IMG/VR virus record: IMGVR_UViG_3300032516_000001
Coordinates: 124,001 to 188,000 of that record
DNA length: 64,000 bases
Strand: one strand, 5' to 3'
In this document: in pieces, positions 1 to 64,000 of the stretch
How positions within the stretch are numbered: position 1 is the first letter of the stretch
Layout of the letters: the number at the start of each line of letters is the position of its first letter
Program-made: the position numbers and the translations under genes
The notes under the pieces: model-generated
The model's input: only the letters and a program-made list of their open reading frames with translations
Told to the model about the DNA's origin: nothing
Database searches by the model: none

Positions 1-357
1 TCCAGCTCGGACATATAACCCATCTTTGTCATTCGGATTAGCTATGCCCTCAGATCCAGCAGTCAAACCCGAAAATGGTCCTAAAAATCCACCAGTTGTA
101 TGGGATGCTGATATTGTATCGAGTTCATCAGGCCATATGAATTCAACAAATCCACCATATGTCATAACAACATTCTTACTTTTGGTGAATTTCTCGCCAA
201 AACTCTCCGGATTCGTATGTAAAGCCAACACATAACCAAAGATCGGACGGCCGATTGGATCGGTTATTTGAAACAGCATAGGGCGGCCACGCCGACTACC
301 GCGCCCAGCTTGGAGTGTATCACCAACAAACGGATTTGGGGTATATGGTAATGGCAT
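1..357 (-). CDS. Partial CDS (runs off the window), probable baseplate/tail-tube-initiator type structural protein
   Basis: Manual translation from ATG at 357 is open to base 1 (MPLPYTPNPFVGDTLQAGRGSRRGRPMLFQITDP...LALHTNPESF...VMTYGGFVEFIWPDELDTISAS); lies downstream of the tape measure gene, a typical position. Confidence 0.55.
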   Translation of the reverse strand, partial: MPLPYTPNPFVGDTLQAGRGSRRGRPMLFQITDPIGRPIFGYVLALHTNPESFGEKFTKSKNVVMTYGGFVEFIWPDELDTISASHTTGGFLGPFSGLTAGSEGIANPNDKDGLYVRAG

Positions 358-361
358 CTAA

Positions 362-1156
362 TTACTCATACTTCAAGATTGATTTATTATCTTGAATTGA
401 TTTAGCACGACATGTGGTCCTAATGCGATGGCAGTTTGCACATACTAACTCACATTTCGCGATCTCTGCCATCAATTTTTCTCTCGATTGATGTACCATC
501 GAACCAACACTACGAACTTTAGGTACCATGACATGATCAAAGTCCATCTGGCATGGTTCAAAAAATTCAAGGCAATCTATACATGGATTACTTCGTTTCA
601 ATTTATCTAGAAATAAACGGTTTCTGATCTTGGTTTCATTGTTATTTTTACTCGGTTTATTTGTACGAAGTCTATGACAATTGGCACATATAACATCGCA
701 TTTCTGAATTTCATTTAATAACTTCAATAGTGATGAGTGATAAACCATACGATGTATGTCACATGTCTTAATTTTATGACCACGATGATGGAAATCGATT
801 GCACAAACTGGAAATATTTTTCCACAATCAACACACGGGACAGATTTTAATTTGCGTATTAAATTTATTCTTTCAGATTTTTGTTTTAAATGTGATCTTC
901 TTTGTACTTCACGAGTTCTATTGGTATTCTTCGTTTTAATCCAACGTTCATGTCGTCTGTCTTTATGATTTAACGAATATTTATTAGCTGCAGCTCGACT
1001 TGCTTCTGGTGACTTCCGACGTTTCGGTAATTTAATTGACTCGTAATATTGATGATCATACGCCTTAAAACAATTATCACATCGTCTATCTCTAAATTTT
1101 AGACGTTTAAAAACAACATCAGGTTCGGATAAACCACATTTAGTACAAACAGTCAT
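362..1156 (-). CDS. HNH homing-endonuclease-like protein with two tandem HNH modules
   Basis: CVDCG..IDFHH..KCDVICANCHRLRT and CIDC..MDFDH..KCELVCANCHRIRT; N-terminal CxxC..CxxC. Confidence 0.8.
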   Translation of the reverse strand: MTVCTKCGLSEPDVVFKRLKFRDRRCDNCFKAYDHQYYESIKLPKRRKSPEASRAAANKYSLNHKDRRHERWIKTKNTNRTREVQRRSHLKQKSERINLIRKLKSVPCVDCGKIFPVCAIDFHHRGHKIKTCDIHRMVYHSSLLKLLNEIQKCDVICANCHRLRTNKPSKNNNETKIRNRLFLDKLKRSNPCIDCLEFFEPCQMDFDHVMVPKVRSVGSMVHQSREKLMAEIAKCELVCANCHRIRTTCRAKSIQDNKSILKYE

Positions 1157-1182
1157 ATTATGTGATCCTATAAGGATCCTAT

Positions 1183-4100
1183 TTAGGATTTCCTAGCATG
1201 CCTATCCATCGCGCCGTATACTGCGTGTTCTAGTTGTTGTGGGCTTAGATCAGTTCCATTTATAGTTATATTATAAACGTTTCCTCCTCCACCTCCGCCC
1301 CCACCAATTCCTCCACCAGTTGTTGGCATTACCCTTTCACCACGATGCATCATATATGATCCAGTAGCTGGGATTATGCCACCAGTTGCTTTTCCGCCCA
1401 AAACATCCTTTTGTATTCTGCCCTCCGGTCCTCCCCAATCCCCCCCATGCCAAGGAAGTTGCACTATCTTATCTATACCAACTCCCGCTTCAGATAAAGC
1501 TTTCCCATTTTCAGTAAGAGCATCCCTGACCTCGGAATTCTCTATTGCAGCCATTAGTATTACATGTTCGAGTAATGCGATTCGCAAAACATCAAGCGTC
1601 ACATCTCTGTATTTCTTGAAGTATTTGGTGAAAAAGGTGCTTTTGAATACTATGCCGTCTCTGAGAGATCCAGAGACATCTACCATTGAATCAGCGGATT
1701 CACGCGTATTCTTGGCGGTTTCACCTGAACTTTCTACTTGTTCTACAGCAGCCTCCATTATTTGTTCATCTGTTGAAGCTGCGGCTATTTCAGCTGCAGG
1801 CGGTGCTCCAGCTGCAGGCGATGCTCCTCCACCACCCCCAAACATTCCAAGCATTGGGAATGTTTTTCCCAATAATTTTTGAGCTCCCTCTTTTTCTATA
1901 TCAGCCGCTGGTGATGCTCCTCCACCACCCCCAAACATTCCAAGCATTGGGAATGTTTTTCCCAATAATTTTTGAGCTCCCTCTTTTTCTATATCAGGGG
2001 CTGGTCCTGCGGTAGCACCAGCTAGAACTGCGCCCTTCGCTCCCCCTTTTTTAGCTTCTTCTTCCGCCCTCTTCTTCGCTATTTCTGCCTGTTTAACTTC
2101 AATTTTTGCAGCTTTATCCAAAAGCTTATTTCTATCCTCTTCAGTTTTAGCTTTCGCAGCATCCTGTCTAATCACTCGAGTATCTATATCAGCAACTTTT
2201 GTTGCTGCGGCTTCCGCAAGCTGCTCTTCTTTTTTCTTCTGTTTACGTACTTCTACTGGTTCTGCTCCTGGTCTGACACCAGCTTTAGCATATCCGGCTC
2301 GTTTTACAGCCTCTTCTGATACACCGCGCCCATGTGTAACAAGTTTCGCTTCCATTGCCGATAATGATTCAGGCATGCTGCTCAAAAGTTCCATAACCTT
2401 CTTCTGATCACCAGCTGCAATGGCCTTCTTGAGATTGTTAACGGCTTCCCCAAGAGCATCGGTTGGTAAGCCCCCAGCTGTGAATATATCAGCCATTTCT
2501 TGATTACTCAAAGTTGATACATCTTCTAATGAAGGTAAATATTTTTCGACTGCTGCCGCTAAATCAGTTCCTGTCTTCCCAGATTTAACGGCTTCTTGTA
2601 ATGATTGATTAAACAATTTCATTTGTTCGCCCCTTTCCGGAGCAAGATCTTTGAATGCTTCAGCAACTTCATTTGTAGAATCTGTCATTCTAGCGAACAT
2701 TTTTTGTTGATCTTTATCACCAGTTATCCAACTCCAGAGATCATCCAATAAACCTAATATTGGTTGTAAAACACTGTATAACTTCTCAAGTAAAAATGCT
2801 ATGATATTCGATATTTTGTCAGATATCGATAAGGTTGCATCAACTTGTTCTGCGGCCAAATTTGAAGTTATCTCTTGAACATCCATAGCCGCATCTTGTT
2901 TATTTGATAATTCAGCTGCTTGAAATAATTGTTCATCAGTGGCATTTCTCATCGCTTCCTGTACCTGAGCATCACTCATGTCTTCTTTACCTTGTTTTAC
3001 AGTCTCCTCCAATGCTTTATTCATTGATTTGCTGGAAGTCCGCCCATACATCTTCAATTCGGCACGTTGCGCCTGAAGCGTTTGAGATGTAGTACGTAGC
3101 ATTTCCTGTTGTTCTTGGGAAATGCCTAATGATGTCATGACCTGTTCGCTTATACCATCAAATCCATTAGTAAGAGTTCCTCCCATCTTCGATAAAATTT
3201 GATATGTTCCATATACCCCAGCTCCTTTAAGAGCCGTGGCCATCGATAATGCATCGCCCTTGGCCCTGGCAGCCTCATACCCAGCTAATTTCATAGCATC
3301 GGCTATATCAGCTGGATTTAATTGTTCTCCCTCCGCAGCAGCGCCACCTCTAGCTTTGGCAATAAGTTTGGCCATCGCCCCTTCCCCGCCCTTCATGGCG
3401 GCAATCATATCATCTTCACTAACTCCGTATTTTTTAAAATTTTTAGCCATGGTTTTGGCTTTAATATTGAAATCCTTCTGTAATGCCCCACTAACAAATT
3501 CGGTTCCAGCAACCAATACAGTCTTTAGTCTTTGTTTAAAATCGACAGTTTTAAATCCTTTAGCGAAAGCATCCATGAATTTCTGAACATCTCGAGGACT
3601 CATGGTTCTCGAGAGCAATTTAATGGTGCCAGTTAATTCTTCTAATCTATTCTGATAAAGTTCAACATCGGGTAATACTGATCTGAATATACCCATAAAT
3701 TTTGTCATCGGCATATTAGCAGTAGCGGCAGCCTTTACAATGTTCTCCATCGACAATTGGACATTTTCTGCCGTTATTCCTATCTCACTGACCATCTTGC
3801 CCATCATTCCGGCAGCTTCCTCGGCCTCCATTCCGAGTGCTTTCCCGTATGCGATAGCACTAATGGTAAATTTCTTCACGCCTTCATCTAAAGTTCCTCC
3901 CATATCGATCAAAGTGCTTTGGGTCTTAATCAACGATCCGGTAGACTCCATTGCGAATTTATTAATGACTTTAGCAACAGTTTCGGAAGTAGCCCCATAC
4001 TGCAATAAGTCACCAGCTGCATTGATAGAAGATTGACGTAAATTGTCTATGGCACCGCGGTATGATTTAGCATCTGAAGTAAAGTCATTAGCAGTAGCCG

Positions 4101-4893
4101 ACCCTGCAACTATTGCCTTATTCAATTTGGTCATGTGTTCGCTAGCTGCGCTAAGAACTTGCCAAAATGCTGCAAAAATTCCAACAGCCGCTGTTAATAT
4201 TGGTAGGAATTTGGCTATTGTCCCCATAGCTTGGGCCATAGCACCAGCAGCCCCGGGCCCGGCCCCTTCAGCTCCCAGTCCACCTGCACGAGTAGCTGCA
4301 CCAGCAGCTCCTTTACCCAATGCGTCCGTTAGTCCTTTTCCAATGGCCGCTGGACCGCCGCCTTTACCAAAGGATGCACCGATTCCCTTAATAGCATCCA
4401 TCACTCCAAACTTGGCGGCGTTCCCTAGTTTTTCATATGATTCAGATACTTTATTTACTTTAAGTCCGTGAGCCTTATATTTCTTTTGTGCATTCTCGAT
4501 CTCATTATTCAGCCCTTTGATTTTCTCTTGAACTCCTTTGAAACTCTTGCCTAATTCCTCTTCCTCCTTAGATCCCCCTTGTGCTGATTTCAATCCTTTT
4601 TTTAATGCTTCAGCTTCGTCTAATGCGTCATTTAATTTATCACTTAATTTTCCTAATTCTTTGCCTGATGCTTGTACTCCACTAGATAATGCTTTGCTGT
4701 ATTCTTTTGTTGCTTTCGCTATGTCAGCAAGAGATTCAACGGATATTTTGGTTTGTTTAGATATTTTATTCCATTCAATTCTCGATTTTTGTAATTTCTT
4801 TTGGAATTCACTGAATTGATTTATTGCATCCTGGACGGCTTTTGGATCCATCTCAGGAGTAATAAGCAACTTCACGACGTTTTCGCGTGCCAT
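1183..4893 (-). CDS. Tail tape measure protein
   Basis: 1236 aa, Ala/Gly/Lys-rich and helical; C-terminal ATGG..YMMHRGERV motif typical of tape measure proteins; follows tube and chaperone genes. Confidence 0.85.
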   Translation of the reverse strand: MARENVVKLLITPEMDPKAVQDAINQFSEFQKKLQKSRIEWNKISKQTKISVESLADIAKATKEYSKALSSGVQASGKELGKLSDKLNDALDEAEALKKGLKSAQGGSKEEEELGKSFKGVQEKIKGLNNEIENAQKKYKAHGLKVNKVSESYEKLGNAAKFGVMDAIKGIGASFGKGGGPAAIGKGLTDALGKGAAGAATRAGGLGAEGAGPGAAGAMAQAMGTIAKFLPILTAAVGIFAAFWQVLSAASEHMTKLNKAIVAGSATANDFTSDAKSYRGAIDNLRQSSINAAGDLLQYGATSETVAKVINKFAMESTGSLIKTQSTLIDMGGTLDEGVKKFTISAIAYGKALGMEAEEAAGMMGKMVSEIGITAENVQLSMENIVKAAATANMPMTKFMGIFRSVLPDVELYQNRLEELTGTIKLLSRTMSPRDVQKFMDAFAKGFKTVDFKQRLKTVLVAGTEFVSGALQKDFNIKAKTMAKNFKKYGVSEDDMIAAMKGGEGAMAKLIAKARGGAAAEGEQLNPADIADAMKLAGYEAARAKGDALSMATALKGAGVYGTYQILSKMGGTLTNGFDGISEQVMTSLGISQEQQEMLRTTSQTLQAQRAELKMYGRTSSKSMNKALEETVKQGKEDMSDAQVQEAMRNATDEQLFQAAELSNKQDAAMDVQEITSNLAAEQVDATLSISDKISNIIAFLLEKLYSVLQPILGLLDDLWSWITGDKDQQKMFARMTDSTNEVAEAFKDLAPERGEQMKLFNQSLQEAVKSGKTGTDLAAAVEKYLPSLEDVSTLSNQEMADIFTAGGLPTDALGEAVNNLKKAIAAGDQKKVMELLSSMPESLSAMEAKLVTHGRGVSEEAVKRAGYAKAGVRPGAEPVEVRKQKKKEEQLAEAAATKVADIDTRVIRQDAAKAKTEEDRNKLLDKAAKIEVKQAEIAKKRAEEEAKKGGAKGAVLAGATAGPAPDIEKEGAQKLLGKTFPMLGMFGGGGGASPAADIEKEGAQKLLGKTFPMLGMFGGGGGASPAAGAPPAAEIAAASTDEQIMEAAVEQVESSGETAKNTRESADSMVDVSGSLRDGIVFKSTFFTKYFKKYRDVTLDVLRIALLEHVILMAAIENSEVRDALTENGKALSEAGVGIDKIVQLPWHGGDWGGPEGRIQKDVLGGKATGGIIPATGSYMMHRGERVMPTTGGGIGGGGGGGGNVYNITINGTDLSPQQLEHAVYGAMDRHARKS
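1820..1997. repeat. Two exact 85-bp direct repeats (period 93 bp) inside the tape measure gene
   Basis: 1820-1904 equals 1913-1997; encodes DIEKEGAQKLLGKTFPMLGMFGGGGGAS twice. Confidence 0.95.
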
Positions 4894-4924
4894 ATACTGA
4901 TCCCCATAATGGGAAGTCTAGATA

Positions 4925-6112
4925 TTATTTCTTATTAGCAGTCTGCGTATAATCCATCGGATTTGGCAAATCCAGATTGACCTTTTCGAATTGTTTAACT
5001 CGTTCCAAGTCTATCTGTTGCCATCTATCTCTATATGCCTCTGCTTCAACGCGCCCACCACCCAAAATTCTAGATCCACCAGCTAATGGGAGTGATTTAG
5101 ATTCCGCTGCCTCATCTAAAATTGGGGGTCTCGCATACAGCTGCTTCCTGTATTTATCAATAGATCTAGCCCGTCTACGTAGTTCTTTTTGTTTAATCTC
5201 AATAACCTTATCGTGATAGTCTTTTTCATCTGATAACGCGGCTGATAACTGATTCGCAAGCTCTTCCACTGACTCAGCCCTGAACAATTTCTCAACCGTG
5301 GCCATCCGGCCATCCGGAAGCGTGACTTGTTTCGGCGCAACGTCTTCAGGACCAGCATCGCGATTCAAATACCTAAACAGAACCTTAGTTTTAAGATCAT
5401 ATAAATCCAACTTCTCTTTTTCTTTTCGTCCTTTGTCTTTTTCTTCAACAGCTCTAATACCTTTACCAGCAAAACACCCGCCCATAAATTTGGTATTGGA
5501 CCAATCCGCCTCCAATTGCTCTCGGTTGTCCAATAATCTATTTAATGCAACCCACATCTGTTGACAATAGTTCGCACCCAGTTCATCTGTACCTTGAATT
5601 CCTGTGTTTAATGGTGAATTAATTGGGGAACTTTGCATATGTAACCATTTGAATCTTGATCTATTCTCATGAGCATATACTTCAGTCAATGGATATAATC
5701 TATTAGCTCGAGCATTTAATGAACCAAGATTCCCAGTCATTTCTTCTTGGACTCCGGCTGGGATTTTAGATATTGTCGATATCAATCTACGAATATGTCT
5801 CATTCTATCATATAATGTATTTTCCCCATCAATATATAATATACTATGAGCAATGAATGATGCCCTAAAAGAGGCTCTCACTTCTGTGGATGATTTGCGT
5901 AATAATTTGAAATAATCTAAATTTCGAACTTCATGATGGTTCAATGTCTTGAATATAAACGTTCTGTCTAATATATAAGCTGAACTAGTCAAAAATCCAG
6001 TAAACAGATATTTCTCTAATTCCTCCCAAACATTTTCATCTATCTTTTTATAGTAATCAGGTACACTGATTTCAATACGTCGCTTCTTAACTGGAGCCGT
6101 ATTATCCGTCAT
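4925..6112 (-). CDS. Hypothetical protein, probable tail assembly chaperone-like
   Basis: 395-aa ORF directly upstream of the tape measure gene; assignment is positional only. Confidence 0.5.
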   Translation of the reverse strand: MTDNTAPVKKRRIEISVPDYYKKIDENVWEELEKYLFTGFLTSSAYILDRTFIFKTLNHHEVRNLDYFKLLRKSSTEVRASFRASFIAHSILYIDGENTLYDRMRHIRRLISTISKIPAGVQEEMTGNLGSLNARANRLYPLTEVYAHENRSRFKWLHMQSSPINSPLNTGIQGTDELGANYCQQMWVALNRLLDNREQLEADWSNTKFMGGCFAGKGIRAVEEKDKGRKEKEKLDLYDLKTKVLFRYLNRDAGPEDVAPKQVTLPDGRMATVEKLFRAESVEELANQLSAALSDEKDYHDKVIEIKQKELRRRARSIDKYRKQLYARPPILDEAAESKSLPLAGGSRILGGGRVEAEAYRDRWQQIDLERVKQFEKVNLDLPNPMDYTQTANKK

Positions 6113-6135
6113 CCACAGATTATTCTAATGACAGT

Positions 6136-7089
6136 TTATCGATTAGGTTTACTGAATCTGGGATTCTTACTTTGATTGGCAGGATTCTTATTTATTTGAG
6201 GAGGGGATACAGGAGGCTGTCCGGATACTCTCTGATCTAATACTTCATTATTAACAGATGGCAATCCAACCAATGGTTTCTCGGGGGTACTTTGAGGTGC
6301 ATTGTGTTCCAGTATATTAGTTTGAGATGTTTTTCTCTGGGCTATGGCCTGCTCAATAGGACTCATTTTGCTCATATCTGGAACTGGTAGGGAGGTCACC
6401 GGCTCTGGGATAGTCGGTGGAACCTGGTTCTGGATATAGCCTTCCTGGCTTTCCTCGGGCTCAGAAAGGGTTTTAAATGGGTCGAAAGCTACAGAGGTAG
6501 CTTTTGGCTCAAGAGAGGCTTCCGAGCCCGAAGAAGCGGGCTCTTCGGTCTTGTCTCCAGATTCCATAAGCGGGCGTAAATGTAGTTGCTTTCGAAGGTC
6601 GGCCGCCTTCATTTCTAGTTCAACTAGCTCCTCATGGGGATCCTGAGCATTTTCAAATTTAATTTTTGCCTTATTTCCTTTATTGAATGACTCCATCAAG
6701 TCAGCAAAAATATCGAATGTAGTATCCATCCAATCAGTACTCCAATTTGCCATCTTATAATATACATATTTAGATAAATCTACCCTTATCATTTCTCCTG
6801 GTTTTCTGGGATCCGGAACAGTAAATATTTCTCCTTTATCCCGATAAGGTCTCAAATCTATTTCATCTATTCCAACTATCGCATGAGAAAGACTGACCCT
6901 TTTACTTTCCGCTATAAGGAAGGCTCCTGAGACCCCCTCAGTAGTTATTGTCTCAGTGACTTTAAGCTGGGCTGTGTATGAAATAGGGGATAACCATACG
7001 ATTCTCCCACCGACTTCTCTTTTCCAACACTCATCCCTACCAACGTTAGATATTTGTTCGTCTAATTGTGCTAGAAAATCGTTATCCAT
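6136..7089 (-). CDS. Hypothetical protein, probable tail assembly chaperone
   Basis: Between tube and tape measure genes; N-terminal folded region plus Pro/Ser-rich tail; assignment is positional. Confidence 0.5.
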   Translation of the reverse strand: MDNDFLAQLDEQISNVGRDECWKREVGGRIVWLSPISYTAQLKVTETITTEGVSGAFLIAESKRVSLSHAIVGIDEIDLRPYRDKGEIFTVPDPRKPGEMIRVDLSKYVYYKMANWSTDWMDTTFDIFADLMESFNKGNKAKIKFENAQDPHEELVELEMKAADLRKQLHLRPLMESGDKTEEPASSGSEASLEPKATSVAFDPFKTLSEPEESQEGYIQNQVPPTIPEPVTSLPVPDMSKMSPIEQAIAQRKTSQTNILEHNAPQSTPEKPLVGLPSVNNEVLDQRVSGQPPVSPPQINKNPANQSKNPRFSKPNR

Positions 7090-7124
7090 ATATGGATACA
7101 GTACCGAAGTTGTTCATTCCGAAG

Positions 7125-8924
7125 TTATGGACGCCATACCCATCGTTTCTTACCAAGATCCCATATTTTACTGAAACCCTGTTGTGTCCGTAATTCTTCT
7201 TCCGTAGTTAATGATTTTTTCTCGTTTCCTTTTTTCCGAAGGCCCGATTTGTGGTATCTTTTGTTTGCCTTTACCCAATAATAATCTGGAAGTACTTCCC
7301 CATCCAACTTAAATCCAAGTTTATTATATATCCTACCACTAAACAAACGATTATCAGAAAATGACACAATTGACGTTGGGTCATTTTGTTGTATGAAAAG
7401 ACCGAATATTTTCGACCATACACCATGAATTTTATACTCCGAATTAGAAACCATTCTGAGCAATTCCCAGGGATGAATAGATTGACGAGTTGGATACCCA
7501 AAGGAGATTGCGGCTATTATTTTATTATCTAGGAATACTCCATAATGGAGTTTAGCATTACAACTCCCTATGTAATGAAATTCATCATATAATGGTTTAA
7601 CTTCAGAATGTAAAACAGTCCGTATTTTGCATTCTGAAGGGCGGATAGATTGTGCTCCGGAAAGTGATAATCGATTTTTCAATAATTGTTCAACTTTTGT
7701 TCGTTTAAACGTCCATTCATCTTCAAACAAGGAAATGAAATCAAAACCAGCATTAATGGCGTTATTATATTTTTGTAAATCCCGTCGTTTTGCCCCGAGT
7801 CCACTATGCCAACGGAGTCCGTTATACTCAAGTAGAAAATTTTTACTAGGAATATAAATATCATATTTATACTTATCGATAGGGTGTTCCATTATAACTT
7901 CTAAACCGAGGCTTTCAAACCATGATGCTAAGTCCTGCTGAGCCATACTGATATGATTAGAAGCGCACCCGCAGGTAAGCGACGAACCTTTGACTATGTT
8001 ACCCCATATTGGATCATATCTTTCACCACAAGCGCCACATAAAGCTGGGAATGGCTCACAATATTTTTTTACATCTTCGAGTGGCTGAATCCATCCAGAC
8101 GGAATATCATTAACTGAAATCGGGGTCTTAAGGCTTCTTAGTAATTGTTCATTTTCTTTATACCATTTAACAGCTCTTGACTGACATAAACCACATCTGG
8201 TTGTTTTACCAGCGGTAACATCACATATAATGGACTCTAAAATCCCGCCACATTTACACTTCCATTTAACTTTCTTATTTGACCCGGGTGAGATGCTTTG
8301 CGGGTCAGACATTCTAAGTTGGCCAAATTCAGTATTGGTCCAGTATTCTAGGGATTTAACATTACATAATCCACAAGAAGAAGTGTGTCCTGATGTTACT
8401 AGCCAAATCGGTCTAACCGTTGTCTGTCCGCAATCACATTTCCATAACACTTCCGTATGAGAAGATGGATGAGATTCACATGGGTTGGCCATTTTAAGTT
8501 TGCCATATTTAGTAACCCGAAAATGTTCGGCAGATAATATTGAGCACTTTCCGCATGTTTTAGTGTGGCCCGAAGTAACAGAAGTAACTTGGATATCGAC
8601 TTCACGTCCACAATCACAAATCCAAGTGTGTTTTTTCTTGGATTTAGGCAATAAATCTTGTGGAAATTTTAGTCTTAAACTTCCGTATTTAATATTTTCC
8701 CAATAATCAGCGGTTAAAAGTCCGCATTTGCCGCAAGAAACAGTGCCGCCAGATACAACATCACAAACGGAAGCTATAACACTTCTGCCACAATCACAGA
8801 TCCATTCGACTTTGCGATGTGAACCCCGTGATGAGTCCGATGGACTCATCATCCGAAGTTTACCATATTTTATATTCTGAAAGTGATTGGCAGATAAAAA
8901 TGTAGTTGCAATTGTGTCCATCAC
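7125..8924 (-). CDS. Homing-endonuclease-like protein: Zn-ribbon repeats, PD-(D/E)XK nuclease, Hef-like GNAT-type C-terminus
   Basis: Repeated W.C.CG...SCG.C units; YDIYIP..LLEYNGLRWH nuclease motif; WELLRM..SFSDNR..GRIY.KLGF..KIWDLG. Start is GTG 8924 or ATG 8921. Confidence 0.75.
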   Translation of the reverse strand: MMDTIATTFLSANHFQNIKYGKLRMMSPSDSSRGSHRKVEWICDCGRSVIASVCDVVSGGTVSCGKCGLLTADYWENIKYGSLRLKFPQDLLPKSKKKHTWICDCGREVDIQVTSVTSGHTKTCGKCSILSAEHFRVTKYGKLKMANPCESHPSSHTEVLWKCDCGQTTVRPIWLVTSGHTSSCGLCNVKSLEYWTNTEFGQLRMSDPQSISPGSNKKVKWKCKCGGILESIICDVTAGKTTRCGLCQSRAVKWYKENEQLLRSLKTPISVNDIPSGWIQPLEDVKKYCEPFPALCGACGERYDPIWGNIVKGSSLTCGCASNHISMAQQDLASWFESLGLEVIMEHPIDKYKYDIYIPSKNFLLEYNGLRWHSGLGAKRRDLQKYNNAINAGFDFISLFEDEWTFKRTKVEQLLKNRLSLSGAQSIRPSECKIRTVLHSEVKPLYDEFHYIGSCNAKLHYGVFLDNKIIAAISFGYPTRQSIHPWELLRMVSNSEYKIHGVWSKIFGLFIQQNDPTSIVSFSDNRLFSGRIYNKLGFKLDGEVLPDYYWVKANKRYHKSGLRKKGNEKKSLTTEEELRTQQGFSKIWDLGKKRWVWRP

Positions 8925-8957
8925 TACATAATATCACAACGTAGTGATGGACACAAT
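8911..8957 (-). promoter_or_regulatory. Perfect 17-bp inverted repeat with a TG-A-TATTAT (-10) box in its loop and the endonuclease start codon in its 3' arm
   Basis: 8911-8927 ATTGTGTCCATCACTAC is the exact reverse complement of 8941-8957 GTAGTGATGGACACAAT; 13-nt loop. Confidence 0.8.
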
Positions 8958-8964
8958 ATTAAAA

Positions 8965-9654
8965 TCAGCCAAACACGCCTTGGAACAGGGTAGATCCCAT
9001 TCCTGGAAGAAGAATCGGATTATTACCAGCATCAAGTAAATCACCATAATTATCTGGTGACTCACCATACACCGTAGCCCCATCCGTTACATCGGTCACA
9101 GTTGCCGAAGCATCTTCTGCTACAATTGCTGAATCTGACGGGAAACTCGCGCTGATGCTGTTGAGCCAGCAAGCTTGATAAAATGTGATGAGTGCGAGAT
9201 TCCCAGAACCGTCACTAGCCGTTACTGGAGCTCCATAAATCTTAGTATCATTAGCATTCGTCACGAGTTCCGAAAACACTAATTCTGATTTGATATCAAA
9301 TGGCCATTTGTGTTGACGAAGACTTCTTACCAGACCATCAACACCACCACGATAACCAACTTCCTGAGCAATACCAGCGGTGTAGAGCAAAGTGCGGTTC
9401 AGGGTCAGCGTCATCGGCTCAGTGACACTGGGCACGAGTTCCTGAATCTTATCCCCGAAACCAACACCACGCACCGGATCGATTGTACGAGCTTCATTCC
9501 AGTCAAAAGTCGAAAGAACACCTATCTGTCTCTCAACTACTGGATCAGCACCCGGGTAGGGCTTGGAAATAACCCGGTTCTTCTGCGAAATCGCTACGCG
9601 CGTATTTGGTGAAGAACCACGCTGGTAGATGTAATTGTTTGCTGGAGCTGCCAT
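8965..9654 (-). CDS. Tail tube protein
   Basis: QIGVLSTFDWNE.RTIDPVRGVGFGD.IQELVP..TLTLNR..LY pattern resembles myovirus tube proteins; ATG at 9654 preferred over TTG 9675. Confidence 0.7.
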   Translation of the reverse strand: MAAPANNYIYQRGSSPNTRVAISQKNRVISKPYPGADPVVERQIGVLSTFDWNEARTIDPVRGVGFGDKIQELVPSVTEPMTLTLNRTLLYTAGIAQEVGYRGGVDGLVRSLRQHKWPFDIKSELVFSELVTNANDTKIYGAPVTASDGSGNLALITFYQACWLNSISASFPSDSAIVAEDASATVTDVTDGATVYGESPDNYGDLLDAGNNPILLPGMGSTLFQGVFG

Positions 9655-9740
9655 ATTTTCATAAGACACAAACATTCAAAAATTAATTTATATGTAAATC
9701 AATAATATAATAAACTGATTATTTGAGTGTAATTTATCTT

Positions 9741-11345
9741 ATGCCAATTAGAACCAAGGAGGATAAAGAACAAAGAAAAATAATGGAAGCAAACAAAACT
9801 GAAGAGTATAGAATCTTTTATGGTAATAATCAAAACTTAATACAAGAATGCAAATTATGTCACGACAAAAAACCTCTAAATGAATTCGTTTCTAATTATT
9901 CATTCAGATTCAGATGTAAAAAATGTCACCGTACGAAAACATATAGATGGAGAAATGAGAATAAACCAGCCTTCATAGAAATCAGACAACGTAGAGGAAA
10001 AAGATCTGCAGCATTCATCAGATCATTAAAAGAAGGAAAATCTTGTTGTCAATGTGAAAAACCATTTCCTCCGCATGTTTTGGATTTCCATCATTTATTC
10101 GATAAAGAATGGACAATTTCTCAGCTATATGGGAAAAGTCATGATAGAATACTGAAAGAAATAGGAAAATGTCAATTATTATGTGCTAATTGTCATAGAG
10201 ATACGACTCAAAACGAAATTTCTAAGATACCTATTCTAAAAAACAGATATTATGCCTCTGCATTAACTGATACCGAGATTAATATAGGAGATGCAACCAA
10301 GTTATGTATAAAATGTAACAAAACTAAACATATTAATGACTTTACTTTATTAAAGATAGGTAAACGTTTCACATATTGTAGAATGTGCATGAGAGAATAT
10401 AATACTACCCTATCTAAAAACAGAAAAAACAGAGCAGCAAAAGAAACTGTTAGAAATGAAAAAGATATGGCAGTATGCGTAGATTGTGGTAATAAATTTC
10501 ATTATTGGATATTTGACACTGATCATATAGGAGAAGACAAAATTGGAAATATAAATATTCTACAAAACGGATCGATACATGAAGTCAAAGATGAATTGAA
10601 TAAATGCGACATAATTTGTGTTAATTGTCATAGAAAACGAACTTGGCAATGGAGGAAAAATTCAGAACCATGTATATGCGGGTTTAAACCAAGAAGTGCA
10701 TCAGAAAAATCAAAACACATTAAAGATTGTCCGCTCCAAGAAAAACCAATCATAAACGAGTCAGAAGTTGATACCTTCATACAAAAAATAGAATCATTCA
10801 GAACAAATAACTTAGAAGAATCTCATGCAATACTCGATAAATATCATTATGCTAAATTTGGTAGATCAGCCTACGTTGTATATAAAGCATTATATGATAA
10901 TGAAATAGTAGCTATCGTGAAATTCGCTACCCCAGTGAGAAAAGAAGTTGCCACGTCTTTAGGGTGGAATTACTCAGAAGTATTGGAGTTAGATAGATTT
11001 TGTATCCTGCCTAAATTTCAAGTAAAAAATTTAGCGTCTAAAGTTATGGCACAAGTGATAAAGTTAGTAAAATCAGATTTTCCGCATATAGTGTTATTAG
11101 TATCATTTGTCGATCCAGAACAGGGGCATATCGGGACTATATATAAAGCATCCAATTGGACATATATTGGAACTACGGCCAATTCCTATACGTATATAGA
11201 TGAAAAAGGCGACGAAATTAATAAAAAAACCATTTACAACAGAGCAATAAGTAATAACATGAAGGAGAAAGAATATGCAGAGAAAATGAATTTGTCGAAA
11301 GTAAAAATAGGAGTAAAGGATAAATATGGGTACGAACTTAATTGA
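9741..11345 (+). CDS. Double-HNH endonuclease fused to a C-terminal Mom-like (GNAT) domain
   Basis: LDFHH..CANCHR and DTDH..CVNCHRKRT modules, then LDKYHY..KFATPVR..EVLELDRFCI..LVSFVDP.QGH.GTIYKASNW. ATG 9741 follows TAATTT by 5 nt. Confidence 0.75.
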   Translation: MPIRTKEDKEQRKIMEANKTEEYRIFYGNNQNLIQECKLCHDKKPLNEFVSNYSFRFRCKKCHRTKTYRWRNENKPAFIEIRQRRGKRSAAFIRSLKEGKSCCQCEKPFPPHVLDFHHLFDKEWTISQLYGKSHDRILKEIGKCQLLCANCHRDTTQNEISKIPILKNRYYASALTDTEINIGDATKLCIKCNKTKHINDFTLLKIGKRFTYCRMCMREYNTTLSKNRKNRAAKETVRNEKDMAVCVDCGNKFHYWIFDTDHIGEDKIGNINILQNGSIHEVKDELNKCDIICVNCHRKRTWQWRKNSEPCICGFKPRSASEKSKHIKDCPLQEKPIINESEVDTFIQKIESFRTNNLEESHAILDKYHYAKFGRSAYVVYKALYDNEIVAIVKFATPVRKEVATSLGWNYSEVLELDRFCILPKFQVKNLASKVMAQVIKLVKSDFPHIVLLVSFVDPEQGHIGTIYKASNWTYIGTTANSYTYIDEKGDEINKKTIYNRAISNNMKEKEYAEKMNLSKVKIGVKDKYGYELN

Positions 11346-11646
11346 AGTCACGAATAACTATGCCGAACTTCGTAAAAGACAAATATTACGACGACGGTTC
11401 GAAACACGAGAATTCATTATAAGTCTTAAACAACAACCATGTACTGATTGTGGCGGTACATTCCATTACTGTCAAATGGATTTTGTTGCTAAAAATGGCA
11501 ATGAACCATTCAAAATAAGCAATTTTCTCAATAGGTCGAGAAAACGTATAATACTAGAAATTAATAAACGTGATTTGGTTTGCGCGAATTGCGGCAGGCT
11601 TCGAACCTGGAATACGCAACGAGCTAAAAGATCGGGGCCTACTTAA
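11326..11646 (+). CDS. Small single-module HNH protein
   Basis: CTDCG..QMDF..DLVCANCGRLRT; the His positions are degenerate. Confidence 0.6.
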   Translation: MGTNLIEVTNNYAELRKRQILRRRFETREFIISLKQQPCTDCGGTFHYCQMDFVAKNGNEPFKISNFLNRSRKRIILEINKRDLVCANCGRLRTWNTQRAKRSGPT

Positions 11647-11956
11647 TGATTCTAGCTGCTATGCGACGAAGAGTGGAAGCCGTCTTTTCTTCGGTTCCAG
11701 TTTCTTTTTCAAATTTAGTCTTGGACTCTGAAACTTCTTCTTCCGATTCAGTAGCCTTTTGGGCCCACTGTGATCCATCAGGCATTTCAAAAACCGCAGA
11801 TTTGTAACCTTGAATAGTCAAATATCCTGAAAACTCAGATTCCCTAACCACCTTCTCCGGGATTTCTTTTATTCCCCAATTCCCGTCCGGTTGTAAATAA
11901 AATCCGGTGCCTTTAGATAAACTTGGATCCGCAGCATAAGCACCAGCGTTTCTCAT
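11639..11956 (-). CDS. Hypothetical protein ending in LRRIAARII
   Basis: 105-aa ORF co-oriented with the structural operon. Confidence 0.6.
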   Translation of the reverse strand: MRNAGAYAADPSLSKGTGFYLQPDGNWGIKEIPEKVVRESEFSGYLTIQGYKSAVFEMPDGSQWAQKATESEEEVSESKTKFEKETGTEEKTASTLRRIAARIIK

Positions 11957-12024
11957 ATTAAATACCTTTTTCCCCTGGCCACAGATGAAGTAGCCAGGGG
12001 AAATATTGATTCATCAGTATCTGT

Positions 12025-12597
12025 TTATGGTCCAGGACCAGTGGGTCCAGTAGCGCCCGCAGGACCAGTTGCTCCAGTAGCGCCCTCAGGACCAGTGGGT
12101 CCAGTAGCTCCAGTAGCGCCCTCAGGACCAGTGGGTCCAGTTGCTCCAGTAGCGCCCTCAGGACCAGTGGGTCCAGTAGCTCCGGTGACGCCCGCAGCTC
12201 CCTCAGGACCAGTGGGTCCAGTAGCTCCGGTGACGCCCGCAGCTCCCTCAGGACCAGTGGGTCCAGTGACGCCTTGAACACCAGTGGCGCCTTGAACACC
12301 AGTGGCGCCTTGAACACCAGTGGCGCCCTGTGGCCCTGTGGCACCCATCGCTATTACTGTTAGCGCACCAGTATTATATTCAGGATCTCCAGTCCATTTA
12401 TAGATGAGCCCAGTTGTTAACCGCTGAGCTTCAAGACTTGTGAATTGCGCCCCAGTACAAACAGTTAGCTCGCTAGTTATGTCGAAAGCCGGACCACGAG
12501 CCGGCGGAGCGGAACTCTTCGGAATTGTTCGGGCAGGGTGACCGGCAGCCATTGTTATGGCACTACCAACGGTGTTGTACACATAAAGTGGTGGCAT
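12025..12597 (-). CDS. Collagen-like (Gly-X-Y) repeat virion protein
   Basis: C-terminal run of GAT/GVQ/GPT/GPE triplets; tandem DNA repeats at about 12040-12335. Confidence 0.8.
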
Positions 12598-12621
12598 TGT
12601 AGTTCTCCCTATCCCTACCTA

Positions 12622-13047
12622 TTAGGTCAAGGCTCCCATGGCATTGTGCCAAGCTACCCCATCTGAATAATTGTAGGCATTATCATCTGTATTCCAGATT
12701 CCAGCGCCTACGGGATAGAGATTTGCATTTGGCCGAGACACATCGTCGTATTCCTCTGGCTTTAGGTACATCAGGGCTGTTATCAGCCCTGCAGCCACGA
12801 GTCTACGGATGGCACCGTTCTCATATGAAATCAGAGATTTCGAGGAAGCGGTGACATCAATATATCCGGCAGTCAATGGAGGAGCAGGAGGTGATGGTAG
12901 GTACCTCGGGACGTACACCGGCACTTTCCGATATTGGTATTCATAACCAACATCAAGATCCGGTACTAATACCGGACCGGTGTTTACACGACCGTCCTGG
13001 AGGAGCCCAGTGTGTGTGAGCCGAATGTAAAGACGCGGTGTTGCCAC
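12622..13047 (-). CDS. Hypothetical, probable virion protein
   Basis: 141-aa ORF in the structural operon; IWNTDDNAYNYSDG.W motif resembles fibre/baseplate termini. Confidence 0.55.
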   Translation of the reverse strand: MATPRLYIRLTHTGLLQDGRVNTGPVLVPDLDVGYEYQYRKVPVYVPRYLPSPPAPPLTAGYIDVTASSKSLISYENGAIRRLVAAGLITALMYLKPEEYDDVSRPNANLYPVGAGIWNTDDNAYNYSDGVAWHNAMGALT

Positions 13048-13078
13048 GGTTAAACCCTATTGTCTGGTTAGTTTGCGT

Positions 13079-13603
13079 TTACTTGTCGTAGTCGTATCGT
13101 CTCGGATGATTCTTCAAGTTTTTGCGCTCGAAATAGTACGTGCTATTTTTGCTCTGATCCTTGTAAATAGCAGCAACAGCTTTTTCAATCTGCTCGAGCG
13201 GCTTATCTAAATCGGCTGTAGTGTCAACCTCTGCGAATACCCCAGCCATCTTCTGTACTATGGTAGCTATATGGGGACGTACTGCAGCATTCTGAGGACG
13301 TGCGGCAAGCTTATGAATTGTTTCGACACCCTCGAGAATTTTAATGATTCTCTGATAATTCTTTAAGGGGATCTTAGCGGCGCTCTTCAATTTACTAATC
13401 TGATCGCCAATAAATTCAATATCGTCTTTCATAGACTTTTCGCCCCATGATCCTTTGGTGTCTTCTCGCGCCTGCTCCCCAAGCTGCTTTGCCTGTTCCT
13501 GTAAATCAGTAACTATCTGTTTGACGGCCTCATCATGGGGGTCCGTCTCAGCCAGCCGCTTGGAGGTTGCAATCAAGTTTTTGAGCGCGTCCATTTGTAC
13601 CAC
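13079..13603 (-). CDS. Hypothetical helical protein
   Basis: 174-aa ORF in operon orientation. Confidence 0.6.
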   Translation of the reverse strand: MVQMDALKNLIATSKRLAETDPHDEAVKQIVTDLQEQAKQLGEQAREDTKGSWGEKSMKDDIEFIGDQISKLKSAAKIPLKNYQRIIKILEGVETIHKLAARPQNAAVRPHIATIVQKMAGVFAEVDTTADLDKPLEQIEKAVAAIYKDQSKNSTYYFERKNLKNHPRRYDYDK

Positions 13604-13636
13604 TGTCCTCTTCTATGGCCCGGCATGAAGGGTCTA

Positions 13637-15124
13637 TTACTGTGATACTAATCTAACATTAGCATCCACATTAACATCGTGATGTTTCTTGACCTTTTTT
13701 CCGATGTTGTAGTTACGCATGACCTGTTCTGAAGCAGACATTAAATCGTCGGAATCAAAGGTTGCTCTATTCTTAGTGACCCTACCATTTGCTACCGCAT
13801 GAATAACTGTGCATTTAACCAATTCTTTTATATAATCTCCTGTAAATCCTTCTGTAATTTCTATCATATTATTCCAAGTATCCTTGGTTATGGACGAATC
13901 TGGAAATGCATTAACGGCCTTAAAGAATGATTGTATCATTTTGGCCCTGTCCTCAACATCAGGATAGGGAATCTCAACCTTTAGATTGAATCTCCCGGGT
14001 CTATTGATAAGGGCTTCATCCATTGAAGCCACGTTATTCGTAGATGCTAATATGACAACCCCAGCGTTAAGTTGGGTCCCGTCCAATTGAGTTAAAAATT
14101 CATTTAAAACCTGGCTAAACCCACCAAGTCCAGACCTGTCCTGCCCGAATAAATCCATATCCTCGATAAATACTATGGTGGGGGCCAGAGTCCTGGCGGC
14201 TTCAAATAATGAGGTGACATCCTCCGGACATCCTATGGATTTACCAGTACACCAGACCCTGGTTACTTCATTCGATAACTCATTTGATATGGCCCTAAAC
14301 ATGGTAGTTTTGGCCATTCCAGGAGGGGATATTAATATGACATTACGATTTGGACACATTCCGATTGAAGCCAAAGCCTCAATATTTTTGAGAATGCCTA
14401 CTGAGTTGTCCCTGATAATATTTTTGATATTATCCTTCAATATGACATCGTTCCAATTTGTAGACGTTATTTTAATAAAATCCAGTCTTCCTTTATCAAA
14501 CATTAGACATTTTTTGTAATAAATGTCGTTAAGTCGAATTGATGCCTCGAGATCCTGGATGAATTTTTCGGCTATTGTTTGATACTTTGGATTGGATCGT
14601 ATCGATATAGTACAAATTCTCTCATAAAAACAAAAATCGAAGAACACTACTAATGGGATATTCTCAGACTTGCTCTTGATGAAAAATGTTCCATGAATTG
14701 GAAGTGTGACCTCCATCCCAAGATCTATTGATACCTGCTCATATTCAATCTTGATCTTATAATCATCCAAAAGATAATCTCTATGTTTGTATGTCTGTAA
14801 AAATGGATGTATTTCATACTGGGCTTCTGGACCACCATATTGAGTAAATAATTTGGAAAATGCCCAAGCATTCAGATTACGGGCAAAAGATGGATATGAT
14901 CTATTGATATTTATAGCTGTATGATATTCACATCCGAGCCATTTCTCCTGAATATCAGCTGATGGATTCTTAGGTAGAATATCTCCAAGTTTTCTTAACT
15001 GTTCCTCTTTGGAAAAGAATGAATCGATAAAGTAGTTAATCGCTCCAGAAATTTGAATTGGTATACCGTATTGTTCAGGGGACAATCCTTTAAGATATGC
15101 CGCAGTTCTATGTATAATACCCAT
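13637..15124 (-). CDS. AAA+ family ATPase
   Basis: Walker A variant SPPGMAKT, Walker B IVFIEDMD, second region of homology ASTN..DEALINRPGRF. Confidence 0.85.
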   Translation of the reverse strand: MGIIHRTAAYLKGLSPEQYGIPIQISGAINYFIDSFFSKEEQLRKLGDILPKNPSADIQEKWLGCEYHTAININRSYPSFARNLNAWAFSKLFTQYGGPEAQYEIHPFLQTYKHRDYLLDDYKIKIEYEQVSIDLGMEVTLPIHGTFFIKSKSENIPLVVFFDFCFYERICTISIRSNPKYQTIAEKFIQDLEASIRLNDIYYKKCLMFDKGRLDFIKITSTNWNDVILKDNIKNIIRDNSVGILKNIEALASIGMCPNRNVILISPPGMAKTTMFRAISNELSNEVTRVWCTGKSIGCPEDVTSLFEAARTLAPTIVFIEDMDLFGQDRSGLGGFSQVLNEFLTQLDGTQLNAGVVILASTNNVASMDEALINRPGRFNLKVEIPYPDVEDRAKMIQSFFKAVNAFPDSSITKDTWNNMIEITEGFTGDYIKELVKCTVIHAVANGRVTKNRATFDSDDLMSASEQVMRNYNIGKKVKKHHDVNVDANVRLVSQ

Positions 15125-15506
15125 GTCTAACTCATACCAAAGGAAGTTTATTATCGTAAATTTATTTTCAAAGAAAGTATTTAATTTTATGACACACCAA
15201 ATCGCGTCGAAATTCTATAGACTAAAGATGACGGATGATATCCATAATCTGATATTGAGCATTCCATTTAGAAATTTAGAAGAGATAACCGTAAGAGAAC
15301 AAGTATACCGCGCCTATGGAGAGATTCAAGTTGGGTCTAAATATCATCCTGTCGATGTCAGAATTTGGTTACAAGACGGGGCTCCTAAGCTTGAAATTAA
15401 ATCTAAGCAGGCCCAAATCTATGCCGTATATCCATTCAACACCAGAAATGAGCAAGAGGAAGCTAAAAATGACCTGAATAATCTGTTGTTAAAATGGTGG
15501 AACTAG
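15123..15506 (+). CDS. Hypothetical protein
   Basis: 127-aa ORF divergent from the AAA gene; the true start may be the internal ATG (MTHQIAS). Confidence 0.5.
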   Translation: MSNSYQRKFIIVNLFSKKVFNFMTHQIASKFYRLKMTDDIHNLILSIPFRNLEEITVREQVYRAYGEIQVGSKYHPVDVRIWLQDGAPKLEIKSKQAQIYAVYPFNTRNEQEEAKNDLNNLLLKWWN

Positions 15507-15707
15507 ATGCGCATAGAATGTGCCTGTTACATGTGCTATAACAATCCGACCCGTTGATTTAAGCTTAGAAATAATACTGAGCTGGAGCCAAGAATTTCTG
15601 CCGCCTGTGAAAAACATTTCCGTTATATGACGGAATATACAGTATTCGACACTTATGAAGAACTAACTTCGAATGAAATTGAAGTCCTTAAAATCATGCA
15701 TTACTAA
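15507..15707 (+). pseudogene. Small Zn-finger family member interrupted by an in-frame TGA
   Basis: Manual translation MRIECACYMCYNNPTR*FKLRNNTELEPRISAACEKHFRYMTEYTVFDTYEELTSNEIEVLKIMHY; TGA at 15555-15557. Confidence 0.65.
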
Positions 15708-15751
15708 ATATTCAGATGAAATTTTTATAATACCGTGCAAATTGCCTAAAT

Positions 15752-16405
15752 TCAATCTCTAGGATCACATTTCTTAGTTTTTGGTAGCGGAACAACTGCT
15801 GGGGCGGGCCATTGGGGGTCAAAATAAAAAATAACAACTTGATATTTAACCATCTTCACACTATCGATCCCGCCACAATTTGAATCATAAACTGTGTCAA
15901 ATTTATAATAGTCAGTTATTTGTGTGCCACAAAGTCCGTTAATTTGGGCGGATTCAACGCATCTGCCCTGGTTACAAAACCCAGTTTTTACTACCCATTC
16001 ATCACGGCCATCATCGTTCACATCAATTACCTTAATTACAACACCTTCTGAATCAGCATCTAAAACTATCTTTCCATTTCGAACAATATAGACTCGAGTC
16101 TTGCCGTAATTATTGTAATGGGCTGAAGAACAATCCACAAAATGGACTGTGTAGAGTTGCTCCTTTCTACCCTTTTCGGTAAATGATCCATTAGCAATAC
16201 TGGAAACATGTGGTACGGATCCATTATAGTCTGTACACTTAACCTGGTGCTTTCCAAGAATTTTAGATAATATAACTGATTCCTCAATTTTCGAGGGTAT
16301 GACAGGTTCCATGTATGGTTGATAAATTGTAACTGGTTTGTATGATTCGGATTTTGTTAACGGAGCGAATAGTATAGATACAGCAGCTAACAAACCTGTG
16401 ATCAT
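15752..16405 (-). CDS. Secreted/periplasmic hypothetical protein
   Basis: Hydrophobic N-terminal signal (MITGLLAAVSILFAP); FG-GAP-like Ca-binding loop DVNDDGRDEW; paired cysteines. Confidence 0.6.
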   Translation of the reverse strand: MITGLLAAVSILFAPLTKSESYKPVTIYQPYMEPVIPSKIEESVILSKILGKHQVKCTDYNGSVPHVSSIANGSFTEKGRKEQLYTVHFVDCSSAHYNNYGKTRVYIVRNGKIVLDADSEGVVIKVIDVNDDGRDEWVVKTGFCNQGRCVESAQINGLCGTQITDYYKFDTVYDSNCGGIDSVKMVKYQVVIFYFDPQWPAPAVVPLPKTKKCDPRD

Positions 16406-16410
16406 ATCAT

Positions 16411-16416
16411 ATTATA
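16411..16416 (-). promoter_or_regulatory. -10 box TATAAT 5 nt before ATG
   Basis: TG-TATAAT-ATGAT-ATG. Confidence 0.55.
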
Positions 16417-16434
16417 CATAGAAAATCTTTGAAT

Positions 16435-17163
16435 TTACGATACTTTCAGCTTCAATACTCCATCCACAACTGAGTGGCTATTGGCTCTTACCCAATCAAA
16501 AAATGCCCCTTCATTTATTTTGTTTTTATTCATGAACGGGCCTAATTTAACCCAAGCAGCATTTTCGACAGCTTTGCTTGCTGGTTCGAATATTTTTGTA
16601 ATAGGATCAAAATCTTTAACACCCATGCTAGAAGCTATTTCGTCCCATCTCTGATCATTGGCCAGACTTTCGAATTTATCGTTTTTATTCTTATTGGTCA
16701 ACACCAGGGTTTTGAACACTGCACCGTTCAAATTGGTGGTGACATCCATGTGTACTTCGGTCAATTCAGGATTAGAGAAATGCATCTCAATGCTAAGTGA
16801 TTCCTCTTGTTTTACATCATTATATTCATACTTGTCTATATTATATCTAATATTATCGACGGTTCCTGTATTAGGAACAAACTGTAATTTTCCACCCATT
16901 TTCTTCAATATTGCGAATTCATCTATGGCTTCATTTAGATCTTTATATTGAATACCATTCATCTTCGGTTTCATTGATGGATCAACATCAACATCGGTAA
17001 CTTCTAATTCATATCCCTTTTCTATTTCTCCTTTGTAATTATTGGTACCCGGAACTTGACGCATAAATGGTGGATATATTCCTTTATCGTTGAAAGCTTT
17101 GTCTATCATGAGCAACGTATCGCTGCGAACAGCTACCCGGGCAGCAATCTGTAGAAAATTCAT
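16435..17163 (-). CDS. Hypothetical protein starting with the IAARVA tag
   Basis: ATG at 17163 gives MNFLQIAARVA. Confidence 0.6.
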   Translation of the reverse strand: MNFLQIAARVAVRSDTLLMIDKAFNDKGIYPPFMRQVPGTNNYKGEIEKGYELEVTDVDVDPSMKPKMNGIQYKDLNEAIDEFAILKKMGGKLQFVPNTGTVDNIRYNIDKYEYNDVKQEESLSIEMHFSNPELTEVHMDVTTNLNGAVFKTLVLTNKNKNDKFESLANDQRWDEIASSMGVKDFDPITKIFEPASKAVENAAWVKLGPFMNKNKINEGAFFDWVRANSHSVVDGVLKLKVS

Positions 17164-17227
17164 AATAATATGATCAAACAAATGGTTTAATACTTCATTT
17201 TATATTACAAATGATGTATTCAAGTGG

Positions 17228-17233
17228 TAAAGT
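17228..17233 (+). promoter_or_regulatory. Extended -10 box (TGG-TAAAGT) 5 nt before ATG; probable leaderless promoter
   Basis: Same geometry as many other genes in the window (see findings). Confidence 0.55.
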
Positions 17234-17238
17234 AAATT

Positions 17239-17709
17239 ATGAACACCAAAAAATGTATCAAATGTGGAAAAACAAAAAGTATAGAAGAATTTGGTCATTT
17301 TAAAGTAAAAAAGAAATATGACTATGTAAGAAAGATATGTACACGGTGCATGTCAAATGCCAGAATTGTATATAATAAAAACCATCGATTTAAACAAACA
17401 TATCAAAATTGTGTTAAATTCAATAAGTTATTTGGAATAAAATGTGATTTCAGTCCGGAATTCGTAGAAAACATAATTAACCAGCCCTGTGCATATTGTG
17501 ATGATAATGAAGTGAAGATTGGACTGGATCGAATTGATAATGATAAACCATACTCAAAACATAACATTGTTCCATGCTGTATTAGATGTAATTATATAAA
17601 AAGGGATATGCCAACCCGAGCATGGAATATGTTGCATCCTGAAATCAAGAAAATAAGAGAACAAGGATTGTTCGGTAGTTGGTGTCCAAGAGGGTTGAAA
17701 TTAACATGA
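17239..17709 (+). CDS. HNH endonuclease-like protein
   Basis: CAYC..IGLDRIDN.K.Y...NIVPCCIRCN.IK; TGG-TAAAGT lies 5 nt before ATG. Confidence 0.75.
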   Translation: MNTKKCIKCGKTKSIEEFGHFKVKKKYDYVRKICTRCMSNARIVYNKNHRFKQTYQNCVKFNKLFGIKCDFSPEFVENIINQPCAYCDDNEVKIGLDRIDNDKPYSKHNIVPCCIRCNYIKRDMPTRAWNMLHPEIKKIREQGLFGSWCPRGLKLT

Positions 17710-18200
17710 GAATTTGTAGAATTTGTAAAGAAGAAAAATTATTAAATGAATTTTATTCACAAATTATGAAGTTGGCCAGTGGGCCGAAAAGAATGTATAG
17801 AACAGAATGCAAAAAATGCACTGATAAAACCTCAAGGAAATATCATCAAAATCATAGGGACAGAATGATATTGGATAATTCGAGAAGGGAAGACAAGAGG
17901 AATAATTTAAAAACAGAAATTACCAGAGAACAAATTTGTGAATTAATAAATAAACCATGTCATTACTGTGGAGAAACGTGCATTCCGATCGGAATCGATA
18001 GAGTCGACAATAATAAGGGCCACACCAATAATAATATTGTTTCATGTTGTATTAGATGCAATTCACTTAAAAGTGATATGCCAACACAAGCATGGATGAA
18101 GTTAGTACCCACTGTTCGAAGAATTCGAGAACTGGGATTCTTCGAACAGTGGGTTGGTCACAATCTGGGATCTAGAAAATTAGGTATCAGACATCGCTAA
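17706..18200 (+). CDS. HNH endonuclease-like protein, tandem paralog of 17239-17709
   Basis: CHYCG..IGIDRVDNNKGH..NIVSCCIRCN.LK; ATGA overlap with the preceding stop. Confidence 0.75.
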   Translation: MRICRICKEEKLLNEFYSQIMKLASGPKRMYRTECKKCTDKTSRKYHQNHRDRMILDNSRREDKRNNLKTEITREQICELINKPCHYCGETCIPIGIDRVDNNKGHTNNNIVSCCIRCNSLKSDMPTQAWMKLVPTVRRIRELGFFEQWVGHNLGSRKLGIRHR

Positions 18201-18218
18201 TACTGAACAAATGTTCAG

Positions 18219-21200
18219 TTATATACGGATCCTTATCTGACTTGTATGAACCACGTACTCTAGGGGAAACACCGGGACATAGATGCACTCAGTTCTCATG
18301 ATCGTCGGATCATCTTCATCAACCGATGCCTTGATGCCGGCGACCTTGGCAACAATCTGCTGTTGAATCAGATTTTGGAACATGCCCAACAAGGCGGTTT
18401 CTGAAGACTTCAGAAGTTGTGGCGTGAACTTCTGCCCGATCATCGGATCGAGGACTTTACGGACCGTCTGTTGAACGAGTTGAATGGTCAAAATGACTGA
18501 CGGAGTCCGGGTGATGACCGAACTCATATTAGTCGTAAGACCATGCCGTACTCGCATCACAGTATCGACTTGCTCGATAACAGTGACACCACTAACAGCA
18601 GTCTGATTTGCTTCAGTCGGGTCAAGAACGCGTCCAAGTTTCTTGAACCCCAAGACTTGGCGACGAGTCAGTGGAACCGCCACGTCCGAAGCCGGATTTG
18701 TCAATATACCAGAAAGAGCTGCCGCCATGTAGGAGGCGTCAACCAACTGGTCAAAGACGTTGCCAAGATCGTCCTGGACGCTCATGACGTATCTATCAGG
18801 ATACGTGACGATCATCATCTCAGACTGGAGTGCAGTTGCGACGGTTCGCGCACCAGTCGGAGTTGTTCCGGCCGCTGTTCCAACGATTCCGATCCGCTCA
18901 CCTTGCTGCCGTGGTGCGCTCATGAAAACGCAATGCTGGTTCAGGTAAGCGAATATGTTTGGATCCGTTCCCAGTGGAACAATAATGTCGGGCTTGACAC
19001 TACCCTCAATCGGTCTCCTCTGTTCATCGATAGCCGCAGTGAACGACCCTACTGCAGCCTGACCGGAACCGGGGGCCTTCAGAACTTGTTTCATTCCAAG
19101 AAGCACTGCACCATTCAGCAAAGCCAAACGGGCTGCGAGCGCGAGCGGGAATTCAGGAGTTGGAGGACCGAAATTCTGCTGAATCTTCTTGAGATCCTGG
19201 AACAGTCCAGTGTCGAGATCCGTCTTTTGGTACTGGTAGCTGATATAATAAACGTCGCCAATTGCTGGTTCAGATCCACCCTTGTTAAAGGTCTGTACTA
19301 AAGCAGTCGAATCGACGTTGATATTCAATGTATTGAATACCGTCAATTCCAGACCTGGGATGCTCTTGGATGGGATCGCAGCGTCAGCCGTCCAAATTGA
19401 ACCCACAATTAACGTAAATTTCCCGGCGGTCGAATAGGTCCCGGCCGAAGCAGGAAGGATCGTGAATCGTAGACCAGTTACTGCATCTGTATAGGTCTGT
19501 CCAGGAACCCCGGTGCCAGATGACCCATTCGGATTGGACGATATGACCGTATACCCAGCCGTAGCAGCTTCACCAGAATCTCCGCTGGTGCCCACCACGA
19601 TTCCAAGACCAGTCTCTGGAATAAACGCAGTGTTAACAACAGCGGTGAATGCTATCGTCGAAGTCGTGCCAGTAGTTAACGAGCACATCTTGACGAATGA
19701 GCCGAGACCAGATACGAGAGCTGGCCAAGCAGCTGCTGCTGCTTTGAAGTTGGTGTCATTATTCAATGCACCGGCAACTGCATCAGCAGTCGGCTGCCAA
19801 CGTCCTACTGAATCACCAGAAGTGAATCCAAGAACGTCGAGAGCCGTGCTAGTGTTATTAATACCGACTAGCGAAGACACCGTATTGGTTCTCGATGTCA
19901 ACACCAATTTATTGATATTGAGACCGAGTCCAGTATGGGCTACGAGCTGCGAAATCGTCAATACTGATGTATTGACAGCATCCGCGATTAGATGGAATGC
20001 CAGACCTGCAATGTGCGCAGTGTACTTATCACGGATTTCAATCGCTAAAACGATAGCTGATTGAAGATCAGTAGCATCAGCTGCCGTTACGATATTTACC
20101 GTGTCAGGTCCAGTGGCAAAGGTGCTATGCCATGCACCACCAGTATTTGAAATGTGTCTATTGTACTTTGTTTTAATATCATTAACTAAAGTGATTAATG
20201 CAGGCAAAGCAGCTGCAGCTGCGGCTGTAACGTCATTGACGTTATCAAGTACGCCGTGGAATACCCCACCAACGCTCGAGTGGTGACCGGCACCAATAGT
20301 GCCATACTTGGTTCTGAGATCATTGGCCAACGCTATCGCATCAGCTAATAATGTCGCTGAATCAGCTGCCGGGCCATTATTGGCGTACGCAGCCTGGACA
20401 TAATCGGCGACTTGGTTCAATGTGATGGCGGGGCCAGCCGGAAGATACAGGCTGTAGTCTGTTCCATCGATATTGATACTGAAGAAATCGGTTACGCCAG
20501 CTTGGATGACGAATGGACCATCCTTAGTACCGACCAACGCCGCTGGATGATTCAGTGCGCTATACTGACCATAGGCAACTTGATTGGGCTGCAAACCAAC
20601 CTTAGCCGCAGCATTAGTCTGTCCAACCGTAGTGGGGGTTAGTACCTTTACATTCGAAGAATAACCATTGGTGGCGGTCTCCGTGTTACGACCAACGATC
20701 TTCAGGATTTCCTGAGTTCCGTAGGTCACAACAGTCGCCGGTACATAGCCACCAATCGGGTTGAATGCCGCAGTACCGTCTGGATGGACTTGGACATCCG
20801 CCCCTACTACAGCATTGATTGCAGCCGCCACTAAAGTCAAGGTGACAATACCCGTCATGGCGATCGGGGCCAGAATGACATCGTCGATTTGAAGGACTAG
20901 ATAGTCCGTCGTGGCGAAGGCCGTTGTTGGACTAACCGGCTGTCCAAGAAGATTGGCCGGGAATCCAGTGGTCATGTTCACCGAGAATGCCGCAGCACCA
21001 TCAACCTTCACACCACCAAACGAACGTGAAGCGGTGTAAAGATCGTATGGCTCAGCTCCCGGAGTCGTGAAACAGGCATGAGTCGCCGGAAGTAACGCCG
21101 AACTAAATTCGATTGTTACAGTTTCGGAAACGGGTGTGCCGCCATAATGGATGGCATCAGGAACAGTCTCTACGCCGGATGGCCACTGCACGATCTGCGG

Positions 21201-22922
21201 AAGAGCCGATTTCGTACCGAATCTAGTCTGGAACAACGGAGCATTGTTGTTCAACTCCGACGTAACGGTGAATTTCCCGATCCCGCTTGGGCCGGGGGTT
21301 ATCACCTTTAGTGTATAGGTATCGTCAACCAATCGGCTATACCAGAAAGTAGCATAGACCTTGGAATCAGCTGTCACCGCATTCTTGAGAGTAATAGTGT
21401 TAGTTGACGAGTCTACTCCCAATACTGCCACAGCAGGCCGTGAATAGGCATCTCGAAAACTGGTACCGACATAGACCGTCACAAGATCCGGCCGATTGGT
21501 CGGAAGATCAATACGGCTGTTGGTGACAGTCTGATAAAGTGACAATCCAAGTGGGGTGTCACGACCATTTCCGGTAGTCGGAGTTAATGGGAGAGTGAAT
21601 TTGGTAGCTGAAGCCGTGTTAGTTATCGGGTCAGTATAACGGGTAGCTTCGACACCGAAAATACGGTCATCAACTAACAGTCCGTAAATTTGTACTGAAT
21701 CGAATGAGACGGTTCCGGTTACCAGACCAGAACTGATCTGGAATGCCGACCCCCAATAGATCTTGGATTGATCACCTTCATTCACGACTGTGAAATCGGG
21801 ACCATTGAGATAATCCCTCCGACCTGGGGCTATACCAACATTCCCCATCGTGATTATGTTGCTATTGGGCAGATAGTCGAAGGTATCTTGCCAAGTATTG
21901 AAATAATATTGGATTGTTATCGTTGCCGTCTCAGCAGGAGCCGATGCTAAAGTAACAGTGCTATTGGCACCATCGACCCCTGATGGGATTACTTGAATCC
22001 CATTAACTAGAACGGTGACCTTTGATGTATCGGTGGTAGTAATTCCACCACCGGATCCATCAACGATAGGTCCATTAAATACGCGGAATGCCCGATTGCG
22101 ATTGGTGTAGTCACCAGGATTGAATCCAAATGCCCCATTGGCATTACCAGATCCAATGAGAATATTTCCATAAGCCATAAGCTGGATGTGATACAGACCC
22201 TGATTGTCAGTATCGACTGCAGCTGTAAGCCCGGCGATGGCCGCTAGATTCACATCATTTGCAATATCAGTAGCCGAACGTGTGCCAGAAGTTAATGTGA
22301 TCGCTACCGGCGCAGTCGAATCATCCAAGTAAACCTGGAGCGTATCACTAGTTCCAGTAACGATTGTATAGGTTTCGGCCTTCGGAGAAATCAGTATTGC
22401 CCGACCAACAGTAATCTGACTAGAAACATTATCCGTGACACGGGTGTCACCACGATGGAAAAAGTAATTAACCGATATCGCATCAGTTGGACTTGGAGGA
22501 ACAAGAAGAGTGATCAGACCATTTGCCCCGTCGACAGCCGCCACGACAACTGGTTCACCATTGACAGTGACAGATACCCTATTCGTTTCATACGTGGTTT
22601 TGCCAATCCCAGTTCCATCCACGATAGGATAATTACGAACCCTTAACTGGAACCGATTCCCATCCTGGAGTCCAATAGTAGGATTGGAGGCTGTGCCACC
22701 AGTGACCCAACGACCAGTTGGATCCTCACCAAATATGGGTGTATCGGCTACGCTGCTCGACCCACGAATCATCTCATAATCGGATTGAGTCAAACTTTCC
22801 TGACCCACCCCAATCAACAGTGGGACCCTGAGACCGTTCAGTAATTGGCCGACAACCGGCTCAATAACAGAGCGAGTGTAAACACCAGGAGGAGCATATG
22901 TAGTGAATGGTCCAATACCCAT
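18219..22922 (-). CDS. Contractile tail sheath protein with large insertion domains
   Basis: N-terminal YAPPGVY; C-terminal sheath signature (VTVIEQ..RVRHGLTT..IQLVQQTVR..IG.K..DPT....YVPVFPLEY); 1567 aa. Confidence 0.92.
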   Translation of the reverse strand: MGIGPFTTYAPPGVYTRSVIEPVVGQLLNGLRVPLLIGVGQESLTQSDYEMIRGSSSVADTPIFGEDPTGRWVTGGTASNPTIGLQDGNRFQLRVRNYPIVDGTGIGKTTYETNRVSVTVNGEPVVVAAVDGANGLITLLVPPSPTDAISVNYFFHRGDTRVTDNVSSQITVGRAILISPKAETYTIVTGTSDTLQVYLDDSTAPVAITLTSGTRSATDIANDVNLAAIAGLTAAVDTDNQGLYHIQLMAYGNILIGSGNANGAFGFNPGDYTNRNRAFRVFNGPIVDGSGGGITTTDTSKVTVLVNGIQVIPSGVDGANSTVTLASAPAETATITIQYYFNTWQDTFDYLPNSNIITMGNVGIAPGRRDYLNGPDFTVVNEGDQSKIYWGSAFQISSGLVTGTVSFDSVQIYGLLVDDRIFGVEATRYTDPITNTASATKFTLPLTPTTGNGRDTPLGLSLYQTVTNSRIDLPTNRPDLVTVYVGTSFRDAYSRPAVAVLGVDSSTNTITLKNAVTADSKVYATFWYSRLVDDTYTLKVITPGPSGIGKFTVTSELNNNAPLFQTRFGTKSALPQIVQWPSGVETVPDAIHYGGTPVSETVTIEFSSALLPATHACFTTPGAEPYDLYTASRSFGGVKVDGAAAFSVNMTTGFPANLLGQPVSPTTAFATTDYLVLQIDDVILAPIAMTGIVTLTLVAAAINAVVGADVQVHPDGTAAFNPIGGYVPATVVTYGTQEILKIVGRNTETATNGYSSNVKVLTPTTVGQTNAAAKVGLQPNQVAYGQYSALNHPAALVGTKDGPFVIQAGVTDFFSINIDGTDYSLYLPAGPAITLNQVADYVQAAYANNGPAADSATLLADAIALANDLRTKYGTIGAGHHSSVGGVFHGVLDNVNDVTAAAAAALPALITLVNDIKTKYNRHISNTGGAWHSTFATGPDTVNIVTAADATDLQSAIVLAIEIRDKYTAHIAGLAFHLIADAVNTSVLTISQLVAHTGLGLNINKLVLTSRTNTVSSLVGINNTSTALDVLGFTSGDSVGRWQPTADAVAGALNNDTNFKAAAAAWPALVSGLGSFVKMCSLTTGTTSTIAFTAVVNTAFIPETGLGIVVGTSGDSGEAATAGYTVISSNPNGSSGTGVPGQTYTDAVTGLRFTILPASAGTYSTAGKFTLIVGSIWTADAAIPSKSIPGLELTVFNTLNINVDSTALVQTFNKGGSEPAIGDVYYISYQYQKTDLDTGLFQDLKKIQQNFGPPTPEFPLALAARLALLNGAVLLGMKQVLKAPGSGQAAVGSFTAAIDEQRRPIEGSVKPDIIVPLGTDPNIFAYLNQHCVFMSAPRQQGERIGIVGTAAGTTPTGARTVATALQSEMMIVTYPDRYVMSVQDDLGNVFDQLVDASYMAAALSGILTNPASDVAVPLTRRQVLGFKKLGRVLDPTEANQTAVSGVTVIEQVDTVMRVRHGLTTNMSSVITRTPSVILTIQLVQQTVRKVLDPMIGQKFTPQLLKSSETALLGMFQNLIQQQIVAKVAGIKASVDEDDPTIMRTECIYVPVFPLEYVVHTSQIRIRI

Positions 22923-22992
22923 TTTAGTTTCCTACCGTTCGAGCAGATTGAGTGTGAGTATCTGGTCTACGTATAAAGGAGCACAAAACAAG

Positions 22993-23047
22993 TCTATGTA
23001 TTTGTATGGGTCTTCCATGCTCGATTTCGAATAAGCATGGACATAGA
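22993..23047 (-). terminator. Possible hairpin/attenuator upstream of the sheath gene
   Basis: CCATGCT/AGCATGG stem plus an outer TCTATGT/ACATAGA stem, followed by TTGTTTTGT on the minus strand. Confidence 0.35.
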
Positions 23048-23064
23048 GAGTTTATCGTATACTA

Positions 23065-24396
23065 TTATTCTTGTGCGGCTTTATCTTTGATCCGCTTAAA
23101 AGTTGTAAGAGCTTTCTCTCTAATTTGCATAGTATTATTATCTGCTGGAACGGGTTTTCCCGTACTAGGATCTATTGACAATGCATGAGTTCCGGCCTGC
23201 CTGCGTATTTTAGCCCTTTCTACTCTATCCGCATCATATGCTTCCCATTTTCGATTGGCAGAACGACCAACAGCAATATCTAATGAAGGATTATCGTGTG
23301 AACCAGTACTCCTTCTAGGAATTGGACCAGATTCACCCATATTGTTAAATTTGAAATTTGTGGCAGAAGGTATCCTAGGTACCAACTTCCCACATTTTTT
23401 ACACGGATGTTTTTCGGAATATTGCTTTATATCATCTGATGAGAGCAACAACTCTTCAAACACTATACGACAGTCATTACATTGATATTCAATGATCGGC
23501 AAGGCCACTTCTCCTAATATACTATACTGATGATTTTTGAAGTTTTTTCTATGCCAATACTTCGACATATTCCGCGCATTCGTACAAATTTTGCACTCGA
23601 GAGAATCATTTCTACCTTTATGTTTATGGCGATAACAATCTGCAATGGGGATCAATCCGTGTTTTTTACATAATTTGTGTGTTTCAGTATAAGAAATAGA
23701 TTTGCTTCGGTAATTCGGATCCTGCCACAATATCTTTGCTGCAATAGAATTACTTATTCGTACTTTCTCACGATATTCCGGATTCTGCCACATCTTCAAA
23801 GTCGCATTGTGCATTTTCTCCTTGATTTCGGGTCGAGCAAAAGTTATCTTCTTGGTAGCTGTTGATTTAGCTATGGATTCCGGACTTGGGGGTTTTCCCA
23901 AACGTGCTTTAGCAATAACAACAGACATCTTTTCCCGGTATTCAGGATCTTGCCATAGTTTTTTCATTTCAGCAGATTTTTGTTCTGATGACATAAATAA
24001 ATAGTCTTTAAAATTGTCTAAGGATCGAGGCAGTGCCTTTTCACGATATTCCGGATTATTCCAGGGATTTTTATTTATATGTGGTTTGTGTTCACCACCC
24101 TTAGCCAAATTAAACCCGAACTGCGGATCTCTTGTATTGAAATGATTGATCCACTTCTCTTCAGCTAAATCGGCTGCTTCTAACGTATCGCAAATTTCTA
24201 GAATTCCATGAGTGAATGCGTCTTTCCCATATTTACGAATAGCATTCCAAAAATGGGCACAACCTCTGCCCCGCTTGTGTTTTGCATTCGCTATATGCTG
24301 ATTCCAACGCTTCATCATCGTTAATTTGGTTAACCCGATGTAACGACGTTGTGAATCAATATGTGTATGCGAATAAATCGTCCAGTGAAGTCCCAT
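23065..24396 (-). CDS. GIY-YIG homing endonuclease fused in frame to an FmdB-like Zn-ribbon protein
   Basis: WTIYSH..RRYIGLT..RWNQH..E GIY-YIG pattern; NUMOD-like repeats (KLWQDPEYREK); C-terminal (M)PIIEYQCNDC..FEEL..CKKCG. Confidence 0.75.
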   Translation of the reverse strand: MGLHWTIYSHTHIDSQRRYIGLTKLTMMKRWNQHIANAKHKRGRGCAHFWNAIRKYGKDAFTHGILEICDTLEAADLAEEKWINHFNTRDPQFGFNLAKGGEHKPHINKNPWNNPEYREKALPRSLDNFKDYLFMSSEQKSAEMKKLWQDPEYREKMSVVIAKARLGKPPSPESIAKSTATKKITFARPEIKEKMHNATLKMWQNPEYREKVRISNSIAAKILWQDPNYRSKSISYTETHKLCKKHGLIPIADCYRHKHKGRNDSLECKICTNARNMSKYWHRKNFKNHQYSILGEVALPIIEYQCNDCRIVFEELLLSSDDIKQYSEKHPCKKCGKLVPRIPSATNFKFNNMGESGPIPRRSTGSHDNPSLDIAVGRSANRKWEAYDADRVERAKIRRQAGTHALSIDPSTGKPVPADNNTMQIREKALTTFKRIKDKAAQE

Positions 24397-24416
24397 AAGG
24401 AACTTTACCAGACGAT
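24377..24416 (-). promoter_or_regulatory. 18-bp hairpin containing the -10 box (TAAAGT) and the ATG of the GIY-YIG gene
   Basis: mRNA strand AUCGUCUGGUAAAGUUCC-UUAU-GGGACUUCACUGGACGAU pairs 17 of 18 positions (3 G-U). Confidence 0.75.
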
Positions 24417-24441
24417 CTATTCAACCGATATTCGTAAGCCG

Positions 24442-25653
24442 CTAAATCACTCTCTCGTAGCCAATGTCCTTTCCAATCACAATTGCCATTCCTGCAATTT
24501 GGGATGGGTCACTCATAACTTGTAATTGATCCCAAGTATATGAACCATCAAGGAACCCCTTTTGCTGTTCCTCAGTCTTAGATATAGGATCGACTTGTGT
24601 CGAAGTAATGGGTAATGGAATATAAATTTCCCAGTCCACTCTCATTGAAAGCGATATTGCTCCATCATAATAATATGCATCCAATGTTTCATTATATATT
24701 TCTTCGCTTTCTCCACCAGGCGCGACATCAATCAACTCGAGCCCTTCGAATCCCCAATAATTCTGTCGTTCCAATATTTTATTTACTACATAATCACTGA
24801 GTTTTTCACGATCTTCAGCATCTCTAGAAAATACTATCAAATCAAAGTGGACTTCGAATTTTCCACCATAAATATCCGCAACTTCGGTCCTGCTTTCGGT
24901 TACTACTATTTCGATTTCATCGCATTCCTGGATTCTATCCCCGAATGCGAGAACAGCGCCAGGAATTGCAGTTAGGTTAGTAGTTTCAGCTTTAAACTGA
25001 AATGGACCCTGATCTTCGATCTTATATCTGTAATCAGCATATATAACGGAATCAATTGGTGTAGGCTTTAGGAAGGTTATTCCTCCTGTACCATAATCAG
25101 CAGTATAATCAACACCATTCGATAGCGGATGCTTTCCATCTATCCACAATCTAATTGAACCCGGATAGATATTCTCTCTAGACAACTGCCCGGTTGGATC
25201 AGATGATGTAACGAATTGGATTACTGGTTCGTCTGTAACTGTTAGATTTGGCTCGAGTATGAATGTTCCAGGGATATTGTGTGGTTCATCAGGAAGAGAT
25301 GTGACTTTGAGTAAATAAACGCCGGGTGGACTAGGAAATATATTTCGAGTCGAAGATACCTTCTCTAGATATAACTGGTTCTCCTTAATCCATTCTAATG
25401 AAGTACCGAGATGATTTTTAGCTGGCAAGTGTACTACGAATGACTTTAATCTACCTATATAGTTATTTGCAGATAACCTAACTCTATCAGCTGAAGTTCC
25501 GTTTATGATAACCCCCCTTTGAGGTCTTTCCTCAAAAGAGAATTTATTCTTCACATTTTCAGAATCAGAACGATAGCGTGGATGCTCATAAAGTATTCTT
25601 TTGAGCTCCCATATTATTCTTTTCTTGGTAGCCGATGTAAGAGAATTTTTCAT
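24442..25653 (-). CDS. Probable tail-completion/neck structural protein
   Basis: 403 aa in the structural operon upstream of the sheath; contains an Ig-like beta insert (DYTADYGTGGITF..P..DSVIYADY). Confidence 0.5.
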   Translation of the reverse strand: MKNSLTSATKKRIIWELKRILYEHPRYRSDSENVKNKFSFEERPQRGVIINGTSADRVRLSANNYIGRLKSFVVHLPAKNHLGTSLEWIKENQLYLEKVSSTRNIFPSPPGVYLLKVTSLPDEPHNIPGTFILEPNLTVTDEPVIQFVTSSDPTGQLSRENIYPGSIRLWIDGKHPLSNGVDYTADYGTGGITFLKPTPIDSVIYADYRYKIEDQGPFQFKAETTNLTAIPGAVLAFGDRIQECDEIEIVVTESRTEVADIYGGKFEVHFDLIVFSRDAEDREKLSDYVVNKILERQNYWGFEGLELIDVAPGGESEEIYNETLDAYYYDGAISLSMRVDWEIYIPLPITSTQVDPISKTEEQQKGFLDGSYTWDQLQVMSDPSQIAGMAIVIGKDIGYERVI

Positions 25654-26012
25654 TTACCAGGGATAGCCCCAGCTTCTACTAAGCGTCTAGCTAGTTGAGC
25701 CTTGTTTCCAGTTACATCAAGCCCCGAATCCTGGGCTAATTTAATCAGCTCAGATTTCGTATATTGTTCAATAAATAAAGCGACAGCATCGGATTCAATC
25801 TCAGTTTCTCCATCTATAGATATAACCGGCACGTCAATCGCTGGCGGTGGAAACGGTGGAGGTGGCGGCATTACCGGCACTACCAAAGGAGGAGGCACTA
25901 CTGGAGGTTGTGGAGAAGGTAGTGTGGGAGACGCTGCTGGGATTTCAGCAAACTTCATTCCGTACGAATGCTCTAGCACATCGTTTTCGGTTAATAGAAC
26001 TTTCCGTTTCAT
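25650..26012 (-). CDS. Pro-rich protein with a C-terminal SAP-like DNA-binding motif
   Basis: Poly-Pro linker; YTKSELIKLAQDSGLDVTGNKAQLARRL fits the SAP pattern. Confidence 0.7.
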   Translation of the reverse strand: MKRKVLLTENDVLEHSYGMKFAEIPAASPTLPSPQPPVVPPPLVVPVMPPPPPFPPPAIDVPVISIDGETEIESDAVALFIEQYTKSELIKLAQDSGLDVTGNKAQLARRLVEAGAIPGK

Positions 26013-26038
26013 GTTTACACCATCCGATTAAAAGCTGG

Positions 26039-27049
26039 TTAGTCATTAGGCATTTGTGACAACAAAAGAAGGCCAGTGGCTACGGCTGTTATCGGATCTT
26101 TAGCAGGCCTAATATCCGATATTTGAATCGGGAATTTATCTTTATACACATTAAATCTAGATTCAAATTTATCTACGAAACCAGCGGCCAATGAAGTTCC
26201 GCCACTTATGATTATTGGTATGGATTGAGGAACATGGATGGTATCTTTAACTTTAGCAAAATGCTTGATTATATTTTCGATTGAATAATCAATCAGACCT
26301 TGAATAAAAACTGCCAATGCTTCGACTTCACGAGATTTAGGACTGTTTATATCGGCTCCACTTTCTTTGATAGCACACATTTTAGCGGCCGTGGTATTTA
26401 CAGCCTTGGCCGCATGAATATCTATCCAGTCCCCGCCTCTGGTCAAAGAGAATTCAAGCGCATTCATCGCATTATATGATAAACAAATGTTGGTCATACC
26501 GCTTCCGAATGATATCCCAATACCAGAAAAATCTGGTATGCATTCAGAGAATATGATAGCCTGTCCTTCATTGTGAGGAGACGCATCATATCCGTTCTCT
26601 GTAATAATTTTCTTTAAGATAGCAGTATGATATGCATTAGTGGAATCAGGAACATCAATAGCCGGGGCAGGAACAGAGAAACAGCATTTTTCATTCTCAA
26701 TCTGCGGCTTACCAAGAATTTGTTGTAATATTAGAGCTATTACTTGTTGAGCATCAATTTCCCCAGGAGATATCATGCCTTTAGACAAAGGACGACGAGC
26801 TTCTCTATTAAAAAGATTAGCCGTCTCCATCGCTTCATCACCAATAATCAGTAATCTGCCATCAAATTCTACATAACTCTTCTTAGACAGTCTTAAGAGT
26901 CGTTTGTTCTCGAGCGGAAGATCGATAAAAGCGTCCCTAATCCTAATAGTCTTTACATTACCCTTGCTAGTCTCACGGGCAGAAACTATGTTCATCGTGC
27001 CGAGATCCAGCCCAACACCAAAGGTGTCATTTTCCTCAATAGTCATCAT
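26039..27049 (-). CDS. Actin-like ATPase (MreB/ParM/FtsA superfamily)
   Basis: Phosphate-1 GLDLGTMNIV, phosphate-2 GISFGSGMTN, adenosine ISGGTSL, connect-2 PITAVATG; ATG at 27049 overlaps the HNH stop (ATGA). Confidence 0.85.
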   Translation of the reverse strand: MMTIEENDTFGVGLDLGTMNIVSARETSKGNVKTIRIRDAFIDLPLENKRLLRLSKKSYVEFDGRLLIIGDEAMETANLFNREARRPLSKGMISPGEIDAQQVIALILQQILGKPQIENEKCCFSVPAPAIDVPDSTNAYHTAILKKIITENGYDASPHNEGQAIIFSECIPDFSGIGISFGSGMTNICLSYNAMNALEFSLTRGGDWIDIHAAKAVNTTAAKMCAIKESGADINSPKSREVEALAVFIQGLIDYSIENIIKHFAKVKDTIHVPQSIPIIISGGTSLAAGFVDKFESRFNVYKDKFPIQISDIRPAKDPITAVATGLLLLSQMPND

Positions 27050-27942
27050 GCGGCCTTTCGACGTTCTACTGTGCGACTTACGTGACACCAACAGCATACG
27101 ACTTCGCATTTATTCAACTCCACCATAATTCTGGACAAACTAGCCTGACTACCAATTAGATTAGAAACATTATCAAGTTTTTCATCAATGTGATCCAGAT
27201 CCATTTGCCACGGATTGAACATGTTACCACAATCGATACATGGTTTACTTTTATACTGTCTTACTAAATCTAATCGTCTAGCTCGAAATCTAGCTAAACC
27301 AGCATAATGAATACATTTTTTACACCCCGGTTTATATACTGGTCTGTGCTCCTTACATGACGTTACATATTCAGATAGTCTATCATGTGATCTATTCCTA
27401 TGACATCCAACACAAACCAAATCACATTTTTCTAATTCATTTTTCAATTTTTCAAGACTAGCAGTTGGATGATTAACTAATCTATATATATCATATATCT
27501 TATCAGTACGATGATCAAATGTCATAGCTTCTTTCTGATATACATGACCACAATCAATACAAGGATTTGATTTTATTAAAGAAACATATGCACGTTTGGC
27601 TTCCCGACAAGAAGATCTTTTTATAGAAAGTTTTTCGGCATTGGTAGCTCTGTAATTAGAATTATATAAACTTCTACACCTCTTACACATTCCCTTATTG
27701 AATTCAGTAATGTGTTTTTCTTGATTACACAAACTACATTTCTTATGATTGATATCACACCCATGCTTTAATTCATGGATTTCTATTCGTTTTTGTTCCC
27801 TTAACCCTAAGATATCACGTGATTTCCAACTATTGCAATTACATCTATGACGTTTTAAAGTCGATAGTGAACTCGCAACATAACCGCATATACACATTAA
27901 ACCAATCATATTATTTATCCTTAATTTCTTATCTTGTATCAA
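27046..27942 (-). CDS. Double-HNH homing-endonuclease-like protein
   Basis: CIDCG..MTFDH..KCDLVCVGCHR and CIDCG..MDLDH..KCEVVCCWCH. Confidence 0.78.
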   Translation of the reverse strand: MIQDKKLRINNMIGLMCICGYVASSLSTLKRHRCNCNSWKSRDILGLREQKRIEIHELKHGCDINHKKCSLCNQEKHITEFNKGMCKRCRSLYNSNYRATNAEKLSIKRSSCREAKRAYVSLIKSNPCIDCGHVYQKEAMTFDHRTDKIYDIYRLVNHPTASLEKLKNELEKCDLVCVGCHRNRSHDRLSEYVTSCKEHRPVYKPGCKKCIHYAGLARFRARRLDLVRQYKSKPCIDCGNMFNPWQMDLDHIDEKLDNVSNLIGSQASLSRIMVELNKCEVVCCWCHVSRTVERRKAA

Positions 27943-27943
27943 A

Positions 27944-28459
27944 TTACTTTACTGTTGATCTCAATTTCTTCAAAGCCTCTACTCCCTTACTTAAATCATT
28001 CTTGAATATTTTACCCTCACGCAACTTGATATCAGTTTCAGCTTTGTCGGGGGTTATCTTGGATGGAATAAACATCGGTTCCGGCGTCTCATCCGAATGG
28101 TTTGAACGCTCTTGAATTATTATGTGCTTCTCAGTAATTGATTCAGACTTCGGCTTAGATTCAATTTTAAGTAGAATATTTGCCAGCAGTGATTTAATTT
28201 CGTCCATATCTTTATGAACATCATTCGGAATTTGTGAATTATGTGGTTCCGATTTAGGTTTGACAAATGGCCATATTGGCATGACGTTCATTTCTCGAAT
28301 TTTATCTATTCGAATTAAATCACAGTTAGCAATAAGATCCTTAGACCTATCAGCAGTATTGGCATCTACGATAGCACTGCTACCTTTTCCAGCTAAGCGA
28401 ATACTCAAATCCTCTATTATTACATCAGCATTAACTATGTTTGTGATCCTATATTTCAT
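27944..28459 (-). CDS. Hypothetical protein
   Basis: 171-aa ORF coupled to its neighbours in the operon. Confidence 0.6.
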   Translation of the reverse strand: MKYRITNIVNADVIIEDLSIRLAGKGSSAIVDANTADRSKDLIANCDLIRIDKIREMNVMPIWPFVKPKSEPHNSQIPNDVHKDMDEIKSLLANILLKIESKPKSESITEKHIIIQERSNHSDETPEPMFIPSKITPDKAETDIKLREGKIFKNDLSKGVEALKKLRSTVK

Positions 28460-29121
28460 TCTCCGGCGTACTCTGCGATTATCTCGCCCAATTTTGGAAC
28501 AAAAGTATTCATTATAACTTTATCTAACTGATCCATGAATTTATCGATTATCCCTTGATTATCACCTTGTGGAAGTTGGATTCCGGTTTTTGTTTTTTGG
28601 ACCATTCGTCTTGTAGACACCGACAATTTACCTTCACTCGTTATTCTAGCAGAACGCGGCATAGTAAGAGCAACTTCGTGCTCTAAAGTCCGAATTTCTG
28701 CGGTCTTCTTATGACTTTGTAACTTCTTTCTGGCATCGATAGCGGGCTTTCTGGCGTCCTTTGCAGGCTTATTTTTGCTGACTAACCGCCTAGGTCCATG
28801 GCTACCCCATCCATATGTACGAGCCCTTTCTTCTAATTTCTGCTTGGCTTGCTTTTCAGCCAATTTTTCTTTAGCTATGTCCTGTTCAGTAACTTGATCA
28901 GCTGGGACCATAGCGCCTTCATCTAATATGATTTCAAATTCAACAGTATTACCATATGCATGAGCGAATATTTCATAATTTTTGAGAAATTCTGAATTTG
29001 GAAACCCAGCTGTATCAAGCGTCCTTTTTAATGCGATTAACCCCTCTTTTGCTATGACATCGATCGATTCATCGACGGCTCTGTGCATGGCCGCCCATAA
29101 AGTAGTAGCAATATCATCCAT
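28456..29121 (-). CDS. Hypothetical protein (possible neck/tail-completion)
   Basis: 221-aa ORF between the head-closure-like gene and the actin module. Confidence 0.5.
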   Translation of the reverse strand: MDDIATTLWAAMHRAVDESIDVIAKEGLIALKRTLDTAGFPNSEFLKNYEIFAHAYGNTVEFEIILDEGAMVPADQVTEQDIAKEKLAEKQAKQKLEERARTYGWGSHGPRRLVSKNKPAKDARKPAIDARKKLQSHKKTAEIRTLEHEVALTMPRSARITSEGKLSVSTRRMVQKTKTGIQLPQGDNQGIIDKFMDQLDKVIMNTFVPKLGEIIAEYAGE

Positions 29122-29129
29122 AACTGCCG

Positions 29130-30455
29130 TTAGTAGATTATATTTTCGCCAGTCACACTGCTGCTTCGTAATTCACGCTCATCGGGAATATTCTTTTTCT
29201 CAGTCATCATCGGAGTGGCATCGCCTTCCCCGGGCTTGATGTAGCGCGTACGTGGGAACTCCATAAAATATGGATCCAGAATTGGAACCGTGTATCTGAT
29301 GTCAGGTTCGTCTAAATGGGATATTGTAAAGAATTGTTGTAATTGCATACCACGATTAGTCGGCATGCGTACCGGACCTAATCCGTATCTATCACCATTG
29401 AGTTTGACTATAAAATCTCTCTGTGAAAGCAAGGGAGTCGGAATAGTCCAGGTATCATAAGAATGTGTTAAAGATCTGCCTCTATTACTTTGGGCTATGC
29501 TACGTTCGGCATCATCGGGCGCAATTATAATATCGTATCCTCCATCGTAACCACCTATGATTCCGGTATTGAAGCAAGTGCGGCAGTCACTCTTTGCTTG
29601 TCCATGAGATTCCACGTAGCATCCACATTTTGGTCCAGATGTCTTGCGAATAAATACTTTTACGCGCTCTCCACCCTGATACAGAATCCAATGATTTCTA
29701 CGGATGGCTTCAGCCCAAATATAATCAAGCTTTTCGACTTCTTGACTATTAGTTTTGGCTGCTCGTTCTAATGGCGTTTCAATTAATTGCCGGTTCACAT
29801 CATCATATGCTACAGTAGTTAGCCGATAAAATACCCGCTTAGCTAAATTCGTTCTAACTTCATTCGTTACATATTTATACGTTGCCAAAACCACATCATT
29901 TGATGACTGTGGTAATACTGGTCCAACTGCCTTCTGTGATGCAACATCATAATATGGATAATTTCGTATCTCCACAGCTCCATCGACAGACCAAATTCTT
30001 TCAACAGGCGAATGCACCCCATTTACCGTGACCTGCACATTCAAATCCGTACAATTTGCAGCTCCAATAGATGGGTGTAATATTATTGGCTTGAATTTAG
30101 TACTGAAAATATATTTACCCTCTGGATCAGTCTCCGGCCCCATTTTAGTAAATGAATTAGATACATTTTCTTGGAGAGATAAAACCACTTGAGTCTTGTC
30201 TCTCCAAAACGTGGATCCAACCGGAATATTATTAATCCTGAACCATGGACCGAATTCTGAATCGAAACTTCGATAAATATTTACTCCGAGAACGTTGAAT
30301 TTAGCATTAGCAGATATTTGCCCCGGACATGTCCAACGTATATCTACAGTGCTCTTTTCTGGAACATAAGAAGATATATTGATTGGGGGATGTGGCGAAC
30401 AGGGGTAATCCTGCTCGAGTATGTGCGGATACCGATCTCGTGGTGCGGGAGACAT
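29130..30455 (-). CDS. Probable head-closure/neck protein
   Basis: C.C..C..CF.TG..GGY motif followed by DFIV..NGDRY, as seen in head-tail joining proteins; N-terminal FN3-like strands. Confidence 0.55.
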   Translation of the reverse strand: MSPAPRDRYPHILEQDYPCSPHPPINISSYVPEKSTVDIRWTCPGQISANAKFNVLGVNIYRSFDSEFGPWFRINNIPVGSTFWRDKTQVVLSLQENVSNSFTKMGPETDPEGKYIFSTKFKPIILHPSIGAANCTDLNVQVTVNGVHSPVERIWSVDGAVEIRNYPYYDVASQKAVGPVLPQSSNDVVLATYKYVTNEVRTNLAKRVFYRLTTVAYDDVNRQLIETPLERAAKTNSQEVEKLDYIWAEAIRRNHWILYQGGERVKVFIRKTSGPKCGCYVESHGQAKSDCRTCFNTGIIGGYDGGYDIIIAPDDAERSIAQSNRGRSLTHSYDTWTIPTPLLSQRDFIVKLNGDRYGLGPVRMPTNRGMQLQQFFTISHLDEPDIRYTVPILDPYFMEFPRTRYIKPGEGDATPMMTEKKNIPDERELRSSSVTGENIIY

Positions 30456-30488
30456 ATCTCCCTATAATTCTCTAGTAAGAGGCGAAGA

Positions 30489-30779
30489 TTATTCGGGGCT
30501 AGTTGCTACTTCATCCGGCAATGATACAAAACGTACTTCACCATTTGGTAATACATTTATATTATCAATCTTATCGGCTTTGAACCCGGCCTTCTCTATA
30601 GTCTTCTTTATGAATTGCTCGCGAGACTCATAAAGACCAGCTAACTGAACTTCTAGCCCACGTACTCGTAAAGCAGTGAGTCCCAGCTCTCTGGACCAAT
30701 GAGTGATAGAATGTTCTATCTTGTTCAGATAATCTGTGGATTCTGGATCTAAATTGAATGAATGGCTAGTAGCGTCCAT
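30489..30779 (-). CDS. Small coiled-coil hypothetical protein
   Basis: 96-aa ORF; TAAAGT 6 nt upstream of ATG. Confidence 0.6.
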   Translation of the reverse strand: MDATSHSFNLDPESTDYLNKIEHSITHWSRELGLTALRVRGLEVQLAGLYESREQFIKKTIEKAGFKADKIDNINVLPNGEVRFVSLPDEVATSPE

Positions 30780-30797
30780 CTATTGACTTTACTGTTG

Positions 30798-31178
30798 TTA
30801 CACTTCTTCCGTATCGGTATCTATGTCATCTTCGATAGCAGCTTGGTCATTGACAGCCAATTCCATATTAACAGCTTTGACCCGGGCAACGGTAGATTGT
30901 AAATCGAATTCCTCGGCAACTATCGTCATACCATTCTGTATAGCGGCAATTAGTTCACTCTGTATTTTCTTTTCCAATGCTTCTTTCGCAGCATTACCTT
31001 CAAAGTCAACAGTTATTGATAAGTCGATATGAGCTGAATATTCAGTTCTAGGGGTGGTAAAATCAGCCTTTGGCTTAGAAACACGTTTTGGCTTCTTAGT
31101 ATTCTTGGTATCTTTCTTACGCCTAGCCGCTTCAACACTAACAGAAGCTATGCGTTCAGCCAAAACCTTAAAATCCAT
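30798..31178 (-). CDS. Hypothetical protein starting with the LAERIA tag
   Basis: MDFKVLAERIAS followed by a basic patch. Confidence 0.6.
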   Translation of the reverse strand: MDFKVLAERIASVSVEAARRKKDTKNTKKPKRVSKPKADFTTPRTEYSAHIDLSITVDFEGNAAKEALEKKIQSELIAAIQNGMTIVAEEFDLQSTVARVKAVNMELAVNDQAAIEDDIDTDTEEV

Positions 31179-31204
31179 ACCAACCTATTTCAATGAACGG
31201 CTTA

Positions 31205-31495
31205 TTATTCATTCATAGTTATGTAGACTGTCCACAATGCCTTAAGTTCGTTTATAGCATTTCTAATCTCAGGGATATTTGGCATGTCTGGAGTTCCGAC
31301 CTCTATTATTTCTCCTAAGTGATCATCAAATATAAATTTGGATAACACTCTCCTACGATCATCCGCATGATATCTTATAAATAAATCGGCATGCTTATAT
31401 GTAGATTCAGGGTTCCCCTCCATAAGTTCAATAACATATAGACCGATAAATCTTCGCCAAACGTGCGGTTCGAATCTTTGGTGTCTAGTACACAT
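31205..31495 (-). CDS. Hypothetical protein
   Basis: 96-aa ORF overlapping the purB stop. Confidence 0.45.
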   Translation of the reverse strand: MCTRHQRFEPHVWRRFIGLYVIELMEGNPESTYKHADLFIRYHADDRRRVLSKFIFDDHLGEIIEVGTPDMPNIPEIRNAINELKALWTVYITMNE

Positions 31496-32801
31496 CTATA
31501 TCTTCGATGATTTTATCGACATGTCGTAGTGCATATTTGGTCGAACAACGAGATGCTAAATCATCTTTATTGAGTTTTCCGTCGGATATCAACTCACGTA
31601 CTTTAGAATGATTAAGTAATACCCCCAATAACTCTCCGATTTGGGTTTTCGATGCTTTTAATACCATCTCTTGAACTATGTCATGCGATTCTTTCCTCGT
31701 TAACCCAGTAGAAATTAGAGTTAACAATATGGTCTCACTACACCAGAAACGACTGTTCACTAGGTTATCTTCAATCTGCTTCTCATCTATCACAAGATTC
31801 TGAATTAGTTTAATAGTTCTATGCAGCATGAATCCAACAGTCGAAGTAATATCCGGAGCTATAAATCTTTCCACCGATGAATGGGATATGTCTCTTTCGT
31901 GCCAGAGTATGCAATTCTCCAAAGCCGGTGCAACTATGCCGCGCACATATCGAGAAAGCCCACAGAGATTTTCACTCAGGATAGGATTCTGTTTGTGGGG
32001 CATTGCACTCGAACCCTTTTGCCCCGACGCAAAACCTTCGTGAATTTCCGATACTTCACTGCGCTGTAGATGTCTAACATTAATGGCTAATCGTTCGATA
32101 GCAACCGCGATCAATGATAATGTCATGAAGAATGCAGCATATCTATCACGGGCGATGACTTGAGTAGATCCAATTGCTGGGTTGAGCCCTAACGTTTCTA
32201 GGGCTATACGTTCAATTTTAGGATCAAGATGGGCATAAGTACCAACAGCACCGGATAATTTACCGACCGCAAAATCTGTCTTAGTATTCTCCAATCTCAA
32301 TATATTGCGTTTGAATTCAGCCAAATGTCTAGCCAACATAAGCCCAAGAGTGATGGGTTCAGCATGCATTCCATGCGTTCTACCAATCATAGCAATATTG
32401 GATGTTTCTTTAATTTTGTATCTTAAAGCATCAACTATTCCATGGAGATAGTTATTGATTATCCGATACGAGTTCAATAATGCTATTGAGAATGATGTAT
32501 CGACTATATCACTGGACGTAAGACCGTAATGCAGCCATCTGGCATCAGGACCTACCTTTTCTTCTATATATTGAAGAAATGCAACAAGATCATGCTTAGT
32601 TGTTTCTTCTAATTGTTCAATTTTGGAAATATCTATGATTGATGGTAATTTTGATACAATTTTCTCGGAAGTTCCAACTGGCACAATTCCAGCTGCCTCC
32701 ATGGCTTCACAAGCCATTACCTCAACTGTTAACCAATTCTCATATTTAGTTTTTTGAGACCAAATTACATCAAATTCCGGTAGGGAATAGCGCGAAATCA
32801 T
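31485..32801 (-). CDS. purB: Adenylosuccinate lyase
   Basis: Fumarate-lyase signature GSSAMPHKQNP; TKHD, HYGLTSSD, GRTHGMHAEP, WHERDISHSSVER; 438 aa. Confidence 0.95.
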   Translation of the reverse strand: MISRYSLPEFDVIWSQKTKYENWLTVEVMACEAMEAAGIVPVGTSEKIVSKLPSIIDISKIEQLEETTKHDLVAFLQYIEEKVGPDARWLHYGLTSSDIVDTSFSIALLNSYRIINNYLHGIVDALRYKIKETSNIAMIGRTHGMHAEPITLGLMLARHLAEFKRNILRLENTKTDFAVGKLSGAVGTYAHLDPKIERIALETLGLNPAIGSTQVIARDRYAAFFMTLSLIAVAIERLAINVRHLQRSEVSEIHEGFASGQKGSSAMPHKQNPILSENLCGLSRYVRGIVAPALENCILWHERDISHSSVERFIAPDITSTVGFMLHRTIKLIQNLVIDEKQIEDNLVNSRFWCSETILLTLISTGLTRKESHDIVQEMVLKASKTQIGELLGVLLNHSKVRELISDGKLNKDDLASRCSTKYALRHVDKIIEDIDVY

Positions 32802-32814
32802 ATCATAACATACA

Positions 32815-33240
32815 TCAGATAAGTTTTTTGGCTATACGAGCGAGATGATCTTCCCCATGATTAAGAGCGAACGCTATCGCCATGCCATCTTCTCTACGGG
32901 ATTTGGGTAAAACATGATTAATAAATTCATCTGGCGGCTTCACATCGTGTGCTTCAAGATAATGGGCGAATCCTTGAGGCCAAACATAGGTTCCATCAGA
33001 CAGGCAACATGATCCGTTTCTTTGCCCACAGAATCTGCAACTTGACCACCCACGCCATCTAGCTACAACTCTTCCCTCATTTAGGTGCTGTATTATCGCA
33101 TTACGTTCTATCTGATCCCAATTCGGATCAACAAAGTTATGTGGATCAGGTAAATCGGCTTGATGTTTATTGTACCAATAGCCGATAGCTCGCATTCCGC
33201 GAGCCTCGACCGGACTATCAGGGTGTTCGTCTAATATCAT
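32815..33240 (-). CDS. Conserved-type hypothetical metal-binding protein
   Basis: CRFCG..NGS..LSDG.Y.WP.GFAHY...H motif. Confidence 0.6.
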   Translation of the reverse strand: MILDEHPDSPVEARGMRAIGYWYNKHQADLPDPHNFVDPNWDQIERNAIIQHLNEGRVVARWRGWSSCRFCGQRNGSCCLSDGTYVWPQGFAHYLEAHDVKPPDEFINHVLPKSRREDGMAIAFALNHGEDHLARIAKKLI

Positions 33241-33548
33241 GGCGGTGGGATATTACAAACAGTTTCGATTTCTTCACACGTTGTAATTTGTGTCAAGCAA
33301 TCGGTATTCCAATATACACCGTTGTCATGCTGATAAATGCAAAATTCCTCACAGCTGATAGTCCCGCCATCAGCTGTGATCACAGGCTGAGATTCTTCAC
33401 ATGGTCCACCATCGGGGGCAATGATAGCCATGTGCGCGCAAGCTTCACCACATTTCTCAGCTCCGGGTACAGGGGTGACATGCGGCTCAGGTTCTCCGCT
33501 TCCACCACAACAACTGCAGATTATGACTAATGCCCATGCGTATTTCAT
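33237..33548 (-). CDS. Cys-rich lipoprotein
   Basis: MKYAWALVIICSCCGG signal and lipobox; regularly spaced Cys; ATGA overlap with the peptidase stop. Confidence 0.65.
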   Translation of the reverse strand: MKYAWALVIICSCCGGSGEPEPHVTPVPGAEKCGEACAHMAIIAPDGGPCEESQPVITADGGTISCEEFCIYQHDNGVYWNTDCLTQITTCEEIETVCNIPPP

Positions 33549-34408
33549 GCTAATGCTCCTTTGGTAAGTACCCAAAAAGATTTTGTTCCTGAATAGTTGA
33601 TAATATAATCGGTGTGCATCCAGACGTAACCTTGATCACCCCAATATTTACTCCAAGAATTTCGTACCTTGAACGCAGATTTAGCTTGGGACCAACCCAC
33701 GATGACCATCGCATGTCGACCAACAATAGGAGTACTGGGCTTATGGGCAATACCAGATTTATAAGCCATGAAGGCTTCATCTACATCGGTACCAAAGATG
33801 ACACTATGACGAGCCGCCAAAGCCTGAAGGATTAATTGTAGTCTGTCATTTCCTGTTTCTTTAATAGAATAAAATGCAGCGTATGTGTGCGCAAAAGCTT
33901 CTCTATAAGACATTAAGGAAGGCCTGTGAGCAGCATTATCAGCAATATATGGCCACCGAACTTCAGTACAAATACCATGACGCAGCATGCCATCAAGGAT
34001 AAGCCGGTTGTAGCAACCGGATGAAGCATTATAACCCTGAGGTGGATCTATCAATTGTCGCCCATTGAACCAAGCGAACATGCGAGAAAGATCTGGAGTA
34101 GTACTAACTGCCTGACTCAGAGTCATCCCATCATCTATTTTGCCTATGATAACTTGGGATTCCCCCGCGTCAACTGCTGCATTAGCAGTACACGACGGAA
34201 ATGATAACTGGTCCGAGATAGGGCGGTAAAACGAAGACACGTCCATTTCGTTCTGGACTGCGCCTCCTAAAACGAGTAATTTTGAATCTTTAGCTAATGA
34301 AAGATCTTTTTTTCCTATGTCCGGTAGATCATCTATCCAACCGAACCGCGGGATCAATCGAATCTGTGTTACATTTGTCAGTGTGATCATGGTGTTGCCT
34401 AATTTCAT
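33545..34408 (-). CDS. Papain-family (C1) cysteine peptidase
   Basis: DQ..FPSCTANA (catalytic Cys), GRHAMVIVGW (His), VRNSW...WGD.GY (Asn); the start may be TTG at 34357. Confidence 0.9.
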   Translation of the reverse strand: MKLGNTMITLTNVTQIRLIPRFGWIDDLPDIGKKDLSLAKDSKLLVLGGAVQNEMDVSSFYRPISDQLSFPSCTANAAVDAGESQVIIGKIDDGMTLSQAVSTTPDLSRMFAWFNGRQLIDPPQGYNASSGCYNRLILDGMLRHGICTEVRWPYIADNAAHRPSLMSYREAFAHTYAAFYSIKETGNDRLQLILQALAARHSVIFGTDVDEAFMAYKSGIAHKPSTPIVGRHAMVIVGWSQAKSAFKVRNSWSKYWGDQGYVWMHTDYIINYSGTKSFWVLTKGALA

Positions 34409-34811
34409 CTCTAACTTGCATCAACAGCTTACCAAGCCAGTTCTTGCCCCTACCCCCAACCTTACCCCATGTAGTGTCGCCCCAAGTATTTCCCTCTATT
34501 AACGTAGCATTGCCCGTAGCCAGGAGTTTGTCTCGTAATTCTGGTATAGCGAATTTGATCCGAAGAATATCTAACATAATATTTATCTTGATAAATTCCC
34601 AGTCTGGCCGTAACGTAACTTCCTTGCCCATTCGTTTTGCCTTGCCAGGGCTAGAAGCGAAACGGATTTGTCGCCGTTCATTCTCATTCAATGTCTTGGC
34701 CGCCTGAAATACGTGCTCACTCGAATCATAAGTATGCCCATCATACGCAATTTTACACAAATGAAAATTACTTAGGAATTCATATTCATCATCAAACCTG
34801 TCAATAATCAT
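34329..34811 (-). CDS. NADAR (YbiA-like) family protein
   Basis: FLSNF, SEH.FQA.K, LLATG...LIE.N.W.D..WG, G.NWLGKLLM.VR. Confidence 0.92.
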   Translation of the reverse strand: MIIDRFDDEYEFLSNFHLCKIAYDGHTYDSSEHVFQAAKTLNENERRQIRFASSPGKAKRMGKEVTLRPDWEFIKINIMLDILRIKFAIPELRDKLLATGNATLIEGNTWGDTTWGKVGGRGKNWLGKLLMQVRDEIRQHHDHTDKCNTDSIDPAVRLDR

Positions 34812-35008
34812 ATGCGCATGACCTCGAATGCTAGAGCTTCTTCTTTGGTAACTTCAGATATGATTTCGGAAATCTTGCTGCGCCTACGGACATCTTTGGC
34901 GCATTCATCACAACAAATTACAATCCGCTTCAGATCGTATCCACTCAAGAAATAGGTAGTAGGTATGTCTCCACAAAATTCACAAGTATTGAAATCAGCA
35001 AATCTCAT
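34808..35008 (-). CDS. Small Zn-finger protein, EVM-tag family
   Basis: CEFC..CCDEC; ends TKEEALAFEVMRI. Confidence 0.7.
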   Translation of the reverse strand: MRFADFNTCEFCGDIPTTYFLSGYDLKRIVICCDECAKDVRRRSKISEIISEVTKEEALAFEVMRI

Positions 35009-35289
35009 TCTGTCATTATTTCTTCAACAAGTTCGTCATCAAATGAAATGGTAGCATACTTAATAGAACCTTTCCCGTAAAGACCACAATTACTTTTGAT
35101 CAACTCTTTCAATCGTTTAACCGCGTCTTCTTCAGTCTCACCTGCAGAACGAAGTTGTGGGTTTGCGATACACACAGCTATGAACGGTTTTCCACTAGCT
35201 ATTGCAGTGGATATAGCGAAAGCATCGATAGGATCATGTGCACTATAACTAGCATTCATTATAACTATCGGAATTCTTGGGTATTTCAT
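35005..35289 (-). CDS. Small HicB-like fold protein, EVM-tag family
   Basis: AGETEEDAVKRL resembles HicB; ends DDELVEEIMTE. Confidence 0.55.
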   Translation of the reverse strand: MKYPRIPIVIMNASYSAHDPIDAFAISTAIASGKPFIAVCIANPQLRSAGETEEDAVKRLKELIKSNCGLYGKGSIKYATISFDDELVEEIMTE

Positions 35290-35528
35290 TCGGACATCAC
35301 CTCTGTAACCACGACTTCTTCTTCGGATGAATCGTCAAAATTCTGTGCAAGTTCGCACAATCTAAAATTGTAACATGAATCACAAACAGCAATTATCTTT
35401 CCGCTAATAACATTTTTTAGAAATCTGTCTGATGGTCTCATACAGTATCTACATTCTCTATTATGAGCGGAGAAATGAATTGGAAATGAATTCAAATAGT
35501 TACTCGCTATCTGTTTTAGGTTGGACAC
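35286..35528 (-). CDS. Small Zn-finger protein, EVM-tag family
   Basis: CRYC..VCDSC; ends SEEEVVVTEVMSE. Confidence 0.7.
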   Translation of the reverse strand: MSNLKQIASNYLNSFPIHFSAHNRECRYCMRPSDRFLKNVISGKIIAVCDSCYNFRLCELAQNFDDSSEEEVVVTEVMSE

Positions 35529-36088
35529 GGGAAATGTTTTCGTATTAGTTGCACTACTTCATCATACATCACGGGATAGAAATCCCAGGCGTCCACTCCA
35601 ACATGAATCATATTCTCGAACACCTGTTGGTTCTTGTGCGTATGACCATGGATTAAGATTTCGCCTTTCCTCCGTTCGGGTCGCTTTTCTAAAAATCTAT
35701 CATCCTCCCCTTTATTGTGTTCGACACCCGCATACGGATAATGACAAAAACGACAAATCCGACCGGCTATGGTCAAAGAGGCGCTATCCATGATTAGCGC
35801 AAAGCCTAAATCGGTCATAGACTTAACGCTTCTATCGTGGTTTCCCGGTATAAGGAATTTTATACCGTTCATCTGTCTTACAATTTCTCTGGCTCTTTCT
35901 TTATGACAGAGGAAAACGTCACCAAGCCAGAGAACGATATCGCTCATTCCTATTCGCTCATTATATCTACGGACAAGCTCCACATCCATTTCGTCAACGG
36001 AGTTAAATGGCCGATTCGCTAACTTACAAATATCCGTACGAGAGCTTTTGTGTCCAAAATGCGGATCACTATAATATGCGGTTATCAC
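35516..36088 (-). CDS. Calcineurin-like metallophosphoesterase
   Basis: SDPHFGH, LGD, GNHD and HGHTH motifs. Confidence 0.92.
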   Translation of the reverse strand: MITAYYSDPHFGHKSSRTDICKLANRPFNSVDEMDVELVRRYNERIGMSDIVLWLGDVFLCHKERAREIVRQMNGIKFLIPGNHDRSVKSMTDLGFALIMDSASLTIAGRICRFCHYPYAGVEHNKGEDDRFLEKRPERRKGEILIHGHTHKNQQVFENMIHVGVDAWDFYPVMYDEVVQLIRKHFPCPT

Positions 36089-36117
36089 AAATGACCATAC
36101 ATTCGATATTTAAAAAT

Positions 36118-36321
36118 TTACGACAACATGACCTGTAATACTATGAATTCTTCAATTGAAACAGCCCGCCTCTGGTAACAAAAACTCCCAAGACCAATAT
36201 TATCATAATCTTTGTGATCGTCACAAACTGGTATGCACTTTATCTTGGTATTAACCGGATCGATATAAAATAGTATTACTTGGGTAGCGTCATTCGCACA
36301 TACAGCCATATCACATTTCAT
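36118..36321 (-). CDS. Small Zn-finger protein, EVM-tag family
   Basis: C...VC..VCDDH; ends SIEEFIVLQVMLS. Confidence 0.7.
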   Translation of the reverse strand: MKCDMAVCANDATQVILFYIDPVNTKIKCIPVCDDHKDYDNIGLGSFCYQRRAVSIEEFIVLQVMLS

Positions 36322-36566
36322 TGAGCCATTACCTGCAAAACTTCATATTCATCAAGTGATAAATCCTGTTTGTAGGAAAAGGGCCATGGAATTTGGAAAT
36401 TCCTATGCTCATCGCATACAAAATATTGACCCCAATAAGGGCCAAGAGTCGACTCTTGTCTAAAAAAGATGACCCTTGTGACTTTGCCGTTACATTCTAC
36501 TTTTCTTCCATCCTGTGTCATTGTTGTGCACACAACATGATTTGTGTAAAAATTTATTAACTCCAT
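36318..36566 (-). CDS. Small Zn-finger protein, EVM-tag family
   Basis: VCDEH; ends SLDEYEVLQVMAQ. Confidence 0.7.
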   Translation of the reverse strand: MELINFYTNHVVCTTMTQDGRKVECNGKVTRVIFFRQESTLGPYWGQYFVCDEHRNFQIPWPFSYKQDLSLDEYEVLQVMAQ

Positions 36567-36567
36567 A

Positions 36568-36843
36568 TCATGGCATCAATCTATGTATTATCCACCAAAA
36601 TACACCATCGAATACACGAACAAATATACTAGGTTTCTTGACATCACGATCTTGAACGATTTGCTTTATTGTACGACGCTTAGCAATCCAATTGCCATAT
36701 TCTACCGGCGTCATACCAAGATATTCATATAATGTAACGTCAGATTTCTCAAATCTATCGTGCCAATTCGCAATCCACCCGTCTATATCGTCCTCATGAA
36801 GGTCGCCAAGAACATAACCTTCCATGAAAGTTGGGTGCTGCAT
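36568..36843 (-). CDS. Hypothetical protein
   Basis: DDIDGWIANWH..LYEYLGMT..EY..W pattern, common in phage small proteins. Confidence 0.65.
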   Translation of the reverse strand: MQHPTFMEGYVLGDLHEDDIDGWIANWHDRFEKSDVTLYEYLGMTPVEYGNWIAKRRTIKQIVQDRDVKKPSIFVRVFDGVFWWIIHRLMP

Positions 36844-36865
36844 AATCTAAATTTACATATAAAGT

Positions 36866-37141
36866 TTATTTCTTACACAAATCGGCACAATGATCGGCTA
36901 GGCGTTTCCCGTAATTTGGATCACCAACGATTTCACCTTTCTTAATGTCACCCTCAGTTATTGGTGGAAGATTTTGCTTGGCACGTTCTGCATTCACCGT
37001 CTCGAGCATCAATGAACGCTCATGCTTGATCCAAGCTGGAGTGTTAGTACCGTCGTCATCAATCATGTGCTGGTACTTATCACGGTCTGCGCTTGCAGTC
37101 CATAATGCGTTGTAGAATCTCGCTGATAGTATATTGTTCAT
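36866..37141 (-). CDS. Hypothetical protein
   Basis: GAGGA ribosome-binding site 4 nt before ATG 37141 (MNNILSARFYNALW...YGKRLADHCADLC). Confidence 0.6.
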   Translation of the reverse strand: MNNILSARFYNALWTASADRDKYQHMIDDDGTNTPAWIKHERSLMLETVNAERAKQNLPPITEGDIKKGEIVGDPNYGKRLADHCADLCKK

Positions 37142-37188
37142 GTGGTCCTCACTATCGTTTCTTGATTTTACCAAATGAAAGTCTAATG

Positions 37189-37194
37189 TATACT
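37189..37194 (+). promoter_or_regulatory. -10 box TATACT 5 nt before ATG
   Basis: TG-TATACT-TATTT-ATG, no Shine-Dalgarno sequence. Confidence 0.55.
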
Positions 37195-37199
37195 TATTT

Positions 37200-37667
37200 A
37201 TGCCGTTTCCGATATCCTCGACATCAGTATTTAGAATCGATCCTATATATGATGAACAAGAGCCATATATTGATAATGGACTGAATGATATACCGCATAA
37301 TATTCCAGGACTATTTATTGCTATACGTAATCCAATCATAAGACCAATCCCAATAACTTTTGATATCAAATTTCGAGGAACACGATACACGATTGTCCAT
37401 CCCAATATAGCCAAAATGATGATTAGGGCAGACAATTTCTGTAATGATTCATTCAATTTTGGTAGTATGGCCCCAATCACTACCTTTTCCCATGCATTTC
37501 CATTTGGACCAATCACAGATACCATTGACATTGACGAGAGAAAGAGAAATGAATTATTGCAAAAATTACGGAAAGACCTGAGCGATTGCTATAATGCAGG
37601 GATATCAGATAAAGAAATCCAACAGGTATGGGATTTCCAGTTAGTTGACAGTGTTCATCAGGAATAA
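37200..37667 (+). CDS. Hypothetical protein with an EVM-like C-terminus
   Basis: TG-TATACT lies 5 nt before ATG; ends QLVDSVHQE. Confidence 0.55.
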   Translation: MPFPISSTSVFRIDPIYDEQEPYIDNGLNDIPHNIPGLFIAIRNPIIRPIPITFDIKFRGTRYTIVHPNIAKMMIRADNFCNDSFNFGSMAPITTFSHAFPFGPITDTIDIDERKRNELLQKLRKDLSDCYNAGISDKEIQQVWDFQLVDSVHQE

Positions 37668-37679
37668 ATATCCAAATAC

Positions 37680-38055
37680 ACGAAAGCCACGGAATGAATT
37701 GCTCCACCCGTGGCCTCGCTGGTTCGCGGTTAAGCGAACCCGGTAGATGATGTAAACCCGAAAGCCTACTCCGCACTAGGTGCCCGCGCTACATCAACCG
37801 AAAGCGCGCTACCGTCTGAAGTGTTACCTTCACCCAAAACTAACTTGCGCCAACTTTGGGCCTTGCGGAACGGGAGCTCCAGGCAGCGTTTCCGCTGTCC
37901 TTTCCGGTTCATTGAGAACCCGAGGAAACCCCGGCCTCTCTCCACGGATGTTTACCTGGTGTTACCACCAGGAGGTTTCGGAGGGCTTGTCTCCGTACCG
38001 GTCGTTAATCCATTGCTGCATCAAACGACCGAAATTCCAGAGTCATTAAAGGCCC
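37680..38055 (-). ncRNA. Large structured non-coding RNA, class unassigned
   Basis: GC-rich island in AT-rich DNA with at least 10 stems. The minus strand shows GNRA tetraloops (GUAA, GAAA, several GCAA) and UUCG loops with G-U pairs. Overlapping ORFs have no recognisable content. Confidence 0.75.
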
Positions 38056-38056
38056 A

Positions 38057-38437
38057 TTAAATAATTGAGGATTCAATAAATTCAACAAAATCGTCCATGG
38101 TTGATAATCCAAAGCTATCTATGTCTGAATCGGTAGCTTCATCCAAATCGATAAAATCTATTTTGCCTGAATCCACCAAATCAATCAACTTCCTTATATC
38201 ATCATCACCCTGCATTTCTATAACGCTAGGATCTGATCCCGAGTAAAGTATCTGATCGAGTGTAGGGTCAATTTCAACAGAATTCCTACCATCTGATAAT
38301 TTAACAAAAGTACGTGTAATCGTCTCAGTTTTAACCTTAGACTTGGGCTTAGTAAGTAATATAGCAATTTTCTCAAGATTCATGTTGGCAACTCCGGAAG
38401 TTCGCCTGCATAGGGTGGCAATCTTATTAAGATCCAT
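38057..38437 (-). CDS. Hypothetical protein with a doubled N-terminal L..IA tag
   Basis: MDLNKIA...MNLEKIA; TATATT 5 nt before ATG. Confidence 0.65.
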   Translation of the reverse strand: MDLNKIATLCRRTSGVANMNLEKIAILLTKPKSKVKTETITRTFVKLSDGRNSVEIDPTLDQILYSGSDPSVIEMQGDDDIRKLIDLVDSGKIDFIDLDEATDSDIDSFGLSTMDDFVEFIESSII

Positions 38438-38465
38438 AACGGAATATAATACAAGAAACCTATAA

Positions 38466-38669
38466 TCAAACTCTGTCTATGTTATAAATAATTCCATAGA
38501 CACAGTCATCCTCTGGATGATACGGATAGATACTCGACATTAATACACCACATAATGGACAGTGACGTTCTAAAAGATCGAATCTCCTAGACTTAATATC
38601 CGCTATACTAATTGTAGATGTGGGAACATCAAATAAAGGAATGAAGACAAATTTGGGTTCCGGAATCAT
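38466..38669 (-). CDS. Small Zn-finger protein
   Basis: HCPLCG..HPEDDC. Confidence 0.6.
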   Translation of the reverse strand: MIPEPKFVFIPLFDVPTSTISIADIKSRRFDLLERHCPLCGVLMSSIYPYHPEDDCVYGIIYNIDRV

Positions 38670-39226
38670 GAATGGTGAACCATGAGAGAATGTATTTCAA
38701 CATCAATTTTAGATTTAATGTGTTGACTGATATCTGGTTCCAGTTCACGTTCATTTGATTTAGGCTGCCAGCATTCAATAACGCCGCACCAAATGTAACC
38801 CTTTGGAATAGCTCTCGACACATAAATCGGAGTATTCCACAATTTTCTGTTAAAATGGCCGATTAATCCACGTTTCAAGTCATTTCGATTCATGCAAGGC
38901 GTAAATTCTTTCATGTGCATTATTACCGATACATCGAACGAACTGATAGTAAATGGATCATCACCCAGAATGGATGAACAGAATTCTTCGGGTGTGGCGT
39001 CTAGTGTTGGAATCTCAGAAGGCGGCCACTCAACGGGAGGAAGTTCATAGCATAGAGACTGCCACATCTCTAATTCATAATAAGATGCTTCACGCGTTTC
39101 ACTCTTCCATCCTCTGTGTTCCGTAATATATCCGAATTTATCGATATGAAATGTTAATTGATGACGAGCAGCGACTCTATGATATTGATCCTGTTCTCGA
39201 TGTATTGGTTCTATCACGGAAAGCAT
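38666..39226 (-). CDS. Hypothetical protein
   Basis: 186-aa ORF coupled by overlap; ends DVEIHSLMVHHS. Confidence 0.6.
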   Translation of the reverse strand: MLSVIEPIHREQDQYHRVAARHQLTFHIDKFGYITEHRGWKSETREASYYELEMWQSLCYELPPVEWPPSEIPTLDATPEEFCSSILGDDPFTISSFDVSVIMHMKEFTPCMNRNDLKRGLIGHFNRKLWNTPIYVSRAIPKGYIWCGVIECWQPKSNERELEPDISQHIKSKIDVEIHSLMVHHS

Positions 39227-39243
39227 AGATCACGATACTAAGA

Positions 39244-40818
39244 CTAAAATCGATAAATATATTTGATCTTAGCCGGAATTGCAATCTTGGTCAAACCAAG
39301 CTTATCAACGTACTCACGTTCTTTTAATTTCAAATTACAAGCCTTATCATAAACAGATTTTTTGTTTATTTCATTTCCATCTTTATCAACGTAAACATAA
39401 CTAGAAGTAGTTTGACCAACTTCTTCCCAATTACTTGCTTTATATATGGTACCAACATGTCCAAATCGTGGATCGGCAAACGAAACAAGACATTTAATTT
39501 CGGGAAAAGCGCTAGACACCTTCTTAATAACTCTAGACATGAGATAAGAAGCAAAATTCTTCTTATGATAACTGGGATCAATACAGAATCTGTCTAATTC
39601 CAAGACTTCGCCATGATTTAAATCAAGTGTATGCGCTATACCTTGTCTAACAGGAGTAGCGAATTTAATAACAGCAACAACTAGTTCTTGAATTTTGGCA
39701 ACAAATATAACTTTAGATGCTCGGCCAAATCCAGCATAATGATACTTATCCAAAAATTCGGTAACATCTGGAGAATGGAGTACTTGGGAAATAACTATAG
39801 AATCAAAAGAAAAATCGATAACATCAATATTTGATCTGTTATGATAACAAACCCCATTTCCAATATACTTACTATAATTACAATTCCAGCACAAAAGCTG
39901 ATATTTTGACATTAACGATGGCTTTTTAACTAATTTTTTGTAAAGATCGATTCCAGATCCTTCACCTATCTTTCTACATGCTGAACCATCATTGTATTTA
40001 TGATCCAAAGTTAACTTATAAAGATCCTTCTCTCCACAACATACGCATTTTCCACCCAATAATGTTAAACAACTCTGTCTGAATTTATCAGTTATTATTC
40101 TACGGCAAGGCAGACATCTATTACTGCCATGAGACAACTGTGATGGGAATTCGTTAACGTCTTTTTCTTTTAAACAAATATTACAAATTTTGGTTATACC
40201 TGATGAAATAACTACTTTTAACTGATGTATTGGGTTAATTCTATATTTCTTATTATTACAATTGTGGCACAATACCTGATAACGTGTTTTATCTGACTCA
40301 CCGTTTAAAATCCTACGTTTCCAACCAAGACTGCCAAAACTACGTTCAGTATTACCATCGTTATTTACATGATCTATTGTCAGAAACTCTTTAATATCTA
40401 AACCGCATGTAACGCATTTTTGACCCAATAAATCAAGAACTTGATTAATAATTGACTGTCTGTACACTCTATGACTTTCAACTACATGTTCAGCGTTATC
40501 ATCAGTCCATTTTTTTATTCTTACCCTAATCTTATCAAGATTTTTCAATCTGTATTCTGATTTATTCTTTAGTATTGCTGCACGATTTTCTTTATAATAT
40601 TCATGTTTATCATTCAAAATTTGATCATGATTATCAGCATACCATTTCTTCCTGATAACTTTTAACTTTTCACTATTTTCTATTTCATATATTTTATTAT
40701 GTTTCTTTCTACATTCCTTACACTTTGAGTCTTTCCCGTTTTTCTTAATTGTGTTATTAAAATACTCAGAAAGCAATTTTTCAACACCACATTTAACACA
40801 AATTTGTGTTGCATCCAT
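39244..40818 (-). CDS. Double-HNH endonuclease fused to a C-terminal Mom-like (GNAT) domain
   Basis: C..CG..LTIDHVNNDG..CHNCN and C.CCG..LTLDH.YNDG..CWNCN; then LDKYHY..KFATPVR..EVLELDRFCI..SFADP..GH.GTIYKASNW. Confidence 0.78.
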   Translation of the reverse strand: MDATQICVKCGVEKLLSEYFNNTIKKNGKDSKCKECRKKHNKIYEIENSEKLKVIRKKWYADNHDQILNDKHEYYKENRAAILKNKSEYRLKNLDKIRVRIKKWTDDNAEHVVESHRVYRQSIINQVLDLLGQKCVTCGLDIKEFLTIDHVNNDGNTERSFGSLGWKRRILNGESDKTRYQVLCHNCNNKKYRINPIHQLKVVISSGITKICNICLKEKDVNEFPSQLSHGSNRCLPCRRIITDKFRQSCLTLLGGKCVCCGEKDLYKLTLDHKYNDGSACRKIGEGSGIDLYKKLVKKPSLMSKYQLLCWNCNYSKYIGNGVCYHNRSNIDVIDFSFDSIVISQVLHSPDVTEFLDKYHYAGFGRASKVIFVAKIQELVVAVIKFATPVRQGIAHTLDLNHGEVLELDRFCIDPSYHKKNFASYLMSRVIKKVSSAFPEIKCLVSFADPRFGHVGTIYKASNWEEVGQTTSSYVYVDKDGNEINKKSVYDKACNLKLKEREYVDKLGLTKIAIPAKIKYIYRF

Positions 40819-40823
40819 GTGTA

Positions 40824-40829
40824 ACTATA
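40824..40829 (-). promoter_or_regulatory. -10 box TATAGT 5 nt before ATG
   Basis: TG-TATAGT-TACAC-ATG. Confidence 0.55.
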
Positions 40830-40937
40830 CAACGAATTGGAATTCAGAAAACGTATTTGGAATTAAGAAGAGTTGTATTTGTAGCTATAAATTCAAATTG
40901 TCATTAAACCAATAACATCTGTAAGAAGTTATCTAAG

Positions 40938-41021
40938 TTTTCTGAACGTAGAAGATAATTTTCTGACCGTAGAAGGTATTTTTCTGACCGTAGAAGGTAT
41001 TTTTCTGACCGTAGAAAGTAT
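40938..41021. repeat. Four tandem 21-bp repeats (TTTTCTGACCGTAGAAGGTAT)
   Basis: Units start at 40938, 40959, 40980 and 41001; each contains the dyad TTCT-N6-AGAA. Confidence 0.92.
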
Positions 41022-41135
41022 CAGTATGGTGTAAACGTTCCCCCGTCCTACTTAGATACCAATAAGGGCAAATAACCCCAAAAAGACCATCATCATCAAG
41101 ATTCACATGCATATTTCATGTTACATTCTGTACCG

Positions 41136-42407
41136 TTAAACATTTACAGCCAAGAAATTTCGAACACGATCATCTAAAATTTGAAGATCATCCTTAAGTT
41201 CATGCTCCCATACAGTCAGACACTTTAGTCCAACCTCATTCCACTGATTGATAATCTTTCGCGCATGAACCTTGTTGCTTTCGCCAGTTTTATCTTTCCC
41301 GTGCCAATAATCACCAAGAATTTCAACGACATGAGTCACGCGTTTGAAAGATGGAGACCCGTCTTGTTTCGGATAAACAGGAAAACAAAAATCCGGATTT
41401 CGATTGTTCTGAACGGATGGAATAAGCTTCCAGAAACTCCCATTGCCAGAGAAACAAAAGAATGGGTATAACTTATTAAATGCCAACTCGGGCTTATTCG
41501 GACCAGCACGACGCGAATGCTCCAAATGCTTACGCGCATACTCCGGGTTCATCATCGGATGAGGCACACCATATTTCTTCATACATGTAGATCGGTACGA
41601 TTCTTCATTATGGGTCAAACTGTAAATCAAACGATTACTCTCAATGGACATAAATCGTCTTAGTGATTCATTCATCGATGATTTGGTCTTAGAGTCCTGA
41701 GTAGTCCACTCAACCCCGTAACGCACCAGATTAGTTTGTTTGATTTTTTCTTGGACTTCTGGCGCTTGCGCTGGGTCCGGTACACCGAATTGGGCGATAT
41801 TGGTTTGACGCCCCTTCTCACGAATTTCTGGAACTCGTAACGTTTGTTCATCACCATAACGCTCGAGATTGGTGGCGAGTTGTTTGGCCCTGATCTCAGG
41901 AACTTGAGACGGATTCTCTACACCGTATTTCTCAAGGTTTGTTTGACGAATCTTTTCCTTTATTTCGGGACGCGCAAAATTGTCCTTCGGGAGATGTGCG
42001 GTTCTATCTTTCCCGTCCCAATGTGATTGGACCTGTTTGTATAGAGTGGACTTCTTACAGAACACATTCTCGGCGCCATAACGTTCCGTTATTGTGGCCG
42101 CTTTCTTCTCAGCAGCACCCGGCACCATCAAAGCGTTTGTAACATCGTCCCCGTATTTCTTCTGGAATGTTGATTTGATCCGTTCAAGAGCAACGGCATT
42201 CTTATCTCTTGACTGCCAAGCCTGACAGTCTTTCCTATGGCGTTTCATCTGAGTCAGAGATGTGCTTTTATGACCGCAGAGACACGCTAACGGTTTTCTA
42301 TCTGGATTTGCTGCTAAAAACTCAGGGCACTTACGTTTATGTCCCGAAGTTACCGGCCTATCAAATTCTTTTCCACAGAATTCGCAATGAAAACTCACAA
42401 TCATCAT
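41136..42407 (-). CDS. Homing-endonuclease-like protein with KYGV..P repeats and a C-terminal Vsr/PD-(D/E)XK-like nuclease
   Basis: About 7 repeats of the (K/R)YG.EN..Q.PEI type; NPDF..VEILGDYWHG..CLTVWEHE. Confidence 0.75.
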   Translation of the reverse strand: MMIVSFHCEFCGKEFDRPVTSGHKRKCPEFLAANPDRKPLACLCGHKSTSLTQMKRHRKDCQAWQSRDKNAVALERIKSTFQKKYGDDVTNALMVPGAAEKKAATITERYGAENVFCKKSTLYKQVQSHWDGKDRTAHLPKDNFARPEIKEKIRQTNLEKYGVENPSQVPEIRAKQLATNLERYGDEQTLRVPEIREKGRQTNIAQFGVPDPAQAPEVQEKIKQTNLVRYGVEWTTQDSKTKSSMNESLRRFMSIESNRLIYSLTHNEESYRSTCMKKYGVPHPMMNPEYARKHLEHSRRAGPNKPELAFNKLYPFFCFSGNGSFWKLIPSVQNNRNPDFCFPVYPKQDGSPSFKRVTHVVEILGDYWHGKDKTGESNKVHARKIINQWNEVGLKCLTVWEHELKDDLQILDDRVRNFLAVNV

Positions 42408-42469
42408 ACACTAAAGTATAACACATTTTCGGACTAAGCGCAAGTATTGGTGTTCTTATCCCAAACCGA

Positions 42470-43360
42470 CTAAATTCCCAAGAACCTTCTGGGTGTTAAT
42501 GCTCCACGCCCGACCGAAGGTCCGAATGACGACCTTATACCTATCCCATAACGTGACTGTTTCAAACCGCGTATTATTTTAACAGTTTCTTTTGCAGCAG
42601 TAACCATTGAATCAAACCGGGACTGTGCGTCTGATGCCAGAGATTGATATTTAGAAGATTTTTCAATAGATAGAGACACACCCCCTATGTTATAGTCGAA
42701 TTCATCCACGACCCAGTTAAGAGCCAATGCATTCACTGCATATATAGTAGCTCCAACCAGGCACAACGATCTCCAATTCCTATGCTGTGTAATTAACTGG
42801 TCTAAACTGGCATAGAACGTTTGCGGAGGATACATATTTAGTGCATCGTTTGATATGCGCAAGAATTCCAATAATTCCTCATCTTCCCAAATAAATCCAA
42901 ATACTCTATTATACTGATTAATCGTAGTTTCTCCCGCAGGTGGCGTGAAATGATAGTTGCGATCAGGATTGTTATCTCGTAACATTATTCTAAGACCATG
43001 AACTAAATCATATTCAATGGGTGTAAAATCAGTACAAGTTGTAACTGTTGGTTCAACAACATTAAATTCTTGTAATACTTCAACGAATTGACTATTTAGA
43101 TACTGTCTGAAATGCCATCGGATTCTATAGGGTCCGATATTAGCATCTGCCGGAATTATGAATGATGCATAATATTCCCCGATCGATGGATTTATTGGGA
43201 TACGATTTGCTGGCGATAACAACACTTCCACGCCAGTTGTATAATCGTATATGTCATATGAGACTTCAGCAGCATTTACTGGATTGCCACCTTTAGCTTT
43301 TAAGTATAAAGCAAGATCCCCACGGCAAAGCTCTTGACACCTCTTATATGCACAGCCCAT
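42470..43360 (-). CDS. Probable neck / head-tail adaptor protein
   Basis: Ig-like N-terminal half; WEDEELLEFL..ALNMYPP..YQSLA pattern of adaptor proteins; ATG 43360 lies 5 nt after TATTGT. Confidence 0.55.
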   Translation of the reverse strand: MGCAYKRCQELCRGDLALYLKAKGGNPVNAAEVSYDIYDYTTGVEVLLSPANRIPINPSIGEYYASFIIPADANIGPYRIRWHFRQYLNSQFVEVLQEFNVVEPTVTTCTDFTPIEYDLVHGLRIMLRDNNPDRNYHFTPPAGETTINQYNRVFGFIWEDEELLEFLRISNDALNMYPPQTFYASLDQLITQHRNWRSLCLVGATIYAVNALALNWVVDEFDYNIGGVSLSIEKSSKYQSLASDAQSRFDSMVTAAKETVKIIRGLKQSRYGIGIRSSFGPSVGRGALTPRRFLGI

Positions 43361-43393
43361 ATAACACAATACATATTAATTGGCTATCACCGC

Positions 43394-44614
43394 CTAAATA
43401 ATCTGCATCTTCTGCTTGGCGAAGAACGGCGAGTCAAAAAGATCACGGACGTCTTCGTCTTTTGATAATTCAGCTAAAACTTCCGAAGGAGTTGAAGTAT
43501 TCCCCGCGACAAACCTTTTGACTACAGCATCTTTATCTTTCGCCAATTCGGCTAAAACTTCTGGAGGAGTTGAAGTATTCCCAGCAACACCAGATCTTAT
43601 ACTAGAATCTTCATTCTTTGCTAATTTAACTAAGGCTTCCACTGGAGTATCTGGATCGTAAATAATTTGGTATAGAACGTCATGATCAATTATATCTGTT
43701 AATTGGGGCATTAGATGCCCATACACATCATAAAATTCTTTCCGACCTTCCATGAATAATCCTTCTGTCGTTGCAAAATTCATTTCACGAAATACTTTAA
43801 GTACTTCATTATCATCTAGTTCACCTGATGTCATTCTGGTTAAAGGAGATTTCGGATAAGATTTGGTTATGGACTTAATTTTTGGCATTATCCCTGAAAA
43901 ATCTCTGCCGGTATACTTTTCCACTGTAGATTCTTCTATGTCATTGTCTTTAGCATCATAATACTCAATCTCATTTGGTTCATTATTTTCATCTCTTTGT
44001 ATCGAAATTGCTATTTTATATAATGAATTCTGCTCTTCGGGACTAAGTGTTTGATTTATATTCTTAGTTAGTATAAAGAAGAATACTACGTTATTCATAT
44101 CATAATCATCAAAATATGCTGCATCTTTCATACTGATGCACCACTTAGTACCAAGCCCGTAATGAGCCGCAGCTTCTTTATTCTTAACTTGTATCACTCT
44201 AAACTTTTCCGAATCATATACTTCTTCATAATCGCATTTATCAGATAATTTATATCTTTCTTCTACTTTTTCCTTTCTTTTGCCCTGTTTGTCTCTTATC
44301 TCGAACAATTTATCACGTAATTCGGTGAAATCCGTTGGTTCATACTGATTTATGTCTTTCTTCTCTAATTGTCTACCATGTTTATGGAATAGATCGGTAA
44401 CGTCAGCAATCTCTCGAGCGAGAGCCTGTTTAGATTGAAGAATTTTCATTTGCCAATCAATATATTTCAAAGAATGAGATGGGTCTCTAGAAATGAAATA
44501 CTCCACGTCCTTCTCATATTTTGGGTATTTCTTTAGTATCTCTTCTTTCCTTCCAGCTATACGTATAGCAATATTCGTAAGAACTATGTTAAATGCAATC
44601 CGGCGAAGATCCAT
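43394..44614 (-). CDS. Protein with IA.RIA tag, YG.GTKWC domain and leucine-rich-variant (LRV) repeats
   Basis: MDLRRIA..IAIRIA; AAAHYGLGTKWCIS; three TP.EVL..LAKD....VAGN.ST repeats. Confidence 0.7.
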   Translation of the reverse strand: MDLRRIAFNIVLTNIAIRIAGRKEEILKKYPKYEKDVEYFISRDPSHSLKYIDWQMKILQSKQALAREIADVTDLFHKHGRQLEKKDINQYEPTDFTELRDKLFEIRDKQGKRKEKVEERYKLSDKCDYEEVYDSEKFRVIQVKNKEAAAHYGLGTKWCISMKDAAYFDDYDMNNVVFFFILTKNINQTLSPEEQNSLYKIAISIQRDENNEPNEIEYYDAKDNDIEESTVEKYTGRDFSGIMPKIKSITKSYPKSPLTRMTSGELDDNEVLKVFREMNFATTEGLFMEGRKEFYDVYGHLMPQLTDIIDHDVLYQIIYDPDTPVEALVKLAKNEDSSIRSGVAGNTSTPPEVLAELAKDKDAVVKRFVAGNTSTPSEVLAELSKDEDVRDLFDSPFFAKQKMQII

Positions 44615-44642
44615 CTTAACCTCTAATTAATCAGCGTCCAAT

Positions 44643-44882
44643 ATGAGTCTAAAATGTAAAGTGGGTAAAATGAATAAATCAAGAAAATATCACAGAGATT
44701 CAGATTATCCTTTAGACAGGATCGAAGACAAGGATGATTGCCAATCCTATTCGAAATGCCTGAATGAAGCCGCTAAGAATACTAAAATTCTGAATCTACC
44801 ATGTATAGGTTGCGTCAACTATATAAAGATCGGATCGCAATTAGATGCTTGGAGAAAACGCCAAGACGGATATACGTGGTAA
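44643..44882 (+). CDS. Small Cys-rich hypothetical protein
   Basis: C..YSKCL..AA..PC.GC motif. Confidence 0.55.
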   Translation: MSLKCKVGKMNKSRKYHRDSDYPLDRIEDKDDCQSYSKCLNEAAKNTKILNLPCIGCVNYIKIGSQLDAWRKRQDGYTW

Positions 44883-45118
44883 AAGCTCATTTCTATAAAG
44901 ACATCAAATTTTATGAAGAAGGAGACCAACTCTGTTGGCTTTGTAGATCCAGTACTGCTTCGACGTATCTTCTCGTAGAGAACCATCTCTTGAAAATGGC
45001 AGAAATCTTCAAAATTTGTTCGAGGTGTGTACCTGCAATTTATTTCACTACCCTTGGTAGCATTCGCATTGAATTATCTAAAGATGAAGTAGAAGTATAC
45101 AAAATCATGGAAACATGA
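44876..45118 (+). CDS. Small Zn-finger protein, EVM-tag family
   Basis: CWLC..ICSRC; ends SKDEVEVYKIMET; GTG start at 44876. Confidence 0.7.
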   Translation: MVKAHFYKDIKFYEEGDQLCWLCRSSTASTYLLVENHLLKMAEIFKICSRCVPAIYFTTLGSIRIELSKDEVEVYKIMET

Positions 45119-45119
45119 T

Positions 45120-45447
45120 ATGCGATCCACTGAATTTGCTCGCTATCTACGCGCTTGGTTTCGTGACAAGAAGCATAATTTCCGTGCAGCAAATTTTGGG
45201 ATTACTGCAGCGAAGTGTACTAAATGTGGTCTAGTAGTTACTATTCGTGGACGAATTTTTAGTTCAACTCATACCTGGCTTCCCAACGATATCCGAAAAT
45301 TTGTTAATTTTAAGGCGAAACCGGGTTCCAAATTGTATCGAGTGTCACATTATCCCAAAAAAATTTTCTCCATCCCAACTTCATGAGATACTACAACCCA
45401 TACCGGATTGCGGCGTTGTAATTGTTTATGCAATCACAGAATCTTGA
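45120..45447 (+). pseudogene. Possibly frameshifted Zn-finger/EVM-tag gene (ORFs 45120-45386 and 45247-45447)
   Basis: KCTKCG is in one frame and the tag-like end DCGVVIVYAITES is in the +1 frame; an A7 run (CCCAAAAAAATTTT) lies in the overlap. Confidence 0.35.
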
Positions 45448-46078
45448 ATATGATTGCTGCCACGCGTTTAGCTATGGCTGCCAAATTCACGCTCATTCTA
45501 GAATACGTAATTCCAGTCAAATTATCCGCAATTTCTTCCATGGCATCCAGATCTTTATGTTTAGCAGCACTGGCTAAGCCGCCCATAAAGTCTTTTAAAG
45601 CAGCAGTGTCTAATATCTCATCGACACCAGGAGTTTTAGATATCTGGATCCCAAGATTTACAATAGATGAAACTAAAGAGGCATCACCGGTCTGTTCAAT
45701 TAAATCTGTAGCATTTAATATAGAATTCTTGAGAGCCATGATGGCCCCCTTGGAATTTCTGTTACTTATATTATTTCTTATTGAAGTTAAATTCTGTTCT
45801 ACCAACGTCCCGGGATCATAACCACTCTTGCGCTTCTTGCCCTTCTTCTTACCCTTTCCTTTCCCCTTCATGTGCTTGAAAGCTTCGACTTGCTGTAATC
45901 TTTTGCTCGCTTCTTCTTTAGTATCATAGCAGCCCCCATTCCAATCAGGGGATTTTTTTGACTTAACGCAATATTTACCATCTTCTTTCTTTATATATGC
46001 TAAGCGAGTACTTGTTTCAATAGCCAATTCGGATATCCTGGCAGCTATAGATGCATTCCTGAATACATAATTATCCAT
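45434..46078 (-). CDS. Hypothetical, probably head-associated protein
   Basis: SIAARIS near the N-terminus and IAKRVAA at the C-terminus; KEDGKYCVKS..GCYDTKEEA.KRLQQVE.FKH motif common in phage head-related proteins. Confidence 0.6.
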   Translation of the reverse strand: MDNYVFRNASIAARISELAIETSTRLAYIKKEDGKYCVKSKKSPDWNGGCYDTKEEASKRLQQVEAFKHMKGKGKGKKKGKKRKSGYDPGTLVEQNLTSIRNNISNRNSKGAIMALKNSILNATDLIEQTGDASLVSSIVNLGIQISKTPGVDEILDTAALKDFMGGLASAAKHKDLDAMEEIADNLTGITYSRMSVNLAAIAKRVAAIIFKIL

Positions 46079-46136
46079 GCTATTAATATATAATAAAAGG
46101 CCCGAAAATTCCAGACTGTCTAAAGTATGAAATTAT

Positions 46137-46778
46137 ATGCTGAATGGATTTACTTGGTGGAAATACGTTATGAAACCGGTCTTGATTAATGAAAAAGTAT
46201 TTGAAGGACTGGATCCATTGAGTTATACAATGGAACCAAAATTCGACGGCTATCGAATCCCTACTATTGCAGGATCTGATCGAGTTTTCACTTTTACCCG
46301 ACAGAAGAACCCGTTGAAACTCCCCGCGACTCTCCAAGATGAACTCAATAGCCTTAATCTACCGGCCGGCACAGTCCTTGATGGAGAAATCTGGAGTCCA
46401 GCTAAACGAGGAGGATGGGATAATCTTCCACAAGGACAATGTAAATTATCCTTTTGGGACGTAATCCGGGAAGGGACTAAAGACGTTTCAAGTGAGTCAA
46501 TCGAAACCCGTCGTCAAATTCTTACTAATTTACTGTCTAATTCTACCCCGAATATCATGCAAGCGACTGTGTATGCTGTGTCATTTGAAAATTTGCGAAT
46601 GCTCGAGCAACAGGCACGAGAAGTTAGAGATGGCCAGGCACTACGTTCCGGCTTCATTCATGGTGTTGTGTTGAAGCGAAACGGGTCACCACGACGAGAT
46701 CATGCATGTAGATCTGTCGAACATCCTGATTGGCTTAAAATTGTGTACCGTGATCTCTCCGGATGGGCGCCAAGATAA
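46137..46778 (+). CDS. ATP-dependent ligase-like nucleotidyltransferase domain with no OB domain
   Basis: Motif I EPKFDGYR, III VLDGEI, IIIa SFWDVI, IV HGVVLK, V WLKI; only 213 aa. Confidence 0.8.
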   Translation: MLNGFTWWKYVMKPVLINEKVFEGLDPLSYTMEPKFDGYRIPTIAGSDRVFTFTRQKNPLKLPATLQDELNSLNLPAGTVLDGEIWSPAKRGGWDNLPQGQCKLSFWDVIREGTKDVSSESIETRRQILTNLLSNSTPNIMQATVYAVSFENLRMLEQQAREVRDGQALRSGFIHGVVLKRNGSPRRDHACRSVEHPDWLKIVYRDLSGWAPR

Positions 46779-47062
46779 TTTTTATTCCTAAGTTAAATGT
46801 GACCAAGGATTACGCACCTGATACTATTGATGCTGCCATAATCGCTACCTTAAAAATGCTCTTTAGAGGCAAAGCCGTTGTATGGCAGGGTGCTAGAATG
46901 TATACGGCTGGTGGTACTACATGTATAAATGGGAAACCAGTTGGTGATATGGTGAGTGCCACATTCGTGTGGTTCACACAATACAGCACAGCTGACCCAT
47001 ATAAGAGTCATTGGGGGGAATCATCGTCTTCTGTTGAATTTCTTAGGAGACGATTTACTTAA
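46763..47062 (+). CDS. Hypothetical protein
   Basis: 99-aa ORF overlapping the end of the ligase-like gene. Confidence 0.45.
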   Translation: MGAKIIFIPKLNVTKDYAPDTIDAAIIATLKMLFRGKAVVWQGARMYTAGGTTCINGKPVGDMVSATFVWFTQYSTADPYKSHWGESSSSVEFLRRRFT

Positions 47063-47867
47063 TATCGGTCAAAATTTTCATGATATTCAAATTGAATTCT
47101 GGATCATATCTCCAATCGATAGTATTATTTACAAAGGAATGGATTACTTCTGATAATGGTAACGGTGAAGAAAATTCTATAGAGTTATTTAATTTCAAAC
47201 TTGGTATTAATCCATCATACATTATATATCCATCACTACCAATTACAGAAAATTTCCTTTCTTTACAGTTATGTCCGTTTCCAACTTTGATTGTGGCGTG
47301 AATCCCAACGAAATCTAACTCTAGAATATATATCTCTCCAGGATTTTTCTCCTCTTTAGTAATCTTAATTGAGTTTGGATAATTTTTAGTAACTCCAAAA
47401 CACATAGATAAATCATGTGGACCATAATCCAAAAGCGAAGAATATTCGCGGAACGGACCATGATTTAAACCGAATGATTCGATATTGAATGGGTGCTCCC
47501 AATTGGAAACCATGCTTCGTAATGCAACATAAGCCGGCGAAAATAGATGAGTATTATCAATTAAAATAGTTGTATTCTGCCTCTGCGCAGTATTAAAAAT
47601 AGCTTCGGCATCTCCTAGAGTCTCAGCGACTGGCTTTTCAAGTAGAACCGGTATCCCAGCCTCAAGAAAATGAGTGGCTATTTCCCAGTGAGTTGACGGC
47701 GGAGTAGCTATTATTACTTTATCTATTTTAGATATAATTTCACGGTAATCTGTAATCGGTCCCGTCTTGTCACATATAGCTACAAGCTCGGCGCTCGGGA
47801 CAGATTCGATAGTCTTTATGTAGTTCCTGCCCCAGGCCCCACACCCGACTAACCCCAATCTAATCAT
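47055..47867 (-). CDS. Gfo/Idh/MocA family oxidoreductase
   Basis: GLVGCGAWG, IATPPSTH, VLLEKP. Confidence 0.9.
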   Translation of the reverse strand: MIRLGLVGCGAWGRNYIKTIESVPSAELVAICDKTGPITDYREIISKIDKVIIATPPSTHWEIATHFLEAGIPVLLEKPVAETLGDAEAIFNTAQRQNTTILIDNTHLFSPAYVALRSMVSNWEHPFNIESFGLNHGPFREYSSLLDYGPHDLSMCFGVTKNYPNSIKITKEEKNPGEIYILELDFVGIHATIKVGNGHNCKERKFSVIGSDGYIMYDGLIPSLKLNNSIEFSSPLPLSEVIHSFVNNTIDWRYDPEFNLNIMKILTDIK

Positions 47868-50800
47868 TCAGCATATGCTTTTTCAGCCCATTTGAAGAAA
47901 CGGGTTAATCCCTCTCGTAATGAAATTTTCGGATTATATCCAATTTGACTCTGGGCTTTCGTGATATCTGGACAACGTCGATTCGGTTCATCAGCCGGAT
48001 AACTATCAGGATATTCGGCCACGTTATATTCTATTTTTCTATCCAATGCTCTTTCGATTTCTTTCACTAAATCAAGCACAGATATTTCGGGAGTTGGATT
48101 CCCAATATTATATGGTTCGCCAGGTACGCCATTAACCAACACCTGTAAGAACCCACGGATTGCATCCGTAGCATAACAGAACGTCCTGGTTTGATTACCA
48201 GTTCCATAAACTTGCAGAGGTTTCTTCTCTAAAACTTTGGCTCCAAAATTTGGCAAAACACGATAATCAGTCTTCTGCATACCCGGTCCATAACAATTAT
48301 GACACATGATTCCTAAATCGCCCCCAAAGAAATTTTCTGTTCCGGGAACCGTAAAATCATACACAAAACCATCAATGGTTTTGCGATCAATAGACTTAAT
48401 CTCCGCAAAAGCAATATCAGCATGGACGTCACTCCCATTCCTAGGAGAAAGCTCATGAAGTTTATCCACTTCAGTACCATTTACACCATGAACCTCAATT
48501 CGATGAGCCGTGACATAATTCTTGTGTTTGGCTGCTCTTGTTCTAAATGAGTGGACCGAACCAAGAAGCCCGAGGCGAAGAAGAAGAGCATTTAACCCCT
48601 GAATTACACCCCAATTTGAGTTATTAAAAAGAATAAACTTCCCAGTTGTTTTCGCGTCATGATTTCCATCCCCACACCAGAATCCATGAAGAAATTTTGA
48701 TATTCTATGTTTCGGTAATTTTAATACCCATCCTGGGACACACTTTGAACTTCCAGCCCCAGCCATGCCAAAGCTCTTGAAAAGTTCAACAAGGACTCTA
48801 GAATGAATAATCATAATAGGCGTTTTTGTCCTATCGATATTAATTAACGAATTTATACCAAATAACTCTTTAATGATGCGCGCCACTTTATCTAAATATT
48901 TTTTGTGTTTATCTGAATATTCAAGAGAATAAGATCCACCACTGTCACAAACATGACCATCAGCTAGGGTGTAGCCAAATAACCACAAAAGACTGTCAAT
49001 ATCCGAAATATAGTTACTGATAAATTTATCCGAACTTCTATAACATACAGATTCTTCCTTCACATGAGGAATTGATGCTGATTTAAAAATCCCAGCCGGA
49101 ATCCTATCATTTGAATCCCATTTTAAACAATTAGCAGAAAATAACCTTGATGCGACTCCGTAATCACCCGCTGCCTTTCTAAGAATGGGCGGACGGGATA
49201 AAATGACTTCTCTAATTACTTCCGAACGAAGAGATAAACCTTCATTTGGGATTTTGTCGGAAATGAAAAATGGAAGAAGATCGCTCTCTGGGATAGGCAA
49301 ACTCCGCGGAATCACGATTTTGTCACCAACATTCAAATCCTTCCCAGCTACAGCTCTGATTTCTCCATTTATAAAACGAAAAAGGTCATGATCCTCTGTA
49401 ACGGTAATAGACCTGCCCCACTTAGTATGGAAAGTAATAACTTCTTCGTTTACTTTGCGTCGAAGAATGGCCGATATAGAACGCATTATCACTCGCCCAT
49501 CAGTATTAAAAGACGGGACGGTAACTCCACCAGGAGATCCCCCAGTACGTTCATAGCACTTTTCAAAGCTTTCAAATAATAACTCTCCATCCTTTTCATA
49601 TAAAACTTTTTGATCCCCAGTCAAACAATTGAATGGACGGACTATCTTACCCTGCACCCCATAATGTTCATGGAAGATTTGAACAAGCGTCTCCCCCAAT
49701 CGCTTGCTTTCATCATAACAATTGCCGCACCAGACAGCTTTCCCATTACGACGAACACATATGATGTGGTTTTTCACATTGACACAATAAACACGCCCAT
49801 CATATTCATAACGTTTAATATTAGTTATTTTAGCATATCTCGGGCGTCTAATATTTACATGATAAAGACCTCTGACTGACTGACTTATGCAAGCAGCGTA
49901 ACCAACTCGTAGTGCTAATTCTTGTACATCATCAGCAAGTTTCTTAGACTTAGTGTAATAGATTATATGACCACCTTTCCTACCATTTTTTGCTTTTTTA
50001 ACGGTTCCATCTCCTAGTACCAAAGCATCAAGCAAAATTTTAGATTGACGAGGTGACAAATTCATATACTCACGTGGTACATATTTATCACCAGCTTTAC
50101 CAAGCGGTTTTAATAAATTAACCAAAAATTTACTACAAATTCTAAATTGATGATGATCTGAATCCATGTAATTTATACCGATACGATCCAGACAAGCAGA
50201 TATTTTTTTACGACCTTCAAGTTTAACTTGTGATATCAAGATATAATATCTTGATACATCATAAATTTTTCCATCTTCACTCATTTTAACAAAATGACAT
50301 CCACTCCGCTTTTCTTTGGTTTTTCTAGTATAAGCGCATCCTTCTGATATATAATAACCAAGAAATTCAAGCCAGTCATCCATACTTATTTTCTTCAAAT
50401 CTGGCCTAAATCGAGACGGATTTTCACTGAATTCCATCCATTTTTTCTCCGCTCCAGTAAAATTGGCCCCGGTCGGCACCCCCCAAGAGGGGCCGTATTT
50501 GATGTTACCAGCTTTGATAAATCGAAATTTCCCTATTTTATCTTTGACATATAAATTGTGATCTGGCGTAACATTTAAATCTGTTACTGTGCTAGAAAAT
50601 TGAACCATGTCACCTTTATGTTTGTACTCGATATATTCAGTCGGAACGTGATATTCAACTATTCCTTCAGGATTAAGTGTAGCAACACTAATTTCTTTTG
50701 TTAGTTTAGAAAACGATTCCCATCCGTTCTCAGTTAAAATCTCAGTTTTGTCGTCGTAACATGCCCGTTTGCCAAGAGAACTGACATTACCCCAATAGCT

Positions 50801-51301
50801 TTCAGCCGTCGGAACCCGTTTTGGATCCGGGTCCCCATAAATTTCACTGGAGCTAAAGAAAAGCAACTTAGCATTCGGTTGCCTTTTAGCTAATTCCAAA
50901 ACATTCGTTAACCCGGTGGTAGCGACCTGCAACGTCTCTAATGGGTATCTCCGATAATAGTAAGGACTGGCTATGCCGGCTGCATGTATTACAAAGTCCA
51001 CCGGTCTTTCTGGATAAAATGGTTTAATTATATCATGTTCAACAAATGCCATGTCCCGCGAAATAGGAACATCCTTACCTTTTTCGCCAGCAGTAATGAA
51101 ATTATCTAAAACAATGAGTTCACATAGCGGTTTCCCATTATCCCAGAATAAATTTTTGTTCAAATAAATAAAGACATCGCTGAAATATCTGCCGAGGAAC
51201 CCACGCCCACCGGTTATGAGTATTCTCTTTCCCGAGAACTCCCAAGCGAGATCGCCCAGGCTCTCAGCAATTTCTTCTATATCACTCTTCAATAAAAACA
51301 T
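47864..51301 (-). CDS. NAD-dependent epimerase/dehydratase (UDP-glucuronate decarboxylase-like) containing two inteins
   Basis: TGGRGFLG, HAAGIASP..Y, SSSEIYGDP, YWGNV..RA|CYDESKRLGE, RPFN|CYGP; the spliced product would be 354 aa. Confidence 0.9.
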   Translation of the reverse strand: MFLLKSDIEEIAESLGDLAWEFSGKRILITGGRGFLGRYFSDVFIYLNKNLFWDNGKPLCELIVLDNFITAGEKGKDVPISRDMAFVEHDIIKPFYPERPVDFVIHAAGIASPYYYRRYPLETLQVATTGLTNVLELAKRQPNAKLLFFSSSEIYGDPDPKRVPTAESYWGNVSSLGKRACYDDKTEILTENGWESFSKLTKEISVATLNPEGIVEYHVPTEYIEYKHKGDMVQFSSTVTDLNVTPDHNLYVKDKIGKFRFIKAGNIKYGPSWGVPTGANFTGAEKKWMEFSENPSRFRPDLKKISMDDWLEFLGYYISEGCAYTRKTKEKRSGCHFVKMSEDGKIYDVSRYYILISQVKLEGRKKISACLDRIGINYMDSDHHQFRICSKFLVNLLKPLGKAGDKYVPREYMNLSPRQSKILLDALVLGDGTVKKAKNGRKGGHIIYYTKSKKLADDVQELALRVGYAACISQSVRGLYHVNIRRPRYAKITNIKRYEYDGRVYCVNVKNHIICVRRNGKAVWCGNCYDESKRLGETLVQIFHEHYGVQGKIVRPFNCLTGDQKVLYEKDGELLFESFEKCYERTGGSPGGVTVPSFNTDGRVIMRSISAILRRKVNEEVITFHTKWGRSITVTEDHDLFRFINGEIRAVAGKDLNVGDKIVIPRSLPIPESDLLPFFISDKIPNEGLSLRSEVIREVILSRPPILRKAAGDYGVASRLFSANCLKWDSNDRIPAGIFKSASIPHVKEESVCYRSSDKFISNYISDIDSLLWLFGYTLADGHVCDSGGSYSLEYSDKHKKYLDKVARIIKELFGINSLINIDRTKTPIMIIHSRVLVELFKSFGMAGAGSSKCVPGWVLKLPKHRISKFLHGFWCGDGNHDAKTTGKFILFNNSNWGVIQGLNALLLRLGLLGSVHSFRTRAAKHKNYVTAHRIEVHGVNGTEVDKLHELSPRNGSDVHADIAFAEIKSIDRKTIDGFVYDFTVPGTENFFGGDLGIMCHNCYGPGMQKTDYRVLPNFGAKVLEKKPLQVYGTGNQTRTFCYATDAIRGFLQVLVNGVPGEPYNIGNPTPEISVLDLVKEIERALDRKIEYNVAEYPDSYPADEPNRRCPDITKAQSQIGYNPKISLREGLTRFFKWAEKAYAE
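48296..49627 (-). mobile_element. Intein 2 (444 aa) with a LAGLIDADG endonuclease
   Basis: Starts CLTGDQKV; TEDHDL; LFGYTLADG and FLHGFWCGDG; ends VYDFTV..IMCHN; +1 residue is Cys. Confidence 0.92.
49721..50761 (-). mobile_element. Intein 1 (347 aa) with a LAGLIDADG endonuclease
   Basis: Starts CYDDKTEILTENGW; block B TPDHNL; LAGLIDADG helices FLGYYISEG and LLDALVLGDG; ends VWCGN; +1 residue is Cys. Confidence 0.9.
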
Positions 51302-52519
51302 CTAACACTCCTTGAATTCCGGAATCGGAATTATGAACTTTCCGCCCTTTTGATGAAACGATTCGTTTTTCTGCATTATCGGATCAGCGAAATTCCAGGC
51401 CAAAATCAGCATGTAATTCGGGTTAAAACTAACGGCTCCAACACTAGACATGATCGGTATGTCAGTTCCAGGAATAAATTTGCCTTGTTTTAATGGACTA
51501 TCATCAATAATGCATTTTATATGATCAGAAGTCAACCTGAATTGATGAACTAAGGTCGTTGCTTTAGCAGGAGCACCGTATCCTATAACGGTCTTATTCC
51601 TTAATTTTAACTCATCTAATTTATTTGAGAGTTTAACTCCTAAATTAATGATTTTTGATTCAAATTCAGTGAAATTCAAATTCTTTTCCATTGATTCCGC
51701 AATTTCGACATTCTTCGAAATTGGACGCATGCCAAGATCAACATAACATCGAATCGATCCCCCATGAGTGTTGATGAAATCAACATCAAATAACCTCATC
51801 CCGTGAACTTTGAAGAATGAGATCAAAGGACTAATAGTGTGATATGACAAATGCTCATGGTAGATTGTATCAAATAGCAAATTCTTCAGCACATCAACTA
51901 AGTATGACACCTCGAATACAAACACACCATCTGGTTTGAGTAGTATTTTTACTCCTGACACAATATCGTGTAAATCATCGATATGAGCAAAAACGTTATT
52001 AGCTGTAATTGCATCTACCTGGCCATGATTTTCAACCATCATAGTGGCTAACTGACTATTGAAAAATTCTGGTAAAGTCATCAATCCATCACGGGTAGCC
52101 TGTCTAGCTATGGCAAAAGCCGGATCTACACCAAAAACAGACGCCCCAATATTATGCAAGCATTTTAAAAGTGTCCCATCATTGCTTCCGATATCTACTA
52201 CTGTAGATTGGTAACCAATCTTGAATCGATTGGCCAACATATCAGCATATGATTCAAAATGTTTAACAAACACCGGGCTCGTACCAGATACGTACACATA
52301 ATCTCTAAATAATCTTTCTGGGTCTACAATTATAGGTAATTGTACGTGCTTGCATTTGTCACATTGAACTAGGTATAACGGGAATTTTTCCTGATTTTTG
52401 GATTTTTCAGGATCGCGCAGTAACTCATTGGCAAGGGGTGTAGAATTGAGTTTGATTTTGGGGTCAAGCTGGTCGTGTCCACACAGTCTACAGTTAAGTC
52501 TAATATGATAATCAGCCAT
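51302..52519 (-). CDS. NDP-sugar C-methyltransferase (Zn-binding N-terminus, class I SAM)
   Basis: CRLCG..PLAN..YPL..C..C..VQL, DIGSNDG, IYHEH, HGGSIR, GYGAPAK, ILAWNF. Confidence 0.9.
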   Translation of the reverse strand: MADYHIRLNCRLCGHDQLDPKIKLNSTPLANELLRDPEKSKNQEKFPLYLVQCDKCKHVQLPIIVDPERLFRDYVYVSGTSPVFVKHFESYADMLANRFKIGYQSTVVDIGSNDGTLLKCLHNIGASVFGVDPAFAIARQATRDGLMTLPEFFNSQLATMMVENHGQVDAITANNVFAHIDDLHDIVSGVKILLKPDGVFVFEVSYLVDVLKNLLFDTIYHEHLSYHTISPLISFFKVHGMRLFDVDFINTHGGSIRCYVDLGMRPISKNVEIAESMEKNLNFTEFESKIINLGVKLSNKLDELKLRNKTVIGYGAPAKATTLVHQFRLTSDHIKCIIDDSPLKQGKFIPGTDIPIMSSVGAVSFNPNYMLILAWNFADPIMQKNESFHQKGGKFIIPIPEFKEC

Positions 52520-52552
52520 ATATGACTCTACTTCTTGTGATTTAGCTCTGTT

Positions 52553-53020
52553 TCAATACTTCTGTCGATTAGGGATCATGTCTTTTGTAATAAAACTAAC
52601 TCTTACCAAATCAGATTCATGGCTCTCGTGAGACCTAACATTCCTGGCCATAGTGATAAACGTAGTTTCTATCGGGAAATACATGGCATGTTCCATCATC
52701 GGTGGGGTGAAGAACATCTGTCCAGCCAAAAAAATCTGCGGTTTCGGTATTTCAATATCACCAATTTTTCTTTCAAAATATGTTATTCTACCTGATATTA
52801 TATATGCATAATGCATATCAGTTTTATGGTAGTGATTAGCACGGATAGTGTCGGCTTTACTAGTAATAACAGCTACGCTAGTAACCGGGCGTAAAATCAA
52901 ATTCTGTATAACTCCGGAGTCATTGATGAATGGCTGAGGTAATGGAACGAACCTTTCATTTGGCCAAATTCCACTATCTACGGCCGCAGTATATGCTTCG
53001 TGATCAATGCTACTGTTCAT
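52553..53020 (-). CDS. Cupin-fold sugar isomerase/epimerase-like protein
   Basis: RANHYHK..H....SG and PP...HA cupin motifs; located in the sugar cluster. Confidence 0.7.
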   Translation of the reverse strand: MNSSIDHEAYTAAVDSGIWPNERFVPLPQPFINDSGVIQNLILRPVTSVAVITSKADTIRANHYHKTDMHYAYIISGRITYFERKIGDIEIPKPQIFLAGQMFFTPPMMEHAMYFPIETTFITMARNVRSHESHESDLVRVSFITKDMIPNRQKY

Positions 53021-55113
53021 TTTTGATCCCATTCAACCGGAGAAAGGCCTTCTTCCCCTCTAGTCAATAGACACTTCTCTAAATCGTTTGTTAACGTTGA
53101 CCATTCAAATTTTTTGGCGTGTTCTCTACAACCTTCAGCTAGTCGCCTTCTTGATTTATCATTTTTCAAAATATGAATAAGTTTCTCGACATATTCGTCC
53201 TTATACTGTGCAAACGGAGGCGGAACATTTAACCCAACACCGCCCCATAATTCAGCAAAAGCATCAGCCGTGCATAAGACCGGGACCGTTCCAGCCGCAC
53301 AAGCTTCTAGAACAGTGACTCCAAATGCTTCCGTGTAACGTACTGGATCACATGGATAGGCAAGAATTTCAGAAGTAGCCATCTCTTCTTGAATTCTCTG
53401 TCTACTAACTGACTGATAAGTATGGACACCCTTGTCCTTAAGTCTTTTCATTGCCTCAAGCATGTATCTGGATCTATTAGCAAGCTCCGCCATGAATCCA
53501 GTAGCATTCGTAAGACGCGCGAAGCCCTCTAGCCCACTGAAATTATAGAATATATGAAGAGTGGCGTGCGGCACAGCTTGCTTGATCTTTGGAAATGCCT
53601 CCAACATCCAATGCAATCCGCGGTCATGAGATGAGGCCCAGATCATTTTACCTGGCGTTTTCTCCTTCGGTTTGAAATCATCGGTATTCACGCCATTATA
53701 TAACACTTTCCATTTTTCGGCCGGAAAACCAGAAGCCGGCTTCATGAAATTAGCGTGAGAATGAGAAACCACAGCCAGTGTGTCAACATATGACTCCCAG
53801 CCGGGTTCGCAGAGACTGAAATCGGTAACCTGTTGATCAAAAAGCCTGAATTGGGTTGGGTTAGCTATTTTCAACGGTTCTGGAGTCATCCATGAACACA
53901 AAGCATCCCAATGTTGATCTTTATATATCGATGCCCATTCATCGTAATTGCAACAAACCACGCGTTCTAAATTAGCTGCTTTAGTAATTCCGGTAAATAT
54001 TGTTATCCAATGCCCCCTACGAGCCATTTCGAGGGCATACATGATAAATGTCATTTCAGAACCAGTAAGCCCACGGTCTGATGTCCATATATTATCTACA
54101 TCCATGGGTGCACGTATCTGAGACGGTGGGAAAAAGAACGCGCACCTAAGCTTTCTACTAGATGGCTGTATTGGATCTACTATTGGTTGTATTTGCTTTA
54201 TTTGCTCTCGAGTTCTCTTTATTTGCTCTCGAGTTCCTTTTAAATTCCAGTTATTTACAAGTGGATAACCAAGATTTCTCTTTTTATGCCAAATTGCTTC
54301 ATTTGAGGCATGTGATCTGGATTGCCGTGGAAGAGGAAAAACGCAATCCGCATTAACTACATATACGATATTTGATGGATTGTTAACCCATTGGATACCT
54401 TTATTAGTTAATCGATCAGCGACATTGCTATTTTGATAGGCATAAGCCCCATCTAAATCCTCATCCCAGCCATTGATATCGAGAATTGACGCCAATTTGC
54501 AGCTTTCATTTTTAGCATAGAAGAAAATAGATGAAATACCACCAATTGGCATAGACAACTTTGGATCATTATTGCCTTTAAGTGGATCTATCAGTAATGA
54601 ATCAATCGATTCGCATTCTTGATTTAGAATGCTCCACTTATAGTTGTTGAGCCTCCCGGATCCGATATCAGAAACATATTGATCGACTTGGTTTTCTTGG
54701 TATCTCGGAAAATCGGGGCTTAACTCCGGTAAACTCTTATATTGATTGGGACTTATTAATCCCGCGTTTATCCCATTAGCTTTATGGAACAAAGCATGTG
54801 TCTTTACACAATTTGACGGTAACCAAGTGTAATCATTGATAAATAAAACGACTTCACTATTGGCATGAACTAAGGCGGTATTTATATATCTACCAAGGCT
54901 GTCAAGAGGAAACGGATTACTGATTGGTTCAATATGTCTTACTTTAAAAGCATACAATTTTTGGATTTCTTCAACCTCATTCTTCCTATATTTATAGATT
55001 CCATCCGAAATAATGAGTTCGAAATCAGTGAAAGATTGTTGTGCTAAGCTATTAAATATGATATCAAGTCCACCAACTCGCATCGTTGGCAGAATAATTG
55101 AGATGTACGGCAT
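53017..55113 (-). CDS. Two-domain glycosyltransferase (GT2 + GT4-like)
   Basis: ISIILPT..LIISD..FINDY..GWDED N-terminal half; NGVNTDDF..SSHDRGL..E.FG..VLEA.AAG C-terminal half. Confidence 0.85.
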   Translation of the reverse strand: MPYISIILPTMRVGGLDIIFNSLAQQSFTDFELIISDGIYKYRKNEVEEIQKLYAFKVRHIEPISNPFPLDSLGRYINTALVHANSEVVLFINDYTWLPSNCVKTHALFHKANGINAGLISPNQYKSLPELSPDFPRYQENQVDQYVSDIGSGRLNNYKWSILNQECESIDSLLIDPLKGNNDPKLSMPIGGISSIFFYAKNESCKLASILDINGWDEDLDGAYAYQNSNVADRLTNKGIQWVNNPSNIVYVVNADCVFPLPRQSRSHASNEAIWHKKRNLGYPLVNNWNLKGTREQIKRTREQIKQIQPIVDPIQPSSRKLRCAFFFPPSQIRAPMDVDNIWTSDRGLTGSEMTFIMYALEMARRGHWITIFTGITKAANLERVVCCNYDEWASIYKDQHWDALCSWMTPEPLKIANPTQFRLFDQQVTDFSLCEPGWESYVDTLAVVSHSHANFMKPASGFPAEKWKVLYNGVNTDDFKPKEKTPGKMIWASSHDRGLHWMLEAFPKIKQAVPHATLHIFYNFSGLEGFARLTNATGFMAELANRSRYMLEAMKRLKDKGVHTYQSVSRQRIQEEMATSEILAYPCDPVRYTEAFGVTVLEACAAGTVPVLCTADAFAELWGGVGLNVPPPFAQYKDEYVEKLIHILKNDKSRRRLAEGCREHAKKFEWSTLTNDLEKCLLTRGEEGLSPVEWDQK
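54197..54236. repeat. 21-bp-period tandem duplication in the interdomain linker (TREQIK x2)
   Basis: TTTATTTGCTCTCGAGTTC at 54197 and 54218. Confidence 0.85.
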
Positions 55114-55122
55114 GATATACCT

Positions 55123-56085
55123 CTATGTTGATCTTACTTGAGACTCGATCCATTTGTATGTCCGATTCATACCATCTTCAAAACCAATATGCGGTTCCCA
55201 TTTCAACACACTACGAAGCATTGAGTTATCTGAATTTCTGCCACGAACACCCTGTGGTTTTGATTCGTCATATCGCTTTCTAATAGTCTTTCCGGCAATT
55301 TTTGCTACAATATCACACAATTCATTAATGGACACTAAACGATCCGTTCCAAGATTGATAGGATCGTGGTGATCGGATTCCATCAGACGTATCAATCCAT
55401 CGACACAATCATCTATGAAACAATATGAACGTGTCTGTTTTCCATCACCCCAAACCTCTATTTCATCATTAGACTTCGCTAATGCTATTTTACGGCATAT
55501 AGCGGCGGGACTTTTTTCACGCCCACCATCATAAGTTCCCAGTGGACCGTATATATTATGGAACCGTACTACACGCGTATCGAAACCGAGATCTTCACGA
55601 TAATGACGACATATTCTTTCCATCGTTAATTTTTCCCAGCCATATCCATCTTCTGGTAATGCCGGGTATGCGTCCTCTTCACGCAGCGGAATGACGTTTA
55701 CTTGTTCCTGCATGCTTGTCGGATATATACATGCTGAGGATGAAAATAGAAGACGTTTCGCATTATGTCTGAATGCTTCCTCGATAACATTCAAGTTAAT
55801 ACGCGAATTATTCACTATTATTTGACATCTGTGGCTCTCAATGAAACCTATCCCCCCCATATCAGCAGCTAAATGATAAATTCTATCATACGGTTCATCA
55901 TCGAAAAACTTTTTCACAACAGATTCAGAGCGTAAATCAGTATTTGCGTAAAATTGGGTAGCAGTTGTCTTCCCAAATTCCGGAAATTTCAAATCCACTC
56001 CGGTAACTTCATGGCCATCATTAATTAACCTTGTAGTGAGATGACTCCCTATAAACCCGCCGGCCCCTGTTACCAGAATTCTCAT
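55123..56085 (-). CDS. GDP-mannose 3,5-epimerase-like SDR
   Basis: TGAGGFIGSHL, HLAADMGGIGFI, SSACIYP, YGWEKL, RFHNIYGP.GT.DGGREK.PAA.CRK. Confidence 0.88.
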   Translation of the reverse strand: MRILVTGAGGFIGSHLTTRLINDGHEVTGVDLKFPEFGKTTATQFYANTDLRSESVVKKFFDDEPYDRIYHLAADMGGIGFIESHRCQIIVNNSRINLNVIEEAFRHNAKRLLFSSSACIYPTSMQEQVNVIPLREEDAYPALPEDGYGWEKLTMERICRHYREDLGFDTRVVRFHNIYGPLGTYDGGREKSPAAICRKIALAKSNDEIEVWGDGKQTRSYCFIDDCVDGLIRLMESDHHDPINLGTDRLVSINELCDIVAKIAGKTIRKRYDESKPQGVRGRNSDNSMLRSVLKWEPHIGFEDGMNRTYKWIESQVRST

Positions 56086-56093
56086 TTTATCAC

Positions 56094-57275
56094 CTATAGA
56101 GTGCTCGGAATCCTTAGTGACAAATCTAAAACTTTGATCTTAGATGATTCAGCTAATCTATTACGAATATCAGGATAATCAACACAGAGTATGACAAAAT
56201 CAGCATTGTTCACAACGTAATCGATATTCGGCGCATGAATCCAAGATGGTTTGATTTCAAGAACAATGTTCTTAACAGTTGGGTCATAGACAATCGGGTT
56301 TAGTTTCTCAATAGCGTTGGCTATCGTCATACCAACAGCATCAGTTATATCAAGCGCATTGGGCTTATAACCTAAGCCAACAACTGCAATTTTACGATTC
56401 GTGACCTCATGTAATTTGACCCATTCAGTAGCTATTTTTGCATATTTATTGAGTGTCTGCGCGTGTGAATTCATCACAGCATCAGATGTAGGAGACTGAT
56501 GGATGTCGTTCCAGATCAAACTATCTCTAGGGAGGCAAGGCCCGCCCGGAGGAGGGCCGGGTAACATATAACTTGTTCCGCCAATTCTCGGTTCAAATCC
56601 AAGTGCTCTGAAAACAACATCGGCATCTGCTCCCAGTTTTGATAGCTTGGCATTGATATCGTTGCCCCACGCACCACGCGCTGACAAGGTTGCGTTTATT
56701 GCTAATTTGGCGCAAGCGATTGAAATGACATTGCCACGCACTTCATTTGCGCATTTATTGTTCCAAATTGATGCTAATTCATCCTGAAGCTCTTTGCTGT
56801 CGACGTCATCACAACCCAAAAACATAATATGAGCATGAGCAAAATCGTAAGCTACCTGCCCCAATCTGATGAGTGGAGGATTATAGATTATCCGAAGTTT
56901 ATTGTGACCATTACAAACTTCACGCGCATCGCGTGGGTCTAAAGTTGACACCACATTTACTTTATATTTATCAGAAACAATGCTGTCGATTTCATTAATG
57001 ATATTAGTTATGAATGCCGAAGATAGCGTTTTACCGGATAATGGAGTAGGTGCTATAACAAACGCCCACTCTGTTTTCTCTACAGCCTCGACAGATGAAT
57101 CTGCTAAATTGAAATTCCATTCTATATGCTCAAACAGCGGGTTTTCTTTCCGCCGTAGCTTTCGCATCAACTCTTTATTTACATCGTACCCCCATACTTC
57201 GTGACCTAAACATCCAAGGTGATATGCCATGGGAAGACCGACCTTCCCGAGACCAAAAACGGCAATGCTTGTCAT
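56094..57275 (-). CDS. UDP-glucose/GDP-mannose dehydrogenase family protein
   Basis: GLGKVGLP, AKLAINA, GGPCLPRD, GLGYKPN..D. Confidence 0.85.
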   Translation of the reverse strand: MTSIAVFGLGKVGLPMAYHLGCLGHEVWGYDVNKELMRKLRRKENPLFEHIEWNFNLADSSVEAVEKTEWAFVIAPTPLSGKTLSSAFITNIINEIDSIVSDKYKVNVVSTLDPRDAREVCNGHNKLRIIYNPPLIRLGQVAYDFAHAHIMFLGCDDVDSKELQDELASIWNNKCANEVRGNVISIACAKLAINATLSARGAWGNDINAKLSKLGADADVVFRALGFEPRIGGTSYMLPGPPPGGPCLPRDSLIWNDIHQSPTSDAVMNSHAQTLNKYAKIATEWVKLHEVTNRKIAVVGLGYKPNALDITDAVGMTIANAIEKLNPIVYDPTVKNIVLEIKPSWIHAPNIDYVVNNADFVILCVDYPDIRNRLAESSKIKVLDLSLRIPSTL

Positions 57276-57276
57276 T

Positions 57277-58584
57277 TCATTTTCCCTGTTTCAGTGCCTG
57301 CATTTTGAATTCCCACGCGTTATAGTGGCCCAATCTAGAAATATCAACAAACCCAATTTTTCTTAACAGTGACTCTAAGGATGACTCGGTGTATCCCCAT
57401 AAATGAAAATCGGCGTCATAAGTATTTCCACGCGTTCCCCAAATACATGTTGCCCATTCATCAACCATCCCATCAGCAATAATCCTCTTTAATGCGAATT
57501 CCATATCAGTTACCATTATATATAACGATCCACCAGGTCGTAGTATGCGTAAACACTCATTTAGAACTTTCTCGCCAGCCTCGGCTGACAAATGATTGAT
57601 CAGATGGATCATTTTAATCTTATCGGCGTGTCCATCGTGAAGTGGAATAATACCTTTGCTAAGATCACATACAATATCAACCCCTGGAATTGCCCTAACA
57701 TCTACATTGGGATGATAAACATCAGCAGAACCGCCACCCCCTAATTCGACCCACGTCGATTGCCCACACGTAGAACATGTCGGGCCAACACCCCCTGGTG
57801 GCGGCATCGGACCAATTGCTTGATACTGTCGTACGTCCATACTCCGCTTTACATCAACTTGGCTGGAGTACATCTCATCATCTTTGATAAATTTTGCCCA
57901 CATATAAGAATTACCATTGAAAATCCTGTAATGTTCGAGTTTCAATCCAAGCAGGGCTTGTAACTGTTCTATTGTATACCCTCTATTGTACGGACCTTCG
58001 TTAGTAAGTGCATTCTCATAAGGATAGTAAACTGTCGTATAAACCATGCAGAGAAATGTGCCACCGGGTTTAAGACATCGTTTAAATAATTCAACTACAT
58101 ATTGAACTTTTCCCGGTTGTATAGCATGCAAAACCCCATCCAAAAGTATTAAATCAAACATTCCTAACTGATTAATATCATCATATTCTTTAAGCAAAAC
58201 AGCTTTTGATGGATAACCTTCTAAAATTTTCGAGGTTAACTGCACATTTGAAGGAGTTATATCGACAGCAATAACATCCGCACCAGCTTGTGACATATAA
58301 AGTGAATCAACACCCATGCCACAGCCAAAATCCAAAACCCGCAAGCCTTTAAGATTTATAGCTAAAAGTTCTTCATAATAAATCTCACCTGTAAGAACTT
58401 TGTCCCAACGCATTCTGTTACGGAATTCCCAGTGTTCTTTAACATGTCGCTTTGTATCTTCGATATTATTAAGTGCGTCACTAGTTTTCTGAGCTGGTCC
58501 ATCATCCCAAAAACACGCGTCCCAATATGCTATGGAATCCCGACTGATTTGCGAATTTTCGTTCTTCATCGCATGGCCTTCCAT
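57277..58584 (-). CDS. Protein with two class I SAM methyltransferase domains
   Basis: VLDFGCGMG in domain 1; CSTCG linker; VELGGG..LRPGG in domain 2. Confidence 0.82.
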   Translation of the reverse strand: MEGHAMKNENSQISRDSIAYWDACFWDDGPAQKTSDALNNIEDTKRHVKEHWEFRNRMRWDKVLTGEIYYEELLAINLKGLRVLDFGCGMGVDSLYMSQAGADVIAVDITPSNVQLTSKILEGYPSKAVLLKEYDDINQLGMFDLILLDGVLHAIQPGKVQYVVELFKRCLKPGGTFLCMVYTTVYYPYENALTNEGPYNRGYTIEQLQALLGLKLEHYRIFNGNSYMWAKFIKDDEMYSSQVDVKRSMDVRQYQAIGPMPPPGGVGPTCSTCGQSTWVELGGGGSADVYHPNVDVRAIPGVDIVCDLSKGIIPLHDGHADKIKMIHLINHLSAEAGEKVLNECLRILRPGGSLYIMVTDMEFALKRIIADGMVDEWATCIWGTRGNTYDADFHLWGYTESSLESLLRKIGFVDISRLGHYNAWEFKMQALKQGK

Positions 58585-58586
58585 CT

Positions 58587-59333
58587 TTACACAAATTCAT
58601 TCGGAATGCATAGCAGATCAACACTGATAGGCGCACCGTGAGGTGAAATACTTGCTATGTCGCTAGGCGTAGTTAAATTATTGGGGACCCTTGATATCGT
58701 TGTTACTGAATAATTCTCATTTAAAAGAAGTTTTCCGAGTTCAAATGAAGAATCTCCGACTTTATCCATGGTATAATTACATACTTCAACTACCATAGAT
58801 GGCCTATATTTACGCAAACATTCTAAAGAACCACGTAATACGCGCAATTCCCACCCATCAACGTCAATTTTGATGAAAGTTGGCTCTATATTTAGAATTG
58901 ATACTATTTGATCTGTTGTTAACACCTCTACTGTAAATGGCTTTGCTTCCTTGAGTTCTACATAGGGTAAAAAATATTGGTTGTTCTTATTCAATTCATG
59001 ATCCGGTGATAATAATGTCCAATGTCCTTGATGAACTACACTAATTGGGTTGCATGTCCGGCAATCGGATAAAGCTGCCCTGATGCATGTAACATTATTA
59101 TATGTGAGATTTTGTACACGATTAACTAAACATGCGAATGCTTTAGGACCCGGTTCTACGGCTACGACTTTTCCATCGTGGGAAGCTTCTATAGCCAACG
59201 GAATGGTTAAATCTCCTACGTTAGCCCCTATATCAATGATTACACATTTACCAAATCTTTTGATATAATTACGAAATGATGACAACAAATCAGTCTCATT
59301 GTAATTAGAAGCTATTTCACTGATAATATTCAT
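58587..59333 (-). CDS. FkbM family methyltransferase
   Basis: IDIGANVG, AVEP, FIKIDVDGWE..VLRG. Confidence 0.85.
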   Translation of the reverse strand: MNIISEIASNYNETDLLSSFRNYIKRFGKCVIIDIGANVGDLTIPLAIEASHDGKVVAVEPGPKAFACLVNRVQNLTYNNVTCIRAALSDCRTCNPISVVHQGHWTLLSPDHELNKNNQYFLPYVELKEAKPFTVEVLTTDQIVSILNIEPTFIKIDVDGWELRVLRGSLECLRKYRPSMVVEVCNYTMDKVGDSSFELGKLLLNENYSVTTISRVPNNLTTPSDIASISPHGAPISVDLLCIPNEFV

Positions 59334-59347
59334 AGTCTACTATCCAA

Positions 59348-60436
59348 TCATGGCGACTCTGGCCATATTTCACATCCCCAGTATTCTAAGTCACTAACGT
59401 CTATTGATTTTACCGGATGATTTCGCTCTTCTCTCCATAAATCTAAACGCGATGCGAGTTCATCCATAATGTAATTATTTTTAGCATGACATATTTTTGA
59501 ACGGTCATTTGACGCGTGTATTTCATTTCTACGCATCTCGTTGTAGTTCATTCCGTCTCTAAAACTCCACCTTCCTTCAATGCGTTCCTCCATGCCTCCC
59601 CATGGCAAAGATCCACAAATCCAGCGTGGATTTGGAACGATCGGGTCTTTCATTCTAGGTTCCCACCACAAATTGAGTCCAAGACCTTCAATCCTTATTG
59701 CAAAATCAGTATCCATCGGACCTTTCCCCCGTTCCAAACGTTCATCAAGGCCGCCCAATCTCCACAAGGTGTCACGCCTCATAGATTCATTTTTAACATG
59801 AATCCAACTAGGCGCCTTGGTACCCGGAACATTCCCAGACATAAGACGTCGGGAGTCTTGAATTTGATCCTGCCCGTGAACTTTTAAGGATGGAATAATC
59901 GAAGAATCGAAAGGTCCATCCTGGAATATAAACATTTCTGGTAAAATTCCGCCCTCGATTACTGGCGATGTAGTAACACAATGACCCGAATATCCAGATA
60001 AAGATGAATGGGCGTATTCCTTAGAAAAATCATAATCTCTCAGTAATTTTAATTTTGGAAGATCCGTATGCAGATATGGACCGATTAAATACAGATTATC
60101 TCTTTGTGAATGGTATTCAAGATGAGATTCGATCCACTCAGGATGACAATAACAATAATCCTGTAATATTAGGATGTATTCACCACGCGCAAGAGCAAAA
60201 GCAGTGTTCCACGCAGAACAGAACGTAGTCCATTTACCATTACGTCTATGTTCTGGTACGTGAATGCACTTAATTCCATATTTATTCGCTAAATCAATCA
60301 CTTCGGAATGACGCTTTTCATAACGGTTATCACATATGATTAATTCGAAATCTTTAAAATTCTGATCTCGCATGCCAGCAAGAGTAATATCTAAACCGCC
60401 AGGTCTAAATGTAGAAACGCATACCGAAACTTTCAT
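59348..60436 (-). CDS. GT2-family glycosyltransferase
   Basis: VSVCVSTFR, ELIICD, N.AFALARGEYILILQDY, GGLDE. Confidence 0.82.
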   Translation of the reverse strand: MKVSVCVSTFRPGGLDITLAGMRDQNFKDFELIICDNRYEKRHSEVIDLANKYGIKCIHVPEHRRNGKWTTFCSAWNTAFALARGEYILILQDYCYCHPEWIESHLEYHSQRDNLYLIGPYLHTDLPKLKLLRDYDFSKEYAHSSLSGYSGHCVTTSPVIEGGILPEMFIFQDGPFDSSIIPSLKVHGQDQIQDSRRLMSGNVPGTKAPSWIHVKNESMRRDTLWRLGGLDERLERGKGPMDTDFAIRIEGLGLNLWWEPRMKDPIVPNPRWICGSLPWGGMEERIEGRWSFRDGMNYNEMRRNEIHASNDRSKICHAKNNYIMDELASRLDLWREERNHPVKSIDVSDLEYWGCEIWPESP

Positions 60437-60457
60437 GTGATTACTATACTATACGAA

Positions 60458-61150
60458 TTAAGTTATTGGGAAATAGAGGCTATGGGAAATAGGACCACAT
60501 GGAATAGTTGAAATCTCATTATATTTTACTCCAAATTTCCCACCAATAAGAGAATCTCGAATTTCTTCATAAATAGATGCACGTTTAAAAACATGGTTCT
60601 CAACTTGGATTTTCGGATGAAATTCAGATATAAGATTTTTTGATCCTTTTAAAACTTCTACCTCAGCCCCCTCAACATCTAATTTCATCCAATCCACGCG
60701 CGATAGATTAACCGAAGTCATCCATGAATCGATGATAGTCACCGGAATGATATAACCATCACAGATCCCGGGATCCATGGAGAAAAATTCTTGTGTCATA
60801 GTATGCAACCAACCATCACGATCATAGACTCCGGATTCAATGACACAACATTTATCGGACCACCCATTCAATGCTAAAGTTTTACGCAGTATATTTGCCT
60901 CTGATTCATCACCAGTTCCTTGAGGAGACCAGGCCCATACGTAAGAAGCTCCTTGCGCTAAAGCTGTAACTGTATATGAACCATAGGCTGCTCCGACGTC
61001 GAGGACGACATCCCCCGGGAGTATATGCCAATACGCCTCTCTAACAGACGCCTCATCTTCAAATGTGTACCAAGTCGGGTGTTTTGGAATATTATCTAAA
61101 CAAACGATTTTGTATGATTTTCCCCGAAACGTAAACTCTTTAATAGACAT
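60458..61150 (-). CDS. FkbM family methyltransferase (tandem paralog A)
   Basis: VLDVGAAYGSY, MKLDVEGAE.EVLKG. Confidence 0.85.
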   Translation of the reverse strand: MSIKEFTFRGKSYKIVCLDNIPKHPTWYTFEDEASVREAYWHILPGDVVLDVGAAYGSYTVTALAQGASYVWAWSPQGTGDESEANILRKTLALNGWSDKCCVIESGVYDRDGWLHTMTQEFFSMDPGICDGYIIPVTIIDSWMTSVNLSRVDWMKLDVEGAEVEVLKGSKNLISEFHPKIQVENHVFKRASIYEEIRDSLIGGKFGVKYNEISTIPCGPISHSLYFPIT

Positions 61151-61154
61151 GGAA

Positions 61155-61874
61155 TTAGATTATTGGGAAGTATAGACTATGGGAAATGAAATGATATGAA
61201 ACAGTCGAGATTTCCCTATATCTTATCCCCAGTTTTCCTTCAACAAGAAGATCATAAACCTCTTGATACAAAGATGCGCGTCTAAAAAGGTGATTTTCAA
61301 CGAGAATCTTTGGACAAAAATTAGATATTAGATTCTTAGCGCCTTTTATAACTTCTCCTTCGGCCCCCTCAACGTCTAACTTCATCCAATCTACGCGCGA
61401 TAGATTAACCGAAGTCATCCATGAATCGATCGTAGTTACCGGAATAACATCCAGAGGTAATCCGTTTGCCGGCCCATCCGGAATTGCGGGAGAGTCAGCA
61501 TAAAATTCTTGTGTATCAACGTTTAACCAACCATCACGATCATAGACTCCAGATTCAATAACACAACATTTATCAGCCCATCCATTTAGCGCTAAAGTCT
61601 CACGCATCAACTGTGCCCCGGTATCAATGACCCCTCTTCCCGTATAAGGAGACCAAGCCCATACATAAGAGGCCCCCTGAGACAAAGCCGGCATCGTGTA
61701 TGAGCCGTAGGAAGCCCCGATATCGAAAACAACATCATCCGGGAGTATGTGCCAATTCCTATCTCTAACGGATGACTCATCTTCGAATGAATACCAACTC
61801 GGGTGGTCCTTGGTTTCTGTAGTATAAGCGATCTTATACATCTTTCCTCGAAACGTGAGTTCTTTTATGAGCAT
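61155..61874 (-). CDS. FkbM family methyltransferase (tandem paralog B)
   Basis: FDIGASYGSY, MKLDVEGAE.EVIKG. Confidence 0.85.
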   Translation of the reverse strand: MLIKELTFRGKMYKIAYTTETKDHPSWYSFEDESSVRDRNWHILPDDVVFDIGASYGSYTMPALSQGASYVWAWSPYTGRGVIDTGAQLMRETLALNGWADKCCVIESGVYDRDGWLNVDTQEFYADSPAIPDGPANGLPLDVIPVTTIDSWMTSVNLSRVDWMKLDVEGAEGEVIKGAKNLISNFCPKILVENHLFRRASLYQEVYDLLVEGKLGIRYREISTVSYHFISHSLYFPII

Positions 61875-61882
61875 ATGGCTAC

Positions 61883-64000
61883 CTAACTAGCTGCTTTATA
61901 CATAGGAACGATGTTTTGTTCGACATCCTTAATAATGTCGTATAACATTTTCTCCCAATCAACAGCAAGAGAATCCCATCCGAAATTATTCTTGGCGTAT
62001 TGTTGCAGGGATATTCTATCTTCGTTCCCAAATTTAGTCATTGCCTGTATAACAGCATTGGTCCATTTGTCTTGATAATCTTCTGAAAGCCAATCACCAG
62101 GAATCATATAACCACGCGGACCAACCGTTTCGTTCAAAGCGGCGATCGGTGACGTCACCATTCGTAATCCGGCCGCTTGTGCTTCCATAGCAGTAATACA
62201 GCTTGATTCGGAAAACCATGTCGAATATGCCCAAACACCTGAAGAAAGAAACTCTTTAGCTAATTCTATTTGGTTAATTCTGTCTTTGAAAAATATCCCG
62301 TATTTTTTACCATCTTCAAGTTGTTGCTTTAAACGAGCAATCAAAGCAAGTTGACCACGATCATTCATACTCGTGGCTGAAACCTCCCAATTTTTAAATC
62401 CATAAAATACATGTAATTCCGCATCAACAATTTTTTCACGAATCCTGGGCCAACAACACATAGCAACTTCAAGACCACGATCCGGGCTTGAACTATAAAC
62501 GGCTTTATGCGGGTTACGATCAATTTTGAAATTAAACCTATCTAAATCTATACCATTACGGGTAGTAATAACCTGAGATGGATGAACAAATTTGTGAACA
62601 GACAAGAAGAAATCGTGGTGCCACTCACTAAGAACCAAGAATCGGTCGATTTTCAACGCTCGTTCATGAGTAAGGGCGCCTCCAAGATGAATATCATGTA
62701 CCCAACAAAACGATACCTTATATTTGATATTATATTCACTATCCATTATATGTGGACGGCGTGAAGTAATGAATACGTCGCATTCTATGTTTCTACAATT
62801 AGTATGATGTATGTAATCAACACCATCATACTTCCCCTCAATTCCTAAACAATCCCCGTAAACACGTACTTTGTGTCCTTTAGCTGCCAGTCTCTTTCCC
62901 ATCTCGATGACAGCAGTTTCTGATCCGCCAATACCACCATCACGCATAGTTGCCGGCGTCCATGGTTCACAACTATTTCCTATATAGAATACTATATCCA
63001 GTTTTGGTGCGACAGAAGTTTCTAATTTTGGCGTAACAGGAGTATCTGACTGTGCGACGCTCGATCCAGACGTAGTTGAACAAACTTTAGGAATAGTCTC
63101 AGACTCACCTACAAACGAAATAGATGCTCTTCCATGAATAACGTTTATGACGAAACTTCTTACTTGTTCATCGATTACATTGCTATTCAATAACGTATTC
63201 AGACCCTGCTCTATTTTCTGTCGTGCAAAGAATTCTTCATATAATTTTTTGTTCAAAAGTAAACTGTCATCAGGTTTAATCAATAGTGCCTTATTCACAC
63301 TTTCAAGAGCACCGCCTACATCTCCTATTTTATTTAGAGCTAGATTTAGATAACGGTGAATATCAAAATCTCGTTCGATTGGATTAACAAACAGAATAGT
63401 TTTTGTAGGCGGAAGCTGTAGTCCTAATTTAGCAAAATGAACGCTTTTCTCCCAATTTCGGTGTTCATTTGGTCCGCCCCGCTGTGCTAGATAATAATAA
63501 CTCTTGGCTAGAGAAAAATAAGCTTCGGCCCAACCCTCGCGCACAGTTAACGCTTTAAGTGCCCATTCGACAGCATTATCATAGTCACCCCTATTTTGAT
63601 AATGCTTGGCAATCTCGAGACATGCTAAAAATTTTTCATCGTCCCATCCTGATAATTCAACATAACGCTTATGAAATTTGATAGAACTTTCTATATCACC
63701 ATTGTTTGCATACTCCAACCCAAGGTAATATAATTGTCGTATATCTGATTCGCCAACCTTTGCAAAATGAGCCTTGAGAATTCTTAAGTTTCTGCCGGAC
63801 TCAATAACCTTGCCCGATTGCATTCTGCGATGGATAATTGTTATACTGTCTTTTTGGTCCATCCATGTAGATCGTTTTGGTACTAACACTTCATGGACCG
63901 GGCCAGTCCATTTAAAAGCTTCTTTAGGAGTTACAATTCTTTCTCGATAGTGGTAGCAAGTAATATTGCCTTTTTCATCATGAGCATACTCATACGGTAA
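61883..64000 (-). CDS. GT2 + TPR + GT4 glycosyltransferase (5' end outside the window)
   Basis: The frame stays open to 64000 (..YRERIV..FKWTGPVHEVL), a SunS-like GT2 signature; TPR helices; GGSE..RNGID..SSPDRGL..E.SCI.AMEAQAAG GT4 domain. Confidence 0.88.
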   Translation of the reverse strand, partial: LPYEYAHDEKGNITCYHYRERIVTPKEAFKWTGPVHEVLVPKRSTWMDQKDSITIIHRRMQSGKVIESGRNLRILKAHFAKVGESDIRQLYYLGLEYANNGDIESSIKFHKRYVELSGWDDEKFLACLEIAKHYQNRGDYDNAVEWALKALTVREGWAEAYFSLAKSYYYLAQRGGPNEHRNWEKSVHFAKLGLQLPPTKTILFVNPIERDFDIHRYLNLALNKIGDVGGALESVNKALLIKPDDSLLLNKKLYEEFFARQKIEQGLNTLLNSNVIDEQVRSFVINVIHGRASISFVGESETIPKVCSTTSGSSVAQSDTPVTPKLETSVAPKLDIVFYIGNSCEPWTPATMRDGGIGGSETAVIEMGKRLAAKGHKVRVYGDCLGIEGKYDGVDYIHHTNCRNIECDVFITSRRPHIMDSEYNIKYKVSFCWVHDIHLGGALTHERALKIDRFLVLSEWHHDFFLSVHKFVHPSQVITTRNGIDLDRFNFKIDRNPHKAVYSSSPDRGLEVAMCCWPRIREKIVDAELHVFYGFKNWEVSATSMNDRGQLALIARLKQQLEDGKKYGIFFKDRINQIELAKEFLSSGVWAYSTWFSESSCITAMEAQAAGLRMVTSPIAALNETVGPRGYMIPGDWLSEDYQDKWTNAVIQAMTKFGNEDRISLQQYAKNNFGWDSLAVDWEKMLYDIIKDVEQNIVPMYKAAS

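What the first reader, a model, noticed from the sequence alone, without database searches (positions are those of the whole stretch)
39244..40818. Second HNH-Mom fusion with the same Mom domain on a different HNH subfamily
Seen: the C-terminal domain is more than half identical (by-eye alignment over about 110 aa) to that of 9741-11345, but the nuclease part is a different HNH type (LTIDH.NNDG..CHNCN versus LDFHH..CANCHR). The Hef-like C-terminus of 7125-8924 (ELLR..SFSD..G.IY..GF) looks like a more distant GNAT relative attached to a third nuclease class, PD-(D/E)XK. Inference: the GNAT module is repeatedly shuffled onto unrelated nucleases, which implies a selected partnership rather than chance fusion.
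Basis: partly seen in the sequence, partly recalled or inferred. Interest (0 to 1): 0.66.

Follow-up and report, generated by a model that had tools for sequence, protein, structure and literature searches.

The report
Mobile nuclease–Mom fusion genes, jumbo phage
This gene is one of five in a large phage genome that join a DNA-cutting enzyme to a Mom-type DNA-marking domain; they behave like mobile homing-endonuclease cassettes whose parts are swapped between neighbouring genes, a kind of fusion already reported for jumbo phages, though I found no report of this double-HNH version.

Summary
ORF 39244-40818(-) encodes a 524-aa protein: (zinc ribbon + HNH-type nuclease) x2, then a Mom (PF25680) domain. 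Its Mom domain is 48% identical to that of 9741-11345 over 197 aa, and 66/110 in the best window. 7125-8924 is a Hef-like Zn-finger + PD-(D/E)XK protein with a distant Mom domain.

The window lies in a 241.6-kb viral record with five nuclease-Mom fusions. The two HNH proteins are not independent fusions. Their N-termini are collinear homologues (hhalign 98%, E 2e-13) of one architecture that has about 85 metagenomic relatives.

Shuffling is real elsewhere. On a 146-protein Mom tree, DUF7487-REase N-termini sit inside the HNH clade at least four times, with one pair 91% identical in Mom only. B-type HNH modules also occur fused to C-type REase-Mom.

The site next to a conserved 299-aa gene is empty, holds A, holds F+A (this window), or holds one F-Mom fusion ORF in related phages. 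The genes come and go between conserved genes, as homing endonucleases do.

Both nuclease motifs and Mom active-site residues are conserved. This suggests a site-specific nuclease whose Mom domain marks self DNA, but that mechanism is inferred. REase-Mom fusions and their multiplicity in jumbo phages were published in 2021, so I rate this a new variant of a known kind.

The parts
39244..40818 (-). Gene A: 524-aa (zinc ribbon + HNN-type HNH) x2 + Mom fusion protein (P0001)
   Evidence: ORF. Pfam Mom and PHROG HNH/endonuclease VII hits. About 70 full-length metagenomic homologues. AF2 model with pLDDT 93.8.
40699..40806 (-). A, zinc ribbon 1 (aa 5-40; C7, C10, C33, C36)
   Evidence: C10, C33 and C36 are invariant and C7 is at least 90% conserved in 59 homologues. 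Weak profile hit to the Hpy99I zinc-ribbon region.
40234..40425 (-). A, HNH module 1 (aa 132-195; C135, C138, D149, H150, C184, N186, C187, N188)
   Evidence: C135, C138, D149, H150 and C184 are invariant; N186, C187 and N188 are at least 90% conserved. PHROG 2255/4234 HNH and 2633/1035 endonuclease VII.
40099..40194 (-). A, zinc ribbon 2 (aa 209-240; C212, C215, C235, C238)
   Evidence: All four cysteines are invariant. Aligns collinearly with zinc ribbon 2 of B.
39859..40056 (-). A, HNH module 2 (aa 255-320; C258, C261, D272, H273, C310, N312, C313, N314)
   Evidence: All named residues are invariant in 59 homologues.
39247..39816 (-). A, Mom domain (aa 335-524; H360, Y361, R410, S424, D449, R451, Y459 = Mu Mom H58, Y59, R111, S124, D149, R151, Y159)
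   Evidence: Pfam PF25680 E 6.8e-21. PDB 8bv8 Mu Mom by sequence at E 9e-7 and by fold at E 4e-11. Alignment A1.
41136..42407 (-). Gene F: 423-aa DUF7487 + Vsr-like PD-(D/E)XK nuclease without Mom, inserted between the conserved 299-aa gene and A
   Evidence: Pfam DUF7487 E 8.5e-47. Absent at this site in L007, L009, L010, L034, L035 and L037. Fused to Mom as one 627-aa ORF in L033.
40938..41021 (.). 21-bp x4 tandem repeat in the F-A spacer, about 120 bp upstream of the start of A
   Evidence: There are 4 copies against 0.01 expected, and none elsewhere in the window. Function unknown.
42470..43369 (-). Conserved 299-aa gene that anchors the variable site holding F and A
   Evidence: 36-71% identical in 17 related viral contigs. 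The downstream site is variably occupied.
9741..11345 (+). Gene B: 534-aa (zinc ribbon + HNH) x2 + Mom fusion (P0002), opposite in strand to its neighbours
   Evidence: About 16 full-length homologues. Mom domain at 10749-11342.
11326..11646 (+). Solo 106-aa HNH gene overlapping the end of B
   Evidence: PHROG 3106/2255 HNH. In relatives, a solo HNH is often the only occupant of this slot.
7125..8924 (-). Gene C: 599-aa Hef-like protein. DUF4379 zinc-finger array (about 8175-8876) + Vsr/MTES_1575-like PD-(D/E)XK (7668-7934) + divergent Mom domain (7128-7649)
   Evidence: Present, absent or decayed at this slot in relatives.
8965..9675 (-). Conserved 236-aa gene flanked on both sides by the variable slots that hold B and C
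   Evidence: 65-74% identical in 17 related contigs.

Best explanation
Gene A is a free-standing, homing-endonuclease-like mobile gene of an uncultured jumbo phage. Its product has two parts.
- A sequence-targeted nuclease: two zinc-ribbon + HNH modules in one chain, which could cut both strands as a monomer.
- A catalytically competent Mom-type GNAT domain. In phage Mu this enzyme transfers glycine from Gly-tRNA(Gly) to N6 of adenine in double-stranded DNA.

A belongs to a large modular family. Interchangeable targeting and nuclease modules sit in front of a C-terminal Mom module: double HNN-type HNH, double HNH, DUF7487 + Vsr-like REase, and Zn-finger array + Vsr-like REase (the last is Hef-like).

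New combinations arise when such genes land in tandem at the same intergenic hot spot and a deletion or recombination occurs just upstream of the conserved 'VDFxF' start of the Mom module.

Proposed working: the nuclease cuts unmodified target sites in genomes that lack the cassette, meaning co-infecting relatives and perhaps the host. The tethered Mom domain modifies adenines at or near the same sites in the carrier genome and so makes it immune. This would be a single-chain, mobile restriction-modification/homing unit.

Shown here: the domain identities, conservation of catalytic residues, family size, mosaicism, and presence/absence polymorphism.
Inferred: nuclease activity, DNA momylation, and the immunity logic.
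For: Identity:
- Pfam and PHROG hits.
- Mu Mom 8bv8 is the top match by sequence and by fold.
- The AF2 model has pLDDT 93.8 and two helices (486-495, 500-507) at the position of Mom's HTH-like insert (PMC13219725).

Competence:
- Mom residues H58, Y59, R111 and Y159 are invariant in about 150 fusion proteins. D149 is changed in only one (a Q), and S124 is S or T.
- The C..C/DH/C.NCN motifs of both HNH modules are at least 90% conserved.

Mobility:
- Five Mom fusions plus Mom-less paralogues lie in one genome.
- B, C and the solo HNH sit in slots that are empty, differently filled, inverted or decayed in 17 relatives with a conserved backbone.
- The site after the 299-aa gene is empty, or holds A, F+A, an F-Mom fusion, or F alone.
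- A and B have 31% GC against 40% for the window.
- C matches the Hef-like homing endonuclease family, with 9-11 places matching C per Campylobacter phage genome. Hef of phage U5 cleaves nrdB (PMC2988022).

Mosaicism.

Prior proposal of self-protection by momylation for REase-Mom fusions: PMC7824862.
Against: - No activity was measured. No target site is known.
- Mu-essential R151 is not conserved. It is R in A and C, E in B, T in D and E, and variable across the family.
- The Mu dimer residue W48 is absent, so chemistry, acyl donor or oligomeric state may differ.
- Mom-less versions of each nuclease type exist in the same genome: F, the solo HNH, and a double-HNN gene at G000 104453-105370. 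These nucleases therefore do not strictly need a Mom partner.
- A keeps the same position in several related phages. That also fits a resident, useful gene rather than an actively homing one.
- A fused enzyme would also modify the competitor's DNA, so the outcome depends on kinetics that are unknown.
Confidence: 0.55

Rival explanations
1. Phage weapon rather than selfish element. The fusions are resident restriction-modification-like enzymes that degrade host or superinfecting-phage DNA, while momylation protects the phage's own DNA. Several copies would broaden specificity. Mobility is incidental.
For: This was proposed for jumbo-phage REase-Mom fusions, with five Mom enzymes noted in phage PA5oct (PMC7824862). 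A is syntenic next to the 299-aa gene in at least five related contigs. Both domains keep their catalytic residues.
Against: Presence/absence, inversion and decay occur at identical intergenic slots. Alternative occupants share one site. GC is low. C is related to the experimentally supported homing enzyme Hef (PMC2988022). All of this is typical of homing genes. The two views share one biochemical mechanism and differ mainly in who benefits.
Confidence: 0.25
2. Cargo model. The Mom domain protects phage DNA from host restriction enzymes, as in Mu, and is unrelated to the fused nuclease's own cutting. Fusion merely lets a homing gene carry a benefit that favours its retention.
For: Mu Mom is an anti-restriction enzyme (PMC7261163, PMC13219725). 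Mom-less nuclease paralogues exist, so the nucleases can be tolerated without Mom. The same Mom module is moved between unrelated nucleases.
Against: Within this Mom clade, short Mom-only proteins are rare: 27 clusters, several of them fragments, against 140 hits among longer, nuclease-length proteins. No Mom-only gene was found in this genome. A pure cargo would work as well unfused.
Confidence: 0.2
3. Non-catalytic Mom. The GNAT domain is an exapted DNA-binding or base-flipping targeting domain for the nuclease and no longer modifies DNA.
For: R151, essential in Mu, is variable, and W48 is lost. In cultured-phage Hef-like proteins Y59 is L and D149 can be N. Pfam scores for the C-type domain fall below the cut-off.
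Against: H58, R111 and Y159 are invariant, S124 is S or T, and D149 is changed in only one of about 150 proteins that otherwise share about 35-50% identity. That pattern points to retained catalysis.
Confidence: 0.1
4. A and B arose by independent attachment of the same Mom domain to two unrelated HNH subfamilies.
For: The N-terminal regions give almost no BLASTP signal. Their terminal motifs differ, CxxCN against CxxCH. They are separated by a long branch on the N-terminal tree. P0142 and P0143 show that Mom exchange between the two lineages does occur.
Against: Profile-profile alignment is collinear over all four modules: probability 98%, E 2.2e-13. Both hit PHROG 2255 and 4234. P0143 aligns to both over nearly full length. 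All HNN and HNH Mom domains form one side of a 100/99 branch against the main REase-Mom clade.
Confidence: 0.15

Closest known systems
Phage Mu Mom (PF25680; PDB 8bv8), a Gly-tRNA(Gly)-dependent adenine N6 modifying GNAT
   Same: GNAT fold with Mom as the best structural and sequence match. H58, Y59, R111, S124, D149 and Y159 are conserved. Two helices lie at the position of the Mom-specific HTH-like insert.
   Different: Only about 20% identical. Always the C-terminal domain of a 500-600 aa nuclease rather than a 231-241 aa stand-alone protein. R151 is variable and the dimer residue W48 is absent. No com-like regulator was seen.
REase-Mom fusions of jumbo phages (Iyer et al. 2021, PMC7824862)
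   Same: Same concept: a Mom domain fused to an endonuclease, several copies per jumbo phage genome, and predicted self-protection plus attack. Genes C, D and E are of this type (Vsr-like PD-(D/E)XK + Mom).
   Different: That paper speaks of REase-fold partners. A and B carry a tandem zinc-ribbon + HNH pair instead. The paper reports neither module swapping nor homing-like site polymorphism.
Hef and Hef-like free-standing homing endonucleases of T4-like and Campylobacter phages (PHROG 559/3339)
   Same: C matches the family over its full length (E 2e-68). Both are free-standing genes between conserved structural or replication genes, with many copies per genome. The C-terminal domain is homologous to Mom.
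   Different: A, B, D and E have Mom domains much closer to canonical Mom than the Hef-like ones. A and B replace the REase with HNH modules. In the papers I could read, the Mom relationship of the Hef C-terminus is not discussed.
F-CphI / T4 endonuclease VII-type (H-N-N) homing endonucleases (PMC6083498)
   Same: The nuclease modules of A have the DH...N...CxxCN pattern and hit the PHROG 'endonuclease VII' families 2633 and 1035.
   Different: A has two such modules, each with its own zinc ribbon, plus a Mom domain. No direct comparison with F-CphI was run.
Type IIG/IIC single-chain restriction-modification enzymes (e.g. MmeI, BcgI); comparison from general knowledge
   Same: Nuclease and DNA-modifying domains lie in one polypeptide, so cleavage and protection can share one targeting apparatus.
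   Different: The modification domain is a tRNA-dependent GNAT rather than a SAM methyltransferase. The nucleases are HNH or Vsr-like. The context is mobile cassettes in a phage.

Membership tests
Mom family (PF25680) | Profile match above Pfam's gathering score | tested here: met
   A 75.3 bits and B 83.7 bits against a cut-off of 27.1. D and E score 86.4 and 76.3 bits. C alone is below the cut-off at 23.7 bits, or 28.7 with neighbouring segments.
Mom family (PF25680) | GNAT fold closest to Mu Mom, with the Mom-specific helical insert | tested here: met
   Foldseek top hit is 8bv8 at E 4e-11 and TM(target) 0.63; other GNATs score E 1e-5 or worse. Helices 486-495 and 500-507 lie between strands, as in Mom's insert (PMC13219725).
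Mom family (PF25680) | Catalytic residues H58, Y59, R111, S124, D149, R151, Y159 | tested here: inconclusive
   Six of seven are kept in A-E and in about 150 relatives. R151 is kept only in A and C and is variable in the family.
Mom family (PF25680) | Aminoacyl-tRNA-dependent modification of adenine N6 in dsDNA | not testable with these tools
   Needs expression and nucleoside LC-MS or SMRT kinetics.
HNH / beta-beta-alpha-Me nucleases | D/H-H ... N ... H/N motif flanked by CxxC pairs, conserved in relatives | tested here: met
   Both modules of A and of B carry the motif. The residues are at least 90% conserved in 40 to 59 A-type and 14 B-type homologues. PHROG 2255 gives E 3.6e-21 for A and 6.5e-46 for B.
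HNH / beta-beta-alpha-Me nucleases | Match to Pfam HNH (PF01844) or to a solved HNH structure by sequence | tested here: not met
   No PF01844 hit at E <= 0.1 for A or B. The only solved-structure hit is a weak one to Hpy99I, E 0.029, in zinc ribbon 1. Some homologues carry a precomputed PF01844 hit.
Free-standing homing endonuclease genes | Sporadic presence at the same intergenic site between conserved genes in related genomes, with alternative occupants and decayed copies | tested here: met
   The slots around the 236-aa gene and after the 299-aa gene show this. L015 holds a C-like remnant.
Free-standing homing endonuclease genes | Cleavage of the cassette-less allele and gene conversion in mixed infection | not testable with these tools
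   The host is unknown and the phage is uncultured. It is documented only for Hef of phage U5, which I know through the secondary source PMC2988022.
Hef-like homing endonucleases (gene C only) | Full-length similarity to proteins annotated as Hef-like | tested here: met
   PHROG 559 gives E 2.3e-68 over residues 41-598. tblastn finds 411 phage records, 31 of them covering at least 80% of the query and annotated as Hef-like homing endonuclease.
Single-chain restriction-modification (type IIG-like logic) | Modification by the fused domain blocks cleavage by the fused nuclease | not testable with these tools
   Inference only.

The most novel reading that the evidence does not exclude
Mom-type, tRNA-dependent adenine hypermodification is the self-immunity mark of a large modular class of phage homing endonucleases. 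The class includes the long-known but mechanistically unexplained Hef-like family. These elements would then be mobile single-chain restriction-momylation units that can target invariant sequences in essential genes without needing a resistant target allele. They would diversify by domain-boundary recombination between tandemly inserted cassettes.
Probability: 0.3. Interest if true: 0.75.

Novelty: new variant of a known kind. Interest (0 to 1): 0.5.

Why it matters
Mom's chemistry was solved only recently: glycine is transferred from charged tRNA onto adenine in DNA (PMC13219725). Most Mom relatives found here are not stand-alone anti-restriction enzymes but C-terminal modules of site-specific nucleases. 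If the fused domain marks the nuclease's own target sites, three things follow.
- It would explain how a homing or restriction nuclease can live safely in a genome that contains its target.
- It would give a function to the unexplained C-terminus of Hef-like endonucleases, which are common in T4-like and Campylobacter phages.
- It would provide a set of naturally re-targeted DNA-hypermodifying enzymes with different DNA-recognition modules.

The site next to the 299-aa gene is also a clear natural example of how new multidomain enzymes arise from tandem mobile genes.

Tried and rejected
- Pfam found no HNH family for A or B at E <= 0.1, and NCBIfam found nothing for any of the six proteins. 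The nuclease assignment therefore rests on PHROGs, motifs and conservation.
- A sequence search of solved structures with the N-terminus of A gave nothing useful. The family profile gave only a weak Hpy99I hit.
- The Foldseek list for the full model was filled by GNATs, so the HNH modules were not placed structurally. I ran no further search on them.
- Megablast of A against 50,697 phage records found nothing. tblastn found no record covering at least 80% of A. The apparent HNH+Mom hits in Arthrobacter phage Wayne and Salmonella phage Munch were a separate HNH gene and a short protein.
- There are no tRNA genes in the window, so there is no phage tRNA(Gly) link here.
- The original Hef paper (Sandegren 2005) and Iyer 2009 are not held. 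I cite Hef through PMC2988022.
- The first quick Mom tree, which included Mu Mom and the C-type proteins, had long-branch warnings. I rebuilt it without them using the careful method.
- I considered metagenome assembly chimeras as the source of the mosaics and rejected this. The DUF7487-REase-Mom architecture recurs in contigs from JGI, NCBI, ENA and Logan, and in a 376-kb viral contig.
- I also did not run read mapping or complex prediction, because no claim depended on them.
Full report
WHAT IS THERE

The window is bases 124001-188000 of a 241,648-bp IMG/VR virus record. CheckV estimates it as 57% complete, and the same protein also occurs on a 323-kb contig.

ORF 39244-40818(-) encodes a 524-aa protein (P0001, 'A').
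- Pfam finds a Mom domain (PF25680) at residues 353-522, E 6.8e-21.
- PHROGs finds 'Mom-like DNA modification protein' (E 1.9e-25), plus HNH and endonuclease VII families in the N-terminal 320 residues.
- An AlphaFold2 model built on 59 homologues is confident (pLDDT 93.8). Its best structural match is the crystal structure of phage Mu Mom, 8bv8 (E 4e-11). Ordinary GNATs follow at E 1e-5 or worse.

The N-terminal part is not one HNH domain. The order is: zinc ribbon 1 (C7, C10, C33, C36), a long helical linker, HNH 1 (C135, C138, D149, H150, C184, N186, C187, N188), zinc ribbon 2 (C212, C215, C235, C238), and HNH 2 (C258, C261, D272, H273, C310, N312, C313, N314). All of these residues are invariant or at least 90% conserved across the family.

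- The protein of 9741-11345 (P0002, 'B') has a Mom domain 48% identical to that of A over 197-198 aa (E 9e-60). The best 110-residue stretch has 66 identities.
- The quoted motifs are real. A ends its HNH modules in CxxCN (an H-N-N, endonuclease VII-like variant). B ends them in CxxCH.
- The protein of 7125-8924 (P0003, 'C') has a DUF4379 zinc-finger array, a Vsr/MTES_1575-like PD-(D/E)XK domain, and a divergent Mom domain. That domain is 25% identical to A's (BLASTP E 2e-9; PHROG 1384 E 1.6e-9; Pfam 23.7 bits, just under the cut-off).
- The whole of C matches PHROG 559/3339. It also matches 411 phage records, many annotated 'Hef-like homing endonuclease', with 9-11 matching places per Campylobacter phage genome.

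The genome has five nuclease-Mom fusions. Two lie outside the window and are repeats + Vsr-like REase + Mom:
- D, 504 aa, G000 55014-56528.
- E, 589 aa, G000 82795-84564.

It also has Mom-less paralogues of the same nucleases:
- F at window 41136-42407 (DUF7487 + REase).
- A solo HNH at 11326-11646.
- A double-HNN gene at G000 104453-105370.

ARE A AND B INDEPENDENT FUSIONS?

No, or at least nothing requires it.
- A has about 70 full-length metagenomic relatives (32-51% identity, 99% coverage). B has about 16. Many sit on 300-430 kb contigs.
- A profile of 40 A-type N-termini aligns to a profile of 14 B-type N-termini collinearly across ZnR1-HNH1-ZnR2-HNH2 (hhalign probability 98%, E 2.2e-13).
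- Proteins such as P0143 align to both over nearly full length.
- On the Mom tree, all HNN- and HNH-type proteins lie on one side of a 100/99 branch against the main REase-Mom clade, and the B type is nested among A types.
- On the N-terminal tree the two types are separated by a long branch. An accelerated B lineage would explain that.
- C, D, E and F all share one Vsr-like nuclease family, with motif D...E-x-x-G-x-x-W-H.

IS THE MOM MODULE SHUFFLED?

Yes, clearly, but in other places.

1. On the careful ML tree of 146 Mom domains, DUF7487-REase proteins are nested inside the HNN clade at least four times with strong support. The REase label needs at least 8 changes forced by starred branches, and no bootstrap tree makes it monophyletic.
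2. P0041 (double HNN) and P0074 (DUF7487-REase) are 91% identical over the last 209 residues and unrelated before them. The junction lies just upstream of the 'VDFSF' start of the Mom module.
3. P0136 and P0137 combine a B-type double HNH (46% identical to B residues 1-301, and nested in the B clade) with a C-type REase + Mom (49% identical to C residues 323-596).
4. P0142 and P0143 have an A-type N-terminus grouped with P0046/59/61 (97), but a Mom domain placed elsewhere across a 99/97 branch.

HOW THE SHUFFLING HAPPENS

The conserved 299-aa gene (42470-43369) has relatives in related contigs. Downstream of it the site takes five states:
- empty (L036, L038-L043);
- an A-type gene (L034, L035, L037, L007, L009);
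- F followed by A (this window);
- a single 627-aa DUF7487-REase-Mom ORF (L033, one of the closest relatives);
- F alone (L048).

F stops where the linker to Mom begins in the fused proteins. A tandem landing of two cassettes followed by a deletion, or the reverse (an insertion at the domain boundary), therefore accounts for the chimeras. Because the HNN-Mom proteins are far more diverse and the DUF7487 forms are nested within them, deletion after tandem insertion is the more parsimonious direction. This direction is inferred, not shown.

MOBILITY

- Around the conserved 236-aa gene (8965-9675), the backbone w174-w105-[slot]-w236-[slot]-w317-w395-w1236 is kept in 17 related contigs.
- The slots that hold B + solo HNH and C in this window are elsewhere empty, hold only a solo HNH, hold a Mom-less double HNH, hold a C-like gene in the other slot and orientation, or hold a decayed C-like remnant.
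- B and the solo HNH are on the opposite strand to nearly all neighbours.
- A and B have 31% GC against 40% for the window.
- These are the usual marks of free-standing homing endonuclease genes. Hef, the prototype of C's family, is reported to cleave nrdB of a related phage (PMC2988022).
- A itself is more stable. It keeps its place next to the 299-aa gene in at least five relatives, at 42-57% identity against 65-71% for the neighbour.

LIKELY FUNCTION

- Mu Mom transfers glycine from Gly-tRNA(Gly) to adenine N6 in dsDNA. H58, Y59, R111, S124, D149, R151 and Y159 line its active site (PMC13219725).
- In about 150 fusion proteins, H58, Y59, R111 and Y159 are invariant, D149 is changed in only one, and S124 is S or T. 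R151 varies, and the dimer residue W48 is not kept.
- The nuclease motifs are equally conserved.
- Short Mom-only relatives of this clade are few: 27 clusters against 140 hits among longer, nuclease-length proteins. None occurs in this genome.
- I therefore favour a nuclease that cuts unmodified targets, with a tethered Mom domain that modifies the same sites in the carrier genome. This is the logic Iyer et al. proposed for REase-Mom fusions of jumbo phages, where they also noted five Mom enzymes in phage PA5oct (PMC7824862). Here it is set in a homing context.
- No step of this mechanism was tested. The existence of Mom-less paralogues and the variable R151 are the main cautions.

NOVELTY

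Nuclease-Mom fusion and its multiplicity in jumbo phages are published. Four things appear to be additions, in that I found no paper in the library that describes them:
- the double zinc-ribbon + HNH partner, a family of about 85 clusters;
- the homology of the Hef-like C-terminus to Mom, with most catalytic residues retained;
- the documented recent module swaps;
- the single-site series of intermediates.

I rate this a new variant of a known kind, of moderate interest.

Noticed in passing
window 40938-41021: Four tandem copies of a 21-bp unit (TTTTCTGACCGTAGAAGGTAT) lie in the spacer between F and A, about 120 bp upstream of the start of A. The unit is unique in the window (4 matches against 0.01 expected). 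The spacing equals two helical turns, which suggests a protein-binding array, but its function is unknown.
   Followed up: partly
L048 3202-5501; also L044-L046: In four related contigs the 299-aa gene is split at about residue 133. An inserted 299-aa ORF has a weak TnsA-like endonuclease hit. The downstream piece starts with a HINT-like domain (PT-HINT, E 3.7e-5, below the cut-off). This looks like a 'fractured gene' with a split intein and a nuclease.
   Followed up: partly
G000:C1:104453-105370 and 107676-107933 (outside the window): There is a Mom-less double-HNN paralogue of A's N-terminus (36% identity, probably P0118), and a single-module fragment 2 kb away.
   Followed up: partly
L015 7687-8225: A roughly 540-bp remnant of a C-like gene keeps zinc-finger fragments and the last 54 residues. 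It lies in the slot where the window has an intact C, and the same contig has an intact C-like gene in the neighbouring slot on the other strand.
   Followed up: partly
window 39244-40818 and 9741-11345: Genes A and B have 31% GC against 40% for the window. F has 44% and C has 38%.
   Followed up: no
window 12025-12597 (with 11958-12344 on the same strand, other frame): A collagen-like tail-fibre gene carries 18-72 bp tandem repeats. The overlapping 128-aa ORF rich in PLV repeats looks like a by-product of the repeat.
   Followed up: no
L002 2039-3103 (G000 about 56536-57600): A full-length DnaJ-type co-chaperone gene (J domain plus CxxCxGxG zinc-finger repeats, judged by eye from the translation; no family scan was run) lies immediately downstream of fusion gene D.
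   Followed up: no
L013 1445-2615 (Synechococcus phage DSL-LC03): In a cultured T4-like cyanophage, a 'type II restriction endonuclease' gene and a 'Mom-like DNA modification protein' gene overlap by 38 bases. This may be a split or frameshifted REase-Mom fusion.
   Followed up: no

What the first reader, a model, noticed from the sequence alone, without database searches (positions are those of the whole stretch)
47055..64000. 17-kb-plus nucleotide-sugar, methylation and glycosyltransferase cluster: probable virion-glycan pathway with a branched sugar
Seen: a UDP-GlcA decarboxylase-like enzyme, NDP-sugar dehydrogenase, C-methyltransferase, cupin, Gfo/Idh/MocA reductase, GDP-mannose 3,5-epimerase-like SDR, four further methyltransferase genes (three FkbM and one with two class I domains), and three glycosyltransferase genes (five GT domains, one GT2-TPR of the SunS/flagellin-GT type). 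Established: C-methyltransferases act on 4-keto NDP-sugars (for example noviose and mycarose pathways), and GT2-TPR enzymes glycosylate proteins. Inference: dehydrogenase, then decarboxylase, C-methylation and reduction would give a C-methyl-branched pentose, further O-methylated and attached to virion proteins (the Thr-rich sheath and collagen-like protein are candidates) or to the host surface.
Basis: partly seen in the sequence, partly recalled or inferred. Interest (0 to 1): 0.6.

Follow-up and report, generated by a model that had tools for sequence, protein, structure and literature searches.

The report
Huge-phage glycan cluster with intein-split decarboxylase

Summary
They lie on a 241.6-kb contig of a contractile-tailed huge phage.

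New findings:
1. The UDP-glucuronate-decarboxylase (UXS) gene carries two LAGLIDADG inteins, at the YxxxK catalytic motif and at the FN|YGP motif. Relatives show all four states: no intein, either one, or both.
2. The order cupin, 3-C-methyltransferase-like enzyme, UXS, Gfo/Idh/MocA oxidoreductase is a fixed four-gene module. It recurs in related huge-phage contigs and in at least 48 bacterial and archaeal genome loci from many phyla. I found no paper describing it.
3. The cupin model matches only cupins that act on NDP-4-keto sugars.
4. All products are soluble, and the contig has no lipid-carrier machinery. The large GT2-TPR-GT4 enzyme is nearest to the protein/peptide glycosyltransferases GmaR and SunS.
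5. A 3,961-residue Thr-rich collagen-like fibre gene lies about 11 kb upstream on the same strand. Two related phages show the same linkage.

Best reading: a cytoplasmic system that glycosylates virion protein. It would use a UDP-GlcA-derived C-methyl pentose, a GDP-mannose-3,5-epimerase product and O-methylation. The chemistry and the acceptor are inferred, not shown.

The parts
47055..47867 (-). Gfo/Idh/MocA NAD(P)-dependent oxidoreductase, 270 aa. Last gene of the four-gene sugar module and the predicted keto-reductase.
   Evidence: PF01408 2e-18. PDB 3c1a 9e-30. Found directly downstream of UXS in phage and bacterial relatives.
47864..51301 (-). UDP-glucuronate decarboxylase (UXS/ArnA-type extended SDR) precursor, 1145 aa, interrupted by two inteins. 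Exteins are residues 1-180, 528-558 and 1003-1145 (354 aa in total).
   Evidence: The exteins tile human UXS1 without a gap. The motif is S-S-E rather than the dehydratase D-E, and YxxxK is kept. The same protein occurs in three assemblies.
49721..50761 (-). Intein 1, 347 aa, inserted directly before the catalytic Cys-Tyr-Asp-Glu-Ser-Lys (YxxxK) motif. It carries a LAGLIDADG endonuclease domain.
   Evidence: It has Cys1, block B TxxH at residue 65, a C-terminal Asn and a +1 Cys. PF14528 hit. The site is empty in L011, P0002, P0003 and P0005, and occupied in P0006, P0026, P0052 and Trichodesmium P0030.
48296..49627 (-). Intein 2, 444 aa, inserted between Phe-Asn and Tyr-Gly-Pro of the substrate-binding motif. 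It has two LAGLIDADG motifs.
   Evidence: It has Cys1, TxxH at residue 77, a C-terminal His-Asn and a +1 Cys. PF14890, TIGR01445 and TIGR01443 hit it. The site is empty in L011, P0006, P0026 and P0052, and occupied in P0002, P0003, P0005 and P0030.
51302..52519 (-). SAM-dependent NDP-sugar C-methyltransferase of the TylC3/MtmC/TcaB9 family, 405 aa.
   Evidence: Methyltransf_13 (zinc domain), _23 and _14. MtmC 4rv9 4e-85; TcaB9/KijD1 about 2e-58.
52553..53032 (-). Small cupin, 155-159 aa. Predicted epimerase or 3,4-ketoisomerase acting on an NDP-4-keto sugar.
   Evidence: 329 homologues, many with Cupin_2. Invariant His/Asp/Glu cluster. AF2 pLDDT 92.6. Top Foldseek hits are CapF, FdtD, QdtA, FdtA, RmlC, ChmJ and EvaD.
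53017..55113 (-). Two-domain glycosyltransferase, GT2 (N-terminal) + GT4/GT1 (C-terminal), 698 aa, soluble.
   Evidence: PF00535, PF00534 and PF13692. No hydrophobic span typical of a membrane anchor. The GT4 part is conserved in L006, L008 and L011.
55123..56085 (-). GDP-mannose 3,5-epimerase-like SDR, 320 aa. Predicted to give GDP-L-galactose or GDP-L-gulose.
   Evidence: Arabidopsis GME 2c59 2e-92 over the full length.
56094..57275 (-). NDP-sugar 6-dehydrogenase, 393 aa, most like UDP-glucose 6-dehydrogenase. Predicted supplier of UDP-GlcA.
   Evidence: Three UDPG_MGDP_dh domains. TIGR03026 143 bits, below its cut-off. PDB 3vtf 9e-22 against GDP-Man DH 1.6e-9.
57277..58584 (-). Protein with two class I SAM methyltransferase domains, 435 aa. 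The second domain resembles the oligosaccharide O-methyltransferase MftM.
   Evidence: Two stretches of Methyltransf_23/_11. NF041255 MftM 1.3e-12 at residues 304-349.
58587..59333 (-). FkbM-family methyltransferase 1, 248 aa.
   Evidence: PF05050 7e-18.
59348..60436 (-). Single-domain GT2 glycosyltransferase, 362 aa.
   Evidence: PF00535 7e-11. One of only four GT2 domains on the contig.
60458..61874 (-). Two tandem FkbM-family methyltransferase paralogues (60458-61150 and 61155-61874), 66% identical to each other.
   Evidence: PF05050. Pairwise blastp. One orthologue in L011.
61883..64000 (-). GT2-TPR-GT4 three-module glycosyltransferase. The gene continues to window-equivalent 64363 (826 aa). 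It is the most conserved GT of the phage core.
   Evidence: Pfam on the full gene, L002:883-3363. GT2 domain: GmaR 5.6e-18, SunS 4e-8. TPR at 207-291: 3e-19 to consensus TPR proteins. 55-60% identical orthologues in L006, L011 and L008. Full-length homologue beside a podovirus capsid gene.

Best explanation
This is a phage-encoded, cytoplasmic glycosylation system of a contractile-tailed huge phage.

Step 1, sugars (inferred from families and conserved gene order). The dehydrogenase oxidises UDP-glucose to UDP-glucuronate. [quoted passage not shown] C3 is most likely, by homology. The small cupin epimerises or isomerises the keto sugar. The Gfo/Idh/MocA enzyme reduces the keto group, giving a UDP-C-methyl-pentose. 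In parallel, the GDP-mannose-3,5-epimerase homologue supplies an L-series hexose.

Step 2, transfer (inferred). Five soluble GT domains in three proteins build the glycan. The GT2-TPR-GT4 enzyme has a GT2 domain nearest to the protein/peptide glycosyltransferases GmaR and SunS, and its TPR module is of a kind that binds proteins. I propose that it starts the glycan on a protein.

Step 3, trimming (inferred). Four methyltransferase genes (three FkbM, one with two domains) O-methylate the glycan.

Acceptor (inferred, least certain). The most likely acceptor is the 3,961-residue collagen-like fibre encoded about 11 kb upstream on the same strand. More than half of its 1,189 G-X-Y triplets end in Thr. 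The parallel is O-glycosylation of the GXT repeats of Bacillus BclA.

Shown directly: the gene families, the intactness of the genes, the intein boundaries and the synteny.
For: - Family assignments.
- The UXS exteins tile UXS1 exactly, and the protein has the decarboxylase S-E motif rather than the dehydratase D-E motif.
- The fixed order cupin, C-MT, UXS, Gfo occurs in related phage contigs L006, L007, L008 and L011, and in at least 48 of the 80 best genome loci across Actinomycetota, Myxococcota, Acidobacteriota, Rhodospirillales, Prochlorococcus and others.
- The cupin model (pLDDT 92.6) matches only NDP-4-keto-sugar cupins at the top of the hit list.
- UDP-4-keto-xylose released by a UXS-type enzyme is an accepted precursor of a C-branched sugar (EvdS6, PMC10338323).
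- No cluster protein has a membrane span. The 241-kb contig has no polytopic membrane ORF, no Bac_transf and no thymidylate-synthase-type hydroxymethylase.
- The GT2 domain is nearest to GmaR and SunS, and clear TPRs follow it.
- All four GT2 domains of the contig lie in this one co-directional block, including an MT-GT2-TPR gene directly downstream of the collagen-like gene.
- The collagen-like fibre: 1,189 triplets, mostly GAT, GVT, GPQ, GSP and GPT; PF01391; PHROG tail-fibre families.
- Giant collagen-like ORFs also sit just upstream of the cluster in L011 and L007.
- A full-length GT2-TPR-GT4 homologue follows the major capsid gene in a complete 42.6-kb podovirus, with further GTs and methyltransferases after it.
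- Virus-encoded multi-domain GT plus methyltransferase enzymes that decorate virion proteins are known (PBCV-1 A064R/A061L, PMC9614988). So is mycobacteriophage virion glycosylation (Freeman 2023, cited in PMC12619734).
Against: - There are no expression, proteomic or glycan data.
- Sequence cannot tell whether this UXS releases the 4-keto sugar or reduces it to UDP-xylose. The EvdS6 paper says the structures do not explain this difference.
- The methylated carbon is unknown. The same family includes 5-C-methyltransferases (from memory, NovU).
- If the cupin is a 3,4-ketoisomerase, the order of steps and the product would differ.
- The NDP-sugar dehydrogenase scores below its NCBIfam cut-off, and the related phages lack it.
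- The contig is only about 57% complete. Membrane machinery or a hydroxymethylase could lie in the missing part, or the host could supply it.
- The acceptor rests on gene linkage and analogy only. The nine ORFs between the collagen-like gene and the cluster have no family hits, and blast finds no counterparts of them in the flanks of the related loci held.
Confidence: 0.55

Rival explanations
1. Host-surface remodelling. The phage expresses the cluster during infection or carriage to change a host surface glycoconjugate such as LPS, capsule, S-layer or flagellin. This would block superinfection or alter grazing and recognition. The virion itself is not glycosylated.
For: - The four-gene module is common in bacterial polysaccharide-type loci next to GTs.
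- GmaR, the nearest solved relative of the GT2 domain, modifies a host flagellin.
- From memory: cyanophages are known to carry LPS-type gene clusters, and temperate phages to carry serotype-converting GTs. Serotype conversion is also noted in PMC12619734.
- The contig is incomplete, and the host could supply the membrane steps.
Against: - The contig has no priming phosphoglycosyl transferase, flippase, polymerase or any polytopic membrane ORF, and every cluster protein is soluble.
- The block is co-directional with, and linked to, fibre genes in three related phages.
- A homologue sits inside the structural module of a podovirus.
Confidence: 0.2
2. The system is the same, but the chemistry differs. 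The C-methyltransferase methylates C5 of the UDP-4-keto-pentose, as in noviose biosynthesis. That would rebuild a 4-keto-6-deoxyhexose skeleton, and the end product would be a 6-deoxyhexose-type sugar rather than a branched pentose. Alternatively, the cupin first moves the keto group to C3, so that C2 or C4 is methylated.
For: - Enolate chemistry next to a 4-keto group allows attack at C3 or C5.
- The cupin fold matches 3,4-ketoisomerases as well as it matches epimerases.
- Gfo/Idh/MocA enzymes often act at C3 of sugars. The best NCBIfam hit is a UDP-GlcNAc 3-dehydrogenase, well below its cut-off.
Against: - The closest solved homologues of the C-MT are all 3-C-methyltransferases (MtmC, TcaB9, KijD1).
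- A decarboxylate-then-remethylate route to a 6-deoxyhexose would be wasteful compared with a 4,6-dehydratase.
Confidence: 0.15
3. DNA hypermodification. The GTs attach the sugars to modified bases of the phage genome to evade restriction.
For: - Virus-encoded GTs that decorate DNA with diverse glycans are known (Pyle 2024, cited in PMC12619734).
- This phage invests in DNA modification, with three Mom-domain genes.
Against: - The contig has no thymidylate-synthase-family hydroxymethylase.
- The conserved GT carries TPRs, and its GT2 domain is nearest to protein/peptide GTs.
- As far as I know, multi-step O-methylated glycans with C-methyl sugars are not a feature of DNA glycosylation.
Confidence: 0.05
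4. A recently captured bacterial polysaccharide locus that is carried passively and is decaying or unexpressed.
For: Bacterial homologues of the core module are abundant.
Against: - All 13 ORFs are intact and tightly packed.
- GC is 39.5%, close to the contig's 42.3%.
- The best C-MT identity is 52%, and it is to another phage. The phage branches are long, and no close bacterial donor appears.
- The core is retained, with flanking Mom, DUF7487 and ligase-like genes, in several diverged phage contigs.
Confidence: 0.03

Closest known systems
Giant-virus glycan gene clusters (chlorovirus PBCV-1 A064R/A061L; the 38-kb CroV cluster; Mimivirus fibril glycans)
   Same: The virus encodes its own nucleotide-sugar enzymes, including a UDP-Glc 6-dehydrogenase in CroV. 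It also encodes multi-domain GTs and sugar O-methyltransferases that decorate virion proteins in the cytoplasm (PMC9614988).
   Different: The host here is a bacterium and the virus is a tailed phage. The sugars differ: a C-methyltransferase/UXS module and a GME homologue. The GT carries TPRs. No glycan structure is known.
Mycobacteriophage virion glycosylation (Freeman et al. 2023)
   Same: Phage-encoded GTs next to structural genes modify capsid and tail proteins (cited in PMC12619734). Here the homologous GT also sits next to a capsid gene in a podovirus.
   Different: Those phages carry one or two GTs and use host sugars (from memory). This cluster has 13 genes, including a sugar-synthesis pathway and methyltransferases.
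BclA exosporium glycoprotein of Bacillus anthracis and B. cereus
   Same: A collagen-like region of GXT triplets carries O-linked, methylated, unusual sugars (Daubenspeck 2004, cited in PMC9614988; PMC6222408). The phage fibre is dominated by GAT, GVT and GPT triplets.
   Different: BclA has tens of triplets and the phage protein has 1,189. The enzymes are unrelated (rhamnose and anthrose operons). Glycosylation of the phage protein is untested.
C-branched deoxysugar pathways of actinomycete antibiotics (mycarose via TylC3/MtmC, kijanose via KijD1, TcaB9; noviose via NovU/NovW/NovS)
   Same: A SAM-dependent C-methyltransferase of the same family (4e-85 to MtmC) acts on a 4-keto NDP-sugar. A cupin epimerase and a keto-reductase partner it.
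   Different: The keto sugar there comes from a dTDP-glucose 4,6-dehydratase. Here a UDP-GlcA decarboxylase stands in that position, so the substrate would be a pentose. The reductase is Gfo/Idh/MocA, not an SDR.
EvdS6 / ArnA / RsU4kpxs: UXS-family enzymes that release UDP-4-keto-pentose
   Same: They belong to the same extended-SDR decarboxylase family. In everninomicin the released 4-keto-xylose is proposed to be C-branched (PMC10338323).
   Different: [quoted passage not shown] Here the partner is a SAM C-methyltransferase, and the enzyme carries two inteins.
Two-intein UDP-glucuronate decarboxylase of Trichodesmium erythraeum IMS101 and single-intein cyanobacterial UXS
   Same: The same two insertion sites are used, and both inteins carry LAGLIDADG domains. 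Intein 1 is 51-56% identical to the cyanobacterial ones.
   Different: The exteins are only 39-41% identical, so this is a different UXS subfamily. The host is a phage, and the +1 residue of intein 2 is Cys rather than Thr.

Membership tests
UXS/ArnA-type UDP-glucuronate decarboxylase (extended SDR) | Full-length colinearity with a characterised UXS once the insertions are set aside | tested here: met
   The N-, middle and C-exteins align to human UXS1 2b69 at 25-168, 169-199 and 200-331. In each of the three searches UXS1 is the top hit.
UXS/ArnA-type UDP-glucuronate decarboxylase (extended SDR) | Catalytic Ser/Thr ... Tyr-x-x-x-Lys, with Ser-Glu (not the Asp-Glu of 4,6-dehydratases) after the first catalytic residue | tested here: met
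   Ser-Ser-Ser-Glu at residues 150-153 and Tyr-Asp-Glu-Ser-Lys at 529-533 are read directly from the translation and alignment. What the motif means is from established knowledge of RmlB versus UXS/ArnA.
UXS/ArnA-type UDP-glucuronate decarboxylase (extended SDR) | Decarboxylase activity, and whether the 4-keto product is released | not testable with these tools
   This needs an enzyme assay. The literature says structure does not predict product release (PMC10338323).
Intein (class 1, with LAGLIDADG homing endonuclease) | In-frame insertion absent from close homologues, with contiguous exteins | tested here: met
   The intein-free allele L011:11761-12807 (348 aa, 71% extein identity) and the single-intein alleles align flush at both junctions.
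Intein (class 1, with LAGLIDADG homing endonuclease) | Splicing residues: Cys/Ser at position 1, block B TxxH, C-terminal Asn, and a +1 Cys/Ser/Thr | tested here: met
   Both inteins have Cys1, TxxH (residue 65 and residue 77), a terminal Asn and a +1 Cys. Intein 1 has Gly rather than His at the penultimate position. TIGR01445 and TIGR01443 hit intein 2.
Intein (class 1, with LAGLIDADG homing endonuclease) | Endonuclease domain with LAGLIDADG motifs | tested here: met
   PF14528 has two stretches. The motif scan finds two motifs in intein 2 and one in intein 1. A second, Leu-Val-Leu-Gly-Asp-Gly-like motif in intein 1 is visible in the translation.
Intein (class 1, with LAGLIDADG homing endonuclease) | Actual protein splicing and homing | not testable with these tools
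   This needs expression of the precursor.
NDP-sugar C-methyltransferase (TylC3/MtmC/TcaB9/KijD1) | Three-part architecture: N-terminal zinc domain, class I SAM domain, C-terminal Methyltransf_14 domain | tested here: met
   PF08421 2.8e-17, PF13489 1.3e-13, PF08484 8e-41. Full-length match to MtmC at 4e-85.
NDP-sugar C-methyltransferase (TylC3/MtmC/TcaB9/KijD1) | Methylation at C3 of a 4-keto sugar | not testable with these tools
   Regiochemistry needs NMR of the product.
GDP-mannose 3,5-epimerase | Full-length similarity to characterised GME well above that to other SDRs | tested here: met
   2c59 scores 2e-92 (313 bits) against 1e-33 for the next family. Catalytic Cys and Lys were not inspected.
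Cupin acting on NDP-4-keto sugars (RmlC / FdtA / CapF-C type) | Small jelly-roll cupin fold matching these enzymes | tested here: met
   AF2 pLDDT 92.6, pTM 0.86. Foldseek probability is 1.00 to CapF, FdtD, QdtA, FdtA, RmlC, ChmJ and EvaD, with TM 0.5-0.65 normalised to the query. Sequence-level support is weak (Cap5F E 0.23).
Protein/peptide glycosyltransferase of the GmaR / SunS GT2 type with TPR | GT2 catalytic domain nearest to GmaR/SunS, followed by TPR repeats | tested here: met
   GmaR 5.6e-18 and SunS 3.8e-8 over residues 4-160. TPR region 207-291 scores 3e-19 to consensus TPR proteins. The individual Pfam TPR hits are below their cut-offs.
Protein/peptide glycosyltransferase of the GmaR / SunS GT2 type with TPR | A protein acceptor | not testable with these tools
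   This needs co-expression and mass spectrometry.
Lipid-carrier-dependent O-antigen / capsule locus | Priming phosphoglycosyl transferase and a Wzx/Wzy or ABC export system | tested here: not met
   The 241-kb contig has no PF02397 hit. No ORF has more than four hydrophobic spans, and the one with four is the tail sheath. Caveat: the contig is about 57% complete, and PF00953 and the flippase families were not searched by profile.
Phage DNA glycosylation system | Pyrimidine hydroxymethylase (thymidylate-synthase family) that supplies the acceptor base | tested here: not met
   No PF00303 hit on the contig. The same completeness caveat applies.

The most novel reading that the evidence does not exclude
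The fixed four-gene operon (cupin, C-methyltransferase, UXS, Gfo/Idh/MocA) encodes an undescribed route from UDP-glucuronate to a C-methylated pentose. The route is widespread in bacteria, from actinomycetes to Prochlorococcus. A lineage of huge phages has adopted it to coat a collagen-like fibre of about 4,000 residues with methylated glycans, a phage counterpart of the BclA nap or of Mimivirus fibrils. Two mobile inteins at the catalytic motifs of the committed enzyme may gate the pathway.
Probability: 0.3. Interest if true: 0.8.

Novelty: new variant of a known kind. Interest (0 to 1): 0.62.

Why it matters
Virus-encoded glycosylation is well described for giant viruses of eukaryotes. For phages it is documented mainly in mycobacteriophages, which carry one or two transferases.

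- **Scale.** This would be a complete phage system for making and attaching sugars, on the scale of a giant-virus cluster. It is tied to a collagen-like fibre about 4,000 residues long.
- **An unstudied pathway.** The work exposes a conserved four-gene sugar module found across many bacterial phyla. I found no description of it. The module could be tested in culturable carriers such as Nonomuraea fuscirosea or Actinoplanes italicus, and it might reveal a new branched sugar.
- **Intein spread.** The double intein in a sugar-metabolism enzyme occurs in all four occupancy states among relatives. Intein 1 is more conserved than the exteins between the phage and cyanobacteria. This makes it a clean natural case of intein spread outside the usual replication genes.

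Tried and rejected
- Megablast of the whole cluster against the phage collection found no match.
- Pfam sheath (PF04984) and terminase (PF03237) profiles found nothing on the contig. The sheath was then identified by tblastn.
- PHROG and Pfam scans of the nine ORFs between the cluster and the collagen-like gene were empty, apart from one weak hit of unknown function. These ORFs have no counterparts in the flanks of the related loci I hold.
- The promoter and terminator scan of 45000-64000 was no better than shuffled sequence (54 found against 61.8 expected; 15 against 13.1). It gives no operon boundaries.
- No tRNA genes lie in the window.
- The cupin alone had no Pfam, NCBIfam or PDB sequence hit. 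A family profile gave only weak hits. The fold search resolved it.
- Literature searches for the four-gene module, and for inteins in sugar epimerases/decarboxylases, found nothing specific. Two searches failed on term syntax.
Habitat, expression and population-level intein presence could therefore not be examined, and read laying was not used.
- The listing of cluster members gave no organism names.
- The careful tree search did not finish. The quick IQ-TREE result is used, and the monophyly of the phage C-MTs is unresolved.
- I did not run complex prediction. Gene neighbourhood and analogy alone did not justify it.
- I never assembled the spliced (intein-free) UXS sequence or sent it to any search or fold. 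The exteins were searched piece by piece by reference. Only a pooled GC count used the three pieces together.

Full report
**Where the window lies.** The window is bases 124001-188000 of a 241,648-bp IMG/VR virus record that CheckV rates 57% complete. The virus is a contractile-tailed huge phage.
- The 1,567-aa ORF at 18219-22922 matches annotated tail sheaths of Tunturiibacter phage Tunturi_5, Bacillus phage G and cluster C mycobacteriophages. Its best match is a 485-kb uncultured phage.
- The C-methyltransferase has its best phage hits in uncultured phage genomes of 634-735 kb.
- The window also holds HNH, GIY-YIG and Mom genes.
- It has no tRNA gene.

From 47055 to 64363 there are 13 intact minus-strand ORFs with gaps of -16 to +33 bp. 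The last gene runs 363 bp past the window end. In window order from 47055, which is the reverse of the order of transcription, they are:
- Gfo/Idh/MocA.
- A UXS-type SDR.
- A TylC3/MtmC-type C-methyltransferase, 4e-85 to MtmC.
- A cupin.
- A GT2+GT4 protein.
- A GDP-mannose-3,5-epimerase homologue, 2e-92.
- An NDP-sugar dehydrogenase nearest to UDP-Glc 6-dehydrogenases.
- A protein with two methyltransferase domains, the second of which resembles the oligosaccharide methyltransferase MftM.
- Three FkbM methyltransferases, two of them tandem paralogues at 66% identity.
- A GT2.
- A GT2-TPR-GT4 protein of 826 aa.

The same 1145-aa UXS protein, with largely the same neighbouring genes, occurs in a 323-kb ENA contig and in a Logan contig.

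The 'UDP-GlcA decarboxylase-like' gene is 1145 aa long because it holds two inteins.
- Intein 1 (residues 181-527, window 49721-50761) sits directly before the catalytic Tyr-x-x-x-Lys.
- Intein 2 (residues 559-1002, window 48296-49627) sits between Phe-Asn and Tyr-Gly-Pro.
- The three exteins (180 + 31 + 143 aa) align to human UXS1 at 25-168, 169-199 and 200-331 with nothing missing.
- Both inteins have Cys1, a block B TxxH, a terminal Asn, a +1 Cys and LAGLIDADG motifs.
- Relatives show every occupancy state. An intein-free 348-aa allele occurs in a related 428-kb phage contig (L011). Alleles with intein 1 only and with intein 2 only also occur. Both inteins are present in Trichodesmium erythraeum, whose UXS is 1080 aa.
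- Where intein 2 is present in the close relatives (window, P0002, P0003, P0005), the residue after it is Cys; in Trichodesmium it is Thr. Empty alleles have Val, Ile or Thr there.
- Intein 1 is 51-56% identical between the phage and cyanobacterial enzymes, although their exteins are only 39-41% identical. This pattern is what a mobile element is expected to show.

The exteins were searched separately by reference.

**A conserved four-gene sugar module.** The order cupin, C-MT, UXS, Gfo/Idh/MocA is kept in several places.
- It occurs in related phage contigs L006/L007 (65 and 247 kb; the protein also occurs on a 367-kb contig), L011 (428 kb) and L008. L008 is a 10.9-kb contig binned with a Methylobacter MAG. 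The same flanking ligase-like, Mom and DUF7487 genes accompany the module in the phage contigs long enough to show them.
- It also occurs, without inteins, in bacterial contigs.
- A cupin-profile scan of species-representative genomes found 213 relatives. In at least 48 of the best 80 loci all four genes are present, with the same order seen wherever I inspected the coordinates. These come from Nonomuraea, Actinoplanes, Micromonospora, Myxococcota, Acidobacteriota, Comamonadaceae, many marine Rhodospirillales, Prochlorococcus/Synechococcus, Verrucomicrobiota and a Nitrosopumilales archaeon. Most of the other 32 loci are cut by contig ends.

The cupin family has an invariant His/Asp/Glu cluster. 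Its confident AF2 model (pLDDT 92.6) matches CapF, FdtA/QdtA/FdtD/WlaRB ketoisomerases and RmlC/EvaD/ChmJ epimerases, all of which act on NDP-4-keto sugars. The UXS has Ser-Glu where 4,6-dehydratases have Asp-Glu. It should therefore decarboxylate rather than dehydrate.

Taken together, the simplest chemistry runs as follows:
1. UDP-GlcA is converted to a UDP-4-keto-pentose.
2. A carbon next to the keto group is C-methylated.
3. The sugar is epimerised or isomerised.
4. The keto group is reduced.

A UXS-family enzyme that releases UDP-4-keto-xylose for C-branching has a precedent in EvdS6. [quoted passage not shown] I found no paper on the present module. The regiochemistry and the release of the keto sugar remain inferences.

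**Core and accessory genes.** Related phages share the GT2-TPR-GT4 gene (55-60% identity), one or two GT4 genes and the four-gene module. One FkbM orthologue occurs in L011. The GME homologue, the dehydrogenase, the double methyltransferase, FkbM1 and the single GT2 are extras of this phage.

**Not a recent capture.**
- Cluster GC is 39.5%, against 42.3% for the contig.
- The best C-MT identity is 52%, to another phage.
- In a quick maximum-likelihood tree the four phage C-MTs lie on long branches inside a well-supported clade of soil and freshwater bacteria, with no close donor. Their monophyly is unresolved.

**What is glycosylated?** Several lines point to a protein made in the cytoplasm.
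- No cluster protein has a membrane span.
- The contig has no polytopic membrane ORF, no Bac_transf and no thymidylate-synthase-type hydroxymethylase. One caveat is that about 43% of the genome is missing.
- The GT2 domain of the conserved three-module GT is nearest to GmaR, the Listeria flagellin O-GlcNAc transferase (5.6e-18), and to SunS, a peptide S-glycosyltransferase (4e-8). Clear TPRs follow it.
- All four GT2 domains of the contig lie in one co-directional block.
- At the upstream end of that block is a 3,961-residue collagen-like protein (contig 199684-211566, window-equivalent 75684-87566). It has 1,189 G-X-Y triplets, mainly GAT, GVT, GPQ, GSP and GPT, and it hits Pfam Collagen and PHROG tail-fibre families.
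- An MT-GT2-TPR gene follows the collagen-like gene directly.
- Related phages L011 and L007 have collagen-like ORFs of 2,381 and 2,214 aa just upstream of their clusters.
- In a complete 42.6-kb podovirus, a full-length homologue of the GT follows the major capsid gene, with more GTs and methyltransferases behind it.

Thr-rich collagen repeats are the O-glycosylation sites of Bacillus BclA (Daubenspeck 2004, cited in PMC9614988). Giant viruses use multi-domain GT plus methyltransferase enzymes on virion proteins. I therefore favour virion glycosylation, with the collagen-like fibre as the prime acceptor, at about 0.55. Host-surface remodelling stands at about 0.2 and DNA glycosylation at about 0.05.

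**Limits.** A second fold job was unavailable. Consensus scans gave no promoter or terminator information. The host is unknown, and the Methylobacter bin is only a weak hint.

**Verdict.** The cluster is a new variant of a known kind, virus-encoded virion glycosylation. It contains an apparently undescribed, widely distributed sugar module and a double-intein enzyme.

Noticed in passing
window 26039-27109 (-): A 356-aa protein matches the Volactin family (PF25216, E 1.5e-65). It is an actin-like protein encoded by a huge phage.
   Followed up: no
G000 contig 199684-211566 (-), window-equivalent 75684-87566; partly in L002:14684-19000: A 3,961-residue collagen-like protein has 1,189 G-X-Y triplets, mostly GAT, GVT, GPQ, GSP and GPT, and a non-collagen C-terminal domain of about 120 aa. 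It hits PHROG tail-fibre families.
   Followed up: partly
L002:12800-14677 (-), window-equivalent 73800-75677: A 625-aa protein combines a methyltransferase, a GT2 and TPR repeats.
   Followed up: partly
window 7125-8924 (-), 9723-11345 (+), 39244-40818 (-): Three Mom-domain proteins (DNA-modification family) are present. Two are fused to HNH endonuclease domains. Mom and DUF7487 genes are syntenic in related phages.
   Followed up: no
window 18219-22922 (-): A 1,567-aa tail sheath is far longer than usual. It is 11.7% Thr and has apparently repeated inserted domains. Its best match is a 485-kb uncultured phage.
   Followed up: partly
window 12025-12597 (-): A small 190-aa collagen-like ORF has a 105-residue G-X-Y run rich in Thr (PF01391). 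It lies in a locally GC-rich stretch of 48.7%.
   Followed up: no
window 23065-24396 (-): A free-standing GIY-YIG-type homing endonuclease. Together with the HNH genes and the two inteins, it shows a heavy load of mobile endonucleases.
   Followed up: no
window 31485-32801 (-): An adenylosuccinate lyase homologue (Lyase_1 + ADSL_C). It is an auxiliary purine-metabolism gene.
   Followed up: no
window 49721-50761 (intein 1), compared with P0030 and P0052: Intein 1 is more similar between the phage and cyanobacterial UXS proteins (51-56%) than the exteins are (39-41%). This suggests intein transfer between UXS subfamilies.
   Followed up: partly
window 46137-46778 (+): A 213-aa nucleotidyltransferase resembles the adenylation domain of ATP-dependent DNA ligases and capping enzymes. 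It converges on the end of the cluster and is syntenic in related phages.
   Followed up: no
L008 / L013 (DATBQC010000445.1) and L012 (JANJTH010000500.1): Short contigs that carry the phage-type cluster or cupin are binned in Methylobacter and Planctomycetota MAGs. They are probably mis-binned phage fragments and at best a weak clue to the host.
   Followed up: no
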